Both the position numbers and the translations under genes were made by a program. A model generated the notes under the pieces. The model searched no databases. It was not told the DNA's origin and saw only the letters and a list, made by a program, of their open reading frames with translations. From NCBI GenBank assembly GCA_964583975.1, contig CAZOXU010000001.1:35552-99551 (forward strand): a stretch of DNA of 64,000 bases. The letters are read 5' to 3'. The stretch is from an uncultured Planctomycetales bacterium. Its GTDB lineage: Bacteria > Omnitrophota > Gorgyraeia > Zapsychrales > Fredricksoniimonadaceae. Below, one piece after another: positions 1 to 64,000 of this stretch (position 1 is the first letter of the stretch; every line of letters begins with the position of its first letter).

Positions 1-480
1 AGGCAAAAGTGTCTCCGGATTTAATTCCAGGCGAAAATACCTTCATCTGATTTAATTGAGGCTGTATCATTTGAAATTCTTGCCGATTCAAATTTGGCTT
101 TATATGATCCACTGTAAAATTGAAGAAATCTTTGGAAGAAAACTTAGCATAAAAAACAACCGAAAGATGTTTGGGAACATCCGTTTCCATAGCATCCGAA
201 GATGGCACATTAGAAGGCAAATACAAACTTGCAATAAAAACCCTAATCATAAACAAAGTTTTAACACCAACACCTCTCAAGGTTAAAATCTCCTTATGAC
301 TCGCCTTAGGTTCCGCCCTAGGAATCTCCTTTGATTCAACTTTAGAAACTTTCTCTGCAATTACTTGAGACTCTTGTTCATAACTTTTAGGAAACTCATC
401 ACCTTTCAAACGCCACCCAGAAGAAGCGCATGATGAAAACAAAAGACAACAAAGCACAAAACTTAAATGTTTCTTAATCA
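1..480 (-). CDS. Partial lipoprotein running off the window edge, possibly of the chalcone-isomerase-like family. The ATG at 478-480 overlaps the upstream stop as TAATG.
   Basis: Reverse translation from 480 reads MIKKHLSFVLCCLLFSSCASSGW (lipobox LFSSC) and then ...LTLRGVGVKTLFMIRVFIASLYLP, continuing in frame to position 1. It is absent from the ORF track because no stop lies inside the window. Confidence 0.4.
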
Positions 481-1587
481 TTAGGCAATCCTTTTTCCAA
501 AATGTTTGATACTTAAGACAATCACAATGACTGCCATCAATAATAACGGCCATACCTGGTCCACTAAATCCCAAAAACCCATGCCTTTGAGAATAATCCC
601 CCGGACAATTTTTAAAAAATAGGTCATGGGCAAGAAATACCCAATATGATGAACCCACATGGGCATCGTTTCTCGAGGAAAAATAAAACCAGAAAGTAAA
701 ATAGATGGCATGGCAAAAAACATGACCGTTTGAGAGGCTTGCTGTTGGTTCGAAGAAACGGTAGACGCCCACAAACCAATCCCTAAGCAAACCACCAAAT
801 AGACCAAGGTCAAAAGAAAAAGCGTCAAAATATTACCACGAATAGGAACCTGAAACATAAAATGCATCGACATGACAATACTAGAAGCAATTAAGATCCC
901 AATACCTACATAGGGAATAATTTTGCCCAAAATTAATTGGTACGGCTTAATCGGCGTGACCAGCAACTGTTCAATATTTCCCTGCTCTTTTTCGCGCACG
1001 ATGGCTGTGGCCGTAATCATCGGAACGATTAACTGTAAAACTAAGGCAATTAAGCCTGGCAACATAAAAAAGGTGCTTTTAAGTTCAGGGTTGTACCAAA
1101 GGCGTGGACGAAAATCAATGGGCAGCACCGGAACATGGACCAGCCCCTGTTTTTGCATGAACGATGTTACGATCGACTGACTGGAATTCAAAGCCACATT
1201 GGCAGGATTAGAATCCGTTCCATCAATGAGCATCTGCAGCTCGGCACCCTTTTTCTTCAAGATATCTCCTGTAAAATTGGGAGGAATAACAATAGCTACT
1301 TGTGCCAATCCTTTATTTAAACCATCTTTAACTTCTTGCAGAGAGTTAACATTTTTCTTAACGGCAAAATAATCAGACTGGACGAAAGCATCCACTAAAC
1401 AACGGCTTAGATAGGTCCTATCTTGATCGTAAATATAGGTACGTAAATGACGAACATCAGTATTGACACCAAAACCATAAATCACCACTTGCAAAACCGG
1501 CATCAAGATCACCATCATCAAGGTTTTTCGATCCCGCATGATGTGAATCATTTCTTTATATATTATAGCCTTAATATTACGAAACAT
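481..1587 (-). CDS. ABC-2 type transporter permease. The start was moved to the internal MFRNIK Met to remove a 62-nt overlap with the upstream ATPase gene.
   Basis: Six-TM ABC-2 permease architecture with a large periplasmic loop after TM1. It is the last gene of the efflux operon. Confidence 0.7.
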   Translation of the reverse strand: MFRNIKAIIYKEMIHIMRDRKTLMMVILMPVLQVVIYGFGVNTDVRHLRTYIYDQDRTYLSRCLVDAFVQSDYFAVKKNVNSLQEVKDGLNKGLAQVAIVIPPNFTGDILKKKGAELQMLIDGTDSNPANVALNSSQSIVTSFMQKQGLVHVPVLPIDFRPRLWYNPELKSTFFMLPGLIALVLQLIVPMITATAIVREKEQGNIEQLLVTPIKPYQLILGKIIPYVGIGILIASSIVMSMHFMFQVPIRGNILTLFLLTLVYLVVCLGIGLWASTVSSNQQQASQTVMFFAMPSILLSGFIFPRETMPMWVHHIGYFLPMTYFLKIVRGIILKGMGFWDLVDQVWPLLLMAVIVIVLSIKHFGKRIA

Positions 1588-2311
1588 GGGCTCCTTGGGA
1601 CTCCAAAATTGCAAATGCTTCTTCCAATGTTGGAGCAATTTTCTTATATTCTGCTACTGTTCCTAATTTTAAAAGATGCCCATTGCTTAAAAAACCAATA
1701 CTGTTACAACGCTCAGCCTCTTCCATATAATGAGTTGTGACAAATAACGCCGTACCTTCTTTGGCCAACTGAAACAATAAATCCCAAATTGCTTTTCGAG
1801 ATAAGGGATCTATACCTGCCGTTGGCTCATCTAAAAATAAAATACGAGGTTTATGTAAAATACCATTCGCAATGGCCAACTTCTGTTTCCACCCTCCTGA
1901 AAGATGAGCCGCCAAACGGTCTTTAAATTTGTCTAGTCCTGTCAAGACGAGTACTTCCTCAACACGATGCTTTAAATGATTATCGGTTAAACCATAAATT
2001 TGCCCGTAAAATAATAAATTCTCCATCACAGTTAGATCAGAATACAAACTAAAACGTTGTGACACATATCCAATAGCTGTTTTGATTTGCTCGGATTGAT
2101 TATTAATATCAAAGCCTGCTACGGTGCCTGTGCCACTGGTAGGAGCAAGGATGCCGCACAGCATGCGGATCGTTGTACTTTTACCAGAACCATTGGCCCC
2201 TAAAAAACCAAAAATAGAACCATAAGGTAGGCTAAAAGAAATACGATCAACCGCTGTAAACTTACCGAATCGACGGGTCAACTCATTAGCTTGTATAGCA
2301 ATATCATTCAT
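1577..2311 (-). CDS. ABC transporter ATP-binding protein
   Basis: Walker A GANGSGKST, ABC signature LSGGWKQKL, Walker B ILFLDEPTAGID. Confidence 0.85.
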   Translation of the reverse strand: MNDIAIQANELTRRFGKFTAVDRISFSLPYGSIFGFLGANGSGKSTTIRMLCGILAPTSGTGTVAGFDINNQSEQIKTAIGYVSQRFSLYSDLTVMENLLFYGQIYGLTDNHLKHRVEEVLVLTGLDKFKDRLAAHLSGGWKQKLAIANGILHKPRILFLDEPTAGIDPLSRKAIWDLLFQLAKEGTALFVTTHYMEEAERCNSIGFLSNGHLLKLGTVAEYKKIAPTLEEAFAILESQGAHVS

Positions 2312-2982
2312 TATTTAAAATCCACTTCAGCAGACACTCCTGGATGAACACTATCATCAGGATTATCTAAGGTGACTTTGACAGCAAACACCTGTGTCAT
2401 ACGATCTTCTTTGGATTGTAAATTACGCGGGGTAAACTCACCTCGGGTAGCAATATAACTAACATGACCTTGGTACGTCTTGTTGACCCCATCAACCACC
2501 ACAAAGGTTTTCTGCCCCATCTTAATTTGTCCAATTTGGCCTTCTTGTAAAAATACTTTAATCCACTGGTTCTTGGGATCACCTACTACAACGACAGCAG
2601 CACCTGCAGATAATGTTTCACCAATTTCAGCGGATTTCACTAGCACCACCCCATCAATCGGAGAAGAAATTTGCTGATCTTCTAATGCTAGTTTGGCATA
2701 TTCTACCGCCTGGGCATTGCTGCCCCCTGTATTAAAAAGCTCGACAATACGCTCATAATCTTTTTTAGCTTGTTCATAATGATCCAAGGTGGCAATCATC
2801 TGTCCAGCCTTAACACCATCACCTTCTTTGACCTGAAGACTAGTTAATCGGCCTGCAGCCTTAACGCCTAAGACATGCTCGGTTAACTCAAGTGTTCCTG
2901 AATAATGATTGTGATAAACATCATTGTTTGATGAGCACCCAAATATCAAAAACAACCCCAGAGTAAGAATTATTTTTCTCAC
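2311..2982 (-). CDS. HlyD-family periplasmic adaptor lipoprotein (membrane-fusion protein)
   Basis: Lipobox LIFGCSS at the N-terminus, then a biotinyl/lipoyl-like beta hairpin and a coiled coil. It lies between TolC and the ABC ATPase. Confidence 0.7.
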   Translation of the reverse strand: MRKIILTLGLFLIFGCSSNNDVYHNHYSGTLELTEHVLGVKAAGRLTSLQVKEGDGVKAGQMIATLDHYEQAKKDYERIVELFNTGGSNAQAVEYAKLALEDQQISSPIDGVVLVKSAEIGETLSAGAAVVVVGDPKNQWIKVFLQEGQIGQIKMGQKTFVVVDGVNKTYQGHVSYIATRGEFTPRNLQSKEDRMTQVFAVKVTLDNPDDSVHPGVSAEVDFK

Positions 2983-2996
2983 AGTGACCTCCTAAA

Positions 2997-4331
2997 TTAA
3001 TTCCCGCCAGAGGCGGGTCCCTGCCCGTCCGGCAGGCGGGCGCCTTTGGCGGAAAAAAGTTCTTCAATCCTTCCCATCGCATGTGCCAAATTTATTTTTG
3101 CTGTCCAATAAAGCGCCTGGGCCTCATTTTTCTCATCTGTAGCAAGGGCCTTTAAAGATTGAAAGTGATGTGTCTCAAGCCTATCTCCTAAACCTGTTTT
3201 AAGACGATTTTGATTAATCACTACTTGTTCGGTAGCATAGTTCAATTGTTCCACTTTAGCTTTTAAATAAGCCTTGGCTTTTGTCAAACTATCAATAGCT
3301 TTACGGATTTTAATTTGCGACTGCTCTTGAGTATCAGATAAAAGAATTTCATTCTCTTTGATCTTATCATTAGCTTGTCTTAGCCTTGCTTGCTTCGATC
3401 CACCCTCCCAAAAGGGCACGTTGACCGCTAAACCCATACTGTAAGTATTACTTGAAGAACCGACCGACTTGCCTGATCGCCCTAAATCCCCTGCAACAGC
3501 AACCTTAGGTAAAAAACTTCGCTTAATTTCAGCAGCCTCGGCTTTACTTTGGTCTAATTGAGCAAATAATACGGCTTCATCGGGAGTTAAAGGAGCTTGT
3601 TGCAAATCCCTATCTGCCCAGCTCTGGTTTTCTTCAAATACAATAGGTTGATTCAATGGAATTTTTAAGGCTGAAGCTAAATCTAGCTTTGTTTCATTAG
3701 CATAAACTTCTGCTGCTTGATAGGCATATTGGGCCATGACTAAATTCGCTTTTGCCTTATTGAAATCTGCCTGGGAGCCTAGCCCTTGTTTCAGACGCGT
3801 CTCGACAACTTGACTCTGTAGTTTGACTTCATCTAAAGAAACCTGAGCAAGCTCCAAAGCTTGCTGGCCACGCTGCGCTTCAAGAAACATTGCACCGACC
3901 AAAGCCAGGACATCTTGTTTAACCTTAGTTAATTGTGCCTGGGATAATTTCTCACTGGCTCGGGCTGACTTAATACGCCCTACTGCCTCGGGATCAAAAA
4001 TTTCAAGGGTCAGCCTGGCTCGAGTATCAAAACTATTAAATGGCCCAACATGCGGATCACCCGGAATACTAATCCCTGAACTTCGAAGATCTATGGTTTG
4101 CCTTTTTACAGCCAAGGCGCCTGAAACTTGGGGTAGCAAGGCAGCGTTATGAACGGAAATATTATCTAATGCCTGCAAAACTCTCTGATTGGCGACAAGA
4201 ACTTGTGTGTTTTGTTGAGATGCCCTAAACATAGCTTGTTTGAGGTTCAAATGTAACGGCTGCAAATCTTGCGCTTGAGCATTAATTAGATAAAAAAAGA
4301 ATAAAATAAAACTACAAAAAACATTCATCAT
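2997..4331 (-). CDS. TolC-family outer-membrane efflux protein
   Basis: Signal peptide, two tandem TolC-like repeats with coiled coils, 444 aa. The C-terminal tail PDGQGPASGGN is encoded by a GC-rich palindrome. Confidence 0.75.
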   Translation of the reverse strand: MMNVFCSFILFFFYLINAQAQDLQPLHLNLKQAMFRASQQNTQVLVANQRVLQALDNISVHNAALLPQVSGALAVKRQTIDLRSSGISIPGDPHVGPFNSFDTRARLTLEIFDPEAVGRIKSARASEKLSQAQLTKVKQDVLALVGAMFLEAQRGQQALELAQVSLDEVKLQSQVVETRLKQGLGSQADFNKAKANLVMAQYAYQAAEVYANETKLDLASALKIPLNQPIVFEENQSWADRDLQQAPLTPDEAVLFAQLDQSKAEAAEIKRSFLPKVAVAGDLGRSGKSVGSSSNTYSMGLAVNVPFWEGGSKQARLRQANDKIKENEILLSDTQEQSQIKIRKAIDSLTKAKAYLKAKVEQLNYATEQVVINQNRLKTGLGDRLETHHFQSLKALATDEKNEAQALYWTAKINLAHAMGRIEELFSAKGARLPDGQGPASGGN

Positions 4332-4765
4332 GCCTTTCGTTGCCTCATTGATAAACTTAATTTATTAATAATGGCCTGAAATTGTTCCAACTCTTGATTG
4401 TTAAGCACACTCAAAACCTCTACCCATCGTTTGGCGATAATAGATTTAAACAATTTTAAAAATCGATCTGCTTTTGGTGTTAAAGCAATAACTATTTGCC
4501 TTCGATCTTCCAAATGAGGCGATCGTTTAATATACTTGGCTTCAACTAATCGATTAACCAAACCTGTAACCGTAGGCATGCTGACCTTTAAATGAAAGGC
4601 TATATCTGACATCGTACAAGCACCCCTAGCATGCAAAGACACAAGAATCAAAAACTGCGTCTGAGTCATTGAACGCTTGGCAAAAACACCCAAATGCGCA
4701 CCCTGCATAATATGGGGCATTAAAATTGAAATGGCTTGAGCTGTTTGCTCACGTTTGGTGGACAT
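4328..4765 (-). CDS. MarR-family transcriptional regulator
   Basis: 145 aa with a winged-helix core (SDIAFHLKVSMPTVTGLVNRLVEAKYIKR). It is the first gene of the efflux operon and overlaps tolC by 4 nt. Confidence 0.75.
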   Translation of the reverse strand: MSTKREQTAQAISILMPHIMQGAHLGVFAKRSMTQTQFLILVSLHARGACTMSDIAFHLKVSMPTVTGLVNRLVEAKYIKRSPHLEDRRQIVIALTPKADRFLKLFKSIIAKRWVEVLSVLNNQELEQFQAIINKLSLSMRQRKA

Positions 4766-4789
4766 GTATTCTTTAACTCCTGCTAAAGA

Positions 4790-4803
4790 TTAGCATATGC
4801 TAA
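4790..4803. promoter_or_regulatory. Perfect 14-bp palindrome TTAGCATATGCTAA in the marR/PEGA divergent promoter region; candidate MarR operator.
   Basis: Seen directly in sequence, 25 nt upstream of the marR start codon (minus strand). Confidence 0.45.
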
Positions 4804-4874
4804 GTATTATGTCAATTTGAGTTTATATTACTTAATTGACTTGTAGCGACGAATGGATTAAGATTTAACCGTTT

Positions 4875-6119
4875 ATGCCACATTTAAGAAAAATTGTCTT
4901 TTACATCTTTGCCGCCATCTATCTGGTGGTCTGTCCATTGCTAATTTTGCGCTTATTAGGGTTTATTTTTGATCCTCAAACCTATCGATTTGTTAAAACA
5001 GGCATTATTTATGCTTCTAGCAATCCTCCAGGCGCAGACGTTTACGTTAACCATATCCGAGCTCCTGAAACAACCCCTACTGTCATTCGCGACCTTACCC
5101 CCGATAACTACACCATCACATTAAAGCTAGATGGCTACCAAGAGTGGAAAAACACTATTCCGGTAGTAGCACGTAAAGCAACAATCCTTGAAAACATTTT
5201 GCTTACTCCCCCTCAATGGATTATTAAACCGCTTAATGGTACTACTTTTGAGAACATGCTTCCCTTGGGAGAAGAGAGTTCTCTTTTAATCTGGCACAAA
5301 AAAACCGTCAAAGACCTATATCATCTACGTCTTAATAAAACTTCATCAGAAGATATCAACAACAAGATTGAAAGCTCTTTAATATCTCCACTTTTTCCAG
5401 AAGAATTTATCTACAAAGATGCTCAGATAACCCGTTTCTTTACCATTGAAAAAAGTCCTTTTTTCATTATCCATATTGTGGTTGATTCCAAAGACAAATA
5501 TCTATGGATAGATCCCCGAGACCGCCAAGTTCATATTGAAGATATCAGTGACCTCATTCCTCTTGAACCTGACAAAATTTGGTGGGAACCTGGTGATGAG
5601 AAAATTATTTATGTCTACTACCCAACTCAAGTTAACCGCGTTGATATTAAAGCCAAGGCCATTTATCCTGACATTCAACTCAAAGATGTCCCTATCCCCA
5701 AAAAGCCCCTATTTAATGTAGCTAATATAAAAGGCAGCGTACCAGATGAAAATCGAAGCCAATGGCTTTTATTTACCAACACTAAAATTGGCATATGGAA
5801 TAATAGTTCTAAGTCTCTCCTGTGGATTTTTCAAAATGGGCGCAATATTCAAAAAGTTTTCTGGGCCAACAATGCCAGCACAATTCTATTTCAAGATAAC
5901 AAGGACATTTATTTGTTGGATAAGGTCATATTTGGCCAAACACGCATACAAAAAATCACCACGATTCGGGCTGATGCCTCCTTTTTCTATAGTGAAAAAA
6001 CAGGTAAGATTTATTTTATTGAACCTCATGAGAATTTACTTTCGACTGTGCAAGTCTTAAGACATACAGCTCTTTCACCTCGAATCATTGCTGAGAAATT
6101 AAGATTACAGGATCTATAA
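4875..6119 (+). CDS. PEGA-domain membrane-anchored protein
   Basis: N-terminal TM helix, then a PEGA motif block PPGADVYVNHIRAPETTPTVIRDLTPDNYTITLKLDGYQEW. The C-terminal ~300 aa are of unknown fold. Confidence 0.55.
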   Translation: MPHLRKIVFYIFAAIYLVVCPLLILRLLGFIFDPQTYRFVKTGIIYASSNPPGADVYVNHIRAPETTPTVIRDLTPDNYTITLKLDGYQEWKNTIPVVARKATILENILLTPPQWIIKPLNGTTFENMLPLGEESSLLIWHKKTVKDLYHLRLNKTSSEDINNKIESSLISPLFPEEFIYKDAQITRFFTIEKSPFFIIHIVVDSKDKYLWIDPRDRQVHIEDISDLIPLEPDKIWWEPGDEKIIYVYYPTQVNRVDIKAKAIYPDIQLKDVPIPKKPLFNVANIKGSVPDENRSQWLLFTNTKIGIWNNSSKSLLWIFQNGRNIQKVFWANNASTILFQDNKDIYLLDKVIFGQTRIQKITTIRADASFFYSEKTGKIYFIEPHENLLSTVQVLRHTALSPRIIAEKLRLQDL

Positions 6120-6121
6120 AA

Positions 6122-7759
6122 ATGCGCTTTCATTATTCCAAAGAAAACCTAAAACCCAGCGAAGCCCGATGGCAAAGAAGACTAGAAATCCTTCCCGGCT
6201 TGATTAGCTGGAGCACCCTTCTAGGCATGGCTTTTCTGGCCATCTTTTATCCATTTACAGCAGCTATTATTACAATCTCTTTTTACCTATGCTGGCTTCT
6301 AAGACTTTTATACCTGACTCTTTTTCTTCTTCTGTCCTATATCCGCTTAAACATGGAAAACCAGACTAACTGGATGGATCGGGTCCATGATGTTGATCGC
6401 TTAATCAGCAAAGAACCCGAAGTATTATCGATTACCAAAAAATCTTATTCTCTGAAAATGCATCAGCGACAATTGATCAAACTTAAAGAGAGCAAAGAAT
6501 ATTCAGCCTTATCTAAGGATCTTTACCACCTTGTAATCTTTCCTATTATCAAAGAATCAAAAGAGGTCATCGATCCAGCGATTAAAGCCATTAGCCGCCA
6601 ACAATTTCCTTCTAAGCAAATTATTGTTGTCTTTGCCTTGGAAGACAGAGCTGAAGATGTGATTAAAAAAGGAGTTTACGACACCGAAAGTCGCTACAAA
6701 TCATTCTTCTATAATTGTTTTAACGTTGTTCATCCTAGCGATATTCCTGGTGAAGCCCGCGTTAAGGGTGCTAATGTCACTTTTGCAGCCAAAAAAGCAG
6801 CTGAATACATTCACCAACAAAATATCCCTATTGAGAATGTCATCGTTTCGTGTTTTGATGCTGATACGGTGGTGGACGAAGATTATTTCTCCTGTTTGAC
6901 CTATCACTTCATGATTACACCTACTCGCCAGCGAGCCAGCTTCCAACCAATTCCGGTTTATCACAACAATATCTGGCATGTGCCGGGATTTGCTCGTGTG
7001 GTAGAAACAGGTTCGTCATTCTTTCAACTCATTGAAGCGACCAATCCCGAGAGATTGGTAACCTTCTCTTCTCATAGTATGAGTTTCAAAGCTTTAGTGG
7101 ATGTCAACTACTGGCCTGTAGATATGATCTCTGATGATTCGGCTATTTTTTGGAAATGTTACATCCATTATGATGGTAATTATCAAGTCATCCCTATGTA
7201 CGTCACTCTGTCAATGGATATTGTCAGTGCCCGCAACTGGTGGGATACGGTCAAAAGTGTTTATAAACAAAAACGGCGCTGGGCCTGGGGCGTTGAAAAC
7301 ATTCCTTTGGTATTGCGCGGATTTATTAAAAACAAAAAAATTTCATTATGGGAAAGATTTAGGCACGCTTTCAAATTACTCGAAGGCCACTGGTCCTGGG
7401 CCACCTGGGGATTTATGTTGTCTTTCGAAGGATGGCTTACAGCTATTTTTGCTCGGCAAGAATTTACAAGCTCTGTGGTATATTATAATATTCCTCAAAT
7501 TTCAGCCTTAATCTTTAATTTAGCTTCAGGTTGTTTAATTATCTCAATCATTTTAAGCATAGCTCTTCTTCCCAAAGCTGATGTCCGCTATCCTTTCTTA
7601 ATAAAAATCGGTCATGCCTTAGAATGGCTGATGCTTCCTTTCATTCTCGTCTTTTTAAGCGCACTGCCCGCCTTGGATGCTCAAACTCGCTTAATGTTTG
7701 GTAAGTATCTAGAATTCTGGGTCAGCGGTAAAGGAAAAACCAAAAAACGACAAAAATAG
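6122..7759 (+). CDS. Membrane-embedded family-2 glycosyltransferase, processive-synthase type
   Basis: N-terminal TM pair, cytoplasmic GT-A domain with the DxD motif CFDADTVVDEDYF and the Q(K/R)RRW motif (VYKQKRRWAWG), then C-terminal TM helices. Confidence 0.7.
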   Translation: MRFHYSKENLKPSEARWQRRLEILPGLISWSTLLGMAFLAIFYPFTAAIITISFYLCWLLRLLYLTLFLLLSYIRLNMENQTNWMDRVHDVDRLISKEPEVLSITKKSYSLKMHQRQLIKLKESKEYSALSKDLYHLVIFPIIKESKEVIDPAIKAISRQQFPSKQIIVVFALEDRAEDVIKKGVYDTESRYKSFFYNCFNVVHPSDIPGEARVKGANVTFAAKKAAEYIHQQNIPIENVIVSCFDADTVVDEDYFSCLTYHFMITPTRQRASFQPIPVYHNNIWHVPGFARVVETGSSFFQLIEATNPERLVTFSSHSMSFKALVDVNYWPVDMISDDSAIFWKCYIHYDGNYQVIPMYVTLSMDIVSARNWWDTVKSVYKQKRRWAWGVENIPLVLRGFIKNKKISLWERFRHAFKLLEGHWSWATWGFMLSFEGWLTAIFARQEFTSSVVYYNIPQISALIFNLASGCLIISIILSIALLPKADVRYPFLIKIGHALEWLMLPFILVFLSALPALDAQTRLMFGKYLEFWVSGKGKTKKRQK

Positions 7760-7761
7760 AA

Positions 7762-7795
7762 AAACCCCATTCACATTTGAATGAGGCTTTTCAAC
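7762..7795 (+). terminator. Weak rho-independent terminator candidate after the GT2 gene
   Basis: cccattcacatttgaatgagg stem-loop followed by cttttc. Confidence 0.3.
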
Positions 7796-7813
7796 CCAAC
7801 CGGGTTAGGTTTC

Positions 7814-8164
7814 CTAGGCCATAAACACCGATTTACTGGGAGAAACCAACGCAGACTTCCAATGCAATAAAATCCTTAAAGTATGATAATACCCCACCTT
7901 GACCAAACGGCGGTTTCGATTCACATAAAAGAACCCTTTCACACGCATGGTAAACTTCTCATTACGATTTAAGCTATCATAGGATTTACGTACATGGACC
8001 TCTGGCGCGCCAGGGTCTTCTTGCTGATCAACCTCATGGGCTAAATAAAGAAAATTCTTACGAATATCTGATACACATTCTTTATCCTGAGAATGCTCAT
8101 GGATGACAATTCTTTTTCCACGGCCTTTTAAAATTTCTTTTGTCTTATGCAGTACGTCTTTCAT
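7814..8164 (-). CDS. Hypothetical protein, 116 aa
   Basis: An ORF only; I recognise no motif. It is flanked by AT-rich non-coding DNA, with a GC palindrome immediately 5' of its start. Confidence 0.3.
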   Translation of the reverse strand: MKDVLHKTKEILKGRGKRIVIHEHSQDKECVSDIRKNFLYLAHEVDQQEDPGAPEVHVRKSYDSLNRNEKFTMRVKGFFYVNRNRRLVKVGYYHTLRILLHWKSALVSPSKSVFMA

Positions 8165-8371
8165 TTGGTTCCCCCTGCCTGCCAGCAGGCAGGCTATCTA
8201 TTTGCAACTGCTAAACTTATGTTGATTAATAGTTCCCTCATCCCTTACTACTATTGAAAGTATAGCACCTGTCAAGGTCAAAACAAGGCGATTTAGCCTG
8301 TTTTGAGAAAACGTTTTCCTTGTAAGAAACAGCTTAAAATATAAGAAATAAATGTTTATTACTGTTTTTTA

Positions 8372-9004
8372 TTATTTTTTAAAATACGGCAGGTGAACGC
8401 GGTTTTCCTTACCCTGAATTAACCGCGTAATATTGGAACGATGGCGAAAAACGATGAAAATACATAACACAATAGACATAATCTTAAACTCAATAGGGGC
8501 ATCAAAAACAACCATACAAACAGGCAGGCTTATGGCAGCCACAATAGAGGCCAAAGACACATACCCTGACAAGAGGAAAATCACAGCCCACACACCTAAG
8601 ACAATCAATAACACCCAGCGCAATCCAGGTAGCTGAATGGCAAACCCAATTAAAACACCTAAGGTTGTGGCAATACCCTTTCCACCTTTGAAGTTTAAAA
8701 ACACAGTCCAGTTATGCGCAGCAACCGCGATCAAACCATAAACCACCAACATCAAAGGACTGTTAAAACCTGAGAAATTAGCAAAAACAGTGGTGGGAAT
8801 GATCCCTTTTACAATATCTATGATTAAAACAATACTACCAGGCCCTTTACCTAAGACGCGAAAGGCATTGGTAGCCCCCACATTGCCTGAACCATGCTGA
8901 CGAATATCAAGATTCTTCAAGACACGCCCAAAAATATAAGCGGTGGGTACAGCTCCCAATAAATAGGTCACAATAAGACTAATGACTAGCAGAACTATGT
9001 TCAT
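8372..9004 (-). CDS. plsY: Glycerol-3-phosphate acyltransferase PlsY
   Basis: GSGNVGATNAFRVLG signature and a multi-TM topology. Confidence 0.85.
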   Translation of the reverse strand: MNIVLLVISLIVTYLLGAVPTAYIFGRVLKNLDIRQHGSGNVGATNAFRVLGKGPGSIVLIIDIVKGIIPTTVFANFSGFNSPLMLVVYGLIAVAAHNWTVFLNFKGGKGIATTLGVLIGFAIQLPGLRWVLLIVLGVWAVIFLLSGYVSLASIVAAISLPVCMVVFDAPIEFKIMSIVLCIFIVFRHRSNITRLIQGKENRVHLPYFKK

Positions 9005-9548
9005 TGATGGATTGAATCCCTTTTTTAATGTAAATCACACCTGAGATAATTGTTGCTATCAAAGCCAGATACCAAAACACTTTTGTAAACGGCCACTGCA
9101 AAAGCATTCCTAACACACAAACAACTTGCAAAAACGCGGTCGTTTTCCCCGAACGATTCGCTTCCATATCTAATTTGCCTGTGACCAGCTGAACAATCGA
9201 TGCTCCTATAATCAGAATAATATCGCGAGAGATAATGGCAACCACAAACCAAAGAGGAAAAACAATCTCTTCAAAATTCCCTCGACGAATATAAAGGCAA
9301 ATAAAGGCGCTGATTAATAGAATTTTATCAGCCAGTGGATCGAGAATAGCTCCTGCCTTGGTTTTTTGATGAAAAGTGCGAGCCACATACCCATCAATAA
9401 TATCTGAAATAACAGCTGTTAAAAAAAGTCCTAAAGCAACCCAACGTAAATAGGGGCGCTCAGGGGACAAATACAATACAGTAGCAATAAAAAATGGCAC
9501 CAGAAGAATACGTCCAACTGTAACCTTATTAGCAAATGTAAGAGACAT
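8979..9548 (-). CDS. pgsA: CDP-diacylglycerol--glycerol-3-phosphate 3-phosphatidyltransferase (CDP-alcohol phosphatidyltransferase)
   Basis: DGYVAR...GAILDPLADK CDP-OH phosphotransferase motif. Confidence 0.8.
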   Translation of the reverse strand: MSLTFANKVTVGRILLVPFFIATVLYLSPERPYLRWVALGLFLTAVISDIIDGYVARTFHQKTKAGAILDPLADKILLISAFICLYIRRGNFEEIVFPLWFVVAIISRDIILIIGASIVQLVTGKLDMEANRSGKTTAFLQVVCVLGMLLQWPFTKVFWYLALIATIISGVIYIKKGIQSINEHSSASH

Positions 9549-9553
9549 GATTA

Positions 9554-9907
9554 TTATTCATCCACTGATTTTAATTTGACTTTATGTGTCGGACAAACTT
9601 CCACAGACGAATCAAAGCGCTGCCCATCTATAGGACAATATTTCACACCGGTTTGCTGCACACTCAAAGCTCCATTAATAGACTCAACAGCTGATCGAGT
9701 TTTAGGATCCTTTTCTACCTGCACAGCCAAATTCTTCAAATCTTTTTGAGAAATATTTTGATTGGTTAAACCTTCGGTCACGGTGCCAAACGCAGCGATG
9801 GTCTGCGCCATGGATTCTTTTTGAGGGGGAGTTTTTGGTTGAGCACCTTGGCAGCCAACCAAAAAAAGTATGGGTATACAAAAAATAGGATAGATTGATC
9901 GGATCAT
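9554..9907 (-). CDS. Lipoprotein with a C-terminal Cys-pair (zinc-ribbon-like) motif
   Basis: Lipobox LFLVGCQG and a C-terminal YCPIDGQRF...VCPTHKVK. Confidence 0.45.
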   Translation of the reverse strand: MIRSIYPIFCIPILFLVGCQGAQPKTPPQKESMAQTIAAFGTVTEGLTNQNISQKDLKNLAVQVEKDPKTRSAVESINGALSVQQTGVKYCPIDGQRFDSSVEVCPTHKVKLKSVDE

Positions 9908-10563
9908 TAAAGTAATCGAATACGGTTAAATGGAAAAAATAGAAGATCTGCTTTACCAACAATATCGCTTTCTTCTATAAAACCCCAGTAACGACTATCA
10001 TGACTTGAACCACTATTATCCCCTAACATAAAATAATGCCCATCAGGAACAGTTACTGACATTCCTTCTTGACCATAATCCCCACGATTGTAGTAATACA
10101 CATTCTTAATACGAGGATCCATGATCTGCTGGCCATTAATAAAAATTCCACCGTCCTTAATCTCAACGTGATCTCCTGGAAGACCGACAAGGCGCTTGAT
10201 AAAGTCCTTGGTACGATCCTCAGGGAATACAAACACTACAATATCTCCTCGTTGAGGCTTACCAAACCCCGGCAAACGTACCTTAGCCAAAGGTTTCAAA
10301 AAATCAGCCCACTGAATATCAAAATCAGCACCGAACCATTGCCTTAAAAAATCAGGTGAGTGTAATTCAGGCAAAAGAATAGGACCATAACGCAATTTAT
10401 TAACGAACAAATGATCGCCTTCAACGAGCGTCATGCGCATCGAACCGCTAGGAATTTTAAACGGCTGAAAAAAATACGTACGAATAAAAATAGCTAATAC
10501 CAAGGCTATCAGAACCGACTCAACCCACTCACGCAAAGCTGATTTTGGTTTATTATTTTTCAT
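9907..10563 (-). CDS. lepB: Signal peptidase I
   Basis: Catalytic Ser box SGSMRMTL, the GDHLFVNK box and GDNSGSSHDSRYWGF. It lies immediately downstream of lepA, the classical arrangement. Confidence 0.85.
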   Translation of the reverse strand: MKNNKPKSALREWVESVLIALVLAIFIRTYFFQPFKIPSGSMRMTLVEGDHLFVNKLRYGPILLPELHSPDFLRQWFGADFDIQWADFLKPLAKVRLPGFGKPQRGDIVVFVFPEDRTKDFIKRLVGLPGDHVEIKDGGIFINGQQIMDPRIKNVYYYNRGDYGQEGMSVTVPDGHYFMLGDNSGSSHDSRYWGFIEESDIVGKADLLFFPFNRIRLL

Positions 10564-10564
10564 A

Positions 10565-12355
10565 TTAAATTTTTAAAGCAGCCAAGAATGCCTCTTGCGG
10601 GACCTCTACCCGACCGATTTGTTTAAGCTTCTTCTTTCCTTCTTTTTGCTTCTCCCACAATTTTCTTTTACGGGTGATATCTCCCCCATAACACTTAGCA
10701 GTTACATTCTTTCCAGCCGACTTAATTCGAGCACTGGAAATAATTCGCCCATCTGCAGTCGCTTGAATACGGATTTCAAACAATTGTTGGGGAATTAAAT
10801 CTTTAAGTTTACTGACTAAGGCCAAACCCTTGTCATAAGCCCTATCTTTATGGACCATGCAAGAAAAAGCATCACATGGGTCATCGTTAATTAAAATATC
10901 CAACTTAGTGATCTGAGAAGGGATATATTCTTTAAAATCATAGTCGATCGAACCATAACCACGGGTAGCTGATTTAATCAAATCATTAAAATCAACAATA
11001 ACTTCTGATAAAGGAATATCAAAAGTAATCTTCATACGGTCGCCAATAAATTCACTTTTTTGATAAACACCGCGCTTGCGCTTGGTCAATTCCATGACCT
11101 GATCCATATAAGTGACCGGTGTAAAGATAGCAACAGACAGGATTGGTTCTTCAATACGGTTAATTTCTGACCCATTGGGTAAATCTGAAGGGTTTTCTAA
11201 GTCCATCACACTGCCATCACGTTTAATAATTTTATACCCAACGTTCGGAGTTGTTAAAATGAGATTCAAATCATATTCACGTTCCAGACGTTCTTGCACA
11301 ATTTCCATATGCAATAACCCTAAAAATCCACACCGAAACCCATGTCCGAAAGACAAGGATGTTTCATGTTCATAGGTAAAACTAGGATCTGATAATCGCA
11401 ACTTATCAATTGCCTCTCGCATGGTTGCATAATCGCCCGCATTGACGGGATAAACACCGCAAAAAACAAAAGGCTTTAATTGACGATACCCATCTAAAGG
11501 CTGGGCTGTTGGATTAGAGACTTCGGTTACAGTGTCACCTACACGCACTTCTTTAGGATCATGCAAATTACAGGTAAGATAACCAACTTCACCAGCGGCT
11601 AGTTGCTTAACTGTCTGGGCTGTAGGAGCAAATACTCCTACTTCTTGTACAACAAATTCCGTACCAACGTTCATAAAACGAATCTTGGTGTCCGGCTTGA
11701 TCGTTCCTTCCATAATTCGAACATAAATAATGATCCCTTTATAGATATCATACTTCATATCGAAAATGAGCGCTTTAAGCGGAGCCTCAACATTGGCTTC
11801 AGGAGGCGGGATAAACGACACAATCTTCTCAAACAACAAATCAATATTGATACCCTCTTTGGCTGATACCAATTGAACATCTTCGGGTTTAAACTTCAGA
11901 ATGTCCTTAAACTGACGCTTGGCTTCATCAATATCAGCGTTAGCAATATCAATTTTGTTAATGACAGGCAAAATTTCAAGATTATTGTCAATGGCCAGAT
12001 AATAATTGGCAATGGTCTGAGATTCTACACCTTGAGTCACATCAATAAGGAGTAAGGCACCTTCACAGGCGCGCAAAGATTTCTCTACTTCATAAGAAAA
12101 GTCCACGTGGCCCGGAGTATCAATGAGGTTTAAAATATAATTCTTTCCATCCTTGGCTTTATAGTTTAAACGCACCGCAGAGGCTTTGATCGTAATTCCT
12201 CGTTCACGCTCCAAATCCATATCATCAAGCATTTGATTACGAAACTTACGTTCATCAATAGCTCCTGCAAAAAGCATAAGCCGATCAGCCAAGGTGCTTT
12301 TGCCGTGATCAATATGAGCTATGATGGAAAAGTTACGGATATTTGATTGGGACAT
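10565..12355 (-). CDS. lepA: Elongation factor 4 (LepA)
   Basis: N-terminal IRNFSIIAHIDHGKSTL, GTPase motifs and a LepA-specific C-terminal domain; 596 aa. Confidence 0.95.
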   Translation of the reverse strand: MSQSNIRNFSIIAHIDHGKSTLADRLMLFAGAIDERKFRNQMLDDMDLERERGITIKASAVRLNYKAKDGKNYILNLIDTPGHVDFSYEVEKSLRACEGALLLIDVTQGVESQTIANYYLAIDNNLEILPVINKIDIANADIDEAKRQFKDILKFKPEDVQLVSAKEGINIDLLFEKIVSFIPPPEANVEAPLKALIFDMKYDIYKGIIIYVRIMEGTIKPDTKIRFMNVGTEFVVQEVGVFAPTAQTVKQLAAGEVGYLTCNLHDPKEVRVGDTVTEVSNPTAQPLDGYRQLKPFVFCGVYPVNAGDYATMREAIDKLRLSDPSFTYEHETSLSFGHGFRCGFLGLLHMEIVQERLEREYDLNLILTTPNVGYKIIKRDGSVMDLENPSDLPNGSEINRIEEPILSVAIFTPVTYMDQVMELTKRKRGVYQKSEFIGDRMKITFDIPLSEVIVDFNDLIKSATRGYGSIDYDFKEYIPSQITKLDILINDDPCDAFSCMVHKDRAYDKGLALVSKLKDLIPQQLFEIRIQATADGRIISSARIKSAGKNVTAKCYGGDITRKRKLWEKQKEGKKKLKQIGRVEVPQEAFLAALKI

Positions 12356-12369
12356 ATCTTTACTTACAT

Positions 12370-12447
12370 GTCATTCCCGAATGTTTTAATCGGGAATCTA
12401 GAACTTTCTAATTCCTGGGTCCCCGACTAAAACTTTGGGGACGACAT
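12370..12447. repeat. Double-hairpin intergenic repeat, copy A (GTCAT-YCCCGAAT stem-loop-CTAG-second stem-loop-GACGAC)
   Basis: gtcattcccgaatgttttaatcgggaatctag...gtccccgactaaaactttggggacgacat. It exactly fills the cmk-stop to lepA-start gap. Confidence 0.7.
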
Positions 12448-13122
12448 CTATATTTTTATATACTTCATAATAACATCAACACTTTGTTCCACGTTAAGTC
12501 CTGAGGAATCAATAGTGATGGCATCGTCTGCTTTTTTTAATGGACCAACGGCCCGTGTAAAATCTTTCTGGTCACGCTCATGCATATCTTTTTTTAAATC
12601 TTCAATATTGACTTGTTTCCCAGCAGCTTGAAGTTCTTTTAATCGACGCATGGCACGTTCTTCAAAGTCCGCATCAACATAAAATTTATAATTAGCTTGA
12701 GGAAATACAACTGTCCCCTGGTCTCGGCCATCAGTCACCAAAGAACGTCTGGAAGCAATATCCCTCTGCCATTTAACCATGAGCTCTCGGACTCCAGCTG
12801 TACGGGCAGGATAAAAGGTATTGTTGGTAACTTCCGAGCTTCTTATGTCTTGGGCTACATCTTGGCCATCTAAGGTCACATTCATACTACCATCAGGAGA
12901 TTCTTTAAAATCAATCACAGTCTTTTTAGCTAAATCTGTCAGAGCCCCTTCATCTTCTAGATTAACTTTTAATCGAAGAGCCTTAAGGGTCAACGCCCGA
13001 TACATAGCGCCAGTATCCAGATAAGAAATCCCCAATCGTCGGGCCAGACCTTTAGCAACAGTGCTTTTACCCGCCCCGGCTGGACCATCAAGTGTAATAA
13101 CTAAGTGTTTATGTTTTTCCAT
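12448..13122 (-). CDS. cmk: Cytidylate kinase
   Basis: ITLDGPAGAGKSTVAKGLARRLG P-loop and the Cmk fold. Confidence 0.9.
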   Translation of the reverse strand: MEKHKHLVITLDGPAGAGKSTVAKGLARRLGISYLDTGAMYRALTLKALRLKVNLEDEGALTDLAKKTVIDFKESPDGSMNVTLDGQDVAQDIRSSEVTNNTFYPARTAGVRELMVKWQRDIASRRSLVTDGRDQGTVVFPQANYKFYVDADFEERAMRRLKELQAAGKQVNIEDLKKDMHERDQKDFTRAVGPLKKADDAITIDSSGLNVEQSVDVIMKYIKI

Positions 13123-13981
13123 GCGAACCTTCTATGCTTTCTCGTTTAGCTTTGGCAGCTTTAAAAATTTCTTCTAACACAGCTGCATCCGAAGTAACAA
13201 TGGCCTTACGGATGGCAGCTAAAACCTTCACCGTTTCATCTACAGATTTAAGTACATTCTTTTGATTAGATAACACGATATCACGCCAAATGCTTGCATC
13301 CGACGAGGCAATGCGAGTCATGTCGCGTAAGCCTTGCGGAGCTAATTCCAGATGTTGATCTGGGACGGCTTTCATCAAACTAAATGCAATCATATGTGGC
13401 AGATGACTGACAAAAGCTAAACTCTCATCATGTTCTTGAGGAGACATGGTCTTGACTTGTGTTCCCAATTGTGACCAAAAGTGTTTTATTTTTTCTTTAG
13501 CTAAACGATTAGTCTTATCGGTTGGCGTCATGATACAGCTGGCATTTTCATACAAATTAGCATTAGCATAGGTTGGACCTTTTTTCTCAGAACCGACCAA
13601 AGGATGAGATCCTACAAAAAGCACAGAATGATGTAACACCTTTTCTGCTTTCTCAACAATGGCATGCTTGGTACTGCCTAGATCGGTCACAATACAACCA
13701 CGCTGATGTTCTTTAGCCAAAAAATCTAGGGATTCTAAAATAGCGTTCACAGGAGTGGCTAACACAATGAGATCGGCACCAATAATACCTTTTTTAATGT
13801 CCAAAAAACTCTCATCAATGGCCCCAACATCGGTCGCTTCTCTTAAAGCAGTTTCGTGACGGCCAATCCCAACAACCTGACTCGCCAGGGCTTTCTTTTT
13901 GATGGCCAACCCCAAAGAAGCACCCATGAATCCTGTTCCTACAATAGCAACTCGACGAAATAATTGTTTTCGATTAAACAT
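13109..13981 (-). CDS. tyrA: Prephenate (arogenate) dehydrogenase
   Basis: Rossmann motif VAIVGTGFMGASL and the TyrA catalytic region HPLVGSE. Confidence 0.8.
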   Translation of the reverse strand: MFNRKQLFRRVAIVGTGFMGASLGLAIKKKALASQVVGIGRHETALREATDVGAIDESFLDIKKGIIGADLIVLATPVNAILESLDFLAKEHQRGCIVTDLGSTKHAIVEKAEKVLHHSVLFVGSHPLVGSEKKGPTYANANLYENASCIMTPTDKTNRLAKEKIKHFWSQLGTQVKTMSPQEHDESLAFVSHLPHMIAFSLMKAVPDQHLELAPQGLRDMTRIASSDASIWRDIVLSNQKNVLKSVDETVKVLAAIRKAIVTSDAAVLEEIFKAAKAKRESIEGSHGKT

Positions 13982-13996
13982 AGTGTTCCTTAAATT

Positions 13997-15016
13997 TTAT
14001 AGATCTCTATCCACGGCTTGAGCTACGCGTTTACAAGAAACCATTAATTCGGCAAACTTATCTGGCATGAGTGACTGGGCTCCATCAGAAAGAGCTTCTT
14101 CTGGATTATCATGCACTTCAATCATTAAAGCATCACAACCAACGGCAATTCCAGCTCTTGCACCTGCAGCCACATATTCCCAACTTCCAGTTCCGTGGCT
14201 CGGATCAACAACGACTGGCAAATGAGTTAATTTCTTAGCCACCGCCACAGCATTAACATCCAATGTGTTACGGGTAGCTGTTTCAAATGTACGGATACCA
14301 CGCTCACAAAGCATGACATCAAAATTTCCATGAGCCAAAAGATACTCAGCTGACATTAACCATTCTTTGACCGTTGTCGACATACCACGTTTGAGCATCA
14401 CCGGTTTTTTAGAAGCACCAACTTCTTTTAACAACGAGAAGTTCTGCACATTACGTGCGCCAATTTGCAAAATATCGACATACTTAGCCACCAATTCCAC
14501 CTGACGCGTATCCATAACTTCAGAAATCGTACAGATGCTTTCTTCACGGCCAACTTGCTGAAGGATCTTTAAACCTTCTTCTCCCATGCCTTGAAAATCA
14601 TAAGGTGATGTGCGAGGTTTAAATGCGCCACCACGTAAAATATTCGCTCCTTGCTTTTTAATCATCTTGGCAAGCGACTTCATGCCATCATAACTTTCAA
14701 TCGAACAAGGACCTGCCATCACCGCTATTTTCTTGCCTCCCACCTGAGTATTAAATGGAAGCTTAATAATAGTGTCCTGACCTTTTTTAAACTCACGAGA
14801 AACCAGCTTGTAAGGAGCTAATACTTGAAGAACTTGCTCGACCCCAGGAAACACTTCTAAGGGGATCTCACGAAGAGCATCTTCTTTACCAATAAATCCT
14901 ATGACCGTGCGCTCAATACCTCGCGACACATTACTTTTAAGTCCTAGTTTGTTTGCACGATCAACAATATGCTGGATCTGTGCCTCGGTTGCATCCGAAC
15001 GTAAAATAACTATCAT
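13997..15016 (-). CDS. aroF: 3-deoxy-7-phosphoheptulonate (DAHP) synthase, type I-beta, with an N-terminal ferredoxin-like regulatory domain
   Basis: DAHPS/KDO8PS TIM-barrel motifs (KPRTSPY, GARN, VVVDPSHG) preceded by a ~70-aa ACT/ferredoxin-like N-domain. The aromatic gene neighbourhood favours DAHPS over KDO8PS. Confidence 0.7.
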   Translation of the reverse strand: MIVILRSDATEAQIQHIVDRANKLGLKSNVSRGIERTVIGFIGKEDALREIPLEVFPGVEQVLQVLAPYKLVSREFKKGQDTIIKLPFNTQVGGKKIAVMAGPCSIESYDGMKSLAKMIKKQGANILRGGAFKPRTSPYDFQGMGEEGLKILQQVGREESICTISEVMDTRQVELVAKYVDILQIGARNVQNFSLLKEVGASKKPVMLKRGMSTTVKEWLMSAEYLLAHGNFDVMLCERGIRTFETATRNTLDVNAVAVAKKLTHLPVVVDPSHGTGSWEYVAAGARAGIAVGCDALMIEVHDNPEEALSDGAQSLMPDKFAELMVSCKRVAQAVDRDL

Positions 15017-15064
15017 ACTTCCTCCTGTAATGTACGGGCGGGTTCTAAACCCACCCTATATTTA

Positions 15065-16162
15065 TCAGGCAGGTTTGGAACCTGCCACTACACCTTGTAA
15101 TGTTTTTATGAATCTCTTATTTTCTGGCGCTGTTCCAATTGATACTCGAATATAATCTGACAATCCCCAGACTGCCATGTCACGAATAATGACTCCTTTT
15201 TTCAAAAGGGCCTGGGCCACTGCAGAAGCATTTCTCACTTTCACTAATATAAAATTCGTATGACTCTCTTCATGTCTTAATCCCAAATCTTGCAAGCTCT
15301 GATAAATATATTGACGCTGACGTTCAACGTCTTGGGCAATGCGACGATAATAACCCTGATCAGACAAGGCAGCCACCGCAGCTACCTGGGCCATGGAATT
15401 GACATTAAAAGGTTCACGTAAACGATTTAGAATATCAATAATGTTCGGGGCGCCAATCCCATAACCTACACGCAACCCTGCTAAACCATACATCTTTGAA
15501 AAGGTGCGAATGGTCATTAAATTGGGGTATTTCTTCATGAGCTTAAGAGTGTCAGGGTAATCCTTGGCATGCACGTATTCAAAATAAGCTTCATCAAAAA
15601 ATACCAGAGTGTCCTTGCCTACAGCCTTCATAAAATCCTCGGCTTCTTTGGCATTAATATAACTACCCGCTGGATTATCAGGATTTCCAATAAACACAAT
15701 CTTAGTGTTCTTAGTTAATTTAGCTTTCATGCCGGCTAGATCATAGCGAAAATTCTTTAAAGGTACTTCATGGATGCGGGCACCTGCCAGACGACAGGCA
15801 ATTTCATAGATTAGAAAAGAAGGTTTAGCAATGATAACCTCATCACCTTTACCTACAAAAGCTTTAACAGCTAAGACGATAATTTCATCTGAGCCATTAC
15901 CAAAGATTAATTGATTTTCATTGATTTTAAGGTGTCGCGCCAGGGTCTGACGCAGCACAAAGCATCCGCCATCAGGGTAACGGTTAATCTCTTTAGCCGC
16001 TTTACTTAAAGCTGCAAGCACCTTAGGTGATGGTGGATAGGGATTTTCATTCGAAGCAAGCTTGATCACACTGCTTAATTTCAGCTCACGTTTGACTTCT
16101 TCAATGGGTTTTCCCGGAACATAGGGCTTAATGTCAAAAATATACTTATTAGCAACCTGCAC
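15065..16162 (-). CDS. hisC: Histidinol-phosphate / aromatic-amino-acid aminotransferase (class II PLP enzyme)
   Basis: HisC-family fold with PLP lysine region TFSKMYGLAGLRVGY. It sits between pheA and the DAHPS gene, suggesting an aromatic aminotransferase role. Confidence 0.8.
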   Translation of the reverse strand: MQVANKYIFDIKPYVPGKPIEEVKRELKLSSVIKLASNENPYPPSPKVLAALSKAAKEINRYPDGGCFVLRQTLARHLKINENQLIFGNGSDEIIVLAVKAFVGKGDEVIIAKPSFLIYEIACRLAGARIHEVPLKNFRYDLAGMKAKLTKNTKIVFIGNPDNPAGSYINAKEAEDFMKAVGKDTLVFFDEAYFEYVHAKDYPDTLKLMKKYPNLMTIRTFSKMYGLAGLRVGYGIGAPNIIDILNRLREPFNVNSMAQVAAVAALSDQGYYRRIAQDVERQRQYIYQSLQDLGLRHEESHTNFILVKVRNASAVAQALLKKGVIIRDMAVWGLSDYIRVSIGTAPENKRFIKTLQGVVAGSKPA

Positions 16163-16207
16163 TTTAGTTAAATCCTTCTTAAATATAGATTTATAAAGGA
16201 AGGATGC

Positions 16208-17269
16208 CTACTCTATGACCGGATAGGAACCGAGGATTTTCAGGAATTTGCACATGCCTTCTAACTGTTTTAAGGCACGTTTGACATGAGGAGAGTCTTG
16301 ATGACCTTCAAGATCAATGAAAAAATAATAATCCCAGGCCCTTTTCTTAGATGGTCTGGATTCTATCTTGGTAAGATTGATTTTATTTCTGGAAAATGGG
16401 GTCAACATGGCATGCAAAGCCCCCACCTTGTCTTTGATGGAAAACACCAAGGAAGTACGATCTTTACCTGTAGGTGGCGTATCACTGTTAGAAAGCACTA
16501 AAAATCGCGTAATATTATGAGCTCTATCTTGGATATTCTTCTTTACGATATTTAAGCCGTACAACGAAGCAGCAATTTCTGAACCAATGCAGGCTATCTT
16601 TTTATTTTTAGAAGCTAATTGAGCAGCCTTGGTAGTGGAATCTGCTCCAACTACAGGAACGCCAGGCAAATTCTTCAAAAGCCATTGACGACACTGACCC
16701 AATACCTGAGGATGAGAACAGACCTGAGTTACACCTTTCAATGATCCCTTGGCCATCAAATTATGCGAAATATCCAACAAAATTTGAGAACAAATCTTAA
16801 GATCAGAATCGACCAAAAGATCAATCGTATGCGTCACCACACCTTCAATTGAATTTTCAATAGGAACAACGCCATAATCGCAATCGCCGTGCTCCACCTT
16901 GCTAAAAATTTCCGAAACATTATCACAAGACACATGCTCAACAGAAGATCCAAATCTCTTAAGGGCTGCTAAATGTGAGAAGGTCGCTTCAGGACCCAAA
17001 TAAGCAATACGTAAGGGTTTCTCTAAAGCTAAGGAAGCAGACATAATTTCTCGATAGATGGCTTCCAGCGCCTCTTTATTCAAAGGGCCCTTGCTTAATT
17101 GTTGAATGCGATCGAGCACCTGCTTTTCGCGGGCAGGAGCGTAAATCGAAGCTTTATTTTTAATCTTGTGCTGACCAACCTCTAAGGTAATGGCTGCTCT
17201 TTGATTAAGAAGCTCAACAATTCGGGAATCTAAGGCATCAATCTTTTTTCTTAAATGTTGTAGATCCAT
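16208..17269 (-). CDS. pheA: Bifunctional chorismate mutase / prephenate dehydratase
   Basis: N-terminal CM domain (LRKKIDALDSRIVELLNQRA), a PDT domain and a C-terminal ACT domain. Confidence 0.85.
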   Translation of the reverse strand: MDLQHLRKKIDALDSRIVELLNQRAAITLEVGQHKIKNKASIYAPAREKQVLDRIQQLSKGPLNKEALEAIYREIMSASLALEKPLRIAYLGPEATFSHLAALKRFGSSVEHVSCDNVSEIFSKVEHGDCDYGVVPIENSIEGVVTHTIDLLVDSDLKICSQILLDISHNLMAKGSLKGVTQVCSHPQVLGQCRQWLLKNLPGVPVVGADSTTKAAQLASKNKKIACIGSEIAASLYGLNIVKKNIQDRAHNITRFLVLSNSDTPPTGKDRTSLVFSIKDKVGALHAMLTPFSRNKINLTKIESRPSKKRAWDYYFFIDLEGHQDSPHVKRALKQLEGMCKFLKILGSYPVIE

Positions 17270-17272
17270 ATA

Positions 17273-17971
17273 TTAATTGCTTGCTGTATTTTCTTGAGGC
17301 ACTTCAGCCTCTACTCTTGATTGTCCACTTGTTTCTTGAGCAACTGTCTCGAGTGTTTCTGTCACTGGAGCACTGGCAGTCTGTGGGATTGGTCCAATAT
17401 TATCATTAGCACCAGCCACAATCACTGTTCCCTCAGTTGGAGTTAATTGAGATAGTTGTTCTAATTTAGGCAAATCTTCTAAAGACTTTAAACCGAAATA
17501 TTCTAAAAATGCTTTAGTAGTCCCATAAAGAAATGGACGACCAGCGACTTCTTTGCGGCCAACAATTTCAATAAGTCCTTTATTTAATAAATGAGCGACC
17601 GGGCCGTCACAGTTAACGCCACGGATGACTTCCAAATCCCCACGGCTAACGGGTTGCTTATAAGCAATAATTGCTAGCAGCTCTAAAGCTGCGCGTGACA
17701 ATTTCTCTTTGGACTTAGTTTTATAGAATTCGCGAATATATCCAGCTGCATTGCTATTAGAAAGCATTTGCCATCCACCAGCGATATCTACAATCACTAT
17801 CCCTGCCTCGCGATTCACATATGCTTCTTGAAGCTCTTTAACAAGACCTGAAATCTCAGCGGGTTTAAGTTCTGGAAAAACTGTTTTAAATTGCTCTAAC
17901 ACAACTGGTTTATCACTTACAAATAACAAGGCTTCAATACCGCTTTTATAAAGTTGTAATTGGGCGTCCAT
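17273..17971 (-). CDS. scpB: Segregation and condensation protein B
   Basis: Tandem winged-helix ScpB domains (EALLFVSDKPV..., ...GRPFLYGTT). Confidence 0.8.
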   Translation of the reverse strand: MDAQLQLYKSGIEALLFVSDKPVVLEQFKTVFPELKPAEISGLVKELQEAYVNREAGIVIVDIAGGWQMLSNSNAAGYIREFYKTKSKEKLSRAALELLAIIAYKQPVSRGDLEVIRGVNCDGPVAHLLNKGLIEIVGRKEVAGRPFLYGTTKAFLEYFGLKSLEDLPKLEQLSQLTPTEGTVIVAGANDNIGPIPQTASAPVTETLETVAQETSGQSRVEAEVPQENTASN

Positions 17972-17989
17972 TATTTTAAAGTCCTCTGT

Positions 17990-18631
17990 TTATCCCCTCA
18001 TGCCGGGGACTTTTCGTTGGTTGTAAATTTCGTTTAACAATTCTTCAGATGTCATAATTTTACTGTTTCGTTCAACTGCTTTTTGGATCATTTCTTGCGC
18101 TTCAGCTCGTTTATATTGCAATTGTAACAAAATATTTAAGGCTTCTTCCTCTATATCTAATAAATTTAATTTAGGTCTGGTTTCAACGACCTTATCACGA
18201 ATGAGCGTGTATTTGCCCATCTTGCTTTGCAGTTTGGCCACAATTTCCTTGGCCTTCTGCTCGCCTATACCAGGCAAAGTCTTTAAATATTTAGTATCGG
18301 CACGATCGATGGCTTGAGCAATTTCACCAATCGATTTATTCAATGCTTTGACCGCAGCCCGAGGCCCAATTCCTGACACCTTAATAAAGTCGAGGAAGAA
18401 ATCCCGCTCAACTTCATTTAAAAAACCCACCAAAATCTCATTAGCACTGGCCGGGGTTATCTGTAAATAATGATACGTAATTAAGCTGACATTGCCATCG
18501 CTATCTTGATTTTCTTGCAAACGTTGTAAAACAGACGCTGAAACAAAAACCTCGTAGCTTAACGCCCCCGTATCGACGATCACGGTGTTTTCTAAATATT
18601 GAGTAATCTTTCCCTTAATAGATGCAATCAT
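17990..18631 (-). CDS. ruvA: Holliday junction branch-migration complex subunit RuvA. The start was moved to MIASIKGKI because the upstream Met lies inside repeat copy B.
   Basis: RuvA OB-fold N-domain, HhH motifs (LPGIGEQKAKEI) and a C-terminal RuvB-binding domain. The last 5 codons are encoded by a small GC palindrome. Confidence 0.85.
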   Translation of the reverse strand: MIASIKGKITQYLENTVIVDTGALSYEVFVSASVLQRLQENQDSDGNVSLITYHYLQITPASANEILVGFLNEVERDFFLDFIKVSGIGPRAAVKALNKSIGEIAQAIDRADTKYLKTLPGIGEQKAKEIVAKLQSKMGKYTLIRDKVVETRPKLNLLDIEEEALNILLQLQYKRAEAQEMIQKAVERNSKIMTSEELLNEIYNQRKVPGMRG

Positions 18632-18641
18632 GCTGTCCTCT

Positions 18642-18709
18642 GTCATTCCCGAATATTTTAATCGGGAAACTAGTGCTCTAGGTCCCCAATAAATACATTC
18701 GGGGACGAC
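18642..18709. repeat. Double-hairpin intergenic repeat, copy B
   Basis: gtcattcccgaatattttaatcgggaaactag...gtccccaataaatacattcggggacgac, between ruvC and ruvA. Confidence 0.7.
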
Positions 18710-18713
18710 AAAT

Positions 18714-19199
18714 CTACATTAATTTCATTTTCAACATATGCGCATGCCCCAGCGCGAGCGCCAAAGCATCGCTTGTATCTAGTGTAAGTGTTGCTTTTTC
18801 AATGTGAAGAAGTCTTTTAACAAACATTTGCACCTGCTCCTTGGTGGCATTGCCATTTCCGACCAGGGCCTGACGGATGCGCTTAACGCTGTGTTCCTGT
18901 AACTCAACCCCGTGTTTTTGGGCCACTAAACAAATCACCCCACGAACATGACCTAAAATACAAGCTGTCGTAGGGTGTTTATAGTGTGCGTAAAGTTTTT
19001 CTAAAACCAATACATCAGGTTTATGCGTAGCGACAATCTCTGAGAGCAAATCAAAAACTTTGGCAATGCGATTCTCGAATAAAGCTTTTTGATTTGGTTC
19101 AATACTTCCAGCGTCGAGCACTTTAATGCTTCCTGCTCTTATCTCCACCAGCCCAAAACCGGTAGCCCTAAGGCCAGGATCAACGCCTAATATGCGCAT
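18714..19199 (-). CDS. ruvC: Crossover junction endodeoxyribonuclease RuvC
   Basis: MRILGVDPGLRATGFGL N-terminus with the catalytic Asp/Glu, and HALALALGHA at the C-terminus. Confidence 0.9.
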   Translation of the reverse strand: MRILGVDPGLRATGFGLVEIRAGSIKVLDAGSIEPNQKALFENRIAKVFDLLSEIVATHKPDVLVLEKLYAHYKHPTTACILGHVRGVICLVAQKHGVELQEHSVKRIRQALVGNGNATKEQVQMFVKRLLHIEKATLTLDTSDALALALGHAHMLKMKLM

Positions 19200-19202
19200 A
19201 GT

Positions 19203-19958
19203 TTATTCTTCAGCTGCCATCTTAGCCATTTCTTCTTCAGAAATGTCAAAGTTCGCATGAACATGTTGAATATCTTCGTGATCTTCCAAAGATTCCATCA
19301 AACCCAAAACATTTTTTGCATCAGAACCCTCTACTTTGACCGTAGAATTAGGAATCATGGTCACTTCGGCAGAAGCTGTTTCGATCTTCTTAGCACCTAA
19401 AGCACTCTTAACTGCTTCAAAGGCTGACGGATCACAAATAACTTCAATGGTATCCCCATCAGCTTTAATATCATCAGCGCCAGCCTCTAGGGTCGCTTCC
19501 ATGACAGCATCTTCGCTAGATTTGGATTTATCAATGGTGATATAGCCTTTTTTGGTAAACATCCATGCGGTTGAACCTGCACCCGCTAAAGAACCGCCTT
19601 TTTTACCTAACAAATTACGAACTTCAGCAGTTGTACGATTTTTATTGTCAGTAAGACCTTCAATTAACATAGCTACCCCACCAGGTCCATACGCATCAAA
19701 AACAACTGTTTCATAAACAACGCCTGGTAATTCTCCTGTACCTTTTTTAATCGCATTTTCGACGTTGCTTTGAGGCATATTGCATTCACGGGCACGAGCC
19801 ACGGCAGCACGCAATCGGAAATTGGTATCCATGTTACCGCCGCCTTCTTTAGCAGCAGCTGTAACCTCTTTACTGACCTTGGTAAATACGGCTCCGCGCT
19901 TGGCGTCTTCCGCACCTTTTTTATGTTTAATTTTTGCCCATTTTGAATGACCTGACAT
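19203..19958 (-). CDS. yebC: YebC/PmpR-family DNA-binding transcriptional regulator
   Basis: MSGHSKWAKIKHKKG N-terminus, diagnostic of the YebC family. Confidence 0.9.
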   Translation of the reverse strand: MSGHSKWAKIKHKKGAEDAKRGAVFTKVSKEVTAAAKEGGGNMDTNFRLRAAVARARECNMPQSNVENAIKKGTGELPGVVYETVVFDAYGPGGVAMLIEGLTDNKNRTTAEVRNLLGKKGGSLAGAGSTAWMFTKKGYITIDKSKSSEDAVMEATLEAGADDIKADGDTIEVICDPSAFEAVKSALGAKKIETASAEVTMIPNSTVKVEGSDAKNVLGLMESLEDHEDIQHVHANFDISEEEMAKMAAEE

Positions 19959-20003
19959 TGTAAAAACCTCCTAAGTACTATTATTCACTTCCGTTGATAA
20001 AAA

Positions 20004-20370
20004 TAAACAAGTCAATAAGCCGAGTTTTGTGATCCCCACGTCTTGCTGTCGCAAGACAGCTGTGGGGACGATGACCATTTGACTAACTTTCACGCTTACG
20101 CATGAACATCTTGCAGCCTACCCGAGAATACAAGCGAGCCGGATTGCTCTCTTCTCCTATTTGGCATTGCTCCATGCAGAGATTGCTCGTTTCACTCCCA
20201 TTTAAGGGCATCGTCACTGTAGCTCTCCAGCCAAAGGCTGGTCCGCTTTTGGCGGAAATCCTCATCTATCTGACGATAGACGGTCTCGCATTATCGAGAT
20301 GCATTATCCTTTGGAGCTCGGACTTTCCTCCCCGATACCTTTAGTACCAGGGTGGCCATCCTGACTTGTT
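20004..20370 (-). ncRNA. rnpB: RNase P RNA (bacterial type A), ~367 nt. The 5' ~67 nt overlap the 3' end of the rnhA ORF.
   Basis: The minus-strand transcript reads GGGGAGGAAAGUCCGAGCUCCAAAGG (P4 5' strand, near identical to the universal GGAAAGUCCGGGCUCC), and a P3 hairpin CCCUGGUAC-UAAAG-GUAUCGGGG sits just 5' of it. It carries a GCCAAAUAGG motif and a P18-like hairpin GCUGUC-UUGC-GACAGC inside an outer GUCCCCAC/GUGGGGA stem. The P4 3' strand is CUCGGCUUAU. The 5' AACAAGUCAG pairs with the 3' UUGACUUGUU as P1/P2, followed by a U-tract. Confidence 0.7.
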
Positions 20371-20756
20371 TTTAAACCCTGACAAGCAAGTTTATCAGCC
20401 TCTTTATTTTGTTCCCGAGGCACATGCTTAAACTCTACTTGTCTAAAACCTTCGATTAATTTCTTAACTTCTTCAAAGAGCGGTCGGATATTCTCATGCT
20501 TTACTTTGTAATTACCCATAATCTGTTCGTACATCAACTGACTATCGGTCCTGACTAAAACTTCATCGGCTTTTAATTTTAAGGCTTCCTGCAACCCGCA
20601 AATTAATGCCGTATATTCTGCAATGTTATTGGTAGCCAACCCAATGCTCTGGGAAATTTCTTTAACGATCTGTTGTTGATTCCTGATAACCACACCGATG
20701 GCAGCAGGACCAGGATTACCAGAACAAGCCCCATCCGTATATATTTCTAGTCTCAT
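20304..20756 (-). CDS. rnhA: Ribonuclease HI
   Basis: MRLEIYTDGACSGNPGPAAIGVVI and catalytic D/E/D residues; 150 aa. The C-terminal ~23 codons are co-linear with the rnpB 5' region. Confidence 0.85.
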   Translation of the reverse strand: MRLEIYTDGACSGNPGPAAIGVVIRNQQQIVKEISQSIGLATNNIAEYTALICGLQEALKLKADEVLVRTDSQLMYEQIMGNYKVKHENIRPLFEEVKKLIEGFRQVEFKHVPREQNKEADKLACQGLKTSQDGHPGTKGIGEESPSSKG

Positions 20757-21478
20757 AAATCATCTTCAAGATAAAGAATACGAGCACACTGATCACAGCT
20801 CACTAACTGATCATTCATTTTAATCTGATGAATAATCTGCTCTGTCAAATGCATAAAACATCCGCCACACGCATGATCCTTAACAGGAACTATTCCTAAA
20901 CCTTCTTTATTTTGCAAAACTCTTTCGTAACGGCTTAAAATATCCGGACGCACATCGGGGGTTACACGAGCTCTTTGGGATTCCTTTACCTTTAACTGAT
21001 CACCCGCAACGGCAATGGCATCCTCAAGCTGTTTTTTCTTGATATTGAATTCTTTCTCAAAAGTTGCTACAACAGCCTTTTCAACTTCGACAGCCTTGCG
21101 TGCAGCTTCAATCTCATCCATACCTAAAAGAAGTTTTTCTTCTACTAAAGATTTATCAGCCTTAATATTTTCAATCTCCATCAATTTCGCCTGATATTCT
21201 TTGTTGGTCTTTAAAGCCAATAGTTGCCCATCAGCCTTAATAATGCCTTCTTCTTTGGATTTAAGATCACCTTCTAATTCTTTTTGTTTTAAAAGGACCT
21301 GTTTTAACTGATCCTCAAGACTTTTAAATGTAGATTTTTTTGATTCAAATTCTTGCTTTAGCGCTTCGATCTCTGATGGTTTATCTTTGAGTTCCATCTT
21401 AAGACGATAGGCTTCAAAGTCCATAGCTTGTAATTCTATAAGTTTTTTGATCTGATCTTTTATTGAAATGGTCGTCAT
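20753..21478 (-). CDS. COG1579-type zinc-ribbon / coiled-coil protein (putative nucleic-acid binding)
   Basis: A long coiled coil followed by a C-terminal C4 zinc ribbon (CGGC...CDQC). Confidence 0.65.
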   Translation of the reverse strand: MTTISIKDQIKKLIELQAMDFEAYRLKMELKDKPSEIEALKQEFESKKSTFKSLEDQLKQVLLKQKELEGDLKSKEEGIIKADGQLLALKTNKEYQAKLMEIENIKADKSLVEEKLLLGMDEIEAARKAVEVEKAVVATFEKEFNIKKKQLEDAIAVAGDQLKVKESQRARVTPDVRPDILSRYERVLQNKEGLGIVPVKDHACGGCFMHLTEQIIHQIKMNDQLVSCDQCARILYLEDDL

Positions 21479-21490
21479 ATTTTTCCAAAA

Positions 21491-21564
21491 TGGACTCAGT
21501 AGGACTTGAACCTACGGCCTTCGCCATGTGAGGGCGACGCTCTAACCAGCTGAGCTATGAGTCC
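21491..21564 (-). tRNA. tRNA-Val (anticodon CAC)
   Basis: Reverse-complement GGACUCAUAGCUCAGCUGGUUAGAGCGUCGCCCUCACAUGGCGAAGGCCGUAGGUUCAAGUCCUACUGAGUCCA. It folds as a cloverleaf with anticodon loop CUCACAU; no encoded CCA. Confidence 0.85.
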
Positions 21565-21578
21565 GTTACCACATTAAG

Positions 21579-21652
<74 letters not shown>

Positions 21653-21747
21653 AAAAATACTTTCACAGGCCTGTTAAAGAAGGGACAATATTAGCATAAT
21701 TTATATATAGAGGGAAAGGAAAATTTCCTACGCATCCAGCTTTTAGA

Positions 21748-22440
21748 TTACTTTTCCATTTTTTCTAAAGCTGAGACGGCTTCGGGGCCTAGATTGGTAA
21801 ATTGGACTCTAATGCGGTATGTTTTTCCAGCTACAATGTCTTCACAATCTAAAACTTCCCCTTCAATGGCCGTAATTTGGGGATAAGAAAAAGGAAATTG
21901 GATATTAAAAACAAGTACGGTTCCTGCTGGATAAGGCTCCAAAGAAAAAAACTTTAACCCTCCGCGACTTATATCCTGAAACCAAGCTAAAGTATGTATG
22001 CCATCTTGTTTGTCTTTCAAATAAAAAAGAGCCATGAATTTCTGTTCAATACGCACATGGGCCCGCTGTTCGGGTGGCGGAGTCTTTTCTAAATTGTAGC
22101 GCTCCATTTGCTCCAAGGCAGCAGTTGCTTCAGGAGACAATTGTATAAACTTAACTCCTATCTTATGCACATTATTGGGAACGACCTTTTGCACATTGAC
22201 CACTTCGCCTTCCATAGCCACTTCGCCATCATAAGGAAAATTGACGATGAGACTAAATATGGTGCCGTTTGGGTAGGAATCGAGTGCAAAGAAACTTAAA
22301 CCGCCTTTGGAAATGTCTGATAATTTAGATATATCAAAAACTTTCTGAGGGCTATTTTTAAGCGCAAACTTGACAACAAATGATTTTCGAAAACGCGTAT
22401 GAATACGATTATCTTTCATAAGATATCTTTTACCACGCAT
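21748..22440 (-). CDS. Tandem PilZ-domain protein (c-di-GMP receptor)
   Basis: Two repeats, each with RxxxR (RFRKSF, RIEQKF) and D-x-S-x-GG (DISKGGLSFF, DISRGGLKFF) motifs. Confidence 0.7.
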   Translation of the reverse strand: MRGKRYLMKDNRIHTRFRKSFVVKFALKNSPQKVFDISKLSDISKGGLSFFALDSYPNGTIFSLIVNFPYDGEVAMEGEVVNVQKVVPNNVHKIGVKFIQLSPEATAALEQMERYNLEKTPPPEQRAHVRIEQKFMALFYLKDKQDGIHTLAWFQDISRGGLKFFSLEPYPAGTVLVFNIQFPFSYPQITAIEGEVLDCEDIVAGKTYRIRVQFTNLGPEAVSALEKMEK

Positions 22441-22478
22441 CCATATAAAAAACCATCTAAAACCTTGAATAAATAAAC

Positions 22479-25400
22479 TTAGATCTTCGCCACTTGCTCA
22501 AATGAGCGAGTATCTTCTAATCCTAAGATAGGTAGGACACTGTTAAGAGGAGTAATACGAAGAATAACGGGGATAACGCCTGAAAAATCTCCTTTTTGAA
22601 ATTCTGCAACCATCGCTGGATTTCCGCCAAAGGCGGACCAGCCTCTGGCTGGAAACTTCACTGCAACACCTTGAGCATCTTTAGTGATATCCAGCCCCAT
22701 ATTCTTAGCGTTTAAGTCAATACCACCTTTTGCAGCCACTTGAGCTGGATCTTCGCGCTCTGCTGTATCATCAACCCTTTTGAATTCAACCATCGCTGCA
22801 TCTGAAGCATTTAAACTAATTTCTGAGGAAACCCTATTAGAGAAAAACTCTCCGGTAAAGCCAAATCCAAATAACATGTCAGGAAAACGAGCCTTAAGGA
22901 ATGCTTTTAATGTTTCATTCAATGCTGTCCTCACCTTTATGAACTGATCGTGATCAATCAAAGACACCCCATCCCCATCTGATCGCTCTTCTTGTGAAGA
23001 ACCCGCACGCACTAAATTAGTAATATTAATTTCAAGACCAAGGACACTATTGCTGACTTCCAAATCTTTAGCTTCGATCCCCAGATCCAATCTGGTGTTC
23101 AAATCAACCAGAATCTTATACTTGTATTTTTCAATTCCTATCTTTAACGCTTCTTGTTCCTTTGCAATCTGTTCCTTTATTTGATCTTTTGAAATTTGAT
23201 CTAATAGCCTGCTCAAGAATCTTGGATCACTACCTTCTAAAACCCAAGGGTGAGATCTTTCAAAAATTCGAACAAGCCTCCATGCTTCTTTGTACCGGCC
23301 GGCTGCTTTCAAAGACTCAAAATCTATTTCTAATTTCTTTAAAAGTCTTCGTTGTTTTGACTCCAGATGAACATTTAATTCCAATAAAACATCTTCCTCA
23401 TCCATATACAACAGAGGATTTTGTTCTTTAAATCTAATGATTAAATCTTCAGCTCCTTTGAAATCGTCCCTCTCTACAAATTCTCTAACATTCGAATTCA
23501 GCACCCTCAAAGATTCTTTCCTTTCAGATTCTTCTTTAGGAAAATCTGCTTTGCGATGTGCCAAAATAATTTGTTGAGCAATAATTACTCTTTGCGCATT
23601 CGTTGTTGGACCATACTGTTTTTCTTCCTCGATGACGCGCATTTTCCACTCATCAAAAAGACTAGAAAAAACGACTTGCGGATTATTTTTAAGATATTGA
23701 TCATCATCTAACGGAAGCTGATCATCAAACCTTCCCTGTCTCATTTCAATAAGAAATCCATTAAAATAAAACAACTCATCTTCATCTTTAACAGAGAAGC
23801 CTTTGACAATCCTATCCCTATCTTGATCAAAAATATCTCTGCGTTTCTTTTGTATAAATCTCTCCCCAGCGCTAATCATGTTCTCTTTAACGAAGTTTTT
23901 AGTTCCAATTTGGATTTGACGCCTTAATATGTCAACTCTCCAGGCCCAATAAAAAATGGATGAATAATAATCTTCAACTGGCAACTGAAAACTATTTTTC
24001 TCTTCTAATCTCATACTTTGACTATTCAATGGCCACCCACTCTTCACAGCAATTAAAAACATATAAAAATGATACAAGGCTTCTCGCTCATCATAGATCG
24101 TTGGATCTGGCTCTAACAATTTTTTATTTCGTTCTAAAATAGCATTAATGACCTGATTAAATCGCTCTGGCGTAGCTTCATCTGCAAGCCCTTCTACTTC
24201 ATCAATCATTTGAACTGTTTCTTTAGATGGATCCCTATCAAACGCTTTCCTAAAATTCACCTGTGTTTGACCTTCCTTATATTCTTCAAAATTGGTTGAT
24301 ATCATCCACTGGACATAATCAATAAAATCTTTAAACGCAAGAAGTTGCGGACTATCCGGGGCAGATGCATTCATCGCTGCATCAGAAAACTTTTCAGCAG
24401 CTTTGGCATCAACAACATAGGTTACATTAGAATGAGCCTGCAAATAGGAGGCTGAGCTTTCAGGTGAGATTGAACCTGTTACAGATTGATATACAGCCTC
24501 AGCTTTCTTATCTCCGGTGGCTGCAATCATAACTTCTTGAGCGTCCATAATGGTTCCAATACCCACACTCAAGGCTTCGACTGGCATCAAAGAAACATCA
24601 TCTTTAAAATACCTACCGTTATCAATGATGGTTTGAATCGCCAAATAGACATGCCTGGTCCGTGAACGGGCAATTTCTTGAGCATTTTCAAACTTAACAT
24701 CATTAGGATTAAGGCCTAGTGATCCAACGGCATCACGAAACACTTGGAGGTTTTGATAATCTTGAGCATCTAAATAAATGACGGTTTTCTGCTTCCTGAT
24801 CTTGCGAGTTAAACGTTCGATAGCTTCAGGTATTTGAGGATTATTGGCCGCAACAAATTTCTCGGTTAAAAACCTAATCAGCTCTACTTCTTCTCTTAAT
24901 TGGGCATGCCTTTGCAAAACTTGCTTAACCTTCTCAACTCCACCTTTAACATAGAACTCATTGAATCCTCTGAGATTTTCAATATTCCCAGCTTCAGCAC
25001 CATTAATCACAATAATCGGTTCATTAAATGCTATATGACGGTCTGTACCAATCCCGCCATAGGCTAGCTCAACGCCACCAGCATCCCTAATAACCTTTTC
25101 ATAACGCTCTACCTCTGCCTCGATATCTGTAGCATTACCATTTAAAAGATGCGCATTTTCTTCCTTCCATCCCAAATCCAATTTCCTCAATTTGCTAAAT
25201 AAATGTGTTTCCATATATTGCCTGTAGCTTTGGGAATTCTTGTCCCACTGCTCAGCTTCAGGCCCTACATAATATTCATCCATGTTAATAGTAATCAAAT
25301 TAGAAAGATCGATTTGTTCAGCTTTGACAATTTCTACAAATAATCTATAAAATTCTTCCTGGGTTCCGCCCGTAGGTAAAATAACTACTGTTTTCTTCTT

Positions 25401-26975
25401 TAAATGATTATTGATCTTAACAATTTCAGCCATACGTCTGGCAAAACGATAACCAACAGATTCAGGCAGGTCATATGTTTCGCCTTTAACTTTACCTACA
25501 TTCCATTTAGATATTTTAAGATGATTGCTTACCTTCCATCTCCTCATTGCTCTGTATAAGGTTAGGTCACCACCTTCAGATTTGCGCTTATTTACTAAAA
25601 TTCCAGAATTATTAGGCACACTATCAATTAATCGTCTTTCTAATTCTCTACTCGTCGATCTCTGTGTGGGATAAAGTTTTGTAGTTGGTAAAGGTATTTC
25701 AAAATCTTGCGCTGCTTTATACAAAGTCTGATCTCCACCATTTTCTATCGTTTCATGAATTAAAAAACTCGCATTATTAGGCAACCCTGCCTTGTCTCTT
25801 TCTGCCAACTTTGCTACCACTGATTCTGGAGTCGGATACTTTATACTCATGGCTCGATCAACCGCCACTGTAGCTATAGCTAAATCACCGACAGCCTCTG
25901 TGCTTTCGCCAGCTTGTAAACTTTGCACCCTTTGAATTAAACGATCAGGGGCGATTTCAAAAAACTTTTCTCCACCAGAGAAATACTTGCGAGCAATAGG
26001 TTGTTTGCTTACCGCATCCATATCTTCCTTTATATAATTAAACACACCTTTTTTATAAGCCTTCAGATACTGCTCATAAATTTTCTCTTTATCTTTTACG
26101 TCATCAGAGAGAACGCCGCCAGTCTTAGCCTTATTGCTGTAAACTTGATTCAAGAGAGCATCTTTCAAAGCTAGCTTGTACCAGGAAGCTAGGATCATAG
26201 AATGAAAAATCTGACGTAAAGGAGCGAAGTTTTTGCCCTCATTAACTTCTTTTTCTATTTCTGGAAGGATGAGATCGCGAACGATTTGATTTGAATCCTG
26301 TGCCCGTACGGCATTCTTATTCATCGCCAAATAATCTTCTTCCAACATCACCTTCAAATGCGAACCAACCACATAGGCTGTATTATTACGTTCTAAAATC
26401 TTAGCCTTATCAGCCATGATCCAAACCTTATTGAAGGTATTAACAGGCACCTCTTTGTCACCATAGAGTTGCTGGGCTTTAGCATAGATTCTGCTCCAAA
26501 ACTCCTTACCCAATTGCTTCTCTGGGTAGATTAACGAGGCAGTTAATTGTTTAAGGATATAATCCTGAGCCAACATATCCCGACCCAGCTCAGTTTTGCC
26601 TAATTCCTCTGGAACGATCCTATCTTTCTCATAGGGAGATAAATTGACCCACAAGTCTGCCTCGGGGATAGTTAAAGCGGCTAGAAAATATTTGATTAAT
26701 TTCTGCGATTCTAATTGTAGGGGCGAGGCGCCTGCCGACGAGGCAGGGATTTGCACAGATAATCCCGAATGACCTGTATCTAGGATAAAATCGAATAACA
26801 ACGGATTCTCAGGATGGACCTTCAGGCCTTTGATCAGCACAGGAGTATAGGTAGAGCTCAAATTTACCATGGTGCCCGGCTCGGGCAAAGGAGTCGAAGC
26901 ATAGCTGCGCTGAGGAGCAATGACCGAAGTAGATATAAAGCTAATAATAAGACATAGGGAAATAATACGTTTCAT
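22479..26975 (-). CDS. Large secreted protein (1498 aa) with an internal glucosamine-6-phosphate deaminase / 6-phosphogluconolactonase (NagB-fold) domain
   Basis: Signal peptide MKRIISLCLIISFISTSVIA. Central region matches NagB/Pgl motifs (VVILPTGGTQEEFYRLFVEIVK, INMDEYYVG, YGGIGTDRHIAFNEP, SVGIGTIMDAQEVMIAATGDKKAEAV). The N- and C-terminal ~450 aa each carry no motif I recognise. Confidence 0.6.
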   Translation of the reverse strand: MKRIISLCLIISFISTSVIAPQRSYASTPLPEPGTMVNLSSTYTPVLIKGLKVHPENPLLFDFILDTGHSGLSVQIPASSAGASPLQLESQKLIKYFLAALTIPEADLWVNLSPYEKDRIVPEELGKTELGRDMLAQDYILKQLTASLIYPEKQLGKEFWSRIYAKAQQLYGDKEVPVNTFNKVWIMADKAKILERNNTAYVVGSHLKVMLEEDYLAMNKNAVRAQDSNQIVRDLILPEIEKEVNEGKNFAPLRQIFHSMILASWYKLALKDALLNQVYSNKAKTGGVLSDDVKDKEKIYEQYLKAYKKGVFNYIKEDMDAVSKQPIARKYFSGGEKFFEIAPDRLIQRVQSLQAGESTEAVGDLAIATVAVDRAMSIKYPTPESVVAKLAERDKAGLPNNASFLIHETIENGGDQTLYKAAQDFEIPLPTTKLYPTQRSTSRELERRLIDSVPNNSGILVNKRKSEGGDLTLYRAMRRWKVSNHLKISKWNVGKVKGETYDLPESVGYRFARRMAEIVKINNHLKKKTVVILPTGGTQEEFYRLFVEIVKAEQIDLSNLITINMDEYYVGPEAEQWDKNSQSYRQYMETHLFSKLRKLDLGWKEENAHLLNGNATDIEAEVERYEKVIRDAGGVELAYGGIGTDRHIAFNEPIIVINGAEAGNIENLRGFNEFYVKGGVEKVKQVLQRHAQLREEVELIRFLTEKFVAANNPQIPEAIERLTRKIRKQKTVIYLDAQDYQNLQVFRDAVGSLGLNPNDVKFENAQEIARSRTRHVYLAIQTIIDNGRYFKDDVSLMPVEALSVGIGTIMDAQEVMIAATGDKKAEAVYQSVTGSISPESSASYLQAHSNVTYVVDAKAAEKFSDAAMNASAPDSPQLLAFKDFIDYVQWMISTNFEEYKEGQTQVNFRKAFDRDPSKETVQMIDEVEGLADEATPERFNQVINAILERNKKLLEPDPTIYDEREALYHFYMFLIAVKSGWPLNSQSMRLEEKNSFQLPVEDYYSSIFYWAWRVDILRRQIQIGTKNFVKENMISAGERFIQKKRRDIFDQDRDRIVKGFSVKDEDELFYFNGFLIEMRQGRFDDQLPLDDDQYLKNNPQVVFSSLFDEWKMRVIEEEKQYGPTTNAQRVIIAQQIILAHRKADFPKEESERKESLRVLNSNVREFVERDDFKGAEDLIIRFKEQNPLLYMDEEDVLLELNVHLESKQRRLLKKLEIDFESLKAAGRYKEAWRLVRIFERSHPWVLEGSDPRFLSRLLDQISKDQIKEQIAKEQEALKIGIEKYKYKILVDLNTRLDLGIEAKDLEVSNSVLGLEINITNLVRAGSSQEERSDGDGVSLIDHDQFIKVRTALNETLKAFLKARFPDMLFGFGFTGEFFSNRVSSEISLNASDAAMVEFKRVDDTAEREDPAQVAAKGGIDLNAKNMGLDITKDAQGVAVKFPARGWSAFGGNPAMVAEFQKGDFSGVIPVILRITPLNSVLPILGLEDTRSFEQVAKI

Positions 26976-27023
26976 AGGTACAAAAAAGATATCACATAAT
27001 ATATATATTAGCCAATTCTCGAC

Positions 27024-27062
27024 AAAAAAATCCCCTTAACTCCTTTAAAAGAAATTAAGGGG
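27024..27062 (-). terminator. Rho-independent terminator after glnK
   Basis: On the minus strand, ccccttaa-tttcttttaaaggag-ttaagggg followed by a TTTTTTT run. Confidence 0.55.
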
Positions 27063-27073
27063 AAAATACCATT

Positions 27074-27415
27074 CTAACCAATGGCCTTAGAACCTTCTTC
27101 ACCCGTGCGGATACGAATACACCGAGGCAGATCCAAAACAAAGACCTTACCATCACCGATCTTGCCTGTTCGCGCTCCTTTGATAATAGCCTTAATGGTT
27201 GGCTCGACATAATCCTCATTAACAGCTATTTCAATCTGAATCTTCCTGAGCAAATTACCTGTTTCCTTAACACCTCGGTAATACTCATCAACACCTACCT
27301 GACGGCCGTGCCCTAAAACTTCACTAACCGTAATCAAATTAACCTCGGCTGCATAGAGCTCTCTTTTGACATCTTCAAGTCGATGCGGTTGTATAATAGC
27401 GATGACCAATTTCAT
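27074..27415 (-). CDS. glnK: Nitrogen regulatory protein P-II. The start was moved to MKLVIAII to give the canonical 113 aa.
   Basis: P-II fold with T-loop RGVKETGNLLRK (the Tyr site is replaced) and a C-terminal GDGKVFV. It is paired with amt. Confidence 0.85.
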   Translation of the reverse strand: MKLVIAIIQPHRLEDVKRELYAAEVNLITVSEVLGHGRQVGVDEYYRGVKETGNLLRKIQIEIAVNEDYVEPTIKAIIKGARTGKIGDGKVFVLDLPRCIRIRTGEEGSKAIG

Positions 27416-27433
27416 TATAATCTCCTTTATCTC

Positions 27434-27503
27434 TGTCATCCCCGAATGTATTTATCGGGGATCTAGTTCTCTGGATTCCCGACAAAAGCTTTCGGGAATG
27501 ACA
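27434..27503. repeat. Double-hairpin intergenic repeat, copy C
   Basis: gtcatccccgaatgtatttatcggggatctag...attcccgacaaaagctttcgggaatgacat, between amt and glnK. Confidence 0.7.
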
Positions 27504-27510
27504 TTTTGTT

Positions 27511-28749
27511 TTAATCTAATATCGTGTACGCTCTTTCGTGATGCTGCGTTAAATCCAATCCCATAATCTCATCTTCTGCGCTCACACGAATTGGAATGAT
27601 ACGATTAACCACATAACAAATAATCCAAGTCACACTTGCACAATAAACAATGGTGATTAAAGCACATTTAGCCTGAGTTACAAACTGAGCTGGATTACCC
27701 AGCAGCCAGCCATCTGCTCCTGCAGGGTTAACAACCTTAGTTGCGATCACCCCCGTAGCTAATATTCCCCAAAAACCACCAACAGCGTGTACCCCAAAAG
27801 CATCCAAGGAGTCATCATATTTAAATTTCTGCTTAATAACTCCTACAGCAAAATAGCTGATAATACTTACAACCAAACCAATGATCAATGCTCCTGAAAA
27901 ATTCACAAAACCTGCGGCTGGAGTTATAGCTACCAGTCCTGCGACTGCCCCGGTTAAAGCACCAAAAAGAGTTGGCTTTCCTGTTAAATACCACTCCAGA
28001 GCAGCCCAACCCACGGTTGCTGCTGCAGCTGCGGTATTGGTCGTTATAAAAGCATTGACCGCAACAGCATTGGCAGCCAAGGCAGAACCTGCGTTAAAAC
28101 CAATCCAACCAAACCACAGCAAGCTTGCTCCTAAAGCAACAAAAGGAACATTGTGTAAACTTGGTTGTGTAACCCCGATACGACGACCCAAAAATAAGGC
28201 GGTTACCAATCCAGCAATACCACAGTTAATTTCAACAACGGTACCTCCGGCAAAATCTAAGAGTCCCCAGTTACGAAAAAGCCCGCCAACTCCCCAGGCC
28301 ATATGAGCCACAGGACAATAGACAAAGGTTAACCATAAAACCGTAAATAGTAAAAATGCGGAGAACTTCACTCGTTCGGCATAGGAACCAACGATAACTG
28401 CAGGTGTGATAACAGCAAACATGCACTGAAAAAGCATGAATGCAGCATGAGGAATGCTAGAGGCATAATCGGGATTAGGCGCTGCCCCGACACCGTTTAA
28501 CATTAGATAATCGAATCCACCAAAGAGCGAATTGCCTGGGGCAAAGGCCAGAGAGTATCCATAAATCCCCCAAAGCACACTGATTAAGGCCAAACAGGCC
28601 ATACATTGCATCAAAATTCCAAGAATATTCTTACGACGAACCATCCCTCCATAAAAAAAGCCCAGCGCTGGAGTCATTAATAATACCAAGGCTGTTGAAA
28701 CCATTACCCATGCCGTATCGCCGGCACTGATTTGATTGACTGAATCCAT
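27511..28749 (-). CDS. amt: Ammonium transporter
   Basis: An 11-TM Amt/MEP family protein with the DFAGGTVVEINCG signature. Confidence 0.9.
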   Translation of the reverse strand: MDSVNQISAGDTAWVMVSTALVLLMTPALGFFYGGMVRRKNILGILMQCMACLALISVLWGIYGYSLAFAPGNSLFGGFDYLMLNGVGAAPNPDYASSIPHAAFMLFQCMFAVITPAVIVGSYAERVKFSAFLLFTVLWLTFVYCPVAHMAWGVGGLFRNWGLLDFAGGTVVEINCGIAGLVTALFLGRRIGVTQPSLHNVPFVALGASLLWFGWIGFNAGSALAANAVAVNAFITTNTAAAAATVGWAALEWYLTGKPTLFGALTGAVAGLVAITPAAGFVNFSGALIIGLVVSIISYFAVGVIKQKFKYDDSLDAFGVHAVGGFWGILATGVIATKVVNPAGADGWLLGNPAQFVTQAKCALITIVYCASVTWIICYVVNRIIPIRVSAEDEIMGLDLTQHHERAYTILD

Positions 28750-28865
28750 ATAGAAACATCTCCTTCATACAGCTCTCCTTAATAAAATTCTCCATCAATG
28801 GATCCGTGAGCTTCTTTGCTCTAAAAAGAGAACGTCAATGCCCTCTTTGAAATGAATTTGGCGAA

Positions 28866-28872
28866 ATTATAA
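28866..28872 (-). promoter_or_regulatory. Extended -10 element (TGTTATAAT on the minus strand) upstream of amt
   Basis: TGnTATAAT match ~115 nt upstream of the amt start. No convincing -35 element. Confidence 0.25.
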
Positions 28873-28915
28873 CAAAAAATTCTCAAAAAGAAATTACAAA
28901 AAATCTTAAAAGGGA

Positions 28916-29617
28916 TTATTTATAGTAAAACTTCAGGTGAGATTGCAGCGTTCGCACATCAATTTGCCCAGGAGCGGTTGGTTTGTGCAAGAAAGTATAA
29001 GCAAACAAGCTCCCAGCTGCTGGAAGAATCAATCGAGATATACTGCCTAGGGAACCAAGGCAAAGCGTAATCAACGGATGCTTGCGATGTGTTTGAGTAA
29101 AAGCAATCATACGAAACATATCTTCATACGAATTAGCTTTTGCAGCGATTTTGACGATATCTCCTCTGGTGCTTAAAGCTTTCTTAAAAATATTCTCTAA
29201 ATGAGATGGAGTGTGACCAAAATCATGCATTGAAACAATGATGATTTTCTTGAGTCGGCGCGCTTTTGTTAAAACATCCTTCAGTAGCCTTGAACTTAAT
29301 TCAATGTCTACCATATCCACAAAAGGCAAGGCTGCTTCGAGAATATCGCGCTTTTTGGCATCAGACCAATCCTTCGCAGCGCCTTCTTTTTTTTGATTAC
29401 GCACTGTTAATAACAATGGAATGCGAAGCTTACGGCGATTTTCAATCTGTTTTACTACATAATTTGCATCGAGTTTACGGAACAAATCAACCCGTAACTC
29501 TAAAACATCCACCTTTAAAGGCTTAATTTGAGCGTTAGTTTCTCGGTCTGTAATAGATAAAACAATTTGCGGATTCATAAGTGTTATTAACATAACCTTA
29601 TCAAAGGATTTTGGCAA
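28916..29617 (-). CDS. aroD: 3-dehydroquinate dehydratase, type I
   Basis: Type I DHQase pattern (VDVLELRVDLF, LLLTVRN, IIVSMHDFGHTPS). Confidence 0.75.
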   Translation of the reverse strand: MPKSFDKVMLITLMNPQIVLSITDRETNAQIKPLKVDVLELRVDLFRKLDANYVVKQIENRRKLRIPLLLTVRNQKKEGAAKDWSDAKKRDILEAALPFVDMVDIELSSRLLKDVLTKARRLKKIIIVSMHDFGHTPSHLENIFKKALSTRGDIVKIAAKANSYEDMFRMIAFTQTHRKHPLITLCLGSLGSISRLILPAAGSLFAYTFLHKPTAPGQIDVRTLQSHLKFYYK

Positions 29618-29648
29618 CTGGATAATTAATTTAAACTTAAAATCCTTT
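29603..29648. promoter_or_regulatory. 10-bp inverted repeat AAAGGATTTT-N26-AAAATCCTTT in the aroD / T2SS divergent promoter, upstream of a TATAAT (29656-29661) and an SD GGAGA
   Basis: Seen in sequence; candidate regulator site for the T2SS-like operon. Confidence 0.3.
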
Positions 29649-29690
29649 ATTCTTTTATAATTATATATAAAATTAGCCTGGAGAATTTAT

Positions 29691-31388
29691 ATGAAACCCC
29701 GATCTACCGCCCTATTAGGCCAACTATTAGTTGATAATAAAATTATCACTTCTGAGCAGCTTGAAATTGCCCTCAAGAAACAAAAAGAAACTGGCGATCC
29801 TTTAGGCATTACCCTCTTAAAGCTCGGATTTGTTGATGAAGAAAACTATGTGCTTCCCATTGTAGCCAACCAAATGGGAGTTTCCTATGTTAATCTCAAC
29901 CAGATGGAAATAGCCAAGGAAGTTATCAATAAAATCCCAGCCAAGATTGCCATTTACTACAAATTAATCCCCATTGACTATAGTGATGGGATTTTAACAA
30001 TAGCCACGACCAAACCTTTAGATATTAACATCATTGATGGCGTTAGTTTGGTTGTCAGCGACAAAATCAGAACTGTGCTGGCTAGCGAGAAAGAAGTTAT
30101 CGAAAATATCCGCACCTACTACGGAGTCGGAGCAGAAACCATCGACCAAATGATGGAAACTGCCCAAATTAAACCAACCCCCGAAAAAGAAGAAGATATT
30201 GCGGAAATTGACTCTGAAGCCACCATTGCTAAATTCTTAAATCAAGTTTTTATTGAAGCCTATGAGAGCCGGGCTACTGATATTCATATTGAACCCTATG
30301 AAAATGAATTAAAAATCCGTTACCGTATTGATGGCGTTTTATCTGACACGCAACTGCCAGCCAACATCAATCACTTTCGCGATTTCATCAATGCCCGTAT
30401 TAAAATTATGTCGAATCTTAATATTGCTGAAAAACGCCTTCCCCAAGATGGCCGATTTAAAGTCAAAATAGGTGATATTAATTTGGATTTACGTGTATCT
30501 TTTTTGCCAACCCAATTTGGAGAAAGCGTTGTTATTCGTTTATTGCGTTCTTCTTCCCTTTATAACCTCAAAGATTTAGGTTTATCCCCTGAAGATCTCA
30601 AAAGGTTGGATGGTTTACTTAGCAAACCCCATGGTATCATTTTTGTTACCGGCCCAACTGGTTCAGGAAAAACGACCACTTTGTATGCTTGCCTTTCCCA
30701 TATCAATAAAGCCGATAATAAAATTATTACGATCGAAGATCCTATTGAATACCAGCTCAAAGGCATTATGCAAATTCAAATCCATCCTGAAATAGGATTA
30801 ACATTTGCACGAGGGTTACGATCCATGTTACGTCACGATCCCGATGTCATGATGGTTGGCGAAGTCCGTGATGTGGAAACAGCCCGGACGGCCGTACAAA
30901 TAGCCATGACTGGTCACTTGATTTTCTCAACCCTGCACACGAATGATGCTGCCAGTGGTGTGACCCGCCTCATTGATATGGGTATTGATCCTTACTTAGT
31001 CACCAGTTCGGTAGAATGTTTTATTGCTCAACGTTTGGTCCGCCTATTGTGCCCTAAATGTAAAACCCCTGGAAAATTCTCTGAAGATGTTGTTAAAGAT
31101 TTTGGATTAGATCCTCAAATCGAAAGAAACATTACGATCTATGAAGGCACCGGCTGCAAGGCCTGTAATTTTAGCGGTTATTATGGCCGAGAAGGAATTT
31201 ATGAATTTTTAGTTCTAAATGATGAAATACGAGAAATGATCATGCATCGCTCCTCTTCAACCCAAATTAAGAATAAAGCTACCTCTTTAGGAATGACTAC
31301 TCTTCTTCAATCTGGATGGGAAAAGGTTAAACTGGGGTTAACCTCGGCTAGTGAAGTGATTCGTGTAACGAAAGAAGATTATAAATAA
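29691..31388 (+). CDS. gspE: Type II secretion / type IV pilus assembly ATPase (GspE/PilB family) with an N-terminal MshEN-like domain
   Basis: Walker A GPTGSGKTT, Asp box, His box and tetracysteine CPKC...CKAC. The N-terminus carries two ~24-aa MshEN-type repeats (LLGQLLVDNKIITSEQLEIALKKQ and LGITLLKLGFVDEENYVLPIVANQ). Confidence 0.9.
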   Translation: MKPRSTALLGQLLVDNKIITSEQLEIALKKQKETGDPLGITLLKLGFVDEENYVLPIVANQMGVSYVNLNQMEIAKEVINKIPAKIAIYYKLIPIDYSDGILTIATTKPLDINIIDGVSLVVSDKIRTVLASEKEVIENIRTYYGVGAETIDQMMETAQIKPTPEKEEDIAEIDSEATIAKFLNQVFIEAYESRATDIHIEPYENELKIRYRIDGVLSDTQLPANINHFRDFINARIKIMSNLNIAEKRLPQDGRFKVKIGDINLDLRVSFLPTQFGESVVIRLLRSSSLYNLKDLGLSPEDLKRLDGLLSKPHGIIFVTGPTGSGKTTTLYACLSHINKADNKIITIEDPIEYQLKGIMQIQIHPEIGLTFARGLRSMLRHDPDVMMVGEVRDVETARTAVQIAMTGHLIFSTLHTNDAASGVTRLIDMGIDPYLVTSSVECFIAQRLVRLLCPKCKTPGKFSEDVVKDFGLDPQIERNITIYEGTGCKACNFSGYYGREGIYEFLVLNDEIREMIMHRSSSTQIKNKATSLGMTTLLQSGWEKVKLGLTSASEVIRVTKEDYK

Positions 31389-32599
31389 TGCCTCTTTTTT
31401 CTTATACAGCTAAGCAAGGACCCAAAAAAACTGTCCAAGGACAGATAGAGGCAGAAAGTGTAGACACAGCCATTCGAAAGATTATGGAATTGGGATATAC
31501 GCCTATTGATGTCTCTAAACAAAACCCAACAAAAACACCTCGTTTTGAGTTTATCTTAAACCAAAAAATCCCAAACAAAGAAATCATCTTATTTACACGA
31601 CAATTAAGCGATCTCATTGAAGCTGACGTGCCTCTTTTAAAATCCTTAAATCATATCTTCAAACAAACTAAGCATCCTATATTTAAGGCTATGCTTCAAA
31701 AGATATGTACGGCGGTTAAAGACGGATCCATGCTTTCTGAATCTTTAGAAAAATTCCCAGAAACATTTCCAACAGTATACGTTAACATCATTCGATCAGG
31801 AGAATTTAGCGGTAATCTTACTGCTGTTTTGCAACGTCTAGCAGATTTTAGTGAGCGGCAACAAGACATTCAAAACCAAATCAGGGCCAGCTTGATTTAT
31901 CCTGCCTTAATTCTGAGTGTCGGAGCAGCTACCATTTTTGTCTTACTCACTTGGGTTATTCCTCGTCTAACAGCTATCTTTGAAGATCTGAATCAAGCCT
32001 TACCCTTGCCAACTCAAATTTTATTAGCCACTAGTGACTTCTTTGTACATTTCTGGTGGCTCATTGTATTTATTCTGGCTACTCTAGGATTTGCTTTGCA
32101 GCAATTGAATCGCACACCCGCAGGAAAATTGAAAATAGATCGATTTAAACTCCAAGTTCCTTTTTTAGGCAATTTCTTGAAAAATGTGGAGATTGAACGT
32201 TTCAGCCGCACCTTAGCGACATTGTTAGAAAATGGCGTTACGATTATTTCTGCTTTAAAAGCAGTGGCACTGGTTACTGAAAACCAAATCTTTAAAGATG
32301 TGATCAAAAAAATTGAATCAGATGTCAGCAATGGAGAAAGTTTGGCCAAGGCTATTGAAAAAACCACATTATTTCCTGAGACAGCTACTCAAATGATTAC
32401 GGTTGGTGAAGAAACTGGTCACATGACTAAAGGACTCCATAAGCTTGCCCAATACTATGAACGATTGATTCAGAATTTTATAAAGAGTATGACCACCTTA
32501 ATCGAACCCATTTTGATACTTGTATTAGGAACGGTTGTTGGTTCGGTTGTTTTAGCTATGCTATTACCTATTTTCCAAATGAATTTATTGATCAAATAA
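31388..32599 (+). CDS. gspF: Type II secretion system inner-membrane platform protein (GspF/PilC family)
   Basis: Duplicated T2SF domains, 3 TM helices, 403 aa. Confidence 0.85.
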   Translation: MPLFSYTAKQGPKKTVQGQIEAESVDTAIRKIMELGYTPIDVSKQNPTKTPRFEFILNQKIPNKEIILFTRQLSDLIEADVPLLKSLNHIFKQTKHPIFKAMLQKICTAVKDGSMLSESLEKFPETFPTVYVNIIRSGEFSGNLTAVLQRLADFSERQQDIQNQIRASLIYPALILSVGAATIFVLLTWVIPRLTAIFEDLNQALPLPTQILLATSDFFVHFWWLIVFILATLGFALQQLNRTPAGKLKIDRFKLQVPFLGNFLKNVEIERFSRTLATLLENGVTIISALKAVALVTENQIFKDVIKKIESDVSNGESLAKAIEKTTLFPETATQMITVGEETGHMTKGLHKLAQYYERLIQNFIKSMTTLIEPILILVLGTVVGSVVLAMLLPIFQMNLLIK

Positions 32600-32621
32600 T
32601 AACAAAATTCGGAGGCATTCA

Positions 32622-33065
32622 ATGTCACAATCAAACAAAGGCTTTACGCTCGTTGAAATTCTTTTAGTGGTCATCATTATTGGTATTCTAGCAGCCATGA
32701 TTATCCCTAATATTGCTGGACGCGGTGAAGAAGCCAGACGTGGTGCAGCTAAGGCAGATATCATGGCTAATCTTTCCTCGGCCTTAGATATGTACGAAGT
32801 TGATAATGGCCGGTACCCAACCACTGAGCAAGGACTGGCTGCTTTATTGAGCGAACCCAGCACCTCTCCTACGCCTACTCACTGGAGAGGACCTTACCTC
32901 AAAAAGAAAAAACTTCCTATTGATCCTTGGGGTAAGAATTACATTTATGTCTGTCCTGGTGTACGCAACCCTGATAGCTACGACCTGTCTTCTTCCGGTG
33001 CTGATAAAATTGAAAGCCCTGATGATATCGTCAACTGGGAAGACAATTCTTCGATCCAAAAATAA
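32622..33065 (+). CDS. gspG: Major pseudopilin GspG
   Basis: Prepilin leader KGFTLVEIL with E+5, plus the GspG hallmarks AKADI...LDMYEVDNGRYPTTEQGL...W.GPY. Confidence 0.85.
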   Translation: MSQSNKGFTLVEILLVVIIIGILAAMIIPNIAGRGEEARRGAAKADIMANLSSALDMYEVDNGRYPTTEQGLAALLSEPSTSPTPTHWRGPYLKKKKLPIDPWGKNYIYVCPGVRNPDSYDLSSSGADKIESPDDIVNWEDNSSIQK

Positions 33066-33508
33066 TGAAAGCTTTTACCTTAACGGAGATGCTCTTAATT
33101 GTGGTGCTGCTTACCGTAGCAGCAGGTTTGTCGCTTCCCAATTTTAGTAAATCTTACACAAAGCTACAATTAGACACTTCTGTTACGACACTCACTCATA
33201 TGATGCGTTATGCGCAAAGCAGGGCCATTACTCAAAACAAGAAAATACGACTTTTATTTAATGATCCCACTGAGAAATACCAATTGTTTGAAGAAAAAGA
33301 AGAACAATATGTACCTTTAAACGGTCGCTGGGGAAAAGTTGTTAGTTTTCCTAAAGGCATTACTGTAAAACCCCTTCACCTATCTATAGATTTTTTCCCA
33401 CGAGGTGAAATTGAAAAAACCGACGTACAAATCTGTCAGGATAAAGATTGTGCTATTGTTACAACTCAACAACAGCGCTCGCAAATAGAGGTTTTATATG
33501 CCAATTAA
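33065..33508 (+). CDS. Minor pseudopilin, GspH/FimT-like
   Basis: Prepilin-type N-terminus MKAFTLTEMLLIVVLL; 147 aa. Confidence 0.55.
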   Translation: MKAFTLTEMLLIVVLLTVAAGLSLPNFSKSYTKLQLDTSVTTLTHMMRYAQSRAITQNKKIRLLFNDPTEKYQLFEEKEEQYVPLNGRWGKVVSFPKGITVKPLHLSIDFFPRGEIEKTDVQICQDKDCAIVTTQQQRSQIEVLYAN

Positions 33509-33914
33509 AACGATCCCTCACAACCAAGGAGCTTTGTTGCTAGAAGTCTTGATGGTGATGGTCATTCTTGCGGTTGGATTAACATGTATTATTCAATCTC
33601 TTTCTTCTAGCATGAAAGCATTAAACTATGCCAGTAATTATTCCCAGGCCGCCTTTCTAATTGATAACAAACTATCTGAAATACTTATTAATCAATCTAT
33701 CGAAGAAAATTTCCAAGACAGCGGCAACTTCAATCCTCCTTTTGAGGCTTATCATTTTCAAATTTCGACTGAACCGATGAAATGGACTGATGATCCATCG
33801 CCTTCCGAAACAGTCAGCCAAATTCGACTTAGTGTCGATTGGCCCGTTGGCACTAAAAATCAAGAGATTTCTACAGCCCTCTGTTTACTCCATGCAACGG
33901 AGGATAAAAATTGA
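33498..33914 (+). CDS. Minor pseudopilin, GspI-like
   Basis: Prepilin-type hydrophobic N-terminus QGALLLEVLMVMVILAV with E+5; 138 aa. Confidence 0.5.
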   Translation: MPIKTIPHNQGALLLEVLMVMVILAVGLTCIIQSLSSSMKALNYASNYSQAAFLIDNKLSEILINQSIEENFQDSGNFNPPFEAYHFQISTEPMKWTDDPSPSETVSQIRLSVDWPVGTKNQEISTALCLLHATEDKN

Positions 33915-34684
33915 TCATGAAAATAAAATCAAATATGGCTTTTACTCTGATTGAGTTCTTAATTGCGTTTGCTATTTTCTCAACCATTGCTTTGAGTGTT
34001 TATGGCACTTTCTACAGCGGTATGCAAATAAACAAGAAAGCCAAGAATTTTGAACTCTTCTATCGCAATATCTACTGGTCTTTTGATCTTATACAGCGCG
34101 ATCTAGAAAATATGGTCGCTTTTAACGATGCCGATAAGAGTCTGAAGGCATTTTCAGGCAATGCTGATGGGTTTTCCCTAGTCATCCCTACAAATTCAGG
34201 ACTCAAAAAAGTCAGTTACCGATTATCCGAACCAAATAAAATTCAAGTACATAAAACCCAACTAGGATATCACACCTCAAAAAACGTTCCCATAACTACC
34301 GGTCACATTCAAAATGAGGATCAAATTAATTATCTTGTCCGACAAGAACAAAGTTGGGGTCAAATCAGCCCTGAAGATGAGATCCTTAACAAACAAGTGC
34401 TCAACAATTCTTTAAAAATTTCTTATGCGAGCGCTGATAAAGAAACAGTCCTCTGGCATGAGGAATGGACCGATGATGGTTTTCCTGTTGGAGTACGCTT
34501 GGAAATGACTTTTATAGATCCAGACAACCCTAAACATTCCGTAGTGATTCGCAAGATTATTCCTATTTCTTTGAGAACAAATAATACTAATCCTGTATTA
34601 AATCAAAATCCTTTGTTTGATCTGAATAATTTATTAAACCAAAATACTAATCCTTTAGGAAATTTACTAAAAATTAACCAATGA
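33911..34684 (+). CDS. Minor pseudopilin, GspJ-like
   Basis: N-terminus MAFTLIEFLIAFAIF; 257 aa. Confidence 0.5.
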   Translation: MIMKIKSNMAFTLIEFLIAFAIFSTIALSVYGTFYSGMQINKKAKNFELFYRNIYWSFDLIQRDLENMVAFNDADKSLKAFSGNADGFSLVIPTNSGLKKVSYRLSEPNKIQVHKTQLGYHTSKNVPITTGHIQNEDQINYLVRQEQSWGQISPEDEILNKQVLNNSLKISYASADKETVLWHEEWTDDGFPVGVRLEMTFIDPDNPKHSVVIRKIIPISLRTNNTNPVLNQNPLFDLNNLLNQNTNPLGNLLKINQ

Positions 34685-35670
34685 TGCTCAGAACCAAAAA
34701 TAATTCTGGTATAATACTAATTGTTGTCTTGTGGATCATGGTCATTTTGACCTTGCTGACGATCGGCATAGGATGGCAAACCCATATTGAACTTACCCTA
34801 GCTAAGAATTTCAGAGGGAAAGTTCAATCCAAATATATTGCCCTTTCTGGCCTGACCTATGCCATGGATCTTATAAAAAACAGCACAAACAATAAAGACC
34901 TTCACAAACCGGATGTTCTAAATTCGCAAGTTTTTTCAAAAACTATACCCTTAGGAACAGGTTATTTTAAAGTGAAAAGTATCCAAGACGTAGAAAGCCG
35001 AATTAATCTTAATGCTATAGATCCAAATAATTATCGAATTCTAACTAATCTCTTAGAAAAATTAGGCATTGATCGCGAAACCGCTATGACCATCACTTAT
35101 TCTGTTATTGACTGGAAAGATACTGACAAGACTGTTTTGAATCCACCCTATGGAGCAGAAAATGACTTTTATCAAGAGATTGGTTATAACGCCAAAAACC
35201 AACCCTTGGAAAGCGTTGAAGAAATCCTCCTAATTAGAGGAATGAACAAAGATATTTACCAAAAAATAAAAGATTTTATTACAATTTATCCCACTAGTGG
35301 CGCCTTATTAATTAATATAGATACTGCTTCTGAAGAAGTATTACGGGCCTTTGCAGAAAATTTTGCCGGACCTTTAACAAATACAAGTATCGAAGATGCA
35401 AGCAGCCTTGTTGATAAGATTATGGAATACCGAAGAACACTAACAGATACAAGTACGACTGCCCAAGAACGGGCTGTTGAAACTAATAAAATGAGCCTCA
35501 ATTCTAAAGAAAATAGTATTTTCCTTACCATGCAGTCTCAAAGACAAAGAACTTCTCAATATTTTAATATTCAAGTTGTAGGGGTTGATGAAGAATCTCA
35601 GGCCTCAACAGAAATTTCAACTACTATTCAAATCAAAGATTTGGCTGTTCTAAGCTGGCACAGAAATTAA
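34681..35670 (+). CDS. Minor pseudopilin GspK-like
   Basis: Hydrophobic N-terminus without E+5, a large ~330 aa size, and the VESRINLNA motif typical of GspK. Confidence 0.55.
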   Translation: MMLRTKNNSGIILIVVLWIMVILTLLTIGIGWQTHIELTLAKNFRGKVQSKYIALSGLTYAMDLIKNSTNNKDLHKPDVLNSQVFSKTIPLGTGYFKVKSIQDVESRINLNAIDPNNYRILTNLLEKLGIDRETAMTITYSVIDWKDTDKTVLNPPYGAENDFYQEIGYNAKNQPLESVEEILLIRGMNKDIYQKIKDFITIYPTSGALLINIDTASEEVLRAFAENFAGPLTNTSIEDASSLVDKIMEYRRTLTDTSTTAQERAVETNKMSLNSKENSIFLTMQSQRQRTSQYFNIQVVGVDEESQASTEISTTIQIKDLAVLSWHRN

Positions 35671-35671
35671 T

Positions 35672-37096
35672 ATGATTAAAGATAATCGCACTATCATTGA
35701 AATCACAAGTACCTATATCAAGGTGTTACAGGTATCGGTCCAACGCAATAATCCCATCCTTAGTAATCTAGAAATCATTGAAACTAAAAAACATACTGAA
35801 CCACAAATCATTGAGAAACTTTCTCGCTTAAATCTTAAAACTAAAAACACCCTTCTGGTATTACCTAAACGTAATGTAATTTTAAAAAACTTCTCCCTTC
35901 CATCCCAAAACGAAGATGAAATTAAAAAAATATTATCTCTTAAAATCCTTCAGGAAATTCCTTTCAGCCAGGAAGAAATTGTCTTTGATCACCTCATTGT
36001 TGATAAATTATCTGATGGATACACCAAGGTTCTTGCAGCTATTAGTCCCTTGGATCAGATTTCAACCAATCTTAAAATATTAAAAAAAGCGGGCTTAAAT
36101 GTTACAAGCGTACTGATTAATTCTTTTGGTATTATTGGATGGTTTCGCCAACTCTTACCCCAAGAAAAGAAACCCATTAGCATTCTAAACCTTGATTGTG
36201 ATGGTGCTGAACTATGTTTTTGCGCGCAAGGGAAATTCCTGTTTTCGCGCAATTTTAATTTTAACCTTAATGATTTAAATGATCAAAATATTGCTGACAT
36301 TCTCAACCAAATAGAATTAACTCACAAAGCCTATCAAAATGAATTCCCCAAACTTAATATAGAGAAAATCTTTATTGCTTCTGACATATTCCAAATTGAA
36401 ACATTGAAAAAAAGTATCCTTGATCACTTTAATCTGCCTGTTGAGGTTATTAAGCCCTCTGAACGAATCACCTGCGAATTACAGGCCCTCTCCTTAATCA
36501 AAAATAATCCAATGATTTCTATTACAGGTAGCTGGGGATTTGTTGTTGCTGCTGGAGACCATCAAATTGATCTGATGCCACGCTCTCTTAAAATCGAAGA
36601 ACAAACGCCTTTAACTATAAATCGATTTCTTCCCTTTTTGCTGTCTGCCAGCATACTACTAGTCTTAATTGTTATTGCTTCTTCCATGGGGATTTATCAA
36701 AAATATTTGCACCTTGAACGACTGCAAAAAACCTATTCAAGCATTCAAGAGACAACAAAAACTGGAAATACAAAACTTAACGATATACGCATATTTCGTC
36801 ATTTACTTGATCAACACCTGCCCATGGCCGATGTATTACGTGATATTTATCTAAAAACACCTGCGGGAATTACATTTCGCTTTATTAACTTTAATAGAGA
36901 TTATTCTTTCACCATTGATGGCGTAGGTCCTTCGCAAGAAGCTATTAAAGACTTTCAACAAAGGCTTACGGATTTACCTTGGTTTAAGGATGTAAATATT
37001 GAATTTAGTAACCCTAGGCAATATAACAAACAAGAACTATTTGATTACAGAATAGCTTGTCAGATTATTGGGCCTGAAGAATTTAAAAAACAATGA
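35672..37096 (+). CDS. GspL-like assembly protein (cytoplasmic PilM/actin-like domain + TM + periplasmic PilN-like domain)
   Basis: A ~310-aa cytoplasmic domain, a single TM (FLPFLLSASILLVLIVIASSMGIY) and a ~150-aa periplasmic tail. Confidence 0.55.
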   Translation: MIKDNRTIIEITSTYIKVLQVSVQRNNPILSNLEIIETKKHTEPQIIEKLSRLNLKTKNTLLVLPKRNVILKNFSLPSQNEDEIKKILSLKILQEIPFSQEEIVFDHLIVDKLSDGYTKVLAAISPLDQISTNLKILKKAGLNVTSVLINSFGIIGWFRQLLPQEKKPISILNLDCDGAELCFCAQGKFLFSRNFNFNLNDLNDQNIADILNQIELTHKAYQNEFPKLNIEKIFIASDIFQIETLKKSILDHFNLPVEVIKPSERITCELQALSLIKNNPMISITGSWGFVVAAGDHQIDLMPRSLKIEEQTPLTINRFLPFLLSASILLVLIVIASSMGIYQKYLHLERLQKTYSSIQETTKTGNTKLNDIRIFRHLLDQHLPMADVLRDIYLKTPAGITFRFINFNRDYSFTIDGVGPSQEAIKDFQQRLTDLPWFKDVNIEFSNPRQYNKQELFDYRIACQIIGPEEFKKQ

Positions 37097-37641
37097 AAAA
37101 AATCCACGCTCCTAACATCATTTCGACCAATAAAGAAAAACGCATCTTTATTTTAGGCTGTCTATTACTCATTACGTTTTTTATCTACCGGGGGGTCTAT
37201 TTACCGTTGATGAATGCCAAAGAATCCTTGGAAGAGAAAGTCTTATTATTTGAAAACCAGATCTATAAATCAAATCGCGTCATCTCCCAAGTGGAACCAT
37301 TTCAAAAAGAATATTTGGAAGCTACCAAATGCTATAAACAGGCCCTTTCTGACAAACAAGAATTGTCGAATATATCTTCAGAACTACAAAGTATTGCTCA
37401 AAGAACTCAGCTTAAGATAACAGCAGACCTTCCCAAAAAATCTAAAGCCACCCTCTATAAAAACGACTTTACAATTAATCTACTTTTGGAAGGTAATTCT
37501 AAAAATATCCTGGAATTTCTCTATGCCTTGCAAAACTGCCCTCATTTATATAATGTTAATGAATTGAGGATTTTCACGTCTCCATCCAACGACTCCCAGT
37601 TGCAATGCCAGCTGGTTTTGACCAAATCTTTAATTAAATAA
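37093..37641 (+). CDS. GspM/PilO-like bitopic inner-membrane protein
   Basis: N-terminal TM helix plus a ~140-aa periplasmic domain, positioned after the gspL-like gene. Confidence 0.45.
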   Translation: MKKIHAPNIISTNKEKRIFILGCLLLITFFIYRGVYLPLMNAKESLEEKVLLFENQIYKSNRVISQVEPFQKEYLEATKCYKQALSDKQELSNISSELQSIAQRTQLKITADLPKKSKATLYKNDFTINLLLEGNSKNILEFLYALQNCPHLYNVNELRIFTSPSNDSQLQCQLVLTKSLIK

Positions 37642-37725
37642 ACTATTCTTAGATCTAGATTAATAGAAAGCGTATTATCCGATTGACACTAGTTTTTATT
37701 TATGTCAAATTAGGTCTACTAAACC

Positions 37726-38241
37726 ATGTTTCAATTTAGATTACCCTTATTCAATAGCAGCAATATATTTGATTCCCTAACCAAGGTTCTTGCGTTAGTT
37801 TCCGTTTTACTATTTATATATATACTAGCTAGATTCTTTGCTATCAATAAAGAAATGGCAACGTTAAACCCAAATTCTATGACTACGACAGCTTCTATCG
37901 ATTCTAAAAATAAAATTCTACCGTCTTTCCCTCCTTTTACTCAATATGCCCAAGCTGTGGAAGGACAAAACTTTTTCCAAACACCTAAAATAGTCGTAGC
38001 AGAAGCTACCCCCGAAGTCCCTAAGGAACCTACACCTCAAGATTTAACTAAAAACATTAAAGTGCTTGGGATTATGTTATCTCAAAAGCCTCAGGCCGTT
38101 GTGCTCAACCAGACTACTAACCAAACACTTATTCTGTCGTTAGGGGACACTATCAACAATTTAAGACTAAGCGAAATCCAAAAAGACCAAATAATTTTTG
38201 ACCATGATGGACAGTTGTTAAAAGTCCATTACACCAAATAA
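37726..38241 (+). CDS. PilP/GspC-like secretin-interacting protein
   Basis: N-terminal TM, a Pro/Thr-rich linker and a C-terminal beta domain (VLGIMLSQKPQAVVLN...LKVHY), immediately upstream of the secretin. Confidence 0.4.
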   Translation: MFQFRLPLFNSSNIFDSLTKVLALVSVLLFIYILARFFAINKEMATLNPNSMTTTASIDSKNKILPSFPPFTQYAQAVEGQNFFQTPKIVVAEATPEVPKEPTPQDLTKNIKVLGIMLSQKPQAVVLNQTTNQTLILSLGDTINNLRLSEIQKDQIIFDHDGQLLKVHYTK

Positions 38242-39947
38242 TGACACGACATAAATTTATATTATTGATAACTATATTAATCCTAAGCGGACCTATAGTT
38301 CCTTGCTTAGCCCAAGGAAAGAATCAATCCCAAAAGGATTTACTTATCGAAAAGACCCTTGATGCCTTTACTCCTCCCAATATCTATCAGGAGACTGTCT
38401 CGGATAATGAGTCTTCCATTTCACGCTCTAACTCCCAAGAATTATCCTCCACATCTGTTTCGCCTGATCAAGCGGATGCTGACGTCAATGCCGATGGTTC
38501 TCCTGCTGTCAAGAATACCGATGATATTCCCAACGATGAAACTATTGATATGTTGGAATTAAAAGATGTAGATATATCCGATGTACTTAAATTACTTTCC
38601 CAGAAAAGCGGATTAAATATTATTGCTAACCAAAATGTTCAAGGAAAAGTGACAGTCTTCTTAAAAGATGTAAAACTCAAAGATGCTTTAGGTATAGTTT
38701 TAGATTCCAACAACCTGGCGTATAAGGTTGAAGAAGGCATCATTAGAGTTATGCCTGCTCGCGAATTTGAAGATAGATATGGATATAAATTTGGAGGCAA
38801 TGTCAAAAATCTGGCTGTCCATTTAAACTACGCTAATGTCAACGATGTGACTGCTATTTTGATGCAAATAAAAAGTTTCTCAGGAAAAATTCTTGCCGAT
38901 ATTAAATCCAACACCCTGGTCCTCATTGATTCTTCTGAGAAATTAAACATCATGGAGAATTTAATTAAGAAAATTGATGTCCCAGTGCAAACCGAAGTAT
39001 TTGAACTGCTCTATGCTCAAGCTAAGACTGTCTCGGAAAAATTGGCAGAAACCCTCAACAAAGATACTGGTAAGGTCCGTTTTGATGAACGCACCAATAA
39101 AATAGTTGTTACTGACACGCCTTCTAAGATCAAAGAAATTTCTAAACTTATTAAGGCTTTTGATGTTAAAGAAACACAAGTTCTTATTGAAGCTAAAATT
39201 ATTCAAGTGACTTTAGATAAACAAAATCAATTTGGGATTGATTGGGAAGGATTAATCAAGAAACATAGCAATATTGACTTTAAATCTAATTTCAAAGTTA
39301 TACCTGATACAGCACCTAATTCTGGTTCATTACGTATCGGCACCGTCAGTGATAATCAATATGGAATACTTTTGCAAGCCTTGCAAACCTCGACCCACTC
39401 AACCATTCTTTCATCCCCAAGCATTACAGCTTTAAACAATCATGAGGCCAAAATATTGGTGGGTACCACTCAGCCTTATGTGACATCAACAACAACAACG
39501 CCCTCTTCTGGACCAGCTACGACTGCCGAAAGTATTAACTTTATTGATATAGGCGTTAAGCTTTACGTTACACCAACCATTCATCAAGATAATTTTATTA
39601 CAATGAAAATCCGGCCTGAAGTAAGTTCGGCTGGAACTTCCTTAACCACCAGCAACGGCAATAAAATTCCAATTGTAGACACCTCTCAGGCGGAAACTAA
39701 TGTTTCTGTTAAAGATGGGGTGACCATTATCATTGGTGGGCTTATTAAAGACCAATTAATCAAATCATCTAACAGGGTTCCCGTGCTAGGCAATATTCCA
39801 TTGTTAGGTGCAGCATTTCGCAACAGTGATGACCACCCTATTAAATCTGAAATTATCATCTTCCTGACCCCTAAAATTGTGACAGGAGATGTCCCTGTTG
39901 AAGTAAAAACCCGCCAGTATCCTGATAACGATAAAAAATCTAATTAA
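38241..39947 (+). CDS. gspD: Secretin (GspD/PilQ family) outer-membrane channel
   Basis: Signal peptide, N0/N1-type domains and a C-terminal secretin domain (VPVLGNIPLLGAAFRN...IIIFLTPKIV). Confidence 0.85.
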   Translation: MTRHKFILLITILILSGPIVPCLAQGKNQSQKDLLIEKTLDAFTPPNIYQETVSDNESSISRSNSQELSSTSVSPDQADADVNADGSPAVKNTDDIPNDETIDMLELKDVDISDVLKLLSQKSGLNIIANQNVQGKVTVFLKDVKLKDALGIVLDSNNLAYKVEEGIIRVMPAREFEDRYGYKFGGNVKNLAVHLNYANVNDVTAILMQIKSFSGKILADIKSNTLVLIDSSEKLNIMENLIKKIDVPVQTEVFELLYAQAKTVSEKLAETLNKDTGKVRFDERTNKIVVTDTPSKIKEISKLIKAFDVKETQVLIEAKIIQVTLDKQNQFGIDWEGLIKKHSNIDFKSNFKVIPDTAPNSGSLRIGTVSDNQYGILLQALQTSTHSTILSSPSITALNNHEAKILVGTTQPYVTSTTTTPSSGPATTAESINFIDIGVKLYVTPTIHQDNFITMKIRPEVSSAGTSLTTSNGNKIPIVDTSQAETNVSVKDGVTIIIGGLIKDQLIKSSNRVPVLGNIPLLGAAFRNSDDHPIKSEIIIFLTPKIVTGDVPVEVKTRQYPDNDKKSN

Positions 39948-39954
39948 TCTAGCA

Positions 39955-39993
39955 ATAAAAAACCCTGCACCAAACGGTACAGGGTCTTTTATT
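39955..39993. terminator. Bidirectional rho-independent terminator between the convergent gspD and rpoD genes
   Basis: aaaaaa-accctg-caccaaacggta-cagggt-cttttatt. Confidence 0.5.
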
Positions 39994-40011
39994 AAACTTC
40001 ATTAACCTTGA

Positions 40012-41613
40012 TTATATAATCACTTCCCCATCTTTAGCAGCCATATCTAAGAATGACTTGATACGACGGCTACGTGTGGGATGACGTAACTTGCGAAGGG
40101 CCTTGGATTCAATTTGGCGCACGCGTTCACGCGTAACGCTAAACTCAGCCCCTACTTCTTCCAGGGTGCGGCTTGTGCCATCATGGATCCCAAAACGCAA
40201 TTCCAAAATCTTGCGTTCACGTTCATCCAAGGTCTGCAATACTGAAGTAATTTCATCTTTTAACATCGAATGCAAGGTTGCATTAGCAGGCGATACAGCT
40301 TTTTTATCTTCGATAAAATCACCGAAATGTGTATCACCTTCATCACCAATCGGTGTTTGTAAAGATATAGGAACCTGAGAAATCTTAAGGATTTCCTTAA
40401 CCTTTCCTATAGGCATACGCATTTCCAAAGCAATTTCTTGAGGTGTCGGTTCACGGCCGTATTCTTGTACCCACACGCGTGAGACACGAATGATCTTATT
40501 AATCGTCTCAGTCATGTGTACTGGAATACGAATGGTTCTTGCTTGATCAGCAATCGAACGAGTGATAGCCTGACGAATCCACCAAGTGGCGTAGGTTGAG
40601 AATTTATACCCGCGTTTGTATTCAAACTTTTCTACCGCGCGGATAAGACCCATATTCCCTTCCTGGATAAGATCCAAGAATGAAAGACCACGATTAATGT
40701 ATTTCTTAGCAATTGAAACGACCAGACGCAAGTTAGCTTCCACAAGGAGCTTCTTGGCCTTATTAAAACGAGACTGACGTGTTTTTATTTCACGCAGTTG
40801 ATTTTTAACGGTCGCAACTGGCTCACCTAATTCTTTTAATAAAGCTTCTCTTTGCTTTTTAAACTCAGGAGCATTGAGAGCATTCTTTTTAGCTTTCAAA
40901 ATACGGTCAATGCGTTCGATATTCTCAATGATCTCGGTGATCTTGATAACAATATCTTCGTTAACGGTGGACGTTAACTTAAACTCTGCAATGGATTTTG
41001 AAGAGATATCTGATCCAACGCGTGTATGACGAACTTTCTCTAAGATCTTGGCCAAATCTTTAACCAAGCGTCCTCGACGTTCAAGTTCATCCTTGATAAC
41101 ATCTTCGGCATTGATTTCTTCCTTTAAGACGGCATTGATCATGGCAATCGCTTCTTTACGAGCGAAATACGTCTTAAATAAAGCTTCGGCAAATTTGATT
41201 TCTGCTTCTTCGATACGTTTTGCCAAAGCAATTTCTTCTTCGCGGGTCAACAAAGGAATTGATCCCATTTGTTTCAAGTACATTTTGACAGGATCATCTA
41301 AAGGAATAAATTTGTCTGAGTAAACATCTTCTTCCTTATTTTCTTCCCTGACACGACGAACTTGCTGTTCACGGGTCTCTTCATTGGAAGCTTCTTCACC
41401 AGGGGTAGCAGCTGCTTCTTCATCAGAATCAACAACCTTGATTTCCTGGCCGTCTAAAATATCAAACACTTGATCGACATCATCCGAAGAATCAATGGCA
41501 TCAGAAAGAGTTTCATTAACCTCATCATAGGTCAAGAAACCTTTCTTTTTACCTAAGGACACTAACTTGTCCAAATCTCCTTGAATATCTCTGTCTTTAA
41601 CTTGTTCTGCCAT
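40012..41613 (-). CDS. rpoD: RNA polymerase sigma-70 factor RpoD
   Basis: Regions 1.2 through 4 are present; the 2.4 and 4.2 motifs are conserved. 533 aa. Confidence 0.95.
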
Positions 41614-41659
41614 GGTAAGTCCCTCTATCTTTAATTGAAGTTTAACTTCAAAGTATTAA

Positions 41660-43438
41660 TTACATTTTTATCAAATCTTGAAACTTGGCTCGTAATACTT
41701 CTATGTTTGAACTGTCCCCTCGAGTTTCAGCTTCTTTAATTTGTTCCATCAGTTCTTGTTTTTGTTTCTTCAGACGCTCTTTTTGAATACGTCCGATACA
41801 ATCATCAAAAACTTGCTGCATTTGTCCCAACTTAGCATCTTCTTGATTGACTAACTTAGTCAAAAGATTATGGGTTGCTACATCTTCAATGTGCATCAGA
41901 AGATCATGGACTGACCATTCTGGGCTTTCCTGACTTAATTGCCAGATCGTTTCAATGATACCCCGCATAGGGCCAGCTGAAAAATCTTGCGGGCCAATGA
42001 ATGCGCGAGCTTGAGCAACCCATGACGGATCTTTTAGAAACAATGCCAAAAGCATGGTTTCAACGGCCGGGGTCTTATAGTTTTGAGATGCGATCGGGCC
42101 TTTGGCCTCTTCTCTCACTTGCCCTTTGGGTTGTGACAATTGCCCTGATTGTTTAAATACCACAGATTCGGGTAGACTTAAACGTGCAGCCAATTGCCGA
42201 CTGAGCTCATACTTGATGACCTCATCTTTATAATGACCGATCGTTGCTAACATTTGCTGACAGATTTGGGATTTACCCTCTACGGTTTGTATTCCGTACT
42301 GTGTTGTCAGCCAATTAAGTTTGTAGTCAAACAACGACACCGCTTGGTCTAGGCGTTGACGAAAACGCTCTAGCCCCTGTTGCCTTATAAATGAATCCGG
42401 ATCTTGGGTCTCTTCAAGTGTGACGACCTTCACATTCATCCCTTCATCAATCAACAAATCTAAACTGCGAATGATCGCTGATTGACCTGCGGGATCTGTA
42501 TCAAAGAGCATTACCACATTGGATGTATATCGTCTTATGAGTCTTATTTGATCGACGGTCAATGCCGTCCCTAAAGACGCGGCGATATTTTCAATGCCGT
42601 GAGTGAAAGGCATAATCATGTCCATATAGCCTTCCACAATCACGATATGGTCAACATCTCCGATGGACTTTTTGGTCAAATTAAGACCAAATAAATGCCG
42701 GCCTTTTGTATATGCCGGTGTCTCGGGAGAGTTGATGTATTTAGCCCCTTCAGCGTCATTTAAGGCGCGAGCGCCAAACGCTAAAGGGTGACTATTAATG
42801 TCAAAAATCGGAAAAATAATGCGGCCCCGAAATCTATCGTAAAAGCCGCCTCGTTCACGGGCTATGACCAAGCCCGCTTGCTGCATTAATTCTAAGGTAA
42901 TACCTTTATTTTTTAAAACCCCGATCAGAGATTCCCACTCATCGGGAGCAAATCCAAGTTGAAACTTCTTAACCGTTTCTAAATCAACACCGCGACCTTT
43001 TAAGTAATCCCTTGCTGCTTTAGCTGCTGGTTCACGACTAGTTAATAAGGTCTGATGAAAAAATTCTAATGCCAACTGGTTGATCTTATAAATCTCATCT
43101 TTTAACTTCTTTGAGGGATTTACAGTAGCTCGATCTTCCTCAATGATCTCAATACCAGCTAGTTCAGCTAAAAATCGTACTGCTTCTGGAAATTCCAGAC
43201 GTTCCTGACGCATCACGAATGATACGACATTGCCTCCTACCCCGCATCCAAAGCAGTGAAAAATCTGCTTGTCAGGATTTACGACAAATGACGATGTTTT
43301 TTCATTATGAAATGGACAAAGAGCTTTAAAATTACTTCCTGCTTTTTTGAGCGTCGTGTATCGACTAATAACCGCTACGATATCCGATCGGTCAATGACC
43401 TGACGAATAATATCTTGCCCAATTAAACCCACATCCAA
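41660..43438 (-). CDS. dnaG: DNA primase
   Basis: Zinc ribbon CPFHNEKTSSF...CFGCG, a TOPRIM domain (EGYMDMI) and a C-terminal helicase-interaction domain. Confidence 0.9.
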   Translation of the reverse strand: MDVGLIGQDIIRQVIDRSDIVAVISRYTTLKKAGSNFKALCPFHNEKTSSFVVNPDKQIFHCFGCGVGGNVVSFVMRQERLEFPEAVRFLAELAGIEIIEEDRATVNPSKKLKDEIYKINQLALEFFHQTLLTSREPAAKAARDYLKGRGVDLETVKKFQLGFAPDEWESLIGVLKNKGITLELMQQAGLVIARERGGFYDRFRGRIIFPIFDINSHPLAFGARALNDAEGAKYINSPETPAYTKGRHLFGLNLTKKSIGDVDHIVIVEGYMDMIMPFTHGIENIAASLGTALTVDQIRLIRRYTSNVVMLFDTDPAGQSAIIRSLDLLIDEGMNVKVVTLEETQDPDSFIRQQGLERFRQRLDQAVSLFDYKLNWLTTQYGIQTVEGKSQICQQMLATIGHYKDEVIKYELSRQLAARLSLPESVVFKQSGQLSQPKGQVREEAKGPIASQNYKTPAVETMLLALFLKDPSWVAQARAFIGPQDFSAGPMRGIIETIWQLSQESPEWSVHDLLMHIEDVATHNLLTKLVNQEDAKLGQMQQVFDDCIGRIQKERLKKQKQELMEQIKEAETRGDSSNIEVLRAKFQDLIKM

Positions 43439-43484
43439 CTCCTACTTAATATCCTCTGCCTACCGGCAGACAAGTTCAAACGCT

Positions 43485-44081
43485 TTACTTTGAACGCTTT
43501 CGATCATCGCTATTTGGTGAAATCACCTTAAAAACATCTTCGTTAAGTCTTTCTTCTGTAAAGACTTTCCCAATAAAATTTCGATAAATAAAAAAATAAG
43601 TGTTGGGGGCCACTTTTAAAGCCAGTTTTTGCGAGGTGGAACTAAAGGTTTGGCGCTGTAAGAATTCCAGATTACTTAAAAGCATACCATACATAATTAA
43701 ACTTGCCAAAAATACGGCTCTGACCACTGAAAGGATGCCTGCTCCCCATTGGTTAAAGCCTGCATGGGTCGTTTCAAACTTAAAAAGGATAAGAAACCCA
43801 TCTCGCAAATACTTAATAATGATAACCAAAACCACCACTAATAAGACAAAGAACGTAATTTCTAGCCAGTTGAGCGACCAACCTGTTTTTTTAGCGATAA
43901 ATGCCGACAAACCGCTATAGTAATGCAAACCAATAAAAACCGCGCATAAAATTCCAAAAAGCTTGAAAAGCTCTGTAACAAAGCCAGTTTTGACTCCAAT
44001 GAAAACTATGCGGATAAGCAAAATCAGCATAGCTACATCAACCCAGTTAATACTCTTTAAAATATGTGTAAATGTGTTCAT
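43485..44081 (-). CDS. cvpA: CvpA-family membrane protein
   Basis: Four-TM CvpA architecture with the N-terminus NWVDVAMLILLIRIVFIGVKTGFV. Confidence 0.65.
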   Translation of the reverse strand: MNTFTHILKSINWVDVAMLILLIRIVFIGVKTGFVTELFKLFGILCAVFIGLHYYSGLSAFIAKKTGWSLNWLEITFFVLLVVVLVIIIKYLRDGFLILFKFETTHAGFNQWGAGILSVVRAVFLASLIMYGMLLSNLEFLQRQTFSSTSQKLALKVAPNTYFFIYRNFIGKVFTEERLNEDVFKVISPNSDDRKRSK

Positions 44082-44097
44082 TTCTGGGATTTAGTGG

Positions 44098-44130
44098 AAG
44101 TATAACATGCTCCCCATGGCAGTGTCAAGG
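44098..44130 (-). promoter_or_regulatory. Candidate sigma-70 promoter for cvpA (TTGACA-N17-TTATAC on the minus strand)
   Basis: The minus strand reads cTTGACActgccatggggagcatgTTATACt ~15 nt upstream of the cvpA ATG. Confidence 0.3.
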
Positions 44131-44250
44131 AAGCGCTCCCTACTTTCTTAAGATTTAATAAAGTATTTATCCTATTCATATTTATAGAGTTATAGCATAA
44201 TGGGGATTAAAAGAAAAGCTTTTTCTTTAAAGGGGATTCCGATACCTTAT

Positions 44251-47200
44251 TTATACAGCCATGGCTGCTTCAACAGGTTGGGCAGGCTTAGATTGTGAAG
44301 CCGCTTCTGAAGGAGATTCCTTAAACTTAACAGATACAATACGAGAGACGCCTCTTTCTTGCATGGTCACCCCGTACATAATATCGGCCACACCCATGGT
44401 CTTTTTGTTATGAGTAATGACCACAAATTGGGCAATTTTGGCAAATTCTTTCAAAAGGTTGGCAAAACGACCCACATTGCTTTCATCCAAAGCTGCATCA
44501 ATTTCATCGAGTACGCAGAATGGTGAAGGATTGACCTTAAACACACCAAAAATCAAGGCAATTGCAGTCAGGGTTTTCTCACCACCTGATAAAAGGCTAA
44601 TATTTTGTAATTTCTTGCCTGGTGGCCGAGCTACAATATCAATACCGCATTCCAAGGCATTTTCAGGATCCAACAAGATTAATTGGGCCTCTCCGCCTCC
44701 AAAAAGCATGCGGAAATAGATCTGGAACTCTTCATTGACCTTAACAAATGTATCAGTAAACATCTGCCGGGTGGTACGATTAATTTTCTGAATGGTTGAC
44801 ATCAACTGCTCACGGGCAGTCAAAAGATCGCTTTGCTGTTTGGTCAAGAACTCAAATCTGCCTTTAAGCTCATCGAACTCTTCGATTGCAACTAAATTAA
44901 CCGCTCCATAAGATTCACAACGTTTCTTCAATCGTTCAATTTCAAGCGCCAATTCTTCTTCATTCATTTGAGGAATAGCGATGGCATTAGCTTCAATATT
45001 TGAAGGCACACTATTTTCAGAATTCTCAACCGTTTCAGATTGTTGAGCTTGAGCTGTTAATTCAGGTAATAGCGCCCCTTCAGCCATCCATTGATCCCAA
45101 TCAATCTTGTAAGACTGCAATAGACGTTCTTTCAGTGAACGCTGAGTAAACTGTAATTCTTGCTGACGCATTTGAAGATTATGTAATTCTGTTTTGGAAT
45201 TAATAATTTCATCTTCAATCGCCTTAGCGTTAAGACGGATTCCATTTAAACGCTGAGCCATCTCTGCTTTTTGAGCAACAGCTTGATCCAAAGAAGTATT
45301 CAATCCCTCTTTTTTAGATTTCAAATGTTCAATGGCCACTTGCAAATTAGTGATGTCGTCATTGATTTTAACTTTCTTGGCAATAGATTCTTGATACTCT
45401 TGATCAAAACGACTGATATCAGAAAGATCACGTTCTAAATTTTGGGAATGCAAATTAAGATTATCTTGCGCATTGATTTGCTGACCTTGCAATCCATTTA
45501 ACTGTTCTTGCAACTGGACAATGGTCATATTCCATTCTTCACGCTCTTTTTGACGACGCTCAATGTCTTCTTGTTTGATTTTAATTTCTTCTTCAATGAG
45601 CTTGATTTGTCCGTCGATACCTTGCAATTCTACCGTTAATTGAGATTCCTGCACTTTAAGTTCAGCTAATGCTGATTCGATTTGCGCAAACTCCATATGA
45701 ATCATATCTAATTCACCAACAATTTTACCCGACTGAAGTTCGATATCATTTTTCTGAGCTTCCAAAACTGAAAGCTTCTTTTCTTGTTGTTGGATATCTT
45801 TCAATGCGATATCGATTGATTCATTCAATTGTTTTACATTTTGAGATAAAACATCTTTCTGGGCATTCTCAGCAGTCAATTGAGCATCGACCATAACAAT
45901 GCGATCATCCATATGGGCCAAATCTAATTCGACATACTTGGTTTCATAAACAATTTCATACCCTCCTGCTACTTCTTGAATGCTTTTGATTTTTCCAATG
46001 ATACCGGTTTGCAATTCCGAAGGTTTAACCGGCGCAATGAAACGACCTTCAACCACAGGGTCAGGATTATCCTGATATTGACGCTGCATTCTGGCGATAA
46101 AATCTTTTTGGGACATCAAAAAGACTCGAGACTTTTCTAATTCATCAATCTTAGCTTCAGTCTGTGACAATTGATCTTTCAAATTAACTTCGCTTTGGCG
46201 TTGATCATTTAAAGCGACCCATTGTCCTTCAAGTTGCTTTTGAACATCATTAATAGCAATGTTAATAGATTCAAATCTTTGATTGACCTGGGTCTTTTCT
46301 TGACTGACCTTACTATTTTCTTGTTCCAATCGACTCTTGTGGGCGTTTTCTTCCAAAACACGCTTCATATTTTCTGTTAATTGATTTTTCAGTCGAACTT
46401 GGCTGCTATTAAACTCAAAAATTCTAGCTGAAGAAGCATCAACAAAAGAATTAGCCTCATTAATAAAAATCATCAAAGCATTTAAACCACGACGTTTTTC
46501 ATCGAGGGAGACTGTCAATGAGGCAACCGATTCAGTGATCAAGACCAACTGAGCTTTAATATCTTCAATTTTACCTTGATGTCCGCTGCAACGTTCCAAT
46601 GCTGCTTTTTTGTCAGACTCCAAACGCAGCATGGTTTGATCAATATTTTGTAAACGTTCATCATTAAACCCAATTTGACGAACATTAACCTCAATATCAT
46701 TATCCAAACGGATCTGTTGGGCCTTAAATTCATTGATTTGTTCATCTAATTCTTCGATTAAGGCCGTTTCATGTTCGATGCGTTCATTGAATTCTTGTAA
46801 ACGTAAAAGCCCTTGCTGTTCTTTGTTGTGCAGATCCTGCAAAGAGTTAGCAATACCATCATATTCACGCGCAAAACTTTCCATTTGGCTTTTAGCCACG
46901 ATCAATTCAAATTGTTTAAGACGTTCAAACTCTTCCTTGTAGCGCTGCGCTTTTTTGGCTTGGCGTTCGATGGTTGCAATCTGGCGTTTAACTTCCACCA
47001 CAATGTCATTGATACGCACGAGATTGTCTTCAGTTTCTTTAAGCTTATTGAGAGCTTCTTTTTTCTTAGCTTTATACTTGGTGATACCGGCCGCTTCATC
47101 GAAAATTTGACGACGATCATCGGGTTTCGCAGAAACAACCAAGTCTACCTTACCTTGTTGGATCAAGGAATAGGCTTCTGCACCAACACCCGTGCCTAAA

Positions 47201-47583
47201 AACATCTCAACAATGTCTTTCAATCGGCAAACAGCTTTATTAATTAGATATTCACTCTCACCAGAACGGAATAAACGGCGGGTTACAATGACTTCTTCTG
47301 TTTCTAGAGGCAAAATTTTAGATTCATTTGAGAAGATTAAAGAAACTTCGGCAAATCCAAGGGCAGATTTCTTATCTGTGCCATTAAAAATAACATCTTC
47401 CATGGAAGATCCACGGAGTTCCTTGCTGCTTTGCTCACCTAATACCCAACGCACGGCATCAAAAACATTACTTTTGCCGCAACCATTAGGTCCGACGATA
47501 ACAGCAATACCCTTTTGAAATTCCAAAACGGTTTTCTCAGCGAAGGATTTAAATCCAAAAATTTCTAAACGCTTAAGATACAT
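44251..47583 (-). CDS. smc: Chromosome partition protein SMC
   Basis: N-terminal Walker A GPNGCGKSN, long coiled coils and a hinge, and a C-terminal signature LSGGEKTLTAIAL plus Walker B; 1110 aa. Confidence 0.9.
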   Translation of the reverse strand: MYLKRLEIFGFKSFAEKTVLEFQKGIAVIVGPNGCGKSNVFDAVRWVLGEQSSKELRGSSMEDVIFNGTDKKSALGFAEVSLIFSNESKILPLETEEVIVTRRLFRSGESEYLINKAVCRLKDIVEMFLGTGVGAEAYSLIQQGKVDLVVSAKPDDRRQIFDEAAGITKYKAKKKEALNKLKETEDNLVRINDIVVEVKRQIATIERQAKKAQRYKEEFERLKQFELIVAKSQMESFAREYDGIANSLQDLHNKEQQGLLRLQEFNERIEHETALIEELDEQINEFKAQQIRLDNDIEVNVRQIGFNDERLQNIDQTMLRLESDKKAALERCSGHQGKIEDIKAQLVLITESVASLTVSLDEKRRGLNALMIFINEANSFVDASSARIFEFNSSQVRLKNQLTENMKRVLEENAHKSRLEQENSKVSQEKTQVNQRFESINIAINDVQKQLEGQWVALNDQRQSEVNLKDQLSQTEAKIDELEKSRVFLMSQKDFIARMQRQYQDNPDPVVEGRFIAPVKPSELQTGIIGKIKSIQEVAGGYEIVYETKYVELDLAHMDDRIVMVDAQLTAENAQKDVLSQNVKQLNESIDIALKDIQQQEKKLSVLEAQKNDIELQSGKIVGELDMIHMEFAQIESALAELKVQESQLTVELQGIDGQIKLIEEEIKIKQEDIERRQKEREEWNMTIVQLQEQLNGLQGQQINAQDNLNLHSQNLERDLSDISRFDQEYQESIAKKVKINDDITNLQVAIEHLKSKKEGLNTSLDQAVAQKAEMAQRLNGIRLNAKAIEDEIINSKTELHNLQMRQQELQFTQRSLKERLLQSYKIDWDQWMAEGALLPELTAQAQQSETVENSENSVPSNIEANAIAIPQMNEEELALEIERLKKRCESYGAVNLVAIEEFDELKGRFEFLTKQQSDLLTAREQLMSTIQKINRTTRQMFTDTFVKVNEEFQIYFRMLFGGGEAQLILLDPENALECGIDIVARPPGKKLQNISLLSGGEKTLTAIALIFGVFKVNPSPFCVLDEIDAALDESNVGRFANLLKEFAKIAQFVVITHNKKTMGVADIMYGVTMQERGVSRIVSVKFKESPSEAASQSKPAQPVEAAMAV

Positions 47584-47662
47584 GCATTTCTCCCGTAAAA
47601 AAGTCGAATAACAATACTTTATTAATCTTTCGTCGGAGTGTCAATTGTGAAATGAAATATTT

Positions 47663-48856
47663 TTACGAGAGAGGGACTTCAGGATTGACATCGGCATTAT
47701 AGTCTACGCCTGGAAGGCCAAAACCAAAAAGCTTTAAGAAGTCTTCATTGTAGCCATTCACATCCGCCACTTTGAGAAGATTTTCATCGCTCACTGTTTT
47801 CCAAACCAAAGCCACTTCATCTTGAACATCTTTTCTCATTTCTAATTCATCCACGCGTACACGCCCCTTATCATCCACAGGGATTTGATTTAAAGGACGT
47901 TTATTAAACAAACGATCGGCAAAAAGTCGGTAAATCTGATGAATACAGTCCTCATGAATGCCTTTTTGTTTCATAATCTTCATTAAAATCACAAAATATA
48001 ATGGAATAAATGGAATAGCTGAGGAACTTTGGGTCACCAAAGCTTTATTGACTGAAACAAATGCGCGACCGCCAATTTTCTTCAAAGATGCATCTAATTG
48101 ATGGGCTGTCGCTTCCAGATGATCCTTAGCCGCACCAATAGTACCGTTACGATACACAGGAGTTGTCACATCTGGACCAATATAAGAATACGCTACTGTT
48201 ACAGCGTTAGGGGCCAATAAATTTTGACTTACTAAGGCCTCAATCCATAATTGCCAGTCCTCGCCCCCCATAACCTTGACTGTTTCTTGCACTTCTTCCT
48301 CCGAAGCAGTCTCAAGAGTTACTGTAATGACTTTATTAGATTCAAAATCAATACTCTTATTAGTATAGGCAGCGCCTTTTGGCTTAAGAACTGACTTATA
48401 AATATAACCTGTCTTAGAATCTACTCGACGTGGCGAGGCTAAAGAATAAATAACACAATCTGCCTGTCCCCAATCAGCCTTAATGGCCTGACATACATCT
48501 TGGCGCATTTGATCTGAAAAGGCATCGCCATTAAAACTCTTAGCATAAAGACCTGCTTTCCTAGCAGCAGCCTCAAAAGAAGTAGAATTATACCAGCCTG
48601 CAGTAGCGGTACGCTTACCATCGGAAGCTTTTTCGAAAAACACACCCATGGTCGCAGCCCCCGCACCAAAAGCAGCTGTAATACGAGAAGCCAATCCATA
48701 ACCTGTAGAAGCTCCAATGACTAAAACCTTCTTAGGAGCACCTGTAATAGGCGCTTTAGATTTGATGTAGTCAATTTGCTGTTGGACATGAGCAGCGCAG
48801 CCTATTGGATGGGCTGTTGTACAAATAAATCCACGAATTTTAGGTTGTATAATCAT
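47663..48856 (-). CDS. fabV: Trans-2-enoyl-CoA/ACP reductase (NADH), FabV/TER family
   Basis: N-terminus MIIQPKIRGFICTTAHPIGC and the GASTGYGLASRI nucleotide motif, typical of FabV. Confidence 0.85.
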   Translation of the reverse strand: MIIQPKIRGFICTTAHPIGCAAHVQQQIDYIKSKAPITGAPKKVLVIGASTGYGLASRITAAFGAGAATMGVFFEKASDGKRTATAGWYNSTSFEAAARKAGLYAKSFNGDAFSDQMRQDVCQAIKADWGQADCVIYSLASPRRVDSKTGYIYKSVLKPKGAAYTNKSIDFESNKVITVTLETASEEEVQETVKVMGGEDWQLWIEALVSQNLLAPNAVTVAYSYIGPDVTTPVYRNGTIGAAKDHLEATAHQLDASLKKIGGRAFVSVNKALVTQSSSAIPFIPLYFVILMKIMKQKGIHEDCIHQIYRLFADRLFNKRPLNQIPVDDKGRVRVDELEMRKDVQDEVALVWKTVSDENLLKVADVNGYNEDFLKLFGFGLPGVDYNADVNPEVPLS

Positions 48857-48895
48857 AAATAAAATTTTAAATGGTTTTTAAAACGGGATAATTTA

Positions 48896-50086
48896 TCATA
48901 TTGGCGTTTTCTTCGCAACAATAACTATGCCAGATGTGGTCAATACGAATCTTTTACGGTCTTGTTCCGCATCAAAACCAATCTTTACCCCTTCAGGAAT
49001 TTGCACATCTTTATCAATGATAGCATTTTGAATACGGGCATTTTCTCCCACACTCACACCATCCATAATGACAGAATTTTTAATGACTGCGCCATTTCTA
49101 ATCACCACATTAGTCGCTACCACTGAATTATTGACTTCAGCACTTTCTAAGATACACCCACCAGCAACGATAGAATTAATTACACTACCCGGTTTAGATC
49201 CCGTAGTATAGGCACGCATCGGTGGGTAATGATGGTGATGCGTCCTTAAAGGCCAAACTTTTTGAAAAATATTAAATTTGGGATTTTCTCCCAACAAATC
49301 CATATTCGCCTGATAATAGGCATCGCGTGTTCCAATATCCCGCCAATAATTATTACCGAAATTATAAGCCAAAACCTTCATCTTCTTCTCGACCATTTGG
49401 GGAATAATATTTTTACCAAAATCGTGATCTGAATCCGTACGCTTAGCATCAATTCCTAGTTCTTTCTTTAGCACTTCTGAATTAAATAAATAAATCCCCA
49501 TAGATCCCAATATTGAATCTGAATCCCCGGGAATAGTCTTAGGATTAGTAGGTTTTTCCTGAAAACCAATAACCATATTTTTCTTATCGACTTCTACAAC
49601 CCCGAAATGAGCAGCTTCTGATTTAGGCATTTGAAGACAGGCGACCGTCATATCCGCATGGCAATTGCTATGCGCTTCAATCAATTTACGATAATCCATC
49701 TTATAAACGTGGTCCCCTGCAAGAATCAAAATAAACTTAGGATCGTAATCATGGATCATATTAAGATTCTGATAGATCGCATCGGCAGTCCCCCGGTACC
49801 AATCTGTAGAAACACGCTGTTGGGCAGGAATAACATCAATAAACTCACCTAACTGATTTGAATAGATGTTCCAACCTTCAAAGATATGCTTTTGTAAAGA
49901 AAAGGATTTATATTGAGTTAAAAGAAAAATACGTCGAAGGCCGGAGTTAACACAATTGGATAAAGTAAAATCAATAATACGATAAATACCACCAAAAGGT
50001 ACGGCGGGCTTGGCTCGATCGCGGGTCAAGGGGTCTAAACGTTCTCCCTTGCCTCCTGCTAAAATAAAAGTTAATACATCACGCAT
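48896..50086 (-). CDS. glgC: Glucose-1-phosphate adenylyltransferase
   Basis: LAGGKGERLDPLTRDRAKPAVPFGG N-terminus and a C-terminal left-handed beta-helix. Confidence 0.85.
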   Translation of the reverse strand: MRDVLTFILAGGKGERLDPLTRDRAKPAVPFGGIYRIIDFTLSNCVNSGLRRIFLLTQYKSFSLQKHIFEGWNIYSNQLGEFIDVIPAQQRVSTDWYRGTADAIYQNLNMIHDYDPKFILILAGDHVYKMDYRKLIEAHSNCHADMTVACLQMPKSEAAHFGVVEVDKKNMVIGFQEKPTNPKTIPGDSDSILGSMGIYLFNSEVLKKELGIDAKRTDSDHDFGKNIIPQMVEKKMKVLAYNFGNNYWRDIGTRDAYYQANMDLLGENPKFNIFQKVWPLRTHHHHYPPMRAYTTGSKPGSVINSIVAGGCILESAEVNNSVVATNVVIRNGAVIKNSVIMDGVSVGENARIQNAIIDKDVQIPEGVKIGFDAEQDRKRFVLTTSGIVIVAKKTPI

Positions 50087-50092
50087 AATTTC

Positions 50093-52237
50093 TTATTTCT
50101 TTGAGTCACTTTTAGGATTTTTATTTTTTTCAATAATATCACGAATTCGCTTAACAGCAACCTTATCTTTAGGGTCTAATTCCTGCGCTTTCTTCAAATT
50201 ATCCAGGGCTTTAGAAGTCTTACCCTTCAAAGCAAAACCTTCAGCAAATCCAAAATAGACCTTAGCACTCTTGGGATCTATTTCCCAAGCTCGATCGAAT
50301 TGCATCAAAGCACCATCATAATCTTTTAAACGCAAATAAGACCTAGCCAACTGCAAACGGACCTTAAGATCATACGGCCTTAAAATGACCGCAATACGAA
50401 AATTCTCAAAAGCCCGTTGATAATCCTGCTTGCTCTCATAAATTTCCCCTAGAATTCTAAAAGAATCCGCATCATAAGGATTAACTTTTAAAGCCTCTTG
50501 GGAAAGTTTAAAGGCCAAATCATTAAATCCTAAGGTCCTTAGCAAATAGGCACGATTGGTTAATGGAACAGGATCCAAACGTTTACTAGCTAGGCGTTGC
50601 AGATCAAAACCTTTGGCCTGCCACTTTTTCAAATCAACACCAAAGCGATCAATCAATGGTTTATTTTCCGGCGTATTTTTTAAGAAAATGATGGCATCAT
50701 AATCAAAATAGACGATTTTCCAATCCGGGAACTGATAAAACATTTTGAGGACTTTTTCTGGGACTAGTTGGCTATTATTATTTAAAAAAGCTCCCGTAAT
50801 ATTATATTTTTTGGCATCAGCTAAGAACACCTTACTGTCCCCATCTCTCCAAATCTTTAAATAACGTTCAAAAAATTCAGCTCCATACTCCTCGGTGCGA
50901 CCATCAATATATACTTTAATATTAGGGAAACACCGTCCGATCAAATAAGCGCCAGAATTAAAATCATTATAAAAATTTCCTTTAATTTGATTTTTGACAA
51001 GAAAATCAACAGCGTGGTAAGGAAACGATCTTTTTGACACATCCCAGAACTCACTCTTGCGCTCAAAAGTGTCAAAATCATAATAGCCATTATCCGAAAT
51101 CTTCACGCCTTGATTAACAATCCAGAAAAGGAGCAATCCTTTTATCATAATGCATGTGATGAATTTAAATTTCTGTTGAGAGAAATAAATAGGAACAATG
51201 TTTTGCCAAACAATGGTTGCCGCATTAGCCATCGTCACTAAATAGGCCGCAACCGCAAAGAAAACCATATTACGAGAAGCCACCAAAGAAAACACCAAAA
51301 AACTGCCCCAGATAAAAACAGTGCTAATATCGATCTTACGTCGATTAAAAATCAAACTCATGGTTGAAATAAGGATCAAAAGCTTATAGTGCACATACTG
51401 ATTAGTCCAAATAGTTGCCTGGGTTATAGGCTTTTGCAGTTCCGTGATATGGTCAAAGAACACTTTTGAATCACCCGAACCGATGTGAAATAAAACACCA
51501 ATAGGATACCACGCTCCTTTAAAGGTCAATGGATTGGCACAACAAGCTAAAAGAAGAACCGGAAACAATTTTTTGATACGTGCATACTCGTCATCGCTCA
51601 GACGTGCTGTTTGATTCCACTCCCAGGGCAAAGGCACACGTCTTTTAATAAATTCCGACATCCATGCAACTCCTACAATCAAAGGACCAAAAAAGAAAAA
51701 TCCATGCATATTGGTCCATACGATCTGGATGGCTACGAGCAACCACATTGACCATGAACGGCTAATAAACCAAGATAGGATCCAAATAAAACTTACAAAA
51801 AATAAAATAGAGAAAATATCCGGACGGATGGTAAAGCGTGACTGAAATACAAATAACACTAACAACAAAGTCAGGGCTGTTAAAAATTGGCGGTCTCGAC
51901 TATAGCCTAATAACAGAAGAATCAAAAAGGTCAAAACCACGACCCAAACTTGCATGTTGATTAATCCATTAAAGCCCCACAAATGTTGGATCTGATAAGC
52001 AATATACTGAAACAACCACTCATGATTGACCCAAGGTTTACCATTTAAAGCACAAGAAAGAATATCGTGATCAGGAACAAATCCATTCTCACTGATAAAC
52101 TTGCCCATTTTCAAATGCAGCCACAGATCTAAATCTTTAATTTCCAAGCTGGCCATGTAGGTGGTTAGACCAAAAACAGCCCCAATGGCCATAATCCCTA
52201 AAATGAAATTTAATCGATCCCAGAATTTCTCACTCAT
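50093..52237 (-). CDS. Polytopic membrane protein with C-terminal TPR repeats (putative GT-C-fold glycosyltransferase, ArnT/PMT-like)
   Basis: ~11 predicted TM helices in the first ~350 aa with conserved acidic/aromatic loop residues (DHD..HEW), followed by a ~250-aa periplasmic TPR array. Confidence 0.5.
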   Translation of the reverse strand: MSEKFWDRLNFILGIMAIGAVFGLTTYMASLEIKDLDLWLHLKMGKFISENGFVPDHDILSCALNGKPWVNHEWLFQYIAYQIQHLWGFNGLINMQVWVVVLTFLILLLLGYSRDRQFLTALTLLLVLFVFQSRFTIRPDIFSILFFVSFIWILSWFISRSWSMWLLVAIQIVWTNMHGFFFFGPLIVGVAWMSEFIKRRVPLPWEWNQTARLSDDEYARIKKLFPVLLLACCANPLTFKGAWYPIGVLFHIGSGDSKVFFDHITELQKPITQATIWTNQYVHYKLLILISTMSLIFNRRKIDISTVFIWGSFLVFSLVASRNMVFFAVAAYLVTMANAATIVWQNIVPIYFSQQKFKFITCIMIKGLLLFWIVNQGVKISDNGYYDFDTFERKSEFWDVSKRSFPYHAVDFLVKNQIKGNFYNDFNSGAYLIGRCFPNIKVYIDGRTEEYGAEFFERYLKIWRDGDSKVFLADAKKYNITGAFLNNNSQLVPEKVLKMFYQFPDWKIVYFDYDAIIFLKNTPENKPLIDRFGVDLKKWQAKGFDLQRLASKRLDPVPLTNRAYLLRTLGFNDLAFKLSQEALKVNPYDADSFRILGEIYESKQDYQRAFENFRIAVILRPYDLKVRLQLARSYLRLKDYDGALMQFDRAWEIDPKSAKVYFGFAEGFALKGKTSKALDNLKKAQELDPKDKVAVKRIRDIIEKNKNPKSDSKK

Positions 52238-52935
52238 AGACGATAATCAAAGGCAGATTTAATCAGAGTCTGCGTATATGGCTCCTTTGGTTGTTTAAAA
52301 ATCTCTTCTGCTCTTCCCATCTCAACGATTTTTCCTTGGTGCATCACGGCTATTCTATCACTAAAATTTTTAACTATTTTCAAATTATGAGAAATAAAAA
52401 TATAGGTTAAATTAAATTTTTGTTTAAGTTCTGCTAAAAGATCCATAATCTGTTTTTGCACCAAAATATCCAAAGAAGATACCGCCTCATCTAATATTAA
52501 AATTTGTGGATTCTTTAATAAAGCCCGGGCAATCGCAATGCGCTGGCGCTGACCACCACTAAATTCATGAGGAAAACGCTCAAGCATCTCTGGTGCCAAT
52601 CCCACTGCTTTAAGTATACCTTCTAATCGTTGGGTTTGCTCCTTGGAAGAAAGCTTCTGCCCCAAAAGAGCCTCGGCCAATATAGAACGAATAGTCCATA
52701 AAGGATCTAGTGAATTATAAGGATCCTGGAAAACCATTTGAATGCGACCCTCCACACGCACCTGCCCTTTATCTGATTTTGATATCCCCATAATAATTTT
52801 GGCCAAGGTCGACTTACCACAACCAGATTCTCCAATAATCGATAAGTTTTCCCCTTGAGTGACTGTAAAACTAACACCATCCACAGCCCGCGTGGCGCCA
52901 AAAGATTTCTCAATACGGTTTACCTCTAAGATCAT
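52234..52935 (-). CDS. Peptide ABC transporter ATP-binding protein (OppF/DppF type)
   Basis: Walker A GESGCGKST and signature FSGGQRQRIAIA. Confidence 0.8.
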   Translation of the reverse strand: MILEVNRIEKSFGATRAVDGVSFTVTQGENLSIIGESGCGKSTLAKIIMGISKSDKGQVRVEGRIQMVFQDPYNSLDPLWTIRSILAEALLGQKLSSKEQTQRLEGILKAVGLAPEMLERFPHEFSGGQRQRIAIARALLKNPQILILDEAVSSLDILVQKQIMDLLAELKQKFNLTYIFISHNLKIVKNFSDRIAVMHQGKIVEMGRAEEIFKQPKEPYTQTLIKSAFDYRL

Positions 52936-53687
52936 ACAAAAGCTCCCATTAAGGCCTTGGTATAGGCATGCACGGGTTTATTCTTGATCGATTGAACCGA
53001 GCCAGACTCAACAACAGAGCCATTTTCTAAGATCACCATATCATCGGCCAGATGCGACACAAGTCCCAGATCATGTGAAATAAGCAATATGCTTAAACCC
53101 TCTTTTCTAAACTCTCTAAATAAATCCATGATCTTAGCTTGTACGGTTACATCTAAATTGCTGGTTGGCTCATCGGCAATCATAAGCTTAGGATCGCTGA
53201 CTAATGCCTGAGCAATCATGGCCCGCTGACGTTGTCCGCCGCTTAATTGATGCGGATAACGATCGAAAATTTCCTGAGCATTAGACAATTGCACTCTTTG
53301 GAGGGTCTGCAAAATCTTTTGCTTCCTGCTACTTCGATCCATCCTTGTATGAGCAACCAACACCTCATCGATTTGCTGTCCAATAGTCATTAAAGGATTA
53401 AAAGCCCCTAGAGGTTCTTGAAAAACCATGGCTATTTGAGCACCACGCAAACGACGCATCTCTTGTTGGTCTAATAACAGCAGGTCTTGCTGGTTAAAAA
53501 GAATTGATCCTCGAATGACTTTAAAGGCTGGCGATAAAATTCTCATAATACCATTGGCGATCGTTGTCTTACCGCTTCCTGAGCCTCCCACAATGGCCGT
53601 AATTCTTCCTTGGGCTGCCGTAAATGTGACATCCTTAAGGATTAATTGGTTAGCCACCCCAACTGTTAGTTGTTTGATCTCTAGCAT
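52932..53687 (-). CDS. Peptide ABC transporter ATP-binding protein (OppD/DppD type)
   Basis: Walker A GGSGSGKTT and signature LSGGQRQRAMIA. Confidence 0.8.
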   Translation of the reverse strand: MLEIKQLTVGVANQLILKDVTFTAAQGRITAIVGGSGSGKTTIANGIMRILSPAFKVIRGSILFNQQDLLLLDQQEMRRLRGAQIAMVFQEPLGAFNPLMTIGQQIDEVLVAHTRMDRSSRKQKILQTLQRVQLSNAQEIFDRYPHQLSGGQRQRAMIAQALVSDPKLMIADEPTSNLDVTVQAKIMDLFREFRKEGLSILLISHDLGLVSHLADDMVILENGSVVESGSVQSIKNKPVHAYTKALMGAFV

Positions 53688-53693
53688 AAAGTC

Positions 53694-54734
53694 CTAACCT
53701 TCTTTAAACATTGGATCAAAAGCATCACGTAGCGCATCGCCTACGATATTAAAACAAATTACGGTCATAAAAATAAAAATTCCTGGAATCATAATCCATG
53801 GAGCAAATTGGATTTGTACAATGCCCATAGCATCTGAAAGCATATTCCCCCAACTGGGAATTGGATCTTGGATGCCTAAGCCAAATAAACTCAAACCCGC
53901 CTCGAGCATAATATAGGAAGGAATCGTTAACATAACCGCTACCAGTGAATACGAGAGCGTGTGCGGTAATATATGTGTAAAAATTATTCTTAAATCCGAT
54001 ACGCCCAATGCCTTGGCTGCCAAAACAAAATCACGCTGACGCAAAGATAAACTCATCCCCCGAATAATCCGAGCCAGAGAAGCCCACCCTAAGAAACTTA
54101 ATATCAAAATCACCATGAAATAGATCTGCAAGGCGCTGATATTATCTGGAACCACACTACGCAAGGCTAACATTAAATAAAATGATGGGATTAACATTAA
54201 CATTTCACAGACACGCATCAATACTGAATCAACCCATCCCCCAAAATAGCCAGCCACCCCTCCGATCAAAAGGCCCAAAGAGAATGAAATCAAGGTCCCC
54301 AATAATCCAATGGACAACGAAATGCGGGCCCCATGCATCAGCCTTGAAAACATATCCCTGCCTCGCGAGTCAGCTCCCCACAGATAGATACGACCCGGCT
54401 TATCCACACCAAAAAGATGGCCATTAGCAAAAAGTTTGATGGGATACTTTTGGCTCTGATCAATTGTAAAAACGCGTTTATGATTAGCATCAAAACTTAA
54501 AATCTTTCCATAAACAAATGGCCAGGTTACTTGGCCGTGGGCAATGAATTCAATGCTTGTCGCAGAGCAATAAGAGTAATTACGATCTTCATCATCAAAT
54601 CGATATGGAGAGATAAAATCAGCTAGAATCGCACAGGCATAAAGAATCCCAATGAAACAAAAGCACCAGCGAGCCAGAGGTCGACTCCAAAAATGATCCA
54701 TGGCCATTGAAAATTGGCTTTTAATCTTTACCAT
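53694..54734 (-). CDS. Peptide ABC transporter permease (OppC/DppC type)
   Basis: BPD transport-system inner-membrane component with an EAA-like loop. Confidence 0.8.
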   Translation of the reverse strand: MVKIKSQFSMAMDHFWSRPLARWCFCFIGILYACAILADFISPYRFDDEDRNYSYCSATSIEFIAHGQVTWPFVYGKILSFDANHKRVFTIDQSQKYPIKLFANGHLFGVDKPGRIYLWGADSRGRDMFSRLMHGARISLSIGLLGTLISFSLGLLIGGVAGYFGGWVDSVLMRVCEMLMLIPSFYLMLALRSVVPDNISALQIYFMVILILSFLGWASLARIIRGMSLSLRQRDFVLAAKALGVSDLRIIFTHILPHTLSYSLVAVMLTIPSYIMLEAGLSLFGLGIQDPIPSWGNMLSDAMGIVQIQFAPWIMIPGIFIFMTVICFNIVGDALRDAFDPMFKEG

Positions 54735-55692
54735 AACGAATCCTTGGATCTAAACGTGCAAGAGCTAAATCAGCCAGCAGATTACCCAACAGCAGCAAGA
54801 AGCTCACCAACATCAAATTAGCCATGACGACATAAATATCTTTCGAGCGAACGGCCGTTAACATTAATGAACCCAAACCAGGCCATGAGCAGACGATTTC
54901 GATAAGCGCCGCACCACTGATAAGCCCTGAAAGTTCGTAGCCTAATAAGGTCACTAAGGGATTAAAGGCATTCTTAAGGGCATGAACGTAAATCACCCGA
55001 TTCTCAGGCAAACCCTTTGCTCGAGCGGCAGTGATATATTGCTGACGTAACACAGAAAGCATATTGCCCCTCATAATGCGCATAAGCGAAGCAATCGAAG
55101 CTAAGGAAAGCACCACAGTTGGGATGACCAGATGTCGAGCCAGATCGATCTGCTTATCAAGCCATGAGAAACTCTCATAATCTGGGCTGTGCATACCTCC
55201 TAAAGGCAAAATTCCCCACTGAGCGACCATATACAATAAAATCATGGCTAAAAAGAAGCTCGGGGTTGAAAACGCAGCAAAAGAAAATAGCGATAATGCC
55301 CTGTCAGCCAAACGATTACGATGTAAAGCAGCTAAAATACCTAAAGGAATAGCCACGGCCCAGGTTAATAAAAATGAAGCCATGGATAGAATTAAGGTAT
55401 TGCCCAACCGACCGACAATCAAATCAGTTACCGGAACGTTATAATAAAAAGAATATCCCAACTCTCCTGTAAAGAAATTCATGAGCCATCGGCTGTATTG
55501 GACTAATAACGGCTCATTCAATCCATACAAAGCCTCGTAGCGAGCAATGGTCTCTTGGGAAATCTGTGGATTGAGTTTGAGCGAATCAAAATAATTACCC
55601 GGTGTCATATGCATCAGCCAAAAGGTAAAGAAACTGATTCCTATTAACAGCAGAAAAGCGATAGCGATTCTTTGAAGGATAAATTTGATCAT
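54721..55692 (-). CDS. Peptide ABC transporter permease (OppB/DppB type)
   Basis: BPD permease fold; N-terminus MIKFILQRIAIAFLLLIGISFFTF. Confidence 0.8.
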   Translation of the reverse strand: MIKFILQRIAIAFLLLIGISFFTFWLMHMTPGNYFDSLKLNPQISQETIARYEALYGLNEPLLVQYSRWLMNFFTGELGYSFYYNVPVTDLIVGRLGNTLILSMASFLLTWAVAIPLGILAALHRNRLADRALSLFSFAAFSTPSFFLAMILLYMVAQWGILPLGGMHSPDYESFSWLDKQIDLARHLVIPTVVLSLASIASLMRIMRGNMLSVLRQQYITAARAKGLPENRVIYVHALKNAFNPLVTLLGYELSGLISGAALIEIVCSWPGLGSLMLTAVRSKDIYVVMANLMLVSFLLLLGNLLADLALARLDPRIRYGKD

Positions 55693-57392
55693 GGCTTATT
55701 GCTCTTAATATAAATTTCTTCCGGATTATGAAACGCGCCAGCATAGGCTGAGGGTTTAAGATTACCAAAACGGTTTCTTACAGCAAAAATATCAGCAGCC
55801 AATACGGTATAAATTAAAGGAAGCTGCTCAGCAGCAATCACTTGAAATTCATCATAAAGGATTTTACGTTTATTCTCATCTAGCTCGGAGGCTCCTTGAT
55901 TGTAAATTTCATCCAAACGTCTCTCCCAGTCTGTTGCAGGCTTACTTTGCTTAGGATTCCACACATGTAATTGTCCTGAGGAGGCCCATACATTGCGGCC
56001 AAAGTGTGGCTCGACTCCCCCGGTTAAGCCAATCAGCACAGCATCCCAATCGTAACTGGCCATCAACTTACTGACCAAGGTATTAAATTCCAGCGGCAGG
56101 AAGTTAACTTTAATTCCAAGTTTCTCTAAATCGGCCCGAATCATATACGCCATTTGAATGTTTTCGCTGTGCTGCGCGCTGGTGCTGGTATACAAATTAA
56201 ATTCTAAAAGGTGACCATCCTTATCATAAAGAAGCTTGTCTCGATAAATAAAGCCTCCTTGTTGCAGTGTTTGCCTCGCTTTTTCTAAATCATAGGAGTA
56301 TCCCTTAACCTTCGAATTATAAAAGAAGCCACTCGATGGACTCATAGGTCCATCTTGGGAATACCCCAACTCATTAAATAGAATCTGGATTATCTTCTTT
56401 TTATCAATGGCTTGGGCTACAGCTCGTCTAAAATAAACATTCTCAAACCACGAACGTTTGATTGGATCCAAAAAAGGCTTTTGGGTTTTAGGATTAATGC
56501 CTGGGTTTTGATTAAAAACGATAAAGCTGCTGCCGAAATCAGCACCAGCCTCATAAATCGTAAAGTTTCTTTTAGTCTCCAAAGGTTTCAATAAAGGATA
56601 GTTCTGTCCACTAACCCCAATCGAATCTAATTCCCCATCAATGAATTTAAGCACACCGGCATCAGCATCAGGGATAATTAAATATATAATCTTGTCTAAA
56701 TACGGTAAAGCATCGCCTTGAGCTGATCGCTTCCAATAATGAGGGTTGCGCTTAAATACCAAGCGCTCCCCAGGTCGATATTCATCCAAATAAAATGGAC
56801 CTGTTCCTATAATCTCGCGAGGTTTTGTATTAACACCCCAAGTAAAAGCAAATCTATCTTGGCTAACAATTTTTTCAAGGCAATGTTTGGGCAAAATCGA
56901 TTGGGACATGCTTCGCAAGAAAGGTGCAAACTTGACTGGTAGATGAAATTCAACCGTGTAGTCATCTATCTTCTTAACTTCAAGAATTTTGCCATCTATT
57001 GTAAAAATATCTCTGGAGGGTGCGGGAATTTTGGGATTATAAATCAAATTCAAAAAGGTAAAAACAACATCATCAGCCTTCAAAGGCTGACCATCAAACC
57101 AGCGCACATCCTGGCGTAGATAAAAAGTCCATGTCAGTCCATCCTCTGACACCTTCCAGCTTTGAGCAAGATTGGGGATGACTTTCAAGGTAAACGGGTC
57201 AAGCGTAGTCAAACCTTCAAAGAGTATTCCCGTAACTAAAGAACTCGAGGTTTCAGAAGCGGTGATTGTATTAAATGTTTTAGGATCGGAAGGGGCAGAT
57301 AAGACTAGCTGTCCGCCGTAATGATTCTCTGCAGCATAGGCAGAAAAGCTTAAAAACAAGACAGCTAGAAGAACGAAGAAAGGTTTTAACAC
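55689..57392 (-). CDS. Peptide/nickel ABC transporter substrate-binding protein (family 5)
   Basis: Signal peptide, SBP_bac_5 architecture, 567 aa. Confidence 0.75.
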   Translation of the reverse strand: MLKPFFVLLAVLFLSFSAYAAENHYGGQLVLSAPSDPKTFNTITASETSSSLVTGILFEGLTTLDPFTLKVIPNLAQSWKVSEDGLTWTFYLRQDVRWFDGQPLKADDVVFTFLNLIYNPKIPAPSRDIFTIDGKILEVKKIDDYTVEFHLPVKFAPFLRSMSQSILPKHCLEKIVSQDRFAFTWGVNTKPREIIGTGPFYLDEYRPGERLVFKRNPHYWKRSAQGDALPYLDKIIYLIIPDADAGVLKFIDGELDSIGVSGQNYPLLKPLETKRNFTIYEAGADFGSSFIVFNQNPGINPKTQKPFLDPIKRSWFENVYFRRAVAQAIDKKKIIQILFNELGYSQDGPMSPSSGFFYNSKVKGYSYDLEKARQTLQQGGFIYRDKLLYDKDGHLLEFNLYTSTSAQHSENIQMAYMIRADLEKLGIKVNFLPLEFNTLVSKLMASYDWDAVLIGLTGGVEPHFGRNVWASSGQLHVWNPKQSKPATDWERRLDEIYNQGASELDENKRKILYDEFQVIAAEQLPLIYTVLAADIFAVRNRFGNLKPSAYAGAFHNPEEIYIKSNKP

Positions 57393-57399
57393 CGTTTTT

Positions 57400-57753
57400 T
57401 TATTTTGCTGCGTTAGTGATGACCTGTTCTACTGGTTTTGGTTCACTTACCCTAACTGTTGGTTCTTCAGCCTTAGGCGTTGCTGGGGCTGCGGCCACAG
57501 GTAATTTAGCATTGGACATCAAAGATTTGTGTCCTTTACTAGCATTGAGCGCTAAAAATAATGAAGTGCTAAAAAAGATAACTGCCAGAATGGTTGAAAA
57601 TCTCACCATAAATGAATTGGTCTGCGTACCAAACATGGATTCTGCTGAAGTAAAGCTTTCAGCCAAACCTCCGCCACGGCCAGCTTGCATTAAAATAGTA
57701 ATGACCAACAAAATACAAACAACAATGTGAACAAACATGATAAAACCAATCAT
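57400..57753 (-). CDS. secG: Preprotein translocase subunit SecG
   Basis: TM1 plus LMQAGRGGGL (the LLQ.GKG.GL motif). It is adjacent to tpiA, as in many bacteria. Confidence 0.8.
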   Translation of the reverse strand: MIGFIMFVHIVVCILLVITILMQAGRGGGLAESFTSAESMFGTQTNSFMVRFSTILAVIFFSTSLFLALNASKGHKSLMSNAKLPVAAAPATPKAEEPTVRVSEPKPVEQVITNAAK

Positions 57754-57768
57754 CGATTTCTCCTTCGA

Positions 57769-58527
57769 TTATTTCTTAGCAGATTTAACAATCGCTGCAA
57801 AAGATGGAGCTTTTAAACTTGCTCCCCCTACCAAAGCCCCATCAATATCAGACTTGGCAATTAAAATCCCAATATTTTCTGGTGTCACTGAACCACCATA
57901 TTGAATACGCACCGATTGAGACACTTCTTTTCCAAATAATTTGCTTAATAGTTCTCTAATATAAGCATGCACTTCCTGGGCCTGCTCAGGTGTTGCTGTC
58001 TTACCTGTTCCGATAGCCCAGACAGGTTCATAAGCTAAAACAATTTTCTTCATTTCATCGGAAGTCAGGTTCGCTAATGACCCCTCGCAGTGGTTCTTAA
58101 TTACATCAAAAGTCTTATTGGATTCACGTTCAGCTAAATTCTCCCCTACACACACAATAGGAGTTAAACCATGCGCTAATGCGGCACGGATACGCTTATT
58201 GACGGTTTCATTGGTCTCACCAAAAAATTGACGACGTTCGCTATGACCAATAATCACATATTGGACACCTAAATCTTTGAGCATCGGAGCTGAAACCTCA
58301 CCAGTAAACGCGCCACTGTCCTGCCAGTAAACATTTTGAGCTCCTAAAGAAATATTTGTTTCCATGACAACTTCTGAAACATCTCCCAGGGCTGTAAATG
58401 GTGGGCAAACCACAATATCAACGCCATTAATATCTGACACTTCTCGTTTTAATTCCTCGACCAAGCTCATGGCTTCGCGAGAAGTTTTATTTAATTTCCA
58501 ATTTCCAGCAATAATGATTTTTCGCAT
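57769..58527 (-). CDS. tpiA: Triosephosphate isomerase
   Basis: AGNWKLN, the catalytic IIGHSERR, and YEPVWAIGTGKTA. Confidence 0.95.
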   Translation of the reverse strand: MRKIIIAGNWKLNKTSREAMSLVEELKREVSDINGVDIVVCPPFTALGDVSEVVMETNISLGAQNVYWQDSGAFTGEVSAPMLKDLGVQYVIIGHSERRQFFGETNETVNKRIRAALAHGLTPIVCVGENLAERESNKTFDVIKNHCEGSLANLTSDEMKKIVLAYEPVWAIGTGKTATPEQAQEVHAYIRELLSKLFGKEVSQSVRIQYGGSVTPENIGILIAKSDIDGALVGGASLKAPSFAAIVKSAKK

Positions 58528-58540
58528 ATACCCTCATCAT

Positions 58541-58608
58541 GTCATTCCCGAATGCTTTTGTCGTGAATCTAGTGTCTGGATCCCCGATTAAAATATTCGG
58601 AGACGACA
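58541..58608. repeat. Double-hairpin intergenic repeat, copy D (the most degenerate copy)
   Basis: gtcattcccgaatgcttttgtcgtgaatctag...atccccgattaaaatattcggagacgac, between pgk and tpiA. Confidence 0.65.
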
Positions 58609-58618
58609 GCTAGTTCAA

Positions 58619-59803
58619 TTAATTCTTGTCGTTCAATGCTGCGATTCCGGGAAGTTCCTTACCTTCTAAGAATTCCAAAGAAGCACCGCCACCTGTTGAA
58701 ATGTGAGTCATTTGATCTTCTAAACCAAATTTAGCAACGGCTGCGGCAGAATCACCACCGCCGATAATGGTTGTCGCATTCTTTAATCCTGCTAAATAAT
58801 CAGCAATCTCTCGGGTTCCCTTGGCATAGGCTTCGCGTTCAAAAACGCCTAAAGGTCCGTTCCAAACAATCGTATTAGCTTTAGATAAGATTTTTTTATA
58901 ATACTCCCTGGTCTTAGGACCAATGTCTAAACTTTCCCAACCAACAGGAATCGTATCAGAAATCTTGCAATCATCGCTTGTGAAAGATTGTGTGATCACA
59001 AAATCAGTAGTCAAGGCAAGCTCGACACCAGCTTTTTTGGCCTGTTCCATCAAATCTTTAGCCATATCAATCTTATCTTTCTCAAGTTTAGAATTACCAA
59101 TCTCAATTCCCTGAGCTTTCAAAAAGGTATACGCCATGCCTCCACCAATGATAATGGTGTTGGCTTTAGGGATTAAATTTTTAATCAATTCGATTTTATC
59201 GGAAACCTTGGCACCGCCTAAGATCACAACCAAAGGACGTTTGGGGTTATTGATAGCACTACCTAAATATTGAAGTTCTTTTTCGATTAAAAAACCTGCT
59301 ACGGATGGAAGATACTGGGTAATTCCTGCGGTCGAAGCGTGAGCACGATGGGCAGTACCGAAGGCATCATTAACATAAATATCAGCTAAAGAAGCTAATT
59401 CTTTGGCAAAGGCAGGATCATTCTTTTCTTCGGATTTATGAAAACGTAAATTTTCTAACAAAACAACACGCTCTTTAGAAGAAGCGATGGAATTTTTGAC
59501 TGTCTCGCCAACACAATCACTAAGAAAAGCTACTTTTTCCTTTAATAATTGTTCTAAGCGAACGGCTACTGGTTTGAGGCTGAAATCAGCTTCAAAACCT
59601 GTACCCTTAGGACGACCCAGATGGCTCATTAAGATGACCTTAGCAGCCCCTTCTTTTAATGCATATTGGATCGTTGGCAAGGCAGCTGCGATACGACGAT
59701 CATCGGTAATATTAAATTTTTCATCCAATGGCACGTTAAAATCGACGCGGATGATAATTTTCTTGCCCTTAACACTAGTGTCTTTGATTGTCTTTTTATT
59801 CAT
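58619..59803 (-). CDS. pgk: Phosphoglycerate kinase. The start was moved to MNKKTIKD.
   Basis: RVDFNVPL, the hinge region, and the GGGASLE C-terminal motif. Confidence 0.95.
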   Translation of the reverse strand: MNKKTIKDTSVKGKKIIIRVDFNVPLDEKFNITDDRRIAAALPTIQYALKEGAAKVILMSHLGRPKGTGFEADFSLKPVAVRLEQLLKEKVAFLSDCVGETVKNSIASSKERVVLLENLRFHKSEEKNDPAFAKELASLADIYVNDAFGTAHRAHASTAGITQYLPSVAGFLIEKELQYLGSAINNPKRPLVVILGGAKVSDKIELIKNLIPKANTIIIGGGMAYTFLKAQGIEIGNSKLEKDKIDMAKDLMEQAKKAGVELALTTDFVITQSFTSDDCKISDTIPVGWESLDIGPKTREYYKKILSKANTIVWNGPLGVFEREAYAKGTREIADYLAGLKNATTIIGGGDSAAAVAKFGLEDQMTHISTGGGASLEFLEGKELPGIAALNDKN

Positions 59804-59852
59804 GATTTCCCCTTCTATTAAAGCGCTCATTATAGCGAATTAGCCTCTTTTG

Positions 59853-61807
<1,955 letters not shown>

Positions 61808-61811
61808 GAAA

Positions 61812-63236
61812 TTAATAGGCCCCCTTACCCTTGATCACCACTGGCAATGTCTGAAATAAAATATAAAGATCCAAACCGAACGACCAATTATTAATATACC
61901 AAATATCCCATCTTAAAAAACGCTCGAACGACACATCACTACGCCCTCTGATTTGCCATAAACCTGTGATTCCTGGACGAATATTTAAACGTCGAAGCTG
62001 CCGCAGATCTTCTCTTTCAATCTGTTCAATGGGCAAAGGTCTTGGCCCCACAAGACTCATATCACCTATAAGCACATTAAAAATTTGGGGCAGCTCATCT
62101 AAACTATATCGACGAAGTATGGCCCCCACACGAGTGATACGCGGGTCTTTCTTCATCTTAAAAATAGGTCCATCAGCTTCATTTTTATCTTTGAGTTCAG
62201 GTAAAAGATCTTCGGCATTAACCACCATGCTGCGAAACTTATACATATTAAACATTCTCCCCCCCTTACCATAACGTCGGGAAGAATAAAAAATAGGACC
62301 AGGACTATCTAATTTAATCCAAATACCAATAAAAATAAAAATGGGTGATAAAACAAGTATGCTTAAGAAAATTAAACATAAATCAAATATTCGTTTAGCC
62401 TGTTGACGGAAACTAACTTCGATATGGGTATACTCTAGGATAGGAATAAGACCAATGTTATAACGATTAACATCTTTGGACATCCATTCAAACCCTTGAG
62501 GCACCACCTTGACAGCAATGCCCATTTGCTTAGCTTGTTCGAGAATTTTTAAAAGCATCTTGTCATCCGGATGGATTGTCACAAAAACTGTATTAATAAA
62601 AAGCCGTCGAGCTAAAAATACAAAATCATCAACCTTGCCTAAGATGTCTTGTTGATTACTTTTCACATCTTTAAAATCATCCAGAAATCCTACAATCTTA
62701 ATTCCCAAGCCGGGACGTCGTCGGATTTCATCTTCCAATAATCGGCCGATCTTACCAGCCCCAATAATGAGAGTGTTAAAATTATTGTATCCATGGGCCA
62801 CAATGTAATCAACCATACCCTTCTTAACGACACGCCAAAGCGACAAAAACACAACAAGTAAGACATCGCTGATAACCACAACGCTACGAGGAAAATCCTG
62901 GACTCTTAAAAGGTAGGTAAAAACAATGAAAATGAGAGTCGCACCAATGACAGACTTTACCACCTCCCAAACTTCGATCGTTTCTAACATTTCCCGACGG
63001 GTTTGGTATAGACCATGGGTTTGATTAAAAAATAAAATAACTGCCAACCAAAGGAAAAACACCAAGCGGTAAGGATTTTGAGGGCTAAAAAAGAAATTTT
63101 CTAAAGAAACCGGAAAGGCAAAAACAGCAGGCCTTAAAAGACATGCTAAATAAAAGGCCAAGGTAATAAATACCACATCAAATAAAATATAAATTAAACG
63201 AATAAGACTCGTTTGCCAGTAATCACGGTGCATCAT
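61812..63236 (-). CDS. Undecaprenyl-phosphate sugar phosphotransferase (WbaP/exopolysaccharide priming transferase family)
   Basis: N-terminal 4-5 TM, a central Rossmann-like domain, and the C-terminal bacterial sugar-transferase domain ([13 protein letters not shown]). Confidence 0.8.
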
Positions 63237-63991
63237 CGACTTTTACCCTTAAATAACAGCTCTTTAGAAACATAAAAGACAAACAAACTATTTCCAATAA
63301 TATACCTTCGCCACAAACGTTTTGGCTCAGAACATAAGCGAAACAGCCAACCCAAAGCTATGTTTTGCATCCACTGAGGTGCTTCTGGTTTAGCTCCAGA
63401 TAAAAAATCAAATGCAGCACCTGAACCTACCATCACAGGAACATTTAATAAGGACCTATGGATATTCATCCAAAAATCCTGTTTGGGAGACCCTAACCCC
63501 ACCCACAATACATCTGCTTGAGCATCATTGATCAACTGCAAAATTTCTTTACTTTCCACCTCGGCCTGAGGACGAAAAGGTGGTGCATAAACGCCAGCTA
63601 TTTGAATTTTAGGATAGCTAGCCTTTAAACAATTTTGCAATTGTACCAATGTCTGCTCAGTCCCGCCATAAAAAAAATGTCGTAACCCTAAAGATTGGCC
63701 TTGGTTACACGCCAGTCGCATTAAATCTGGACCATAGGTACGTCCTATTTCCTGAGCTCCTCTCATTCGAGCAAACCAGACAACAGGAACACCATCTGGA
63801 GTTACCATACCTGCAGCATTGACAACCTGGCGATAATTAACATCTCGTTTGGCATCAACTAAGGTAGATGCAGGAGCCACACAAACGTAGGTCTTACATC
63901 TGTCTTTAACCCATTGACAGATCTGTTGATACGCAAGAGTGAGCGTCACACAACTGACTTCAACTTCTAGAAGAAGGATATTTTTAAACAT
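63233..63991 (-). CDS. WecB/TagA/CpsF-family glycosyltransferase
   Basis: Glyco_tran_WecB fold, 252 aa. It is translationally coupled to the priming transferase. Confidence 0.75.
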   Translation of the reverse strand: MFKNILLLEVEVSCVTLTLAYQQICQWVKDRCKTYVCVAPASTLVDAKRDVNYRQVVNAAGMVTPDGVPVVWFARMRGAQEIGRTYGPDLMRLACNQGQSLGLRHFFYGGTEQTLVQLQNCLKASYPKIQIAGVYAPPFRPQAEVESKEILQLINDAQADVLWVGLGSPKQDFWMNIHRSLLNVPVMVGSGAAFDFLSGAKPEAPQWMQNIALGWLFRLCSEPKRLWRRYIIGNSLFVFYVSKELLFKGKSR

Positions 63992-64000
63992 AATTTTTGA

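What the first reader, a model, noticed from the sequence alone, without database searches (positions are those of the whole stretch)
3003..18010. GC-rich mini-palindromes that encode the last codons of genes (TolC, HisC, RuvA) and sit at gene boundaries
The genome is AT-rich, yet several 20-50-bp GC-rich hairpins occur. (1) 3003-3047 (cccgcc-aga-ggcggg, then cctgcc-cgtcc-ggcagg) encodes the TolC tail ...PDGQGPASGGN. (2) 15037-15087 is a two-hairpin unit (gggcgggtt-cta-aacccaccc and ggcaggtt-tgg-aacctgcc) whose second hairpin encodes the HisC tail VAGSKPA. (3) 17993-18009 (tcccc-tcatgcc-gggga) encodes the RuvA tail PGMRG. (4) 8174-8193 (cctgcctg-ccag-caggcagg) abuts the start of the orphan 116-aa ORF. 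Palindromes that extend ORFs by a few non-conserved residues are reminiscent of elements inserted at gene ends (REP-like, or in-frame RPE-like), or of RNA stabilisers overlapping stop codons. The motif CAGGCAGG/CCTGCC recurs.
Basis: seen in the sequence. Interest (0 to 1): 0.55.

Follow-up and report, generated by a model that had tools for sequence, protein, structure and literature searches.

The report
Tiny double-hairpin DNA insertions in genes
The GC-rich mini-hairpins are real, lineage-specific insertions of an apparently undescribed family of 15-30-base palindromic elements that sit at gene junctions, in frame inside proteins, in the RNase P RNA gene and, in related genomes, in tRNA-gene remnants beside a tiny GIY-YIG nuclease gene.

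Summary
Observation confirmed. The window (Candidatus Omnitrophota, about 40% GC) has 10 perfect GC-rich hairpins with stems of at least 6 bp, against 1.2 expected.

The TolC, HisC and RuvA tails are by-products of inserts that landed in former stop/start overlaps.

It is a 30-nt "double hairpin" (dh): TCCGCC-NRA-GGCGGA + YCNGCC-TYN-GGCNGR. The window has three copies:
- in frame in a 1498-aa ORF (22623-22652);
- in the RNase P RNA gene (20227-20256);
- at the tolC end, itself split by a second mini-palindrome.

The hairpin at 8174 belongs to a second family, CCTGCCTGCCGGCAGGCAGG.

The dh recurs in at least 120 metagenome stretches of 30-69% GC, usually between TTT and AAA. Forty per cent lie inside long ORFs (DnaE, GatB, UvrC, RNase R), mostly read as SAxGG-SAxGG.

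In 6 of 6 independently chosen loci, an ~80-aa GIY-YIG ORF sits between an intact tRNA gene and a tRNA remnant with a dh or dh-like hairpin pair in or next to a loop.

Best reading: selfish mini-palindromes, similar to RPEs and mitochondrial double-hairpin elements, possibly spread through GIY-YIG breaks. The mechanism is inferred. I found no prior description.

The parts
3003..3053 (-). Composite insert that forms the TolC/OEP C-terminal tail. It is a canonical 30-nt double hairpin (3003-3019 + 3041-3053; on the - strand TCCGCCAAAGGCG|GACCCGCCTCTGGCGGG), interrupted near its centre by a 21-nt piece.
   Evidence: Sequence. Removing 3020-3040 restores a 30-mer identical 30/30 to the double hairpin of Omnitrophota locus L219. 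The tail is absent from 12 orthologues. The closest genome, L201, has TTTTCCGCCAAT followed by an ATGA stop/start overlap. As RNA it folds as a nested hairpin, -35.2 kcal/mol, z -3.5.
3020..3040 (-). Nested mini-palindrome CCTGCC-ggacg-GGCAGG (17 nt plus 4 nt), inserted in the centre of the tolC double hairpin.
   Evidence: The same CCTGCC-N5-GGCAGG type occurs at 26731 and in L022, L028, L116 and L158.
8174..8193 (.). 20-nt palindrome CCTGCCTGCCAGCAGGCAGG in the 5' UTR of the conserved 116-aa ORF. It belongs to the family CCTGCCTGCCGGCAGGCAGG.
   Evidence: It lies in a ~45-nt insert absent from the closest genome, while the promoter-like cttgacaggtg.tatactt upstream is conserved. Family copies occur in L007, L018, L061 (inside RNase P RNA), L124, L149 (twice, once in a tRNA-fragment D-loop beside a GIY-YIG ORF), L196 and L210.
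15037..15087 (-). Two-hairpin unit (GGCAGGTT-cca-AACCTGCC, an 11-nt AT spacer, GGGTGGGTT-tag-AACCCGCCC) inserted between hisC and aroF. The first hairpin supplies the HisC tail AGSKPA*.
   Evidence: Relatives have a hisC stop / aroF start overlap (..ATGA..), whereas the window has about 70 extra nt flanked by a 13/17 direct repeat of the ancestral hisC end (ACATTACAAGGTGTAGT ... ACATTACAGGAGGAAGT). RNA fold -28.3 kcal/mol, z -5.2. No second copy was found in about 2 Mb of DNA held. A GTAG lies just 5' of the unit.
17993..18009 (-). 5-bp hairpin TCCCC-ggcatga-GGGGA within a ~40-nt ruvA/scpB spacer. It encodes the RuvA tail PGMRG. Family membership is uncertain.
   Evidence: Relatives end ..IYKQRKxx* with the stop overlapping the scpB ATG. 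Only L017 shares the spacer (TCCTCggtatgaGGGGAtaaaca), read in another frame. z -2.7.
20227..20256 (-). 30-nt double hairpin (TCCGCCAAAAGCGGA CCAGCCTTTGGCTGG) inserted in the RNase P RNA gene between GAGGATT and AGAGCTACAG (5' strands of P10/P11).
   Evidence: Rfam RNaseP_bact_a at 20000..20372(-), 135 bits, with 54 nt where the model has 13. Most of 73 relatives read GGAT[TC]AGAGC contiguously. L001 has the same 30-nt insert, and L007, L020, L029, L030, L031, L039 and L047 have longer versions with the same stem bases.
22623..22652 (+). 30-nt double hairpin (TCCGCCAAAGGCGGA CCAGCCTCTGGCTGG on the + strand) inserted in frame in the 1498-aa ORF 22479..26975(-), where it encodes PARGWSAFGG.
   Evidence: There is an exact 10-codon gap in L001, and the insert is also absent in L010 and L015. 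L061 has a related insert at the same site. It is 28/30 identical to the RNase P copy, with 0 matches in shuffles.
26731..26747 (-). Mini-palindrome CCTGCC-tcgtc-GGCAGG encoding PASSAG, in a length-variable linker of the 1498-aa ORF.
   Evidence: At the same linker L001 carries a different hairpin, GGCAGGG-ctcg-CCCTGCC.
43455..43470 (-). Intergenic mini-palindrome TCTGCC-ggta-GGCAGA between ORFs 43485..44081(-) and 41660..43438(-).
   Evidence: z -3.95. It has the same loop and stem type as CCTGCC-ggta-GGCAGG in L018 and L210. Not compared with orthologous sites.
20000..20372 (-). RNase P RNA gene (bacterial type A), host of the double hairpin.

Best explanation
The GC-rich mini-palindromes are DNA insertions from a superfamily of ultra-short palindromic, probably selfish, elements.

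The element. The defined unit is a 15-nt hairpin, [T/C]C-N-GCC / 3-nt loop / GGC-N-G[A/G]. It mostly occurs as a tail-to-tail inverted pair, the 30-nt 'double hairpin' (dh): TCCGCC-NRA-GGCGGA + YCNGCC-TYN-GGCNGR, typically between TTT and AAA. There is no target duplication.

Copies in the window. There are three dh copies: tolC 3' end, RNase P RNA gene, and in frame in a 1498-aa ORF. Relatives of a second family (CCTGCC...GGCAGG) lie at 3020, 8174, 26731 and 43455.

Origin of the tails. The odd C-terminal tails are by-products. The inserts landed in former stop/start overlaps (ATGA, TAATG), so the upstream ORF now reads into the insert until the next stop. The insert also spaces out a new RBS for the downstream gene.

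Why they are tolerated. Inside genes the unit is open in all frames and is mostly read as Ser-Ala-x-Gly-Gly.

How they spread (inferred, not shown). A nuclease breaks DNA at a T|A step, often in the loop of a stem-loop-forming sequence such as a tRNA D-, anticodon or T-loop, the apex of a hairpin, or RNase P junctions. The break is healed by copying an existing TTT-dh-AAA copy, by homing or microhomology-templated repair. The best candidate nuclease is the ~80-aa free-standing GIY-YIG endonuclease. In related Omnitrophota and Patescibacteria it is always found between an intact tRNA gene and a tRNA-gene remnant that carries a dh.
For: SHOWN
1. Enrichment. 10 hairpins against 1.2 expected. In 1.18 Mb of Omnitrophota relatives, 25 of 55 core matches with a 3-nt loop have both free outer pairs complementary, against 3.4 expected.
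2. Insertion status at every site tested:
- exact 30 nt in the big ORF;
- exact 30 nt in RNase P RNA;
- TolC tail;
- hisC/aroF, ruvA/scpB and the 8174 UTR.
3. Copy-like identity. The two window dh copies are 28/30 identical on opposite strands. The reconstructed tolC dh is 30/30 identical to one in another Omnitrophota genome.
4. Patchy distribution at identical sites. The RNase P site is filled in 9 lineages scattered over an NJ tree, each with close relatives that lack the insert. The big-ORF site is filled in the window and L061 but not in L001, L010 or L015.
5. Breadth and regularity.
- In 124 copies the free stem positions of hairpin 2 are complementary in 116 (about 15 expected). Flanks are T at -3..-1 in 69/103/86 copies and A at +1..+3 in 69/98/69. 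Loop 1 is NRA and loop 2 is TYN.
6. Coding copies. 52 of 130 lie inside long ORFs, 36 of those 52 in the SAxGG frame. Hosts include DnaE, GatB, PGI, UvrC and RNase R (Pfam).
7. Loop rule.
- dh copies sit in D-, anticodon or T-loops of tRNA gene fragments.
- Flank complementarity of <= -10 kcal/mol occurs in 14.5% of copies, against 2.6% when flanks are permuted.
- The tolC dh is itself hit at its centre.
8. GIY-YIG link.
- 7 of 14 small GIY-YIG ORFs in 1.95 Mb lie within 115 nt of a dh.
- In 6 of 6 loci chosen only by protein homology and contig length, the ORF is flanked by an intact tRNA and a tRNA copy carrying a dh or dh-like hairpin pair in or next to a loop.
9. Not a known RNA family and not terminator-like.
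Against: - No GIY-YIG gene, and no transposase of any kind, lies in the 64-kb window. The nuclease link rests on other genomes.
- Mobility is inferred from presence/absence between species, not from polymorphism within a population. Recurrent precise loss of an old insert would give the same pattern.
- Identical stems across at least two phyla, and internal stem covariation, could instead reflect selection for a hairpin bound by a conserved factor.
- The RNase P inserts are retained and even lengthened in several lineages, which may mean they have a function there.
- The metagenome set was ascertained with a pattern that fixes hairpin 1, so only the free positions carry evidence.
- The hisC/aroF unit and the ruvA hairpin could not be tied to the dh family. 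The hisC unit has flank repeats and a GTAG, so it may be a different, REP-like element.
- The frame bias may partly follow from the TTT|AAA target. One frame would create TAA.
Confidence: 0.7

Rival explanations
1. The hairpins are REP/REPIN-type elements, moved as single-stranded DNA by a RAYT or IS200/IS605-like Y1 (HUH) transposase that recognises the hairpins. On this reading the GIY-YIG association is incidental.
For: The units are short and GC-rich, with 6-9-bp stems and tiny loops, and occur as inverted pairs, as described for REPs and REP doublets. Intragenic REPs in replication and repair genes are also known (PMC3733652). Insertion without target duplication and a preference for hairpin loops or single-stranded DNA fit Y1 transposases (own knowledge). 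The hisC/aroF unit has a GTAG just 5' of its first hairpin.
Against: The dh flank consensus is TTT / AAA, with no GTAG or CGTC tag. 40% of copies are intragenic. In the contexts read, the recurrently adjacent gene was a GIY-YIG ORF. Y1 transposases were not searched for systematically.
Confidence: 0.12
2. The hairpins are functional RNA elements selected in place. They would act as mRNA 3'-end stabilisers, processing sites or translational decouplers at gene junctions, and as structural modules in RNase P RNA, bound by a conserved RNA-binding factor.
For: Several copies sit exactly at junctions of formerly overlapping genes and come with a new RBS. The RNA folds are stable, with z from -2 to -5. 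The RNase P inserts are kept and extended in several lineages, and one copy keeps pairing through a G-U (L001 GGTGGA). Stems covary.
Against: The same 30-mer lies inside ORFs of housekeeping proteins in both orientations and in dead tRNA-gene fragments. There is no U-tract on the transcribed strand. Close relatives do without the inserts at every site tested. L061's coding copy has a C-A mismatch on the sense strand. No Rfam family matches.
Confidence: 0.1
3. The palindromes are DNA binding sites for a dimeric or tetrameric chromosomal protein (of the partition, macrodomain or nucleoid-occlusion kind) and are scattered irrespective of coding.
For: The dh has dyad symmetry, with four GGCGGA half-sites. 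It occurs in both coding and non-coding DNA at roughly one per tens of kb.
Against: The sites arise as exact 30-nt insertions rather than by point substitution. They appear in contigs from 30 to 69% GC and in at least two phyla. They are concentrated in tRNA-gene remnants beside a nuclease gene. The variable stem positions covary within each hairpin, which fits pairing rather than a fixed protein-read sequence.
Confidence: 0.04
4. The hairpins are chance palindromes made by GC-rich codons (Pro, Ala, Gly, Arg) in an AT-rich genome.
For: This is true for 26873-26887, where TGCCCGAGCCGGGCA encodes the conserved LPEPGT motif. It is possibly true for 42858-42876 and for the weak ruvA hairpin.
Against: The enrichment is 8-fold over shuffles. 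The encoded residues are absent from orthologues. Copies occur in RNA genes and UTRs.
Confidence: 0.03

Closest known systems
Rickettsia palindromic elements (RPE; Ogata et al. 2000, as cited in PMC3184786 and PMC3733652)
   Same: Palindromic repeats inserted in frame inside intact protein-coding genes, and also into RNA genes. They add a short peptide, extend gene ends, and vary in presence between relatives. No dedicated transposase is known.
   Different: RPEs are about 105-146 bp (PMC3184786), carry a CGTC tag (PMC3733652) and are confined to Rickettsia. The element here is 15-30 nt with TTT/AAA flanks. It is found in Omnitrophota and Patescibacteria and is linked to a GIY-YIG ORF.
Mitochondrial double-hairpin elements and GC clusters (Allomyces and other chytrids, Schizosaccharomyces; sponge RHE; yeast GC clusters; PMC10085805, PMC2800124, PMC4478555)
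   Same: Two adjacent short GC-rich hairpins in an AT-richer genome. They lie in intergenic regions, rRNA genes and occasionally coding regions. Identical copies occur across species and suggest mobility or transfer. The mechanism is unknown. From memory, the Allomyces case involved a mobile endonuclease ORF with a duplicated gene end.
   Different: Those are organellar. This element is in free-living or episymbiotic bacteria of at least two phyla. It has a very regular 15+15-nt architecture, is frequently read in frame, and shows a consistent tRNA-remnant/GIY-YIG context. Sequence relatedness was not tested.
REP / REPIN elements mobilised by RAYT transposases (PMC3733652)
   Same: Short GC-rich stem-loops with 6-9-bp stems and minimal loops, often as inverted doublets. 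Some are intragenic, in replication and repair genes.
   Different: The dh has no GTAG/CGTC tag, its units are half the size, its two hairpins abut with no spacer, and 40% of copies are intragenic. No RAYT link has been seen so far.
Free-standing GIY-YIG homing endonucleases in tRNA gene clusters (phage T4 SegB; PMC2330249, PMC13096335)
   Same: A small GIY-YIG ORF embedded among tRNA genes. For SegB, cleavage in a tRNA gene drives co-conversion or amplification of the flanking tRNA region. This is analogous to the tRNA duplications seen beside the ORF here.
   Different: SegB is a larger phage protein with a DNA-binding domain, and no hairpin element is associated with it. Here the ORF is about 80 aa (catalytic domain only), chromosomal, and always accompanied by dh-bearing tRNA remnants. 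No activity has been shown.
Repeat insertions in RNase P RNA genes (STRR repeats in heterocystous cyanobacteria; recalled from memory, Vioque 1997)
   Same: Short genomic repeats tolerated inside a peripheral part of the RNase P RNA gene.
   Different: STRR are heptamer tandem repeats in P12. Here a 30-nt double hairpin lies between the 5' strands of P10 and P11.

Membership tests
REP/REPIN (RAYT-associated) | Short (20-40 bp) GC-rich imperfect palindrome, often in inverted doublets | tested here: met
   15-nt units with 6-bp stems, paired tail-to-tail into 30 nt. Family features taken from PMC3733652.
REP/REPIN (RAYT-associated) | Conserved GTAG (or CGTC) tetranucleotide at one end | tested here: not met
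   The flank profile of 124 copies is TTT on the 5' side and AAA on the 3' side, with no GTAG or CGTC. The exception is the separate hisC/aroF unit, which has GTAG just 5' of it; that case is inconclusive.
REP/REPIN (RAYT-associated) | Predominantly extragenic location | tested here: not met
   52 of 130 copies lie inside long ORFs, against 48% of random positions. Hosts were confirmed by Pfam.
REP/REPIN (RAYT-associated) | RAYT (Y1 transposase) gene flanked by the repeats in the same genome | not tested
   No Y1 transposase profile search of the loci was run. None of the 20 window ORFs scanned with Pfam is a Y1 transposase.
Rickettsia palindromic elements (RPE) | In-frame insertion in otherwise intact protein genes and in RNA genes | tested here: met
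Rickettsia palindromic elements (RPE) | Element length of about 105-146 bp with RPE consensus sequence and CGTC tag | tested here: not met
   The element is 30 nt with a different sequence. RPE sizes are from PMC3184786.
Mitochondrial double-hairpin elements (DHE) | Two adjacent GC-rich hairpins, dispersed, with presence/absence differences between relatives | tested here: met
   Definition from PMC10085805.
Mitochondrial double-hairpin elements (DHE) | Resident in fungal mitochondrial genomes, with sequence similarity to known DHEs | tested here: not met
   The host is a bacterial chromosome (Candidatus Omnitrophota). Sequence similarity to DHEs was not compared.
MITE | Terminal inverted repeats plus target-site duplication | tested here: not met
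   The exact 30-nt insertions show no duplicated flank at the RNase P and big-ORF sites. The hisC/aroF unit has a 13/17 flank repeat, which is inconclusive for that unit only.
Intrinsic (Rho-independent) terminator | GC-rich hairpin followed by a U-tract on the transcribed strand | tested here: not met
   The terminator-like count is not above shuffles (25 against 18.1 +/- 4.4). The mini-hairpins have weak tails or tails on the wrong strand, and dh flanks are T-run before and A-run after on both strands.
Free-standing GIY-YIG homing-endonuclease cassette (SegB-like) | GIY-YIG ORF next to its target gene, with duplicated or converted target flanks | tested here: met
   Met in related loci only. 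Pfam PF01541, E about 1e-15. 6 of 6 loci show tRNA remnant + ORF + intact tRNA. No such ORF is in the window.
Free-standing GIY-YIG homing-endonuclease cassette (SegB-like) | Site-specific cleavage of the cognate target and non-reciprocal transfer | not testable with these tools
   Requires biochemistry or genetics.
Any Rfam RNA family | Match at the gathering threshold | tested here: not met
   Only RNase P RNA and tRNAs were found in the window and in 15 dh-bearing loci.

The most novel reading that the evidence does not exclude
A previously unrecognised mobile system shared by Omnitrophota and Patescibacteria. An ~80-aa catalytic-domain-only GIY-YIG endonuclease homes into tRNA genes, leaving an intact copy plus a remnant. 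A 30-nt double hairpin is the unit that heals or immunises its break sites. The same 30-mer is then copied into look-alike T|A sites genome-wide. This would give in-frame SAxGG-SAxGG inserts in essential proteins (DnaE, GatB, RecG, UvrC, RNase R), extra helices in RNase P RNA, and new spacers between formerly overlapping genes. It would be the smallest structured mobile DNA known in bacteria, with a protein partner.
Probability: 0.3. Interest if true: 0.88.

Novelty: new variant of a known kind. Interest (0 to 1): 0.77.

Why it matters
If this is right:
1. A 30-nt sequence is a widespread shaper of genes in two large, mostly uncultivated bacterial groups. It adds peptides to essential enzymes, adds helices to RNase P RNA, and uncouples overlapping genes. 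Annotation pipelines and protein alignments currently treat these inserts as native sequence.
2. It gives a bacterial counterpart to the long-unexplained mitochondrial GC clusters and double-hairpin elements and to the Rickettsia RPEs. Unlike those, it has a concrete candidate enzyme, a tiny GIY-YIG nuclease, so the open question of how such mini-palindromes move becomes testable.
3. The tRNA remnant / nuclease / intact tRNA architecture suggests a homing system aimed at tRNA genes. This is relevant to tRNA gene amplification and to genome stability in streamlined bacteria.
4. Practically, the dh is a simple diagnostic marker. It is absent from 5,426 E. coli genomes and, at full length, from 72,556 plasmids. 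It may also cause contig breaks in metagenome assemblies.

Tried and rejected
- Looking up the source contig with the RuvA protein found nothing on record. The exact TolC protein is on record, on a 362-kb NCBI contig.
- A first test for a T-shaped junction (outer stem continuing from the dh) showed no excess over permuted flanks, because TTT/AAA dominates. A duplex-energy test did show an excess, but only for about 12-15% of copies. 'Apex of a stem' is therefore a frequent context, not a rule.
- I considered the single long hairpin, which is the minimum-free-energy fold of the 36-mer, and rejected it as the constrained form. The loops do not covary with each other (14 exact reverse complements against about 13 expected). 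Half of the copies have hairpin-2 stems that mismatch hairpin 1 yet are internally perfect.
- The terminator reading was rejected.
- The Rfam gathering search found no family.
- The viral origin idea was not supported. Only 14 stretches were found in 2.9 million viral contigs.
- 26873-26887 was rejected as an element, because it is a conserved LPxPGT codon palindrome.
- The RuvA hairpin could not be linked to the family.
- A search for further copies of the hisC/aroF unit in about 2 Mb of held DNA found none.
- My regex for the RNase P site state in the tree was faulty. The site states were taken from the listing instead.
- Literature searches by sequence, by taxon and by concept found no description.
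- Not done: a Y1/RAYT profile search, a whole-genome census of the source genome, and any test of transcription or translation of the inserts.

Full report
**1. What is in the window.**

The window is about 40% GC. Its genes identify a Candidatus Omnitrophota bacterium. The closest genome held is MAG JBGAJA01, with YebC 88% identical and the same gene order.

A mechanical scan finds 10 perfect GC-rich hairpins (stem >=6 bp, loop 3-7), against 1.23 +/- 1.05 in dinucleotide shuffles. Most share arms of the form YCNGCC...GGCNGR. The hexamers themselves are not over-represented; only their palindromic pairing is.

**2. Every site tested is an insertion.**

- TolC. Twelve orthologues stop at ...LF(D/S)xK. 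The window protein alone continues GARLPDGQGPASGGN. The closest genome has an ATGA stop/start overlap with the next gene there.
- HisC. About 50 relatives end ...L(K/G)E(V/I)L with the stop overlapping the aroF ATG. The window has about 70 extra nt with both hairpins and a diverged copy (13/17) of the ancestral hisC end that now supplies the aroF RBS.
- RuvA. Relatives end 1-3 residues after IYKQRK, with the stop overlapping the scpB ATG. The window has a ~40-nt spacer, shared only with L017.
- 8174. The 20-nt palindrome lies in a ~45-nt stretch missing from the closest genome, downstream of a conserved promoter-like box.

The 'tails' are therefore by-products. An insert dropped into an overlapping gene junction makes the upstream ORF read on to the next stop.

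One palindrome, 26873-26887, is a true codon artefact of a conserved LPxPGT motif.

**3.

It is a 30-nt double hairpin (dh).

- On the + strand at 22623-22652 it reads TCCGCC-AAA-GGCGGA CCAGCC-TCT-GGCTGG. It is an exact 10-codon in-frame insertion (PARGWSAFGG) in a 1498-aa ORF. It is absent from L001, L010 and L015. A related insert sits at the same position in L061.
- A copy 28/30 identical lies on the other strand at 20227-20256, inside the RNase P RNA gene. Most of 73 relatives read GGAT[TC]|AGAGC[TC]ACAG without interruption at that point. The window and L001 carry the 30-mer. Seven other lineages carry two longer hairpins with the same stem bases.
- The tolC tail is a third dh. Removing 3020-3040, a CCTGCC-ggacg-GGCAGG mini-palindrome, restores TCCGCCAAAGGCGGACCCGCCTCTGGCGGG. 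That sequence is 30/30 identical to a dh in another Omnitrophota genome. This is an element nested in the centre of an element.

On an NJ tree of YebC+RuvA+RuvC, the dh-bearing RNase P lineages are scattered, and each has close relatives that lack the insert (site states taken). This means either recurrent insertion at one site or recurrent precise loss.

**4. The dh is widespread and highly regular.**

On the positions the pattern leaves free:
- hairpin 2 is internally complementary in 116 of 124 copies (about 15 expected), in five stem variants;
- loop 1 is NRA and loop 2 is TYN;
- the flanks are TTT and AAA.

The loops do not covary with each other. The constrained form is therefore two hairpins, an inverted pair of one asymmetric unit, and not the single long hairpin that is the minimum-free-energy fold.

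No Rfam family matches. There is no terminator signature. Only 14 hits occur in viral contigs. There is no match in 5,426 E. coli genomes and no full-length match in 72,556 plasmids.

**5. Where the dh sits.**

Forty per cent of copies (52 of 130) lie inside long ORFs. Of those, 36 of 52 are in the frame read as SAxGG-SAxGG. Hosts include DnaE, GatB, PGI, UvrC and RNase R (Pfam). By eye they also include RecG, RseP, a Mur ligase and a CCA-adding enzyme. Both orientations relative to the gene occur.

About one copy in seven lies within 50 nt of a tRNA gene. Read closely, these copies sit inside the D-, anticodon or T-loop of a partial or whole duplicate of the neighbouring tRNA gene.

About 12-15% of copies sit at the apex of a longer stem. 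Flank duplexes of <= -10 kcal/mol occur in 14.5%, against 2.6% when flanks are permuted.

A second family, CCTGCCTGCCGGCAGGCAGG, to which 8174 belongs, shows the same habits. It occurs in RNase P RNA in L061 and in a tRNA-fragment D-loop in L149.

**6. A candidate partner enzyme.**

Small ORFs of about 80 aa with a GIY-YIG catalytic domain (PF01541, E about 1e-15) lie within 115 nt of a dh in 7 of 14 occurrences in the 1.95 Mb held.

As an independent test, I took homologues of one such ORF (168 hits, named from Omnitrophota and several Patescibacteria).

All six show the same architecture: a tRNA gene copy or fragment carrying a dh (or a dh-like hairpin pair) in or next to a loop, then the GIY-YIG ORF, then an intact tRNA of the same kind. 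In one locus the order is reversed, and in one the dh-bearing fragment is tandemly amplified. The background dh density in Omnitrophota DNA is about one per 130 kb, so this is not coincidence.

The window itself has no such ORF. Its tRNA-Met and tRNA-Val genes are intact.

**7. Interpretation.**

Shown:
- The palindromes are insertions.
- They are copies of defined families.
- They are patchily distributed at identical sites.
- They are tolerated in frame and in RNA genes.
- They are tightly associated, in related genomes, with tRNA-gene remnants and a small GIY-YIG ORF.

Inferred:
- They spread as selfish DNA.
- The trigger is a nuclease break at a T|A step, favoured in loops of stem-loop-forming DNA.
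- The break is healed by copying an existing TTT-dh-AAA copy, with no target duplication.
- The GIY-YIG protein is that nuclease, and the dh possibly protects the site from re-cleavage.

Rivals are ranked lower, for reasons given in the rival section: a RAYT-type single-strand transposase, functional RNA hairpins, protein-binding DNA sites, and chance.

**8. Comparison with what is known.**

Functionally the dh behaves like Rickettsia RPEs and intragenic REPs (PMC3184786, PMC3733652). Architecturally it resembles mitochondrial double-hairpin elements and GC clusters (PMC10085805, PMC2800124, PMC4478555). It fails the defining tests of each:
- no GTAG/CGTC tag;
- 30 nt rather than 105-146 bp;
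- a bacterial rather than organellar host;
- no terminal inverted repeats or target duplication.

On the protein side, the nearest analogue is T4 SegB, a GIY-YIG homing endonuclease in a tRNA gene cluster (PMC2330249).

Searches of the paper library by sequence, taxon and concept found no description of this element or of its GIY-YIG/tRNA context. The library is incomplete, so prior description elsewhere cannot be excluded.

**9. Verdict.**

I class it as a new variant of a known kind: mini-palindromic, in-frame-tolerated insertion elements. There is about a 30% chance that it is the visible part of a new nuclease-plus-hairpin mobile system.

Noticed in passing
window 20000-20372 (-): The RNase P RNA scores only 135 bits. 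cmscan aligns 5 nt where P13/P14 (47 nt) are expected and 13 nt where P12 (28 nt) is expected, so the specificity domain may be reduced. Its modelled 5' end also overlaps the 3' end of the RNase HI-like ORF 20304..20756.
   Followed up: partly
L019, L024, L041, L043, L051, L065, L066 (RNase P RNA genes): In several Omnitrophota the helix after P8 (the P9 position) is expanded to 60-130 nt of imperfect palindrome, built from repeats such as GTGTTAAGTGTCAAGTGT. This is a second, unrelated kind of expansion in the same RNA.
   Followed up: no
L002 ~13,800-13,900; L061; L030 (hisC/aroF junction): Other lineages carry quite different palindromic inserts at the same hisC/aroF junction, for example GTCATTGCGAGCGTAGCGAAGCAATC...GATTGCTTCGTCAC...CTCGCAATGAC in L002. 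This former stop/start overlap appears to be a hot spot for several repeat families.
   Followed up: no
L162 2380-2820 (-): A full-length tRNA-Leu(TAA)-like gene carries a 30-nt dh between anticodon-loop positions CTT|AAAA. It lies beside an intact copy and a 3'-half copy. Whether such a gene is dead, or is processed like an intron-bearing tRNA, is unknown.
   Followed up: partly
L225 1850-2250: A dh-bearing tRNA-Lys 3' fragment downstream of the GIY-YIG ORF is tandemly amplified. There is one copy in L224 and L227 and at least two in L225, so copy number varies between samples of the same population.
   Followed up: no
L218 1930-2295: A 23S_rRNA_IVP-family ORF (PF05635) lies directly after the GIY-YIG/tRNA-Val module in an Omnitrophota genome.
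   Followed up: no
window 7814-8164 (-) and L201 6157-6507: The 'orphan' 116-aa ORF has no Pfam hit, but it is conserved in length and position (between plsY and a glycosyltransferase) in the closest genome. A conserved promoter-like box, cttgacaggtg.tatactt, lies upstream. It is therefore a real gene.
   Followed up: partly
window 22479-26975 (-) versus L001 21-8225: The 1498-aa ORF shares only its first ~390 and last ~110 residues with the L001 counterpart, whose reading frame spans about 8.2 kb. The conserved N-terminal module (LIKYFLA..T.PE.D.WVNLSPYEKDRI..) recurs in several paralogues per locus in L021. Pfam sees only a weak Glucosamine_iso match.
   Followed up: no
one search hit list: Most contigs that carry the small GIY-YIG ORF are very short (0.4-3 kb). 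This suggests that assemblies break at these tRNA/dh/GIY-YIG modules.
   Followed up: no
P0005 (TolC orthologue): Its C-terminal tail SAKDGSASAEYK looks like a decayed dh-encoded SAKGG-SASGG-K. The tolC-end insertion may therefore predate the split of these species and be eroding at different rates.
   Followed up: no

Follow-up and report, generated by a model that had tools for sequence, protein, structure and literature searches.

Hairpin dimers in the spacers of four minus-strand gene pairs

The 64-kb stretch of DNA analyzed here, hereafter the window, contains four elements that each consist of two inverted hairpin units of ~33 nt, giving eight units in total (Table 1). The elements are located between cmk and lepA, ruvC and ruvA, amt and glnK (P-II), and pgk and tpiA, all of which are encoded on the minus strand and were identified with Pfam under the names they had been given in the earlier note. 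Each element starts 1–10 nt past the stop codon of the upstream gene and ends ~5–15 nt ahead of the ribosome-binding site of the next one, occupying 69–78 nt of a spacer of 82–95 nt. The four copies and their near-complete filling of the spacers had been noticed before, and the bounds, drawn here from TGTC to GACA, agree within 1 nt. The stop codon of cmk (12448–12450) is found beside dimer A. Because 53 of the 57 gene gaps of the window (93%) are co-directional, the presence of all four elements in such gaps is expected.

Table 1. Coordinates and properties of the hairpin dimers and their units (scores in bits are from the half-unit covariance model)
Feature	Positions	Strand	Spacer	Description	Fold or score
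Dimer A	12369–12446 (78 nt)		cmk/lepA	Tags outward; 13-nt gap between units	-36.7 kcal/mol, z = -6.9
Unit A_L	12369–12401	+		TGTCATTCCCGAATGTTTTAATCGGGAATCTAG	60.5 bits
Unit A_R	12415–12446	-		TGTCGTCCCCAAAGTTTTAGTCGGGGACCCAG	44.2 bits
Dimer B	18641–18710 (70 nt)		ruvC/ruvA	4-nt gap between units	z = -7.0
Units B_L, B_R	18641–18673, 18678–18710	+, -			53.3 + 53.8 bits
Dimer C	27434–27503 (70 nt)		amt/glnK	GTCAT type at both ends	z = -8.5
Units C_L, C_R	27434–27466, 27471–27503	+, -			56.4 + 53.3 bits
Dimer D	58540–58608 (69 nt)		pgk/tpiA	Most decayed of the four	z = -3.3; 53.5 + 47.1 bits
Unit D_L	58540–58572	+		One mismatch in stem (TCGTG)	
Unit D_R	58576–58608	-		Two G.T pairs	

Each unit opens with a TGTC(A/G)T tag that leads into an 8-bp stem with AT or GT as its first bases; the two arms of the stem enclose an A/T-rich loop of 9 nt, and a C(T/C)AG tail closes the unit. 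The stem reads ATTCCCGA/TCGGGAAT, or GTCCCCGA/TCGGGGAC in some of the partner units, and the 13-mer GTCATYCCCGAAT occurs exactly four times in the window. The entire window was scanned, filters off, with a half-unit covariance model, which returned exactly the eight units of the four dimers (44–60 bits, E values of 2e-9 to 7e-14) and no ninth, the next-best match having an E value of 0.72. Taken over its full length, each element forms an imperfect palindrome, with the tags pointing outward in all four cases. The double-hairpin design put forward in the earlier note thus holds for the four copies, but it is built from one unit in two inverted copies and not from two distinct hairpins. Likewise, the common orientation ascribed to the copies comes down to minor differences between the units (ATT.../CTAG versus GTC.../CCAG), and in dimer C the two units are both of the GTCAT type. 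On the transcribed strand the dimers are predicted to fold with -23.6 to -37.6 kcal/mol (z of -3.3 to -8.5), and the untranscribed strand folds equally well.

An ATG at 18644–18646 (minus strand), within the terminal ATGACA of dimer B, extends the ruvA open reading frame by five codons. The RuvA_N domain begins at residue 6 (Pfam), the likely start of ruvA being at 18631, and the spurious upstream ATG suspected previously for this gene is confirmed; the glnK frame is lengthened in the same way.

Conservation and distribution of the unit

An alignment of 15 Omnitrophota units, comprising the eight of the window and seven further ones, shows that TGTC is invariant, as is the C directly past the stem, and that every unit has the 8-bp stem and ends in AG. 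The stem covaries within units, with both sides changed at pair 1 (A-T to G-C) and pair 3 (T-A to C-G), and 97.5% of the cells are paired in the true register versus 7–61% when the partner column is slid. In the partner units the inner stems also covary (CCCGA, CCCGC, CCTGC, CCGGC) between the constant GTCATTCC and GGAATCYAG.

The half-unit pattern is found at more than 111 genome loci among the matches listed, spread over ~15 phyla as judged by record title; at least 18 of the loci listed, from at least eight MAGs, belong to Omnitrophota. The 9-nt loop, present in all units of the window, recurs in 193 of the 288 units of the genome loci, where the tails are CTAG in 131 and CCAG in 68. Dimers with outward tags predominate (64, versus 6 with inward tags and 3 in tandem), and the unit is also found alone, in arrays of tandem copies, and with partners and spacers that vary. 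For 120 units in other genomes, gaps of the co-directional, convergent and divergent kinds are represented in the proportions (53/15/16) of the background (448/94/88), and the orientation relative to transcription is unbiased (28:25). The intercistronic preference and the fixed orientation that the four copies had suggested are not supported by these counts.

Presence and absence at orthologous sites

Orthologous junctions differ in the presence or absence of the element. In relatives whose TpiA is 85–89% identical, the pgk/tpiA spacer is empty (7–17 nt), and no unit was detected in 93 kb of their sequence. Conversely, one locus, L090, carries a dimer at a junction whose stop and start codons overlap in the window; this closely related dimer is reversed relative to the same genes. 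Copies also exist in frame within genes, as in L058, where a dimer separates the N-terminal domain of a TPP enzyme from its middle domain. The elements of the window look like recent selfish insertions rather than a conserved device for operon control. They are best read as insertions that enlarge four otherwise tight operon junctions, and not as regulatory features to be annotated.

Association of the units with GIY-YIG nuclease genes

A link to a protein-coding gene was found outside the window. In L013, a gene for a 97-residue GIY-YIG protein (PF01541, 1e-16) is preceded by a full dimer of the window type, ~100 nt away, and followed by three units. Among 80 metagenome loci that encode close relatives of this protein, 74 carry a unit at a distance of at most 600 bp from the gene, 67 match the published SRM motif, and a canonical NTS is present at 31. 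The GIY-YIG proteins were confirmed as members of PF01541, NCBIfam and PDB gave no specific assignment, and membership of the CDD family cd10448 is putative, with indirect support from the canonical NTS at 31 of the 80 loci.

Where both flanks of the gene are available, it is bracketed by units with outward tags in 37 of 64 loci, with median distances of 7 and 4 nt between the bracketing units and the ends of the open reading frame. Long-loop and short-loop units co-occur at the same ssn gene. Units with the 9-nt loop and the CCCGA stem adjoin ssn at seven loci (L112, L139, L150, L152, L154, L156 and L158), and those of L112 and L139 are 94–97% identical to the units of the window. An Omnitrophota MAG (L199) likewise has a 96-residue ssn bracketed by such units. 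No ssn gene was detected in the 64-kb window (tblastn, E ≤ 1) or in 22 Omnitrophota loci. Since the dimers share their polarity with the units that bracket ssn, those of the window resemble ssn cassettes devoid of the gene.

Interpretation of the elements

Taken as a whole, these data make it likely that the elements are heterodimers of CGTC/TGTC-tagged REPs, tags outward, that act at the DNA level and represent gene-less, non-autonomous copies of an SRM-ssn-SRM arrangement inserted in short spacers. When the DNA is single-stranded, as during replication, repair or the entry of incoming DNA, each unit would fold into its 8-bp hairpin. The positions by which Ssn cuts and binds its hairpin in Neisseria are two invariant parts of the unit, TGTC as the 5' tag and the C immediately 3' of the stem. 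The dimer would most simply be a copy of the cassette without its gene, placed into intergenic spacers of this Omnitrophota lineage. The long-loop units are presumably recognized by an Ssn of the source genome itself, and either this enzyme or the repair of its cuts would spread them. More tentatively, the dimers may be spread in trans by the GIY-YIG single-stranded DNA nuclease, as a selfish system like that of REPINs and RAYTs but with a different enzyme fold, a scenario to which we give somewhat less than even credence. To our knowledge, no transposition mechanism has been described for Ssn.

In some operons of E. coli, REP and BIME sequences play roles as RNA, and the earlier note had proposed a conserved module for RNA processing or stability. 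Such a selected module, a 70-nt hairpin that shields the upstream cistron from 3' exonucleases, offers a processing site or tunes translation, would agree with the position of all four elements between co-transcribed genes, just past a stop codon and ahead of the next ribosome-binding site, with the strong folding of the transcribed strand, and with the case made for many REPs acting as RNA (PMC3733652). We nevertheless regard it as unlikely. The orthologous pgk/tpiA spacers are empty in close relatives, the L090 dimer has no counterpart in the window, orientation is unbiased, co-directional gaps are not enriched over background, the gaps of the window are almost all co-directional in any case, the untranscribed strand folds as well, and some copies lie in frame within genes. 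These points argue against selection for a role in RNA and not against incidental effects on the mRNA, which are possible; the strong hairpin added to four polycistronic messages would be a side effect. Intrinsic terminators or attenuators within the operons, as strong G+C-containing hairpins between genes might suggest, are the least probable reading of all: none of the four elements has a T-run behind the hairpin on the transcribed strand, and neither strand of any of them yields a terminator-like call, whereas a canonical terminator is predicted directly 3' of glnK (27063–27031, minus strand) and outside dimer C. The genes downstream of the elements lack promoter-like sites of their own that exceed shuffle expectation.

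Two further possibilities concern the mode of mobility. The elements share their outline with REPINs, REP doublets moved by a RAYT (an IS200/IS605-like Y1 tyrosine transposase) whose gene would lie in another part of the genome, in that two inverted units are able to form one long hairpin, and the complementary strand of a unit opens with CTAG followed by a hairpin, which recalls the GTAG tag. The conserved tag is TGTC/CGTC and not GTAG, though, and RAYT genes were found flanked by GTAG repeats, with no dedicated transposase found for the CGTC repeats (PMC3733652). Moreover, the units adjoin the GIY-YIG gene at nearly all of the metagenome loci, in a scan that was not exhaustive for Y1 transposases, and a REPIN origin thus appears very improbable. 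Ordinary MITEs derived from an insertion sequence with a DDE transposase, the hairpin units being the terminal inverted repeats, are even harder to reconcile with the data, despite the small size, the inverted ends (TGTCAT...ATGACA), the multiple copies and the presence/absence polymorphism. None of the four sites of the window shows a target-site duplication, the unit is not confined to pairs with a fixed partner and spacer, and the open reading frame bracketed by units in the loci examined is ssn and not a transposase.

If the elements are indeed gene-less copies of the ssn cassette spread in trans, the system would extend past the 2025 census, into Omnitrophota, Nitrospirota, Elusimicrobiota and other groups. 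With the long-loop units, the CGTC-REP/NTS family comes to include Omnitrophota along with many further uncultured lineages. The mode by which such hairpin repeats multiply was left unsettled by the 2013 and 2025 papers, and the correspondence between the position of ssn and that of the dimer spacer supplies a concrete, testable model for it. The practical effects include broken short-read assemblies, exemplified by a public short-read contig with an identical tpiA that breaks off inside dimer D, false upstream starts (ruvA, glnK) and in-frame copies in genes.

Comparison with known repeat families

The earlier note's description of a miniature element like REP, BIME or RPE was essentially right, the units being CGTC/TGTC-tagged REPs akin to RPE-4, RPE-6 and dRS3, and the consensus, which the note did not recognize as a named family, does belong to one, that of the CGTC-tagged REPs, and corresponds to the NTS/SRM hairpins of Ssn. 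CGTC-tagged REPs fall into families 1–4, with dRS3 as CGTC-1 and with RPE-6 and RPE-4 of Rickettsia included (Di Nocera 2013, PMC3733652). They are defined by an unpaired 5' CGTC, with TGTC and CCTC as accepted variants, beside a stem-loop whose stem of 8–9 bp nearly always begins with A, T; the tail consensus is CCA, and most copies form HH dimers (tags outside), heterodimers being common (PMC3733652). The TGTC tag, 8-bp stem, short unpaired tail and HH heterodimers of the window conform to this description, as do the sites near stop codons and the occasional in-frame copies inside genes, with CTAG or CCAG in place of the CCA tail. The loop does not: it comprises 4 nt in family 1 and 5 nt in families 2–4, with exceptions in Bradyrhizobium and Thermotogae (PMC3733652), versus 9 nt here, which places the element in the CGTC-REP super-family but in none of the four families. 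RPEs resemble the units as small palindromes with intergenic and in-frame insertions into protein genes, as in L058, and differ in host lineage and loop sequence; they are also generally longer.

The hairpins of NTS and of the Ssn-related motifs (SRM) are cut as single-stranded DNA by Ssn, a small nuclease of the GIY-YIG type (Nat Commun 2025, PMC11893778). The NTS consensus is CGTCATTCCCGCGMAVGCGGGAATCYRG and includes the dRS3 of Neisseria, ATTCCC-N8-GGGAAT (PMC11893778). Like the NTS, the units have a (C/T)GTCAT 5' tag, a stem from ATTCCCG, a return CGGGAAT and a 3' C-Y-R-G. Binding by SsnA depends most on the C that follows the palindrome, and cleavage on the three bases preceding it (PMC11893778); the outer parts of the NTS fit our units, GTC before and C after the palindrome being kept in all 15. 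The loop (9 nt and A/T-rich versus 4 nt) and the inner stem (CCCGA/TCGGG versus CCCGCG) differ. Cutting by the Neisseria enzyme is abolished when the palindrome sequence is altered but the hairpin kept (PMC11893778), implying that recognition of the window units would need a cognate enzyme. The published SRM motif, HGTCWYN(0-2)YYVSBRHN(0-5)WNVSBRGN(0-2)RNCYNB (PMC11893778), has no match in the window, whereas the Neisseria control matches. Its 5' and 3' parts do fit the units, which are missed because their loop has 9 nt (0–5 allowed) and their inner stem contains an A; repeat and Ssn censuses consequently undercount this subtype. NTS/SRM sequences form clusters around genes, while those of the window are tight dimers with 3–13-nt spacers, and units flanking small single-domain GIY-YIG genes are seen in other genomes and not in the window. 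The host here is an Omnitrophota bacterium, a name absent from the main text of PMC11893778.

The inverted, extragenic and multi-copy hairpin pairs, and the associated gene bracketed by units, are shared with the REP/BIME/REPIN sequences of E. coli and Pseudomonas, and the Ssn paper itself draws the parallel to REP/RAYT (PMC11893778). REPIN/RAYT combines a GTAG tag with an HUH Y1 transposase, and the present family a TGTC/CGTC tag with a GIY-YIG nuclease. The family is known and widespread, and its long-loop version is a new variant.

Anatomy and setting of the repeats

The repeats claimed for four sites of the window in an earlier note are present at each of them, with a mean column identity of 76% and long invariant runs in a four-way alignment; the feature is real and non-random. 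Elements A–D are imperfect palindromes (copy-versus-copy complementarity of 81–91% over 34–70 nt) that split into eight copies of one unit of ~33 nt. The unit opens with TGTC(A/G)T and closes with C(T/C)AG; between them, the two arms of an 8-bp stem (ATTCCCGA or GTCCCCGA) enclose an A/T-rich loop of 9 nt. Two inverted units with their TGTC tags pointing outward form a dimer. An unfiltered covariance-model search of both window strands recovered exactly eight units, with E values between 7e-14 and 2e-9; no other match in the window scored better than E = 0.72.

According to Pfam, the flanking genes are those previously named, cmk, lepA, ruvC, ruvA, amt, the P-II gene glnK, pgk and tpiA. The spacers are 82–95 nt long, 70–78 nt of each being occupied by the element, which starts 1–10 nt past the stop codon of the upstream gene in all four cases. 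The spurious upstream ATG attributed to ruvA does exist, in-frame and derived from the terminal ATGAC, and glnK gains one too. With Rfam at gathering thresholds, only RNase P and two tRNAs were matched in the window, and nothing at the elements.

Coordinates of the repeats and associated features
Feature	Sequence	Position	Strand	Setting
Element A	Window	12369-12446		cmk|lepA
Element B	Window	18641-18710		ruvC|ruvA
Element C	Window	27434-27503		amt|glnK
Element D	Window	58540-58608		pgk|tpiA
Canonical intrinsic terminator	Window	27031-27063	-	directly 3' of glnK
RNase P RNA gene	Window	20000-20372		135 bits, gathering score 100 (Rfam)
RNase H / RVT_3-like gene, 150 aa	Window	20304-20756	-	directly upstream of RNase P RNA gene
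Region of RNase P RNA gene	Window	19950-21660		tRNA-Val and tRNA-Met close by
Second repeat, copy 1	Window	20226-20261		inside RNase P RNA gene
Second repeat, copy 2	Window	22618-22653		in-frame near C-terminus of 1498-aa ORF
ORF with second repeat	Window	22479-26975
ORF with in-frame dimer	L058 (Omnitrophota nzgw308)	3-875	-	acetolactate-synthase-like protein
ORF with in-frame dimer	L090	2045-2494	-	before lipoprotein signal peptide
Composite repeat	L013	5420-5850	-	3' of ssn
Omnitrophota ssn cassette	L199 (GCA_018896715.1, JAHILR010000006.1)	6291-6678		within 525-8450

Fold and stem covariation

Folding upheld the hairpin character of the elements, each strand, as RNA or DNA, giving one long hairpin of -23 to -40 kcal/mol (z from -3 to -8.5). 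Between the two units of one dimer, stem pairs 1 and 3 vary, and the differences are compensated inside each unit (A-T to G-C, T-A to C-G). The dimers are heterodimers, and the long hairpin would contain mismatches. Stem cells are paired in 97.5% of cases, compared with 7–61% when the partner column is slid, and the both-side changes found in eight stem cells were reached by none of 500 shuffles. Because the changes are compensated within each unit, the conserved entity is the small hairpin of the individual unit.

A reading of the elements as intrinsic terminators was rejected, since no T-run lies 3' of any of the four and none drew a terminator-like call. The canonical terminator that closes the amt-glnK operon has a 15-pair stem followed by TTTTTTT.

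Distribution across genomes

A scan of 185,579 species genomes with the pattern GTCATYCCCGA-N7-11-TCGNGRANCTAG, for which a rough estimate of chance expectation is a few matches, located the unit in at least 111 genome stretches. The family is spread over several phyla, as assigned by record title. Among the matches listed, Omnitrophota account for at least 18 loci from at least 8 MAGs, and the proteobacterial matches comprise many Gammaproteobacteria as well as Beta- and Zetaproteobacteria; Desulfobacterota, Nitrospirota, Bacteroidota, Ignavibacteriota, Planctomycetota, Elusimicrobiota, Caldisericota, Spirochaetota, Synergistota, Deferribacterota, Dadabacteria and Schekmanbacteria are also represented. 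The window, itself of Omnitrophota, has a G+C content of 39.6%. Most of the listed loci carry an inverted partner a few to ~45 nt from the matched unit, and the clear pairs among them are 64 tags-outward, 6 tags-inward and 3 tandem. Partner stems are variable (CCCGA, CCCGC, CCTGC, CCGGC) and are set between a constant GTCATTCC and GGAATCYAG.

Some loci are more elaborate. Vibrio superstes has four units 104–207 bp apart, and in a Thiotrichaceae MAG (L013) a unit lies inside a composite of ~146 bp present in three tandem copies; both clusters are alike to arrays reported for Neisseria and Wolbachia. A nested hairpin (GTCCCGCCATGGCGGGAC) in the loops of some partner units, or other adjoining repeats, occurs at L048, L081 (Omnitrophota), L107, L108 and L027, and different repeats stand beside the unit at some loci, either GTCATTGCGAGGAGC...GAAGCAATC or cattctgagcgaagcgaagaatc. 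These nested and adjoining repeats hint at several hairpin repeat families living together.

Insertion or conserved RNA module

The earlier note had also considered a conserved RNA module with a positional and orientation preference. This alternative was not sustained, as the census carries no sign of selection for position or orientation and relatives have empty sites. Among the matches listed, the gaps of 120 pattern-matching units were co-directional in 53 cases, convergent in 15 and divergent in 16, resembling the background (448, 94 and 88), and their orientation relative to transcription was opposite in 28 cases and the same in 25. Within the listed Omnitrophota matches the ratio of opposite to same is 10:5, four of the ten being from the window itself. 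The location of all four elements in co-directional gaps is unremarkable because 53 of the 57 gene gaps in the window are co-directional. An intercistronic or orientation preference was rejected on these grounds.

Presence and absence of the dimer were observed at orthologous sites. In a related MAG (L090; 69–77% nucleotide identity to the window in alignment), a dimer occupies the exact site of overlapping stop and start codons (TAATG) that are spacer-less in the window, and the L090 dimer lies in the opposite orientation with respect to the same genes. The pgk-tpiA gap measures only 7 nt (L195) and 17 nt (L197/L198) in syntenic relatives with 85–89% identical TpiA, and a 66-nt spacer in L193 is unrelated to the element; no units were found in these loci, 93 kb in total. 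The TpiA relatives that bear organism names are labelled Candidatus Omnitrophica or Omnitrophota. A Logan search yielded a single short-read contig of 4 kb for TpiA and none for RuvC; this contig, with an identical tpiA, stops inside element D, as is expected for a multi-copy repeat. Dimers are also translated: in L058 one (LSFPNASVGNLEVANPGSPIKTFGDD) lies in-frame between the TPP_enzyme_N and TPP_enzyme_M domains, in L090 another follows the start codon, and dimers or units are read in-frame within ORFs of L109, L014 and L111. The L058 and L090 copies recall the RPE insertions of Rickettsia. Taken together, presence/absence, census and in-frame copies argue for insertion and tolerance rather than a conserved RNA device, and side effects of a hairpin of -24 to -38 kcal/mol on the four mRNAs are plausible.

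A second repeat

The window contains a second repeat of 36 nt, a double mini-hairpin (CCAGCCAAAGGCTGG TCCGCTTTTGGCGGA AATCC), in two copies of 94% identity and opposite orientations. One falls in a 54-nt stretch of the RNase P RNA gene, apparently in the P9 region, that is represented by 13 positions of the Rfam model, and the other is translated as FPARGWSAFGGNP (aa 1440–1452). A regex search revealed no more copies in the window or the loci; in L014 a similar sequence comes after an SRM unit.

Association with ssn genes

The resemblance of the unit consensus to Neisseria dRS3 was a lead that the literature bore out. In Neisseria, SsnA, a GIY-YIG protein of 94 aa, binds the NTS (CGTCATTCCCGCGMAVGCGGGAATCYRG), a 28-nt oriented hairpin that makes up about half of the dRS3 copies, and cleaves directly upstream of it; the activity is restricted to ssDNA and to one strand, binding hinges on the C after the palindrome, and cutting on the three bases before it (PMC11893778). 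A related motif, SRM, lies near 71% of ssn homologues, and of the genomes with over 200 SRMs, 81% carry a gene for an SsnA homologue (PMC11893778).

The window and 111 genome loci were searched for such genes by phmmer, with E. coli YhbQ as query, and by tblastn. No ssn gene was found in the 64-kb window by tblastn, and among the matches listed two of the at least 111 genome loci, L013 and L039, encode small GIY-YIG proteins. The L013 gene is preceded, at ~100 nt, by a complete window-type dimer (TGTCATTCCCGAATGTTTTTGTCGGGAATCTGG ... CTGGATCCCCGATAGAAACATTCGGGGATGACA) and followed by three units, the nearest of which lies 33 nt past its stop codon. A metagenome scan with its product as query returned 80 loci of 64–88% identity, 74 of which have a unit at most 600 bp away. 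The published SRM is matched at 67 of the 80 and the canonical NTS at 31, so these genes agree with the operational picture of Ssn in PMC11893778; PDB and NCBIfam gave no Ssn/cd10448 assignment for the GIY-YIG proteins found.

The ssn genes are bracketed by units of identical type. Where both flanks are available, 37 of 64 metagenome loci show tags-outward bracketing, the units lying at median distances of 7 nt ahead of the start and 4 nt past the stop of ssn. The polarity of the window dimers is thus that of an ssn cassette minus the gene. Units with 9-nt and 4-nt loops co-occur at the same ssn genes, and those of L112 and L139 are 94–97% identical to the window's units. In a protein comparison meant to pick out Omnitrophota among the 80 ssn contigs, nothing exceeded 45% identity to the window and its relatives. 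An ssn cassette does occur in Omnitrophota: a protein search returned an Ssn-like protein labelled Omnitrophica (P0170), whose gene on L199 is bracketed by short-loop units. Around it lie a TIR-domain gene, two HTH_17 excisionase-like genes, a primase-polymerase-like gene and a large serine recombinase, and the region adjoins housekeeping miaB/miaA/hflX. The recombinase, excisionase-like and primase-polymerase genes suggest that this ssn is carried by an integrated mobile element.

Proposed mechanism and relation to known repeats

Others have established that Ssn enzymes cleave their cognate hairpins in ssDNA form, and that in Neisseria such cutting reduces the integration of NTS-carrying transforming DNA. 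In the model we propose, the source genome would encode a cognate Ssn, the long-loop unit would be its substrate, and Ssn activity together with repair or recombination would copy dimers into new sites. We know of no joining activity of Ssn, and no target duplication was seen at the elements. The proposed multiplication of the repeats as gene-less cassettes is the most interesting point remaining.

CGTC-tagged REPs were defined by Di Nocera et al. (2013, PMC3733652) by a CGTC or TGTC tag, stems of 8–9 bp starting with AT, loops of 4–5 nt and a short tail. Most form tags-outside (HH) dimers, frequently heterodimers; they are situated near stop codons and at times within genes, dRS3 and Rickettsia RPE-6 being CGTC-1 and RPE-4 being CGTC-4, and these authors found no dedicated transposase (PMC3733652). 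Neither the Ssn study of 2025 (PMC11893778), in its main text, nor the taxa quoted from PMC3733652 include Omnitrophota. The published SRM and NTS motifs have no match in the window; for the SRM motif this follows from the loop length of the units (9 nt) and from the A of their inner stem. In these two features the units differ from NTS/SRM, whereas the outer parts and critical positions of the NTS are all invariant in them. The REP/RPE-like reading offered earlier stands, the unit being a member of the described CGTC-REP/NTS super-family, in a long-loop variant that the published search motif overlooked.

Follow-up and report, generated by a model that had tools for sequence, protein, structure and literature searches.

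Giant proteins of the phylum Omnitrophota are among the closest described systems to the protein analyzed here. They are reported to have signal peptides and sugar-metabolism, REC, HATPase, GNAT, and HEAT domains (10.1101/2023.11.21.568195; 10.64898/2026.06.07.730766), and their genes have T2SS-like loci upstream and pilZ downstream (10.1101/2023.11.21.568195). Two preprints propose that sugars are pre-processed outside the cell and that the giants are possibly cleaved by proteolysis (10.1101/2023.11.21.568195; 10.64898/2026.06.07.730766).

The 64,000-nucleotide stretch that we analyzed (the window) encodes a 1,498-residue protein that resembles these "Archaeovorin"/multi-enzyme giants (West-Roberts et al. 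2023; Nielsen & Lui 2026) in phylum, signal peptide, and predicted extracytoplasmic location. The surroundings are alike too, with a T2SS-like locus upstream, pilZ directly downstream, and sugar domains predicted to be extracellular. The protein belongs to what we call the carrier family, which shares with the giants PGM/PMM, PGI, FBPase, hexokinase, PPDK, REC, HATPase, GNAT, methyltransferase, HEAT/TPR, and GGDEF domains. In contrast, the giants are defined by size, span at least 10 to 85 or more kaa, and have many transmembrane helices, whereas carrier proteins measure 0.8 to >3.5 kaa; our 1,498-residue query falls short of both giant thresholds, a gene of >90 kb (West-Roberts) or a protein of at least 10 kaa (Nielsen & Lui). 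No description of the carrier family was found in Seymour 2023, the Antarctic-lake Omnitrophota paper, both giant-protein preprints, or keyword and motif searches, a coverage that is incomplete, and an earlier description is possible. What defines the family is a pair of conserved terminal modules (N and C modules) together with a four-residue motif, DxAM; neither giant preprint mentions these.

MARTX and polymorphic toxins have conserved ends that bracket interchangeable central enzyme domains, with processing sites between them and low cysteine. The carrier family is similar in its bracketed mosaic architecture and low cysteine content, a resemblance and not homology. Unlike MARTX, the query has no glycine-rich repeats, cysteine protease domain, or T1SS signal in Pfam and NCBIfam searches, and the family has a Sec signal peptide and a cargo of housekeeping-type metabolic enzymes.

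Two further systems offer comparisons. In the control of T2SS/T4P ATPases by PilZ and MshEN domains (MshE; Xanthomonas PilZ-FimX-PilB), the motifs, as read from the sequence, and a T2SS-like neighbor are alike; however, the link to the big protein is a predicted co-transcription in one genome and is not conserved in the family. The likeness to the glucosamine-6-phosphate deaminase NagB (TIGR00502 / PF01182; E. coli 1cd5, V. cholerae 5hj5) is homology across the whole catalytic domain. Unlike known NagB, the query domain sits in a 1,498-residue protein with a signal peptide, is free of cysteine, contains an insertion of ~115 residues before the lid, has K160 and T161 replaced, and scores below the equivalog cutoff.

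Architecture of the protein

The open reading frame (22479..26975, minus strand, as are all of its parts) encodes a signal peptide, an N module, two cargo units delimited by DxAM, and a C module. Its coordinates and Sec-type signal peptide are as the sequence-only reading of this DNA had stated. Direct reading of the N-terminus (aa 1-26; 26898..26975) gives MKR, an 18-residue hydrophobic core, and then SYA-S. These features, which are simple sequence features for query and homologues alike, are the same in 110 of 113 homologues. A lipoprotein N-terminus was considered and rejected, as there is no lipobox and the single cysteine, at position 8 with L before it, comes too early. The 1,472-residue mature protein contains no cysteine, and no transmembrane segment was found past the signal peptide in the carrier family.

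The N module (aa 27-372; 25860..26897) carries the motif series LPxPGxMV...WVNLSPYEKDR...DYILKQLTAS...TFNKVWI...RKYFSGG and ends at the first delimiter, DRAM (aa 373-376; 25848..25859). Cargo unit 1 consists of an N-terminal extension (aa 377-505; 25461..25847) and a NagB domain, and is closed by a second delimiter, DAAM (aa 865-868; 24372..24383). Cargo unit 2 (aa 869-1391; 22803..24371) follows, then a third delimiter, also DAAM (aa 1392-1395; 22791..22802), and the C module (aa 1396-1498; 22482..22790), with the pattern GGIDLNAKNMGLD...[F]DPAM...GxxPVIxxIxPxxxxLPxLGL. Within the C module, a 30-nucleotide double-hairpin element (22623..22652) lies in frame and adds PARGWSAFGG. The delimiters thus yield an N module, an extension plus NagB, a second cargo unit, and a C module in place of the two extensions of ~450 residues that had been described around a central domain.

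The non-NagB cargo has few relatives. By eye, the extension in cargo unit 1 contains an apparent internal duplication (LPNNASFL..GGDQTLYKA / VPNNSGIL..GGDLTLYRA), which self-BLAST did not pick up; it has no Pfam match and no homologue among the family proteins compared. Cargo unit 2 likewise has no Pfam match. Local BLAST found one family relative for it, the unit after the N module of P0009 (30% identity over 330 residues), and a database search with it returned nothing, failing to retrieve even its own protein.

A carrier family in Omnitrophota

Across 119 homologues, only aa 1 to ~375 (55-72% identity) and ~1400-1490 (40-60% identity) are shared, and the middle is variable. When clustered at 50% identity, the family numbers 8,195 cluster representatives at E<=1e-3 and 6,524 at <=1e-30, and the N module is N-terminal in all 150 among the matches listed. 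At least 592 genomic copies were confirmed; single genomes carry several of them, and in 10 loci family genes stand in tandem. All 79 loci returned belong to Omnitrophota MAGs or to MAGs labelled "uncultured Planctomycetales"; the family was found only in Omnitrophota.

The N module (~350 residues) is highly conserved, and the C module spans ~70-100 residues, with GGID in the last 110 residues of 108 of 120 homologues. AF2 confidence is moderate for both (pLDDT ~80 for the C module in a homologue model), and for neither did sequence or fold comparison yield a relative in Pfam, NCBIfam, or PDB. When the C module was searched for as an independent unit, for example in giant proteins, most matches were short pieces on short contigs. 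The query has the features of the family throughout: a signal peptide followed by LPxPG and the N module, a C module reading GGIDL...PVIxxIxP...LGL, DxAM at aa 373, 865, and 1392, and near-absence of cysteine. In the family, cysteine makes up 0.06% of residues versus 0.75% in the other open reading frames of the window, a depletion of ~12-fold, and 59 of 120 members have none after aa 35.

Between the modules lie one or more cargo domains, which across the family include PGK, enolase, PGAM, PGM, PGI, FBPase, hexokinase, UGPase, REC, GGDEF, GHMP kinase, HATPase, HEAT/TPR, ACP, and DnaJ, among others; one member, P0068, carries enolase, PGAM, and PGK in that order. The sequence-only reading had called the NagB fusion highly unusual. 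The fusion is no one-off, however: its flanks are the modules of a family of >8,000 clusters that carries dozens of cytoplasmic-type enzymes, and the fusion unit, insertion included, is shared with 7-9 other members from different assemblies.

DxAM sites delimit cargo units

In the family, 433 DxAM sites were observed versus 20.8±4.8 in shuffled sequences (~20-fold), and their density of 2.56 per 1,000 residues compares with 0.056 in the other open reading frames of the window (~45-fold). The sites stand ~30 residues past the N module and 5-20 residues ahead of the C module, and they flank each Pfam domain checked in P0068, P0059, P0104, and P0006, with none inside a domain. Variants take the form D-x-A-Q/A, and in some members DxAQ or DxAA occupies the equivalent position just ahead of the C module. 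DxAM is missing from about 8% of members, which may rely on a different delimiter.

The codons used at the sites show free synonymous variation and match background usage, which places the signal at the peptide level. A DNA-level recombination signal was rejected for this reason. Internal translation starts were rejected as well, because there is no conserved SD-like sequence upstream and DxAQ or DxAA can substitute.

The NagB unit

The motifs on which the NagB assignment had been based (TGGT, INMDEY, GIGTDRHIAFNEP, and GIGTIMDAQEV...GDKKA) are all in the translation, and profile and PDB searches confirm the domain. The domain matches PF01182 (E=4.5e-09, 36.9 bits, above the cutoff of 27) and solved structures such as 5hj5 in a PDB search (E~1e-37). 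Its match to TIGR00502 (E=2.6e-59) is broken into two pieces (aa ~505-655 and ~760-865) and scores 200.7 bits versus an equivalog cutoff of 236.9; the score falls under the cutoff because the domain is split. The alignment with 5hj5 shows that the domain preserves D72, D141, H143, E148, R158, R172, K208, and the TGGT phosphate loop, while K160 is replaced by V and T161 by Y.

The first part of the domain (aa 506-655; 25011..25460, minus strand) contains the TGGT loop, NMDEY with D72, and GIGTDRHIAFNEP with D141, H143, and E148; the second part (aa 770-864; 24384..24668, minus strand) contains R158, R172, K208, and the two replacements. Between NagB residues ~151 and ~154, just ahead of the active-site lid, lies the insertion of ~115 residues (aa 656-769; 24669..25010, minus strand), with DFNEF and QKVTIYLDGL motifs. 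It is common to the NagB subclade of the family and has no Pfam match. The earlier reading had missed this insertion.

Of 10 family NagB units with the same insertion, 8, the query among them, keep the catalytic and phosphate-binding residues, whose roles we take to be those of their counterparts in E. coli NagB; the units of P0069 and P0056 are degenerate and lack the catalytic motifs. Judged by its residues, the query NagB is apparently catalytically competent, although, given the score below the equivalog cutoff, its activity may be altered by the insertion. The allosteric GlcNAc6P site (S151/S152, R158, K160, T161, and a free N-terminus) is not preserved, in that K160 and T161 are replaced, the insertion starts at residues 151-152, and the protein continues upstream of the NagB N-terminus, and hexameric allostery is predicted to be unlikely. 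NagBs without allostery also exist, so that loss of the site does not exclude membership. An extracytoplasmic module acting on a sugar or sugar phosphate had been proposed, perhaps with a surface glycan as its substrate. The protein bears a signal peptide and is very probably extracytoplasmic, but a surface glycan substrate is unlikely because the intact TGGT loop, R172, and K208 point to GlcN6P/Fru6P.

c-di-GMP modules around the gene

A gene for a 230-residue tandem-PilZ protein (21748..22440, minus strand) lies 38 nucleotides downstream of the big open reading frame. The protein matches Pfam PilZ in two stretches (E=5.5e-19), and both c-di-GMP motif pairs are intact (RxxxR at 12 and 126; DxSxxG at 42 and 156). 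Upstream (26996..27063, minus strand), consensus scans, the sole basis for these calls, placed a terminator-like hairpin (27063-27031) after glnB/K and then a promoter-like site (27025-26996). Given the short gap and these upstream elements, the big gene and pilZ probably form one transcription unit. On the other side, 2.7 kb from the big gene, is a complete, divergent T2SS-like operon (29691..39947, plus strand) encoding GspE with MshEN, GspF, pseudopilins, GspK, PilM/N-GspL, a GspC-like protein, and a secretin. GspE (29691-31388) matches MshEN (PF05157, 2.5e-11) and the NCBIfam c-di-GMP motif domain NF053729 (56.8 bits versus a cutoff of 38).

The adjacent tandem PilZ protein and the nearby MshEN-bearing ATPase were thus both correctly recognized in the sequence-only reading, which had drawn from them a c-di-GMP-controlled secretion or surface biology. 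The modules are genuine, but PilZ adjacency is no trait of the family: tblastn placed PilZ beside 0 of 80 family loci, and phmmer found the PilZ protein among 0 of 43 downstream genes of family members. RNase H, CT398-like, YebC, AroD, and GspF were beside 0 of 80 loci, PII and Amt beside 1 of 80, and weak, divergent GspE-like matches beside 2 of 80; P0002 and P0007 sit among housekeeping genes unrelated to these. In the source genome, the tandem PilZ, probably co-transcribed with the big gene, and GspE with its MshEN domain suggest that the neighboring secretion machine is gated by c-di-GMP. Such control stays plausible because the layout resembles that in the Omnitrophota giant-gene preprint, while its link to the big protein is circumstantial. 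The query has a Sec signal peptide and the genome a T2SS, which are the prerequisites for a type II substrate.

Possible functions of the carrier family

The reading that we favor, at a probability of about 55%, is that the protein is a Sec-exported, probably processed modular enzyme carrier of a family detected only in Omnitrophota, acting outside the producer's cytoplasm. Export, cleavage, and activity are all inferred here from sequence. The carrier would cross the inner membrane via Sec, and its place of work would be the periplasm, the cell surface, or the zone of contact with a host or prey cell. Its N and C modules would provide targeting, anchoring, or secretion recognition, possibly via the T2SS-like machine encoded nearby. 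The DxAM sites would serve as processing or recognition sites dividing the cargo units. The NagB unit, non-allosteric, would interconvert GlcN6P and Fru6P plus NH4+ outside the cytoplasm, as part of an externalized sugar-phosphate and amino-sugar toolkit whose other members would be paralogues with PGI, PGM, FBPase, UGPase, hexokinase, enolase/PGAM/PGK, and the like. Several observations count against this reading. Around other members the T2SS and PilZ neighbors are not conserved, the modules have no fold match and only moderate AF2 confidence, the NagB score lies under the equivalog cutoff, and some members have no DxAM. Moreover, cargo that needs nucleotides (hexokinase, PGK, UGPase, GHMP kinase, HATPase, and GGDEF) fits poorly with an exclusively extracellular role, because nucleotides are normally absent from the periplasm and medium, unless the cytosol of a host or prey is accessible.

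That same cargo gives some appeal to an effector platform, in which the N and C modules form or engage a device that brings the cargo between DxAM sites into host or prey cytoplasm, a compartment with nucleotides and sugar phosphates, with MARTX-like cleavage at DxAM and enzymes that rewire metabolism; NagB would then drain GlcN6P, the UDP-GlcNAc precursor, weakening cell-wall synthesis and feeding Fru6P to glycolysis. The cargo enzymes require cytoplasmic cofactors, the bracketed, variable center resembles multi-effector toxins, and extreme cysteine depletion is typical of proteins obliged to unfold for membrane crossing. PMC10066038 and 10.1101/2023.11.21.568195 describe Omnitrophota as host-dependent or predatory, and the secreted hexokinases of microsporidia (PMC6460350) offer an unrelated parallel. 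We nevertheless consider delivery of this kind unlikely, since the modules show no pore-forming, repeat, or protease features, no cysteine for a CPD-like protease, and no fold match to a translocator, and since REC, GGDEF, HEAT/TPR, ACP, and DnaJ are not obvious effectors. Nucleotide-dependent cargo would also be explained by a membrane-tethered cytoplasmic metabolon, with an uncleaved N-terminal anchor and modules that organize the enzymes inside a tiny cell, as would fusions of pathway neighbors such as enolase-PGAM-PGK in P0068. Yet by the positive-inside rule a positively charged n-region ahead of a hydrophobic core should give an N-in/C-out topology with the bulk outside, the small -3/-1 residues (YAQ, AHA, SYA) resemble cleavage sites for signal peptidase I, and a 12-fold cysteine depletion is unexpected in cytoplasmic enzymes; we give this account small odds.

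We think it just as improbable that the family forms a structural surface coat or matrix whose enzyme-like domains mainly bind ligands or act as decoys and are not primarily catalysts, an idea close to the sugar-binding, surface-glycan proposal of the earlier reading. Abundant, paralogous, cysteine-free exported proteins with very conserved termini do resemble S-layer or coat proteins, and the degenerate NagB units of P0069 and P0056 are consistent with such a role. Retention of the catalytic and phosphate-binding residues in the other eight units argues against it, as does the dominance of consecutive pathway enzymes in the cargo, which suggests selection for catalysis. An assembly or annotation artefact, whether a frameshift fusion or a chimera, was a concern raised by the earlier reading. 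No point in its support was found, and comparative data refute it, leaving a negligible chance: the N and C modules bracket one open reading frame in >100 independent proteins, the NagB unit recurs with its insertion across assemblies, and a 362-kb contig at NCBI encodes an identical 1,498-residue protein.

A bolder version of export, which we regard as speculative and rather unlikely, is that the modules and DxAM constitute a phylum-wide delivery-and-processing platform, so far unrecognized, by which host-dependent Omnitrophota nanobacteria would export dozens of housekeeping-type metabolic enzymes per genome, either to the zone of contact with a host or prey or into its cytoplasm. Part of central sugar-phosphate metabolism would be externalized or that of the host hijacked, NagB would drain GlcN6P from cell-wall synthesis, and the giants would be expanded versions of the same design.

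Significance

The Omnitrophota, ultra-small bacteria that occur widely and have for the most part not been cultured, are thought to live as dependents or predators of other microbes. An easily recognized family of >8,000 clusters offers a tractable handle on how they exploit their partners: its proteins are small enough for expression, the DxAM motif gives defined predicted cleavage products to look for in proteomes already available, and from the list of cargo one can predict which metabolites would be handled extracellularly. Metabolic reconstructions in which such exported fusions are taken for cytoplasmic NagB, PGK, enolase, or PGI may overestimate the cell's own pathways. The organization of the phylum's giant multi-enzyme proteins may find an explanation in the carrier family as well.

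A modular protein family of the Omnitrophota

The large open reading frame (ORF) at 22479-26975 (-) is unbroken, with a product of 1,498 amino acids, as had been claimed from sequence alone. The stretches that the sequence-only reading called unknown extensions, on either side of an embedded NagB-type domain, are instead conserved N and C modules of a protein family, plus further cargo. A full-length database search returned more than 4,800 significant proteins, and nearly all named sources among them are Omnitrophica/Omnitrophota. BLAST mapping revealed that only aa 1 to ~375 (55 to 72% identity) and aa ~1400 to 1490 (40 to 60% identity) are common to 119 of the 120 matches listed, and precomputed Pfam hits indicate that the region in between, which we call cargo, varies from protein to protein. 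Signaling and other cargo include REC, HATPase, GGDEF, GNAT, methyltransferase, ACP, DnaJ, AAA+, TPR, and HEAT domains, and some members carry successive pathway enzymes in one chain (e.g., enolase, PGAM, and PGK in P0068, or UGPase, PGM, and PGI in P0078).

When a profile of the N module was used for an exhaustive HMMER search, 8,195 cluster representatives at 50% identity were recovered (6,524 at E ≤ 1e-30). In 150 of the 150 listed, the module begins at residue ~30 to 45 or, where the sequence is truncated, right at its start. Scanning a single genome for each species confirmed at least 592 genomic copies, and all 79 loci among the matches listed belong to metagenome-assembled genomes (MAGs) that are either Omnitrophota or labelled "uncultured Planctomycetales". 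Several copies can be found in individual MAGs, and tandem arrays, in which two or three N modules lie within ~13 kb, occur at 10 loci (L050, L008, L011, L012, L039, L041, L047, L057, L072, and L073); at L050, three complete members follow one another. The 64-kb window holds no second copy. Three IMG/VR contigs classed as viral (L081, L082, and L083) also carry members, with N modules 55 to 66% identical; the contigs may be Omnitrophota DNA that was misclassified, they may be prophage borders, or the members may truly be carried by phages.

Neither module has a model in Pfam or NCBIfam or a sequence match in the PDB. For P0014, a short member modeled in full with AlphaFold2, the N core is confidently predicted as mixed alpha/beta (pLDDT 80 to 95) and the C module as small and beta/alpha (pLDDT ~80), the two being joined by low-confidence helices, and the query's own N module was modeled with a pTM of 0.62 and a core pLDDT of 75 to 88. 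The N module is very highly conserved, with long invariant stretches, which suggests that it interacts with a conserved partner or is itself active.

A peptide delimiter between units

The motif D-x-A-M occurs 433 times in 120 proteins, compared with 20.8 ± 4.8 times in shuffled sequences, and its density is 2.56 per 1,000 aa in the family versus 0.056 in other proteins of the window. The C module has a conserved FDPAM of its own, without which 349 sites are counted. These lie ~30 aa past the FSGG that ends the N module, 5 to 20 aa ahead of the GGID that starts the C module, and, in multidomain members, between Pfam domains. For instance, the sites at 980, 1471, and 1865 of P0068 bracket enolase (1001-1459), PGAM (1646-1813), and PGK (1886-2285); P0059, P0104, and P0006 display the same bracketing, with no site within any domain. 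Synonymous codon choice for the D and the A of the motif matches background usage, indicating that the constraint is on the peptide rather than on a DNA-level signal. Internal translation starts were also rejected, because DxAQ or DxAA stands at the equivalent position just ahead of the C module in some members and no Shine-Dalgarno-like signal lies upstream.

In the query, DRAM at 373 and DAAM at 865 and 1392 divide the protein into four units: the N module (aa 27 to 372), a first cargo consisting of a ~125-aa extension and the NagB domain (aa 377 to 864), a second cargo with 30% identity to a unit of family member P0009 (aa 869 to 1391), and the C module (aa 1396 to 1498). The extension ahead of NagB (aa 377 to 505; 25461-25847, -) is without a Pfam match and has no homologue among the fetched proteins. 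By eye, it contains an apparent internal duplication (GLPNNASFLIHETIENGGDQTLYKAA / SVPNNSGILVNKRKSEGGDLTLYRAM), which self-BLAST did not pick up.

The NagB unit

The central domain is genuinely of the NagB/6-phosphogluconolactonase type, as evidenced by matches to Pfam PF01182 (E=4.5e-09), to NCBIfam TIGR00502 (nagB; E=2.6e-59, in two pieces at aa ~505 to 655 and ~760 to 865), and to solved NagB structures (E~1e-37). Residue-by-residue alignment to Vibrio cholerae NagB (5hj5, which shares Escherichia coli numbering) revealed that D72, D141, H143, and E148 are all kept, as are the TGGT phosphate loop, R158, R172, and K208, and that K160 is replaced by V and T161 by Y. Going by E. coli NagB, the first four residues are catalytic, and K160 and T161 belong to the allosteric site. 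An insertion of ~115 aa (aa ~656 to 769), overlooked in the sequence-only reading, interrupts the domain directly after FNEP, before the active-site lid.

NagB units are present in 10 of the 120 family members listed, and all 10 carry an insertion at this same position with the shared motifs DFNEF and QKVTIYLDGL. Catalytic motifs are kept in 8 of the 10, and P0069 and P0056 are degenerate. This pattern suggests that the family acquired NagB only once and that the unit then diversified, for the most part under selection for catalysis. Some relatives also carry a GNAT (P0006) or nucleotidyltransferase (P0004), enzymes that are likewise amino-sugar-pathway-like.

Signatures of probable export

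The claimed signal peptide is borne out by Sec features at the query's N terminus; a lipoprotein N terminus was dismissed, as there is no lipobox. Across the family, a K/R-containing n-region and a hydrophobic core without acidic residues occur in 110 of 113 members, with small residues ahead of the likely cleavage site and a conserved LPxPG motif ~15 residues past the core. The mature query has no cysteine in 1,472 residues. Mean cysteine content is 0.06% in the family versus 0.75% in other ORFs of the window (0.05% in family ORFs recovered independently from genomic loci), and 59 of 120 members have no cysteine after residue 35.

Genomic context

The adjoining ORF (21748-22440, -; 230 aa) lies downstream, after a gap of 38 nt, and encodes the tandem PilZ protein described earlier, with RxxxR and DxSxxG in each of its two PilZ domains. 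Two tRNA genes lie 3' of pilZ, and the product of 20753-21478 (-) is homologous to the CT398-type protein of chlamydiae, which combines a coiled-coil hairpin with a C4 zinc ribbon. The block amt-glnB/K-large ORF-pilZ is divergent from a full type II secretion system (T2SS)-like operon (29691-39947, +) coding for GspE, GspF, pseudopilins, GspK, PilM/N-GspL, a GspC-like protein, and a secretin. GspE (29691-31388) has the proposed MshEN domain, together with an NCBIfam c-di-GMP motif domain above cutoff. Considering the 15-bp terminator-like hairpin 3' of glnB/K and a promoter-like site ahead of the large ORF, the latter and pilZ are probably their own unit.

No neighbor is conserved across 80 loci with other family members. 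PilZ was found beside family genes at 0 of 80 loci by tblastn and in 0 of 43 downstream genes by phmmer, GspE-like matches are weak and divergent and occur at 2 of 80, and PII with Amt occurs at 1 of 80. The amt and glnB/K (P-II) genes (27074-28749, -) are directly upstream of the NagB-carrying gene, with the strong terminator-like hairpin between. NagB releases or consumes ammonium, and this adjacency may or may not be coincidence; at one other locus (L020), a family member without NagB also adjoins amt-glnK, in another gene order.

A 30-nt GC-rich double hairpin (CCAGCC-nnn-GGCTGG TCCGCC-nnn-GGCGGA), of which no copies are expected by chance, lies in frame within the C module of the large ORF (22623-22652, -) and adds PARGWSAFGG, a 10-aa insertion missing from 23 other aligned C modules. 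A second copy (L050, 6473-6502, +) occupies precisely this C-module position in another family protein, encoded by a different MAG, where it adds PARGWSASGG amid diverged flanking protein sequence. The third (20227-20256, +) is in the RNase P RNA gene, inside a segment of 54 nt that stands where the Rfam model has a variable hairpin of 13 nt. The element may be a very small palindromic insertion element, or an RNA structure under selection. The gene for RNase P RNA itself (RF00010, 135 bits; 20000-20372, -) overlaps with its 5' end the 3' end of an RNase HI ORF (20304-20756, -) by ~69 nt, and a mechanically called ORF inside it (20102-20344, +) is spurious.

A proposed exported enzyme carrier and its alternatives

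The reading with the most support, to which we give a probability of roughly 0.55, is that these proteins are exported modular enzyme carriers. The signal peptide would direct Sec export, the N and C modules would serve in targeting, anchoring, or secretion recognition, and DxAM would mark where cargo units are processed or recognized. The cargo of the large ORF would include a putative non-allosteric GlcN6P deaminase/isomerase. The architecture and distribution of the family, its motif statistics, its low cysteine content, and the conserved residues were observed directly; export, processing, any dependence on the T2SS, and where the cargo acts are inferred.

This reading is chiefly challenged by paralogous cargoes, several of which require ATP, UTP, or GTP. 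This need favors either access to the cytosol of a host or prey, through an effector or an interface, or a cytoplasmic location. We regard translocated effectors as unlikely overall. A metabolon tethered in the cytoplasm would also account for the nucleotide-dependent cargo; however, signal-peptide topology and cysteine depletion speak against that location, and we consider it improbable. A structural coat seems to us doubtful to the same degree, and an artefact scarcely credible.

Giant Omnitrophota genes reportedly tend to have a T2SS-like locus before them and small pilZ genes directly after, and they code for PGI, FBPase, PGM, TPI, aldolase, PPDK, HEAT, TPR, and GGDEF domains for which an extracellular location is predicted and proteolytic processing is considered possible (10.1101/2023.11.21.568195, 2023 preprint). 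The studied locus has the same layout, except that a 1.5-kaa family member replaces the giant gene. Giant proteins called "multi-enzyme metabolic", which have signal peptides and share this Pfam repertoire, have also been described (10.64898/2026.06.07.730766, 2026 preprint). The carrier family is conceptually close to these giants and to multi-effector toxins. Neither preprint, nor the other literature searched, describes the N and C modules or DxAM, and so the family is undescribed as far as that literature shows; its NagB domain adds a new member, unusually placed, to a known enzyme family.

What had looked like the oddity of a single gene extends to thousands of proteins, and it offers concrete, testable predictions on the host dealings of a major uncultured phylum.
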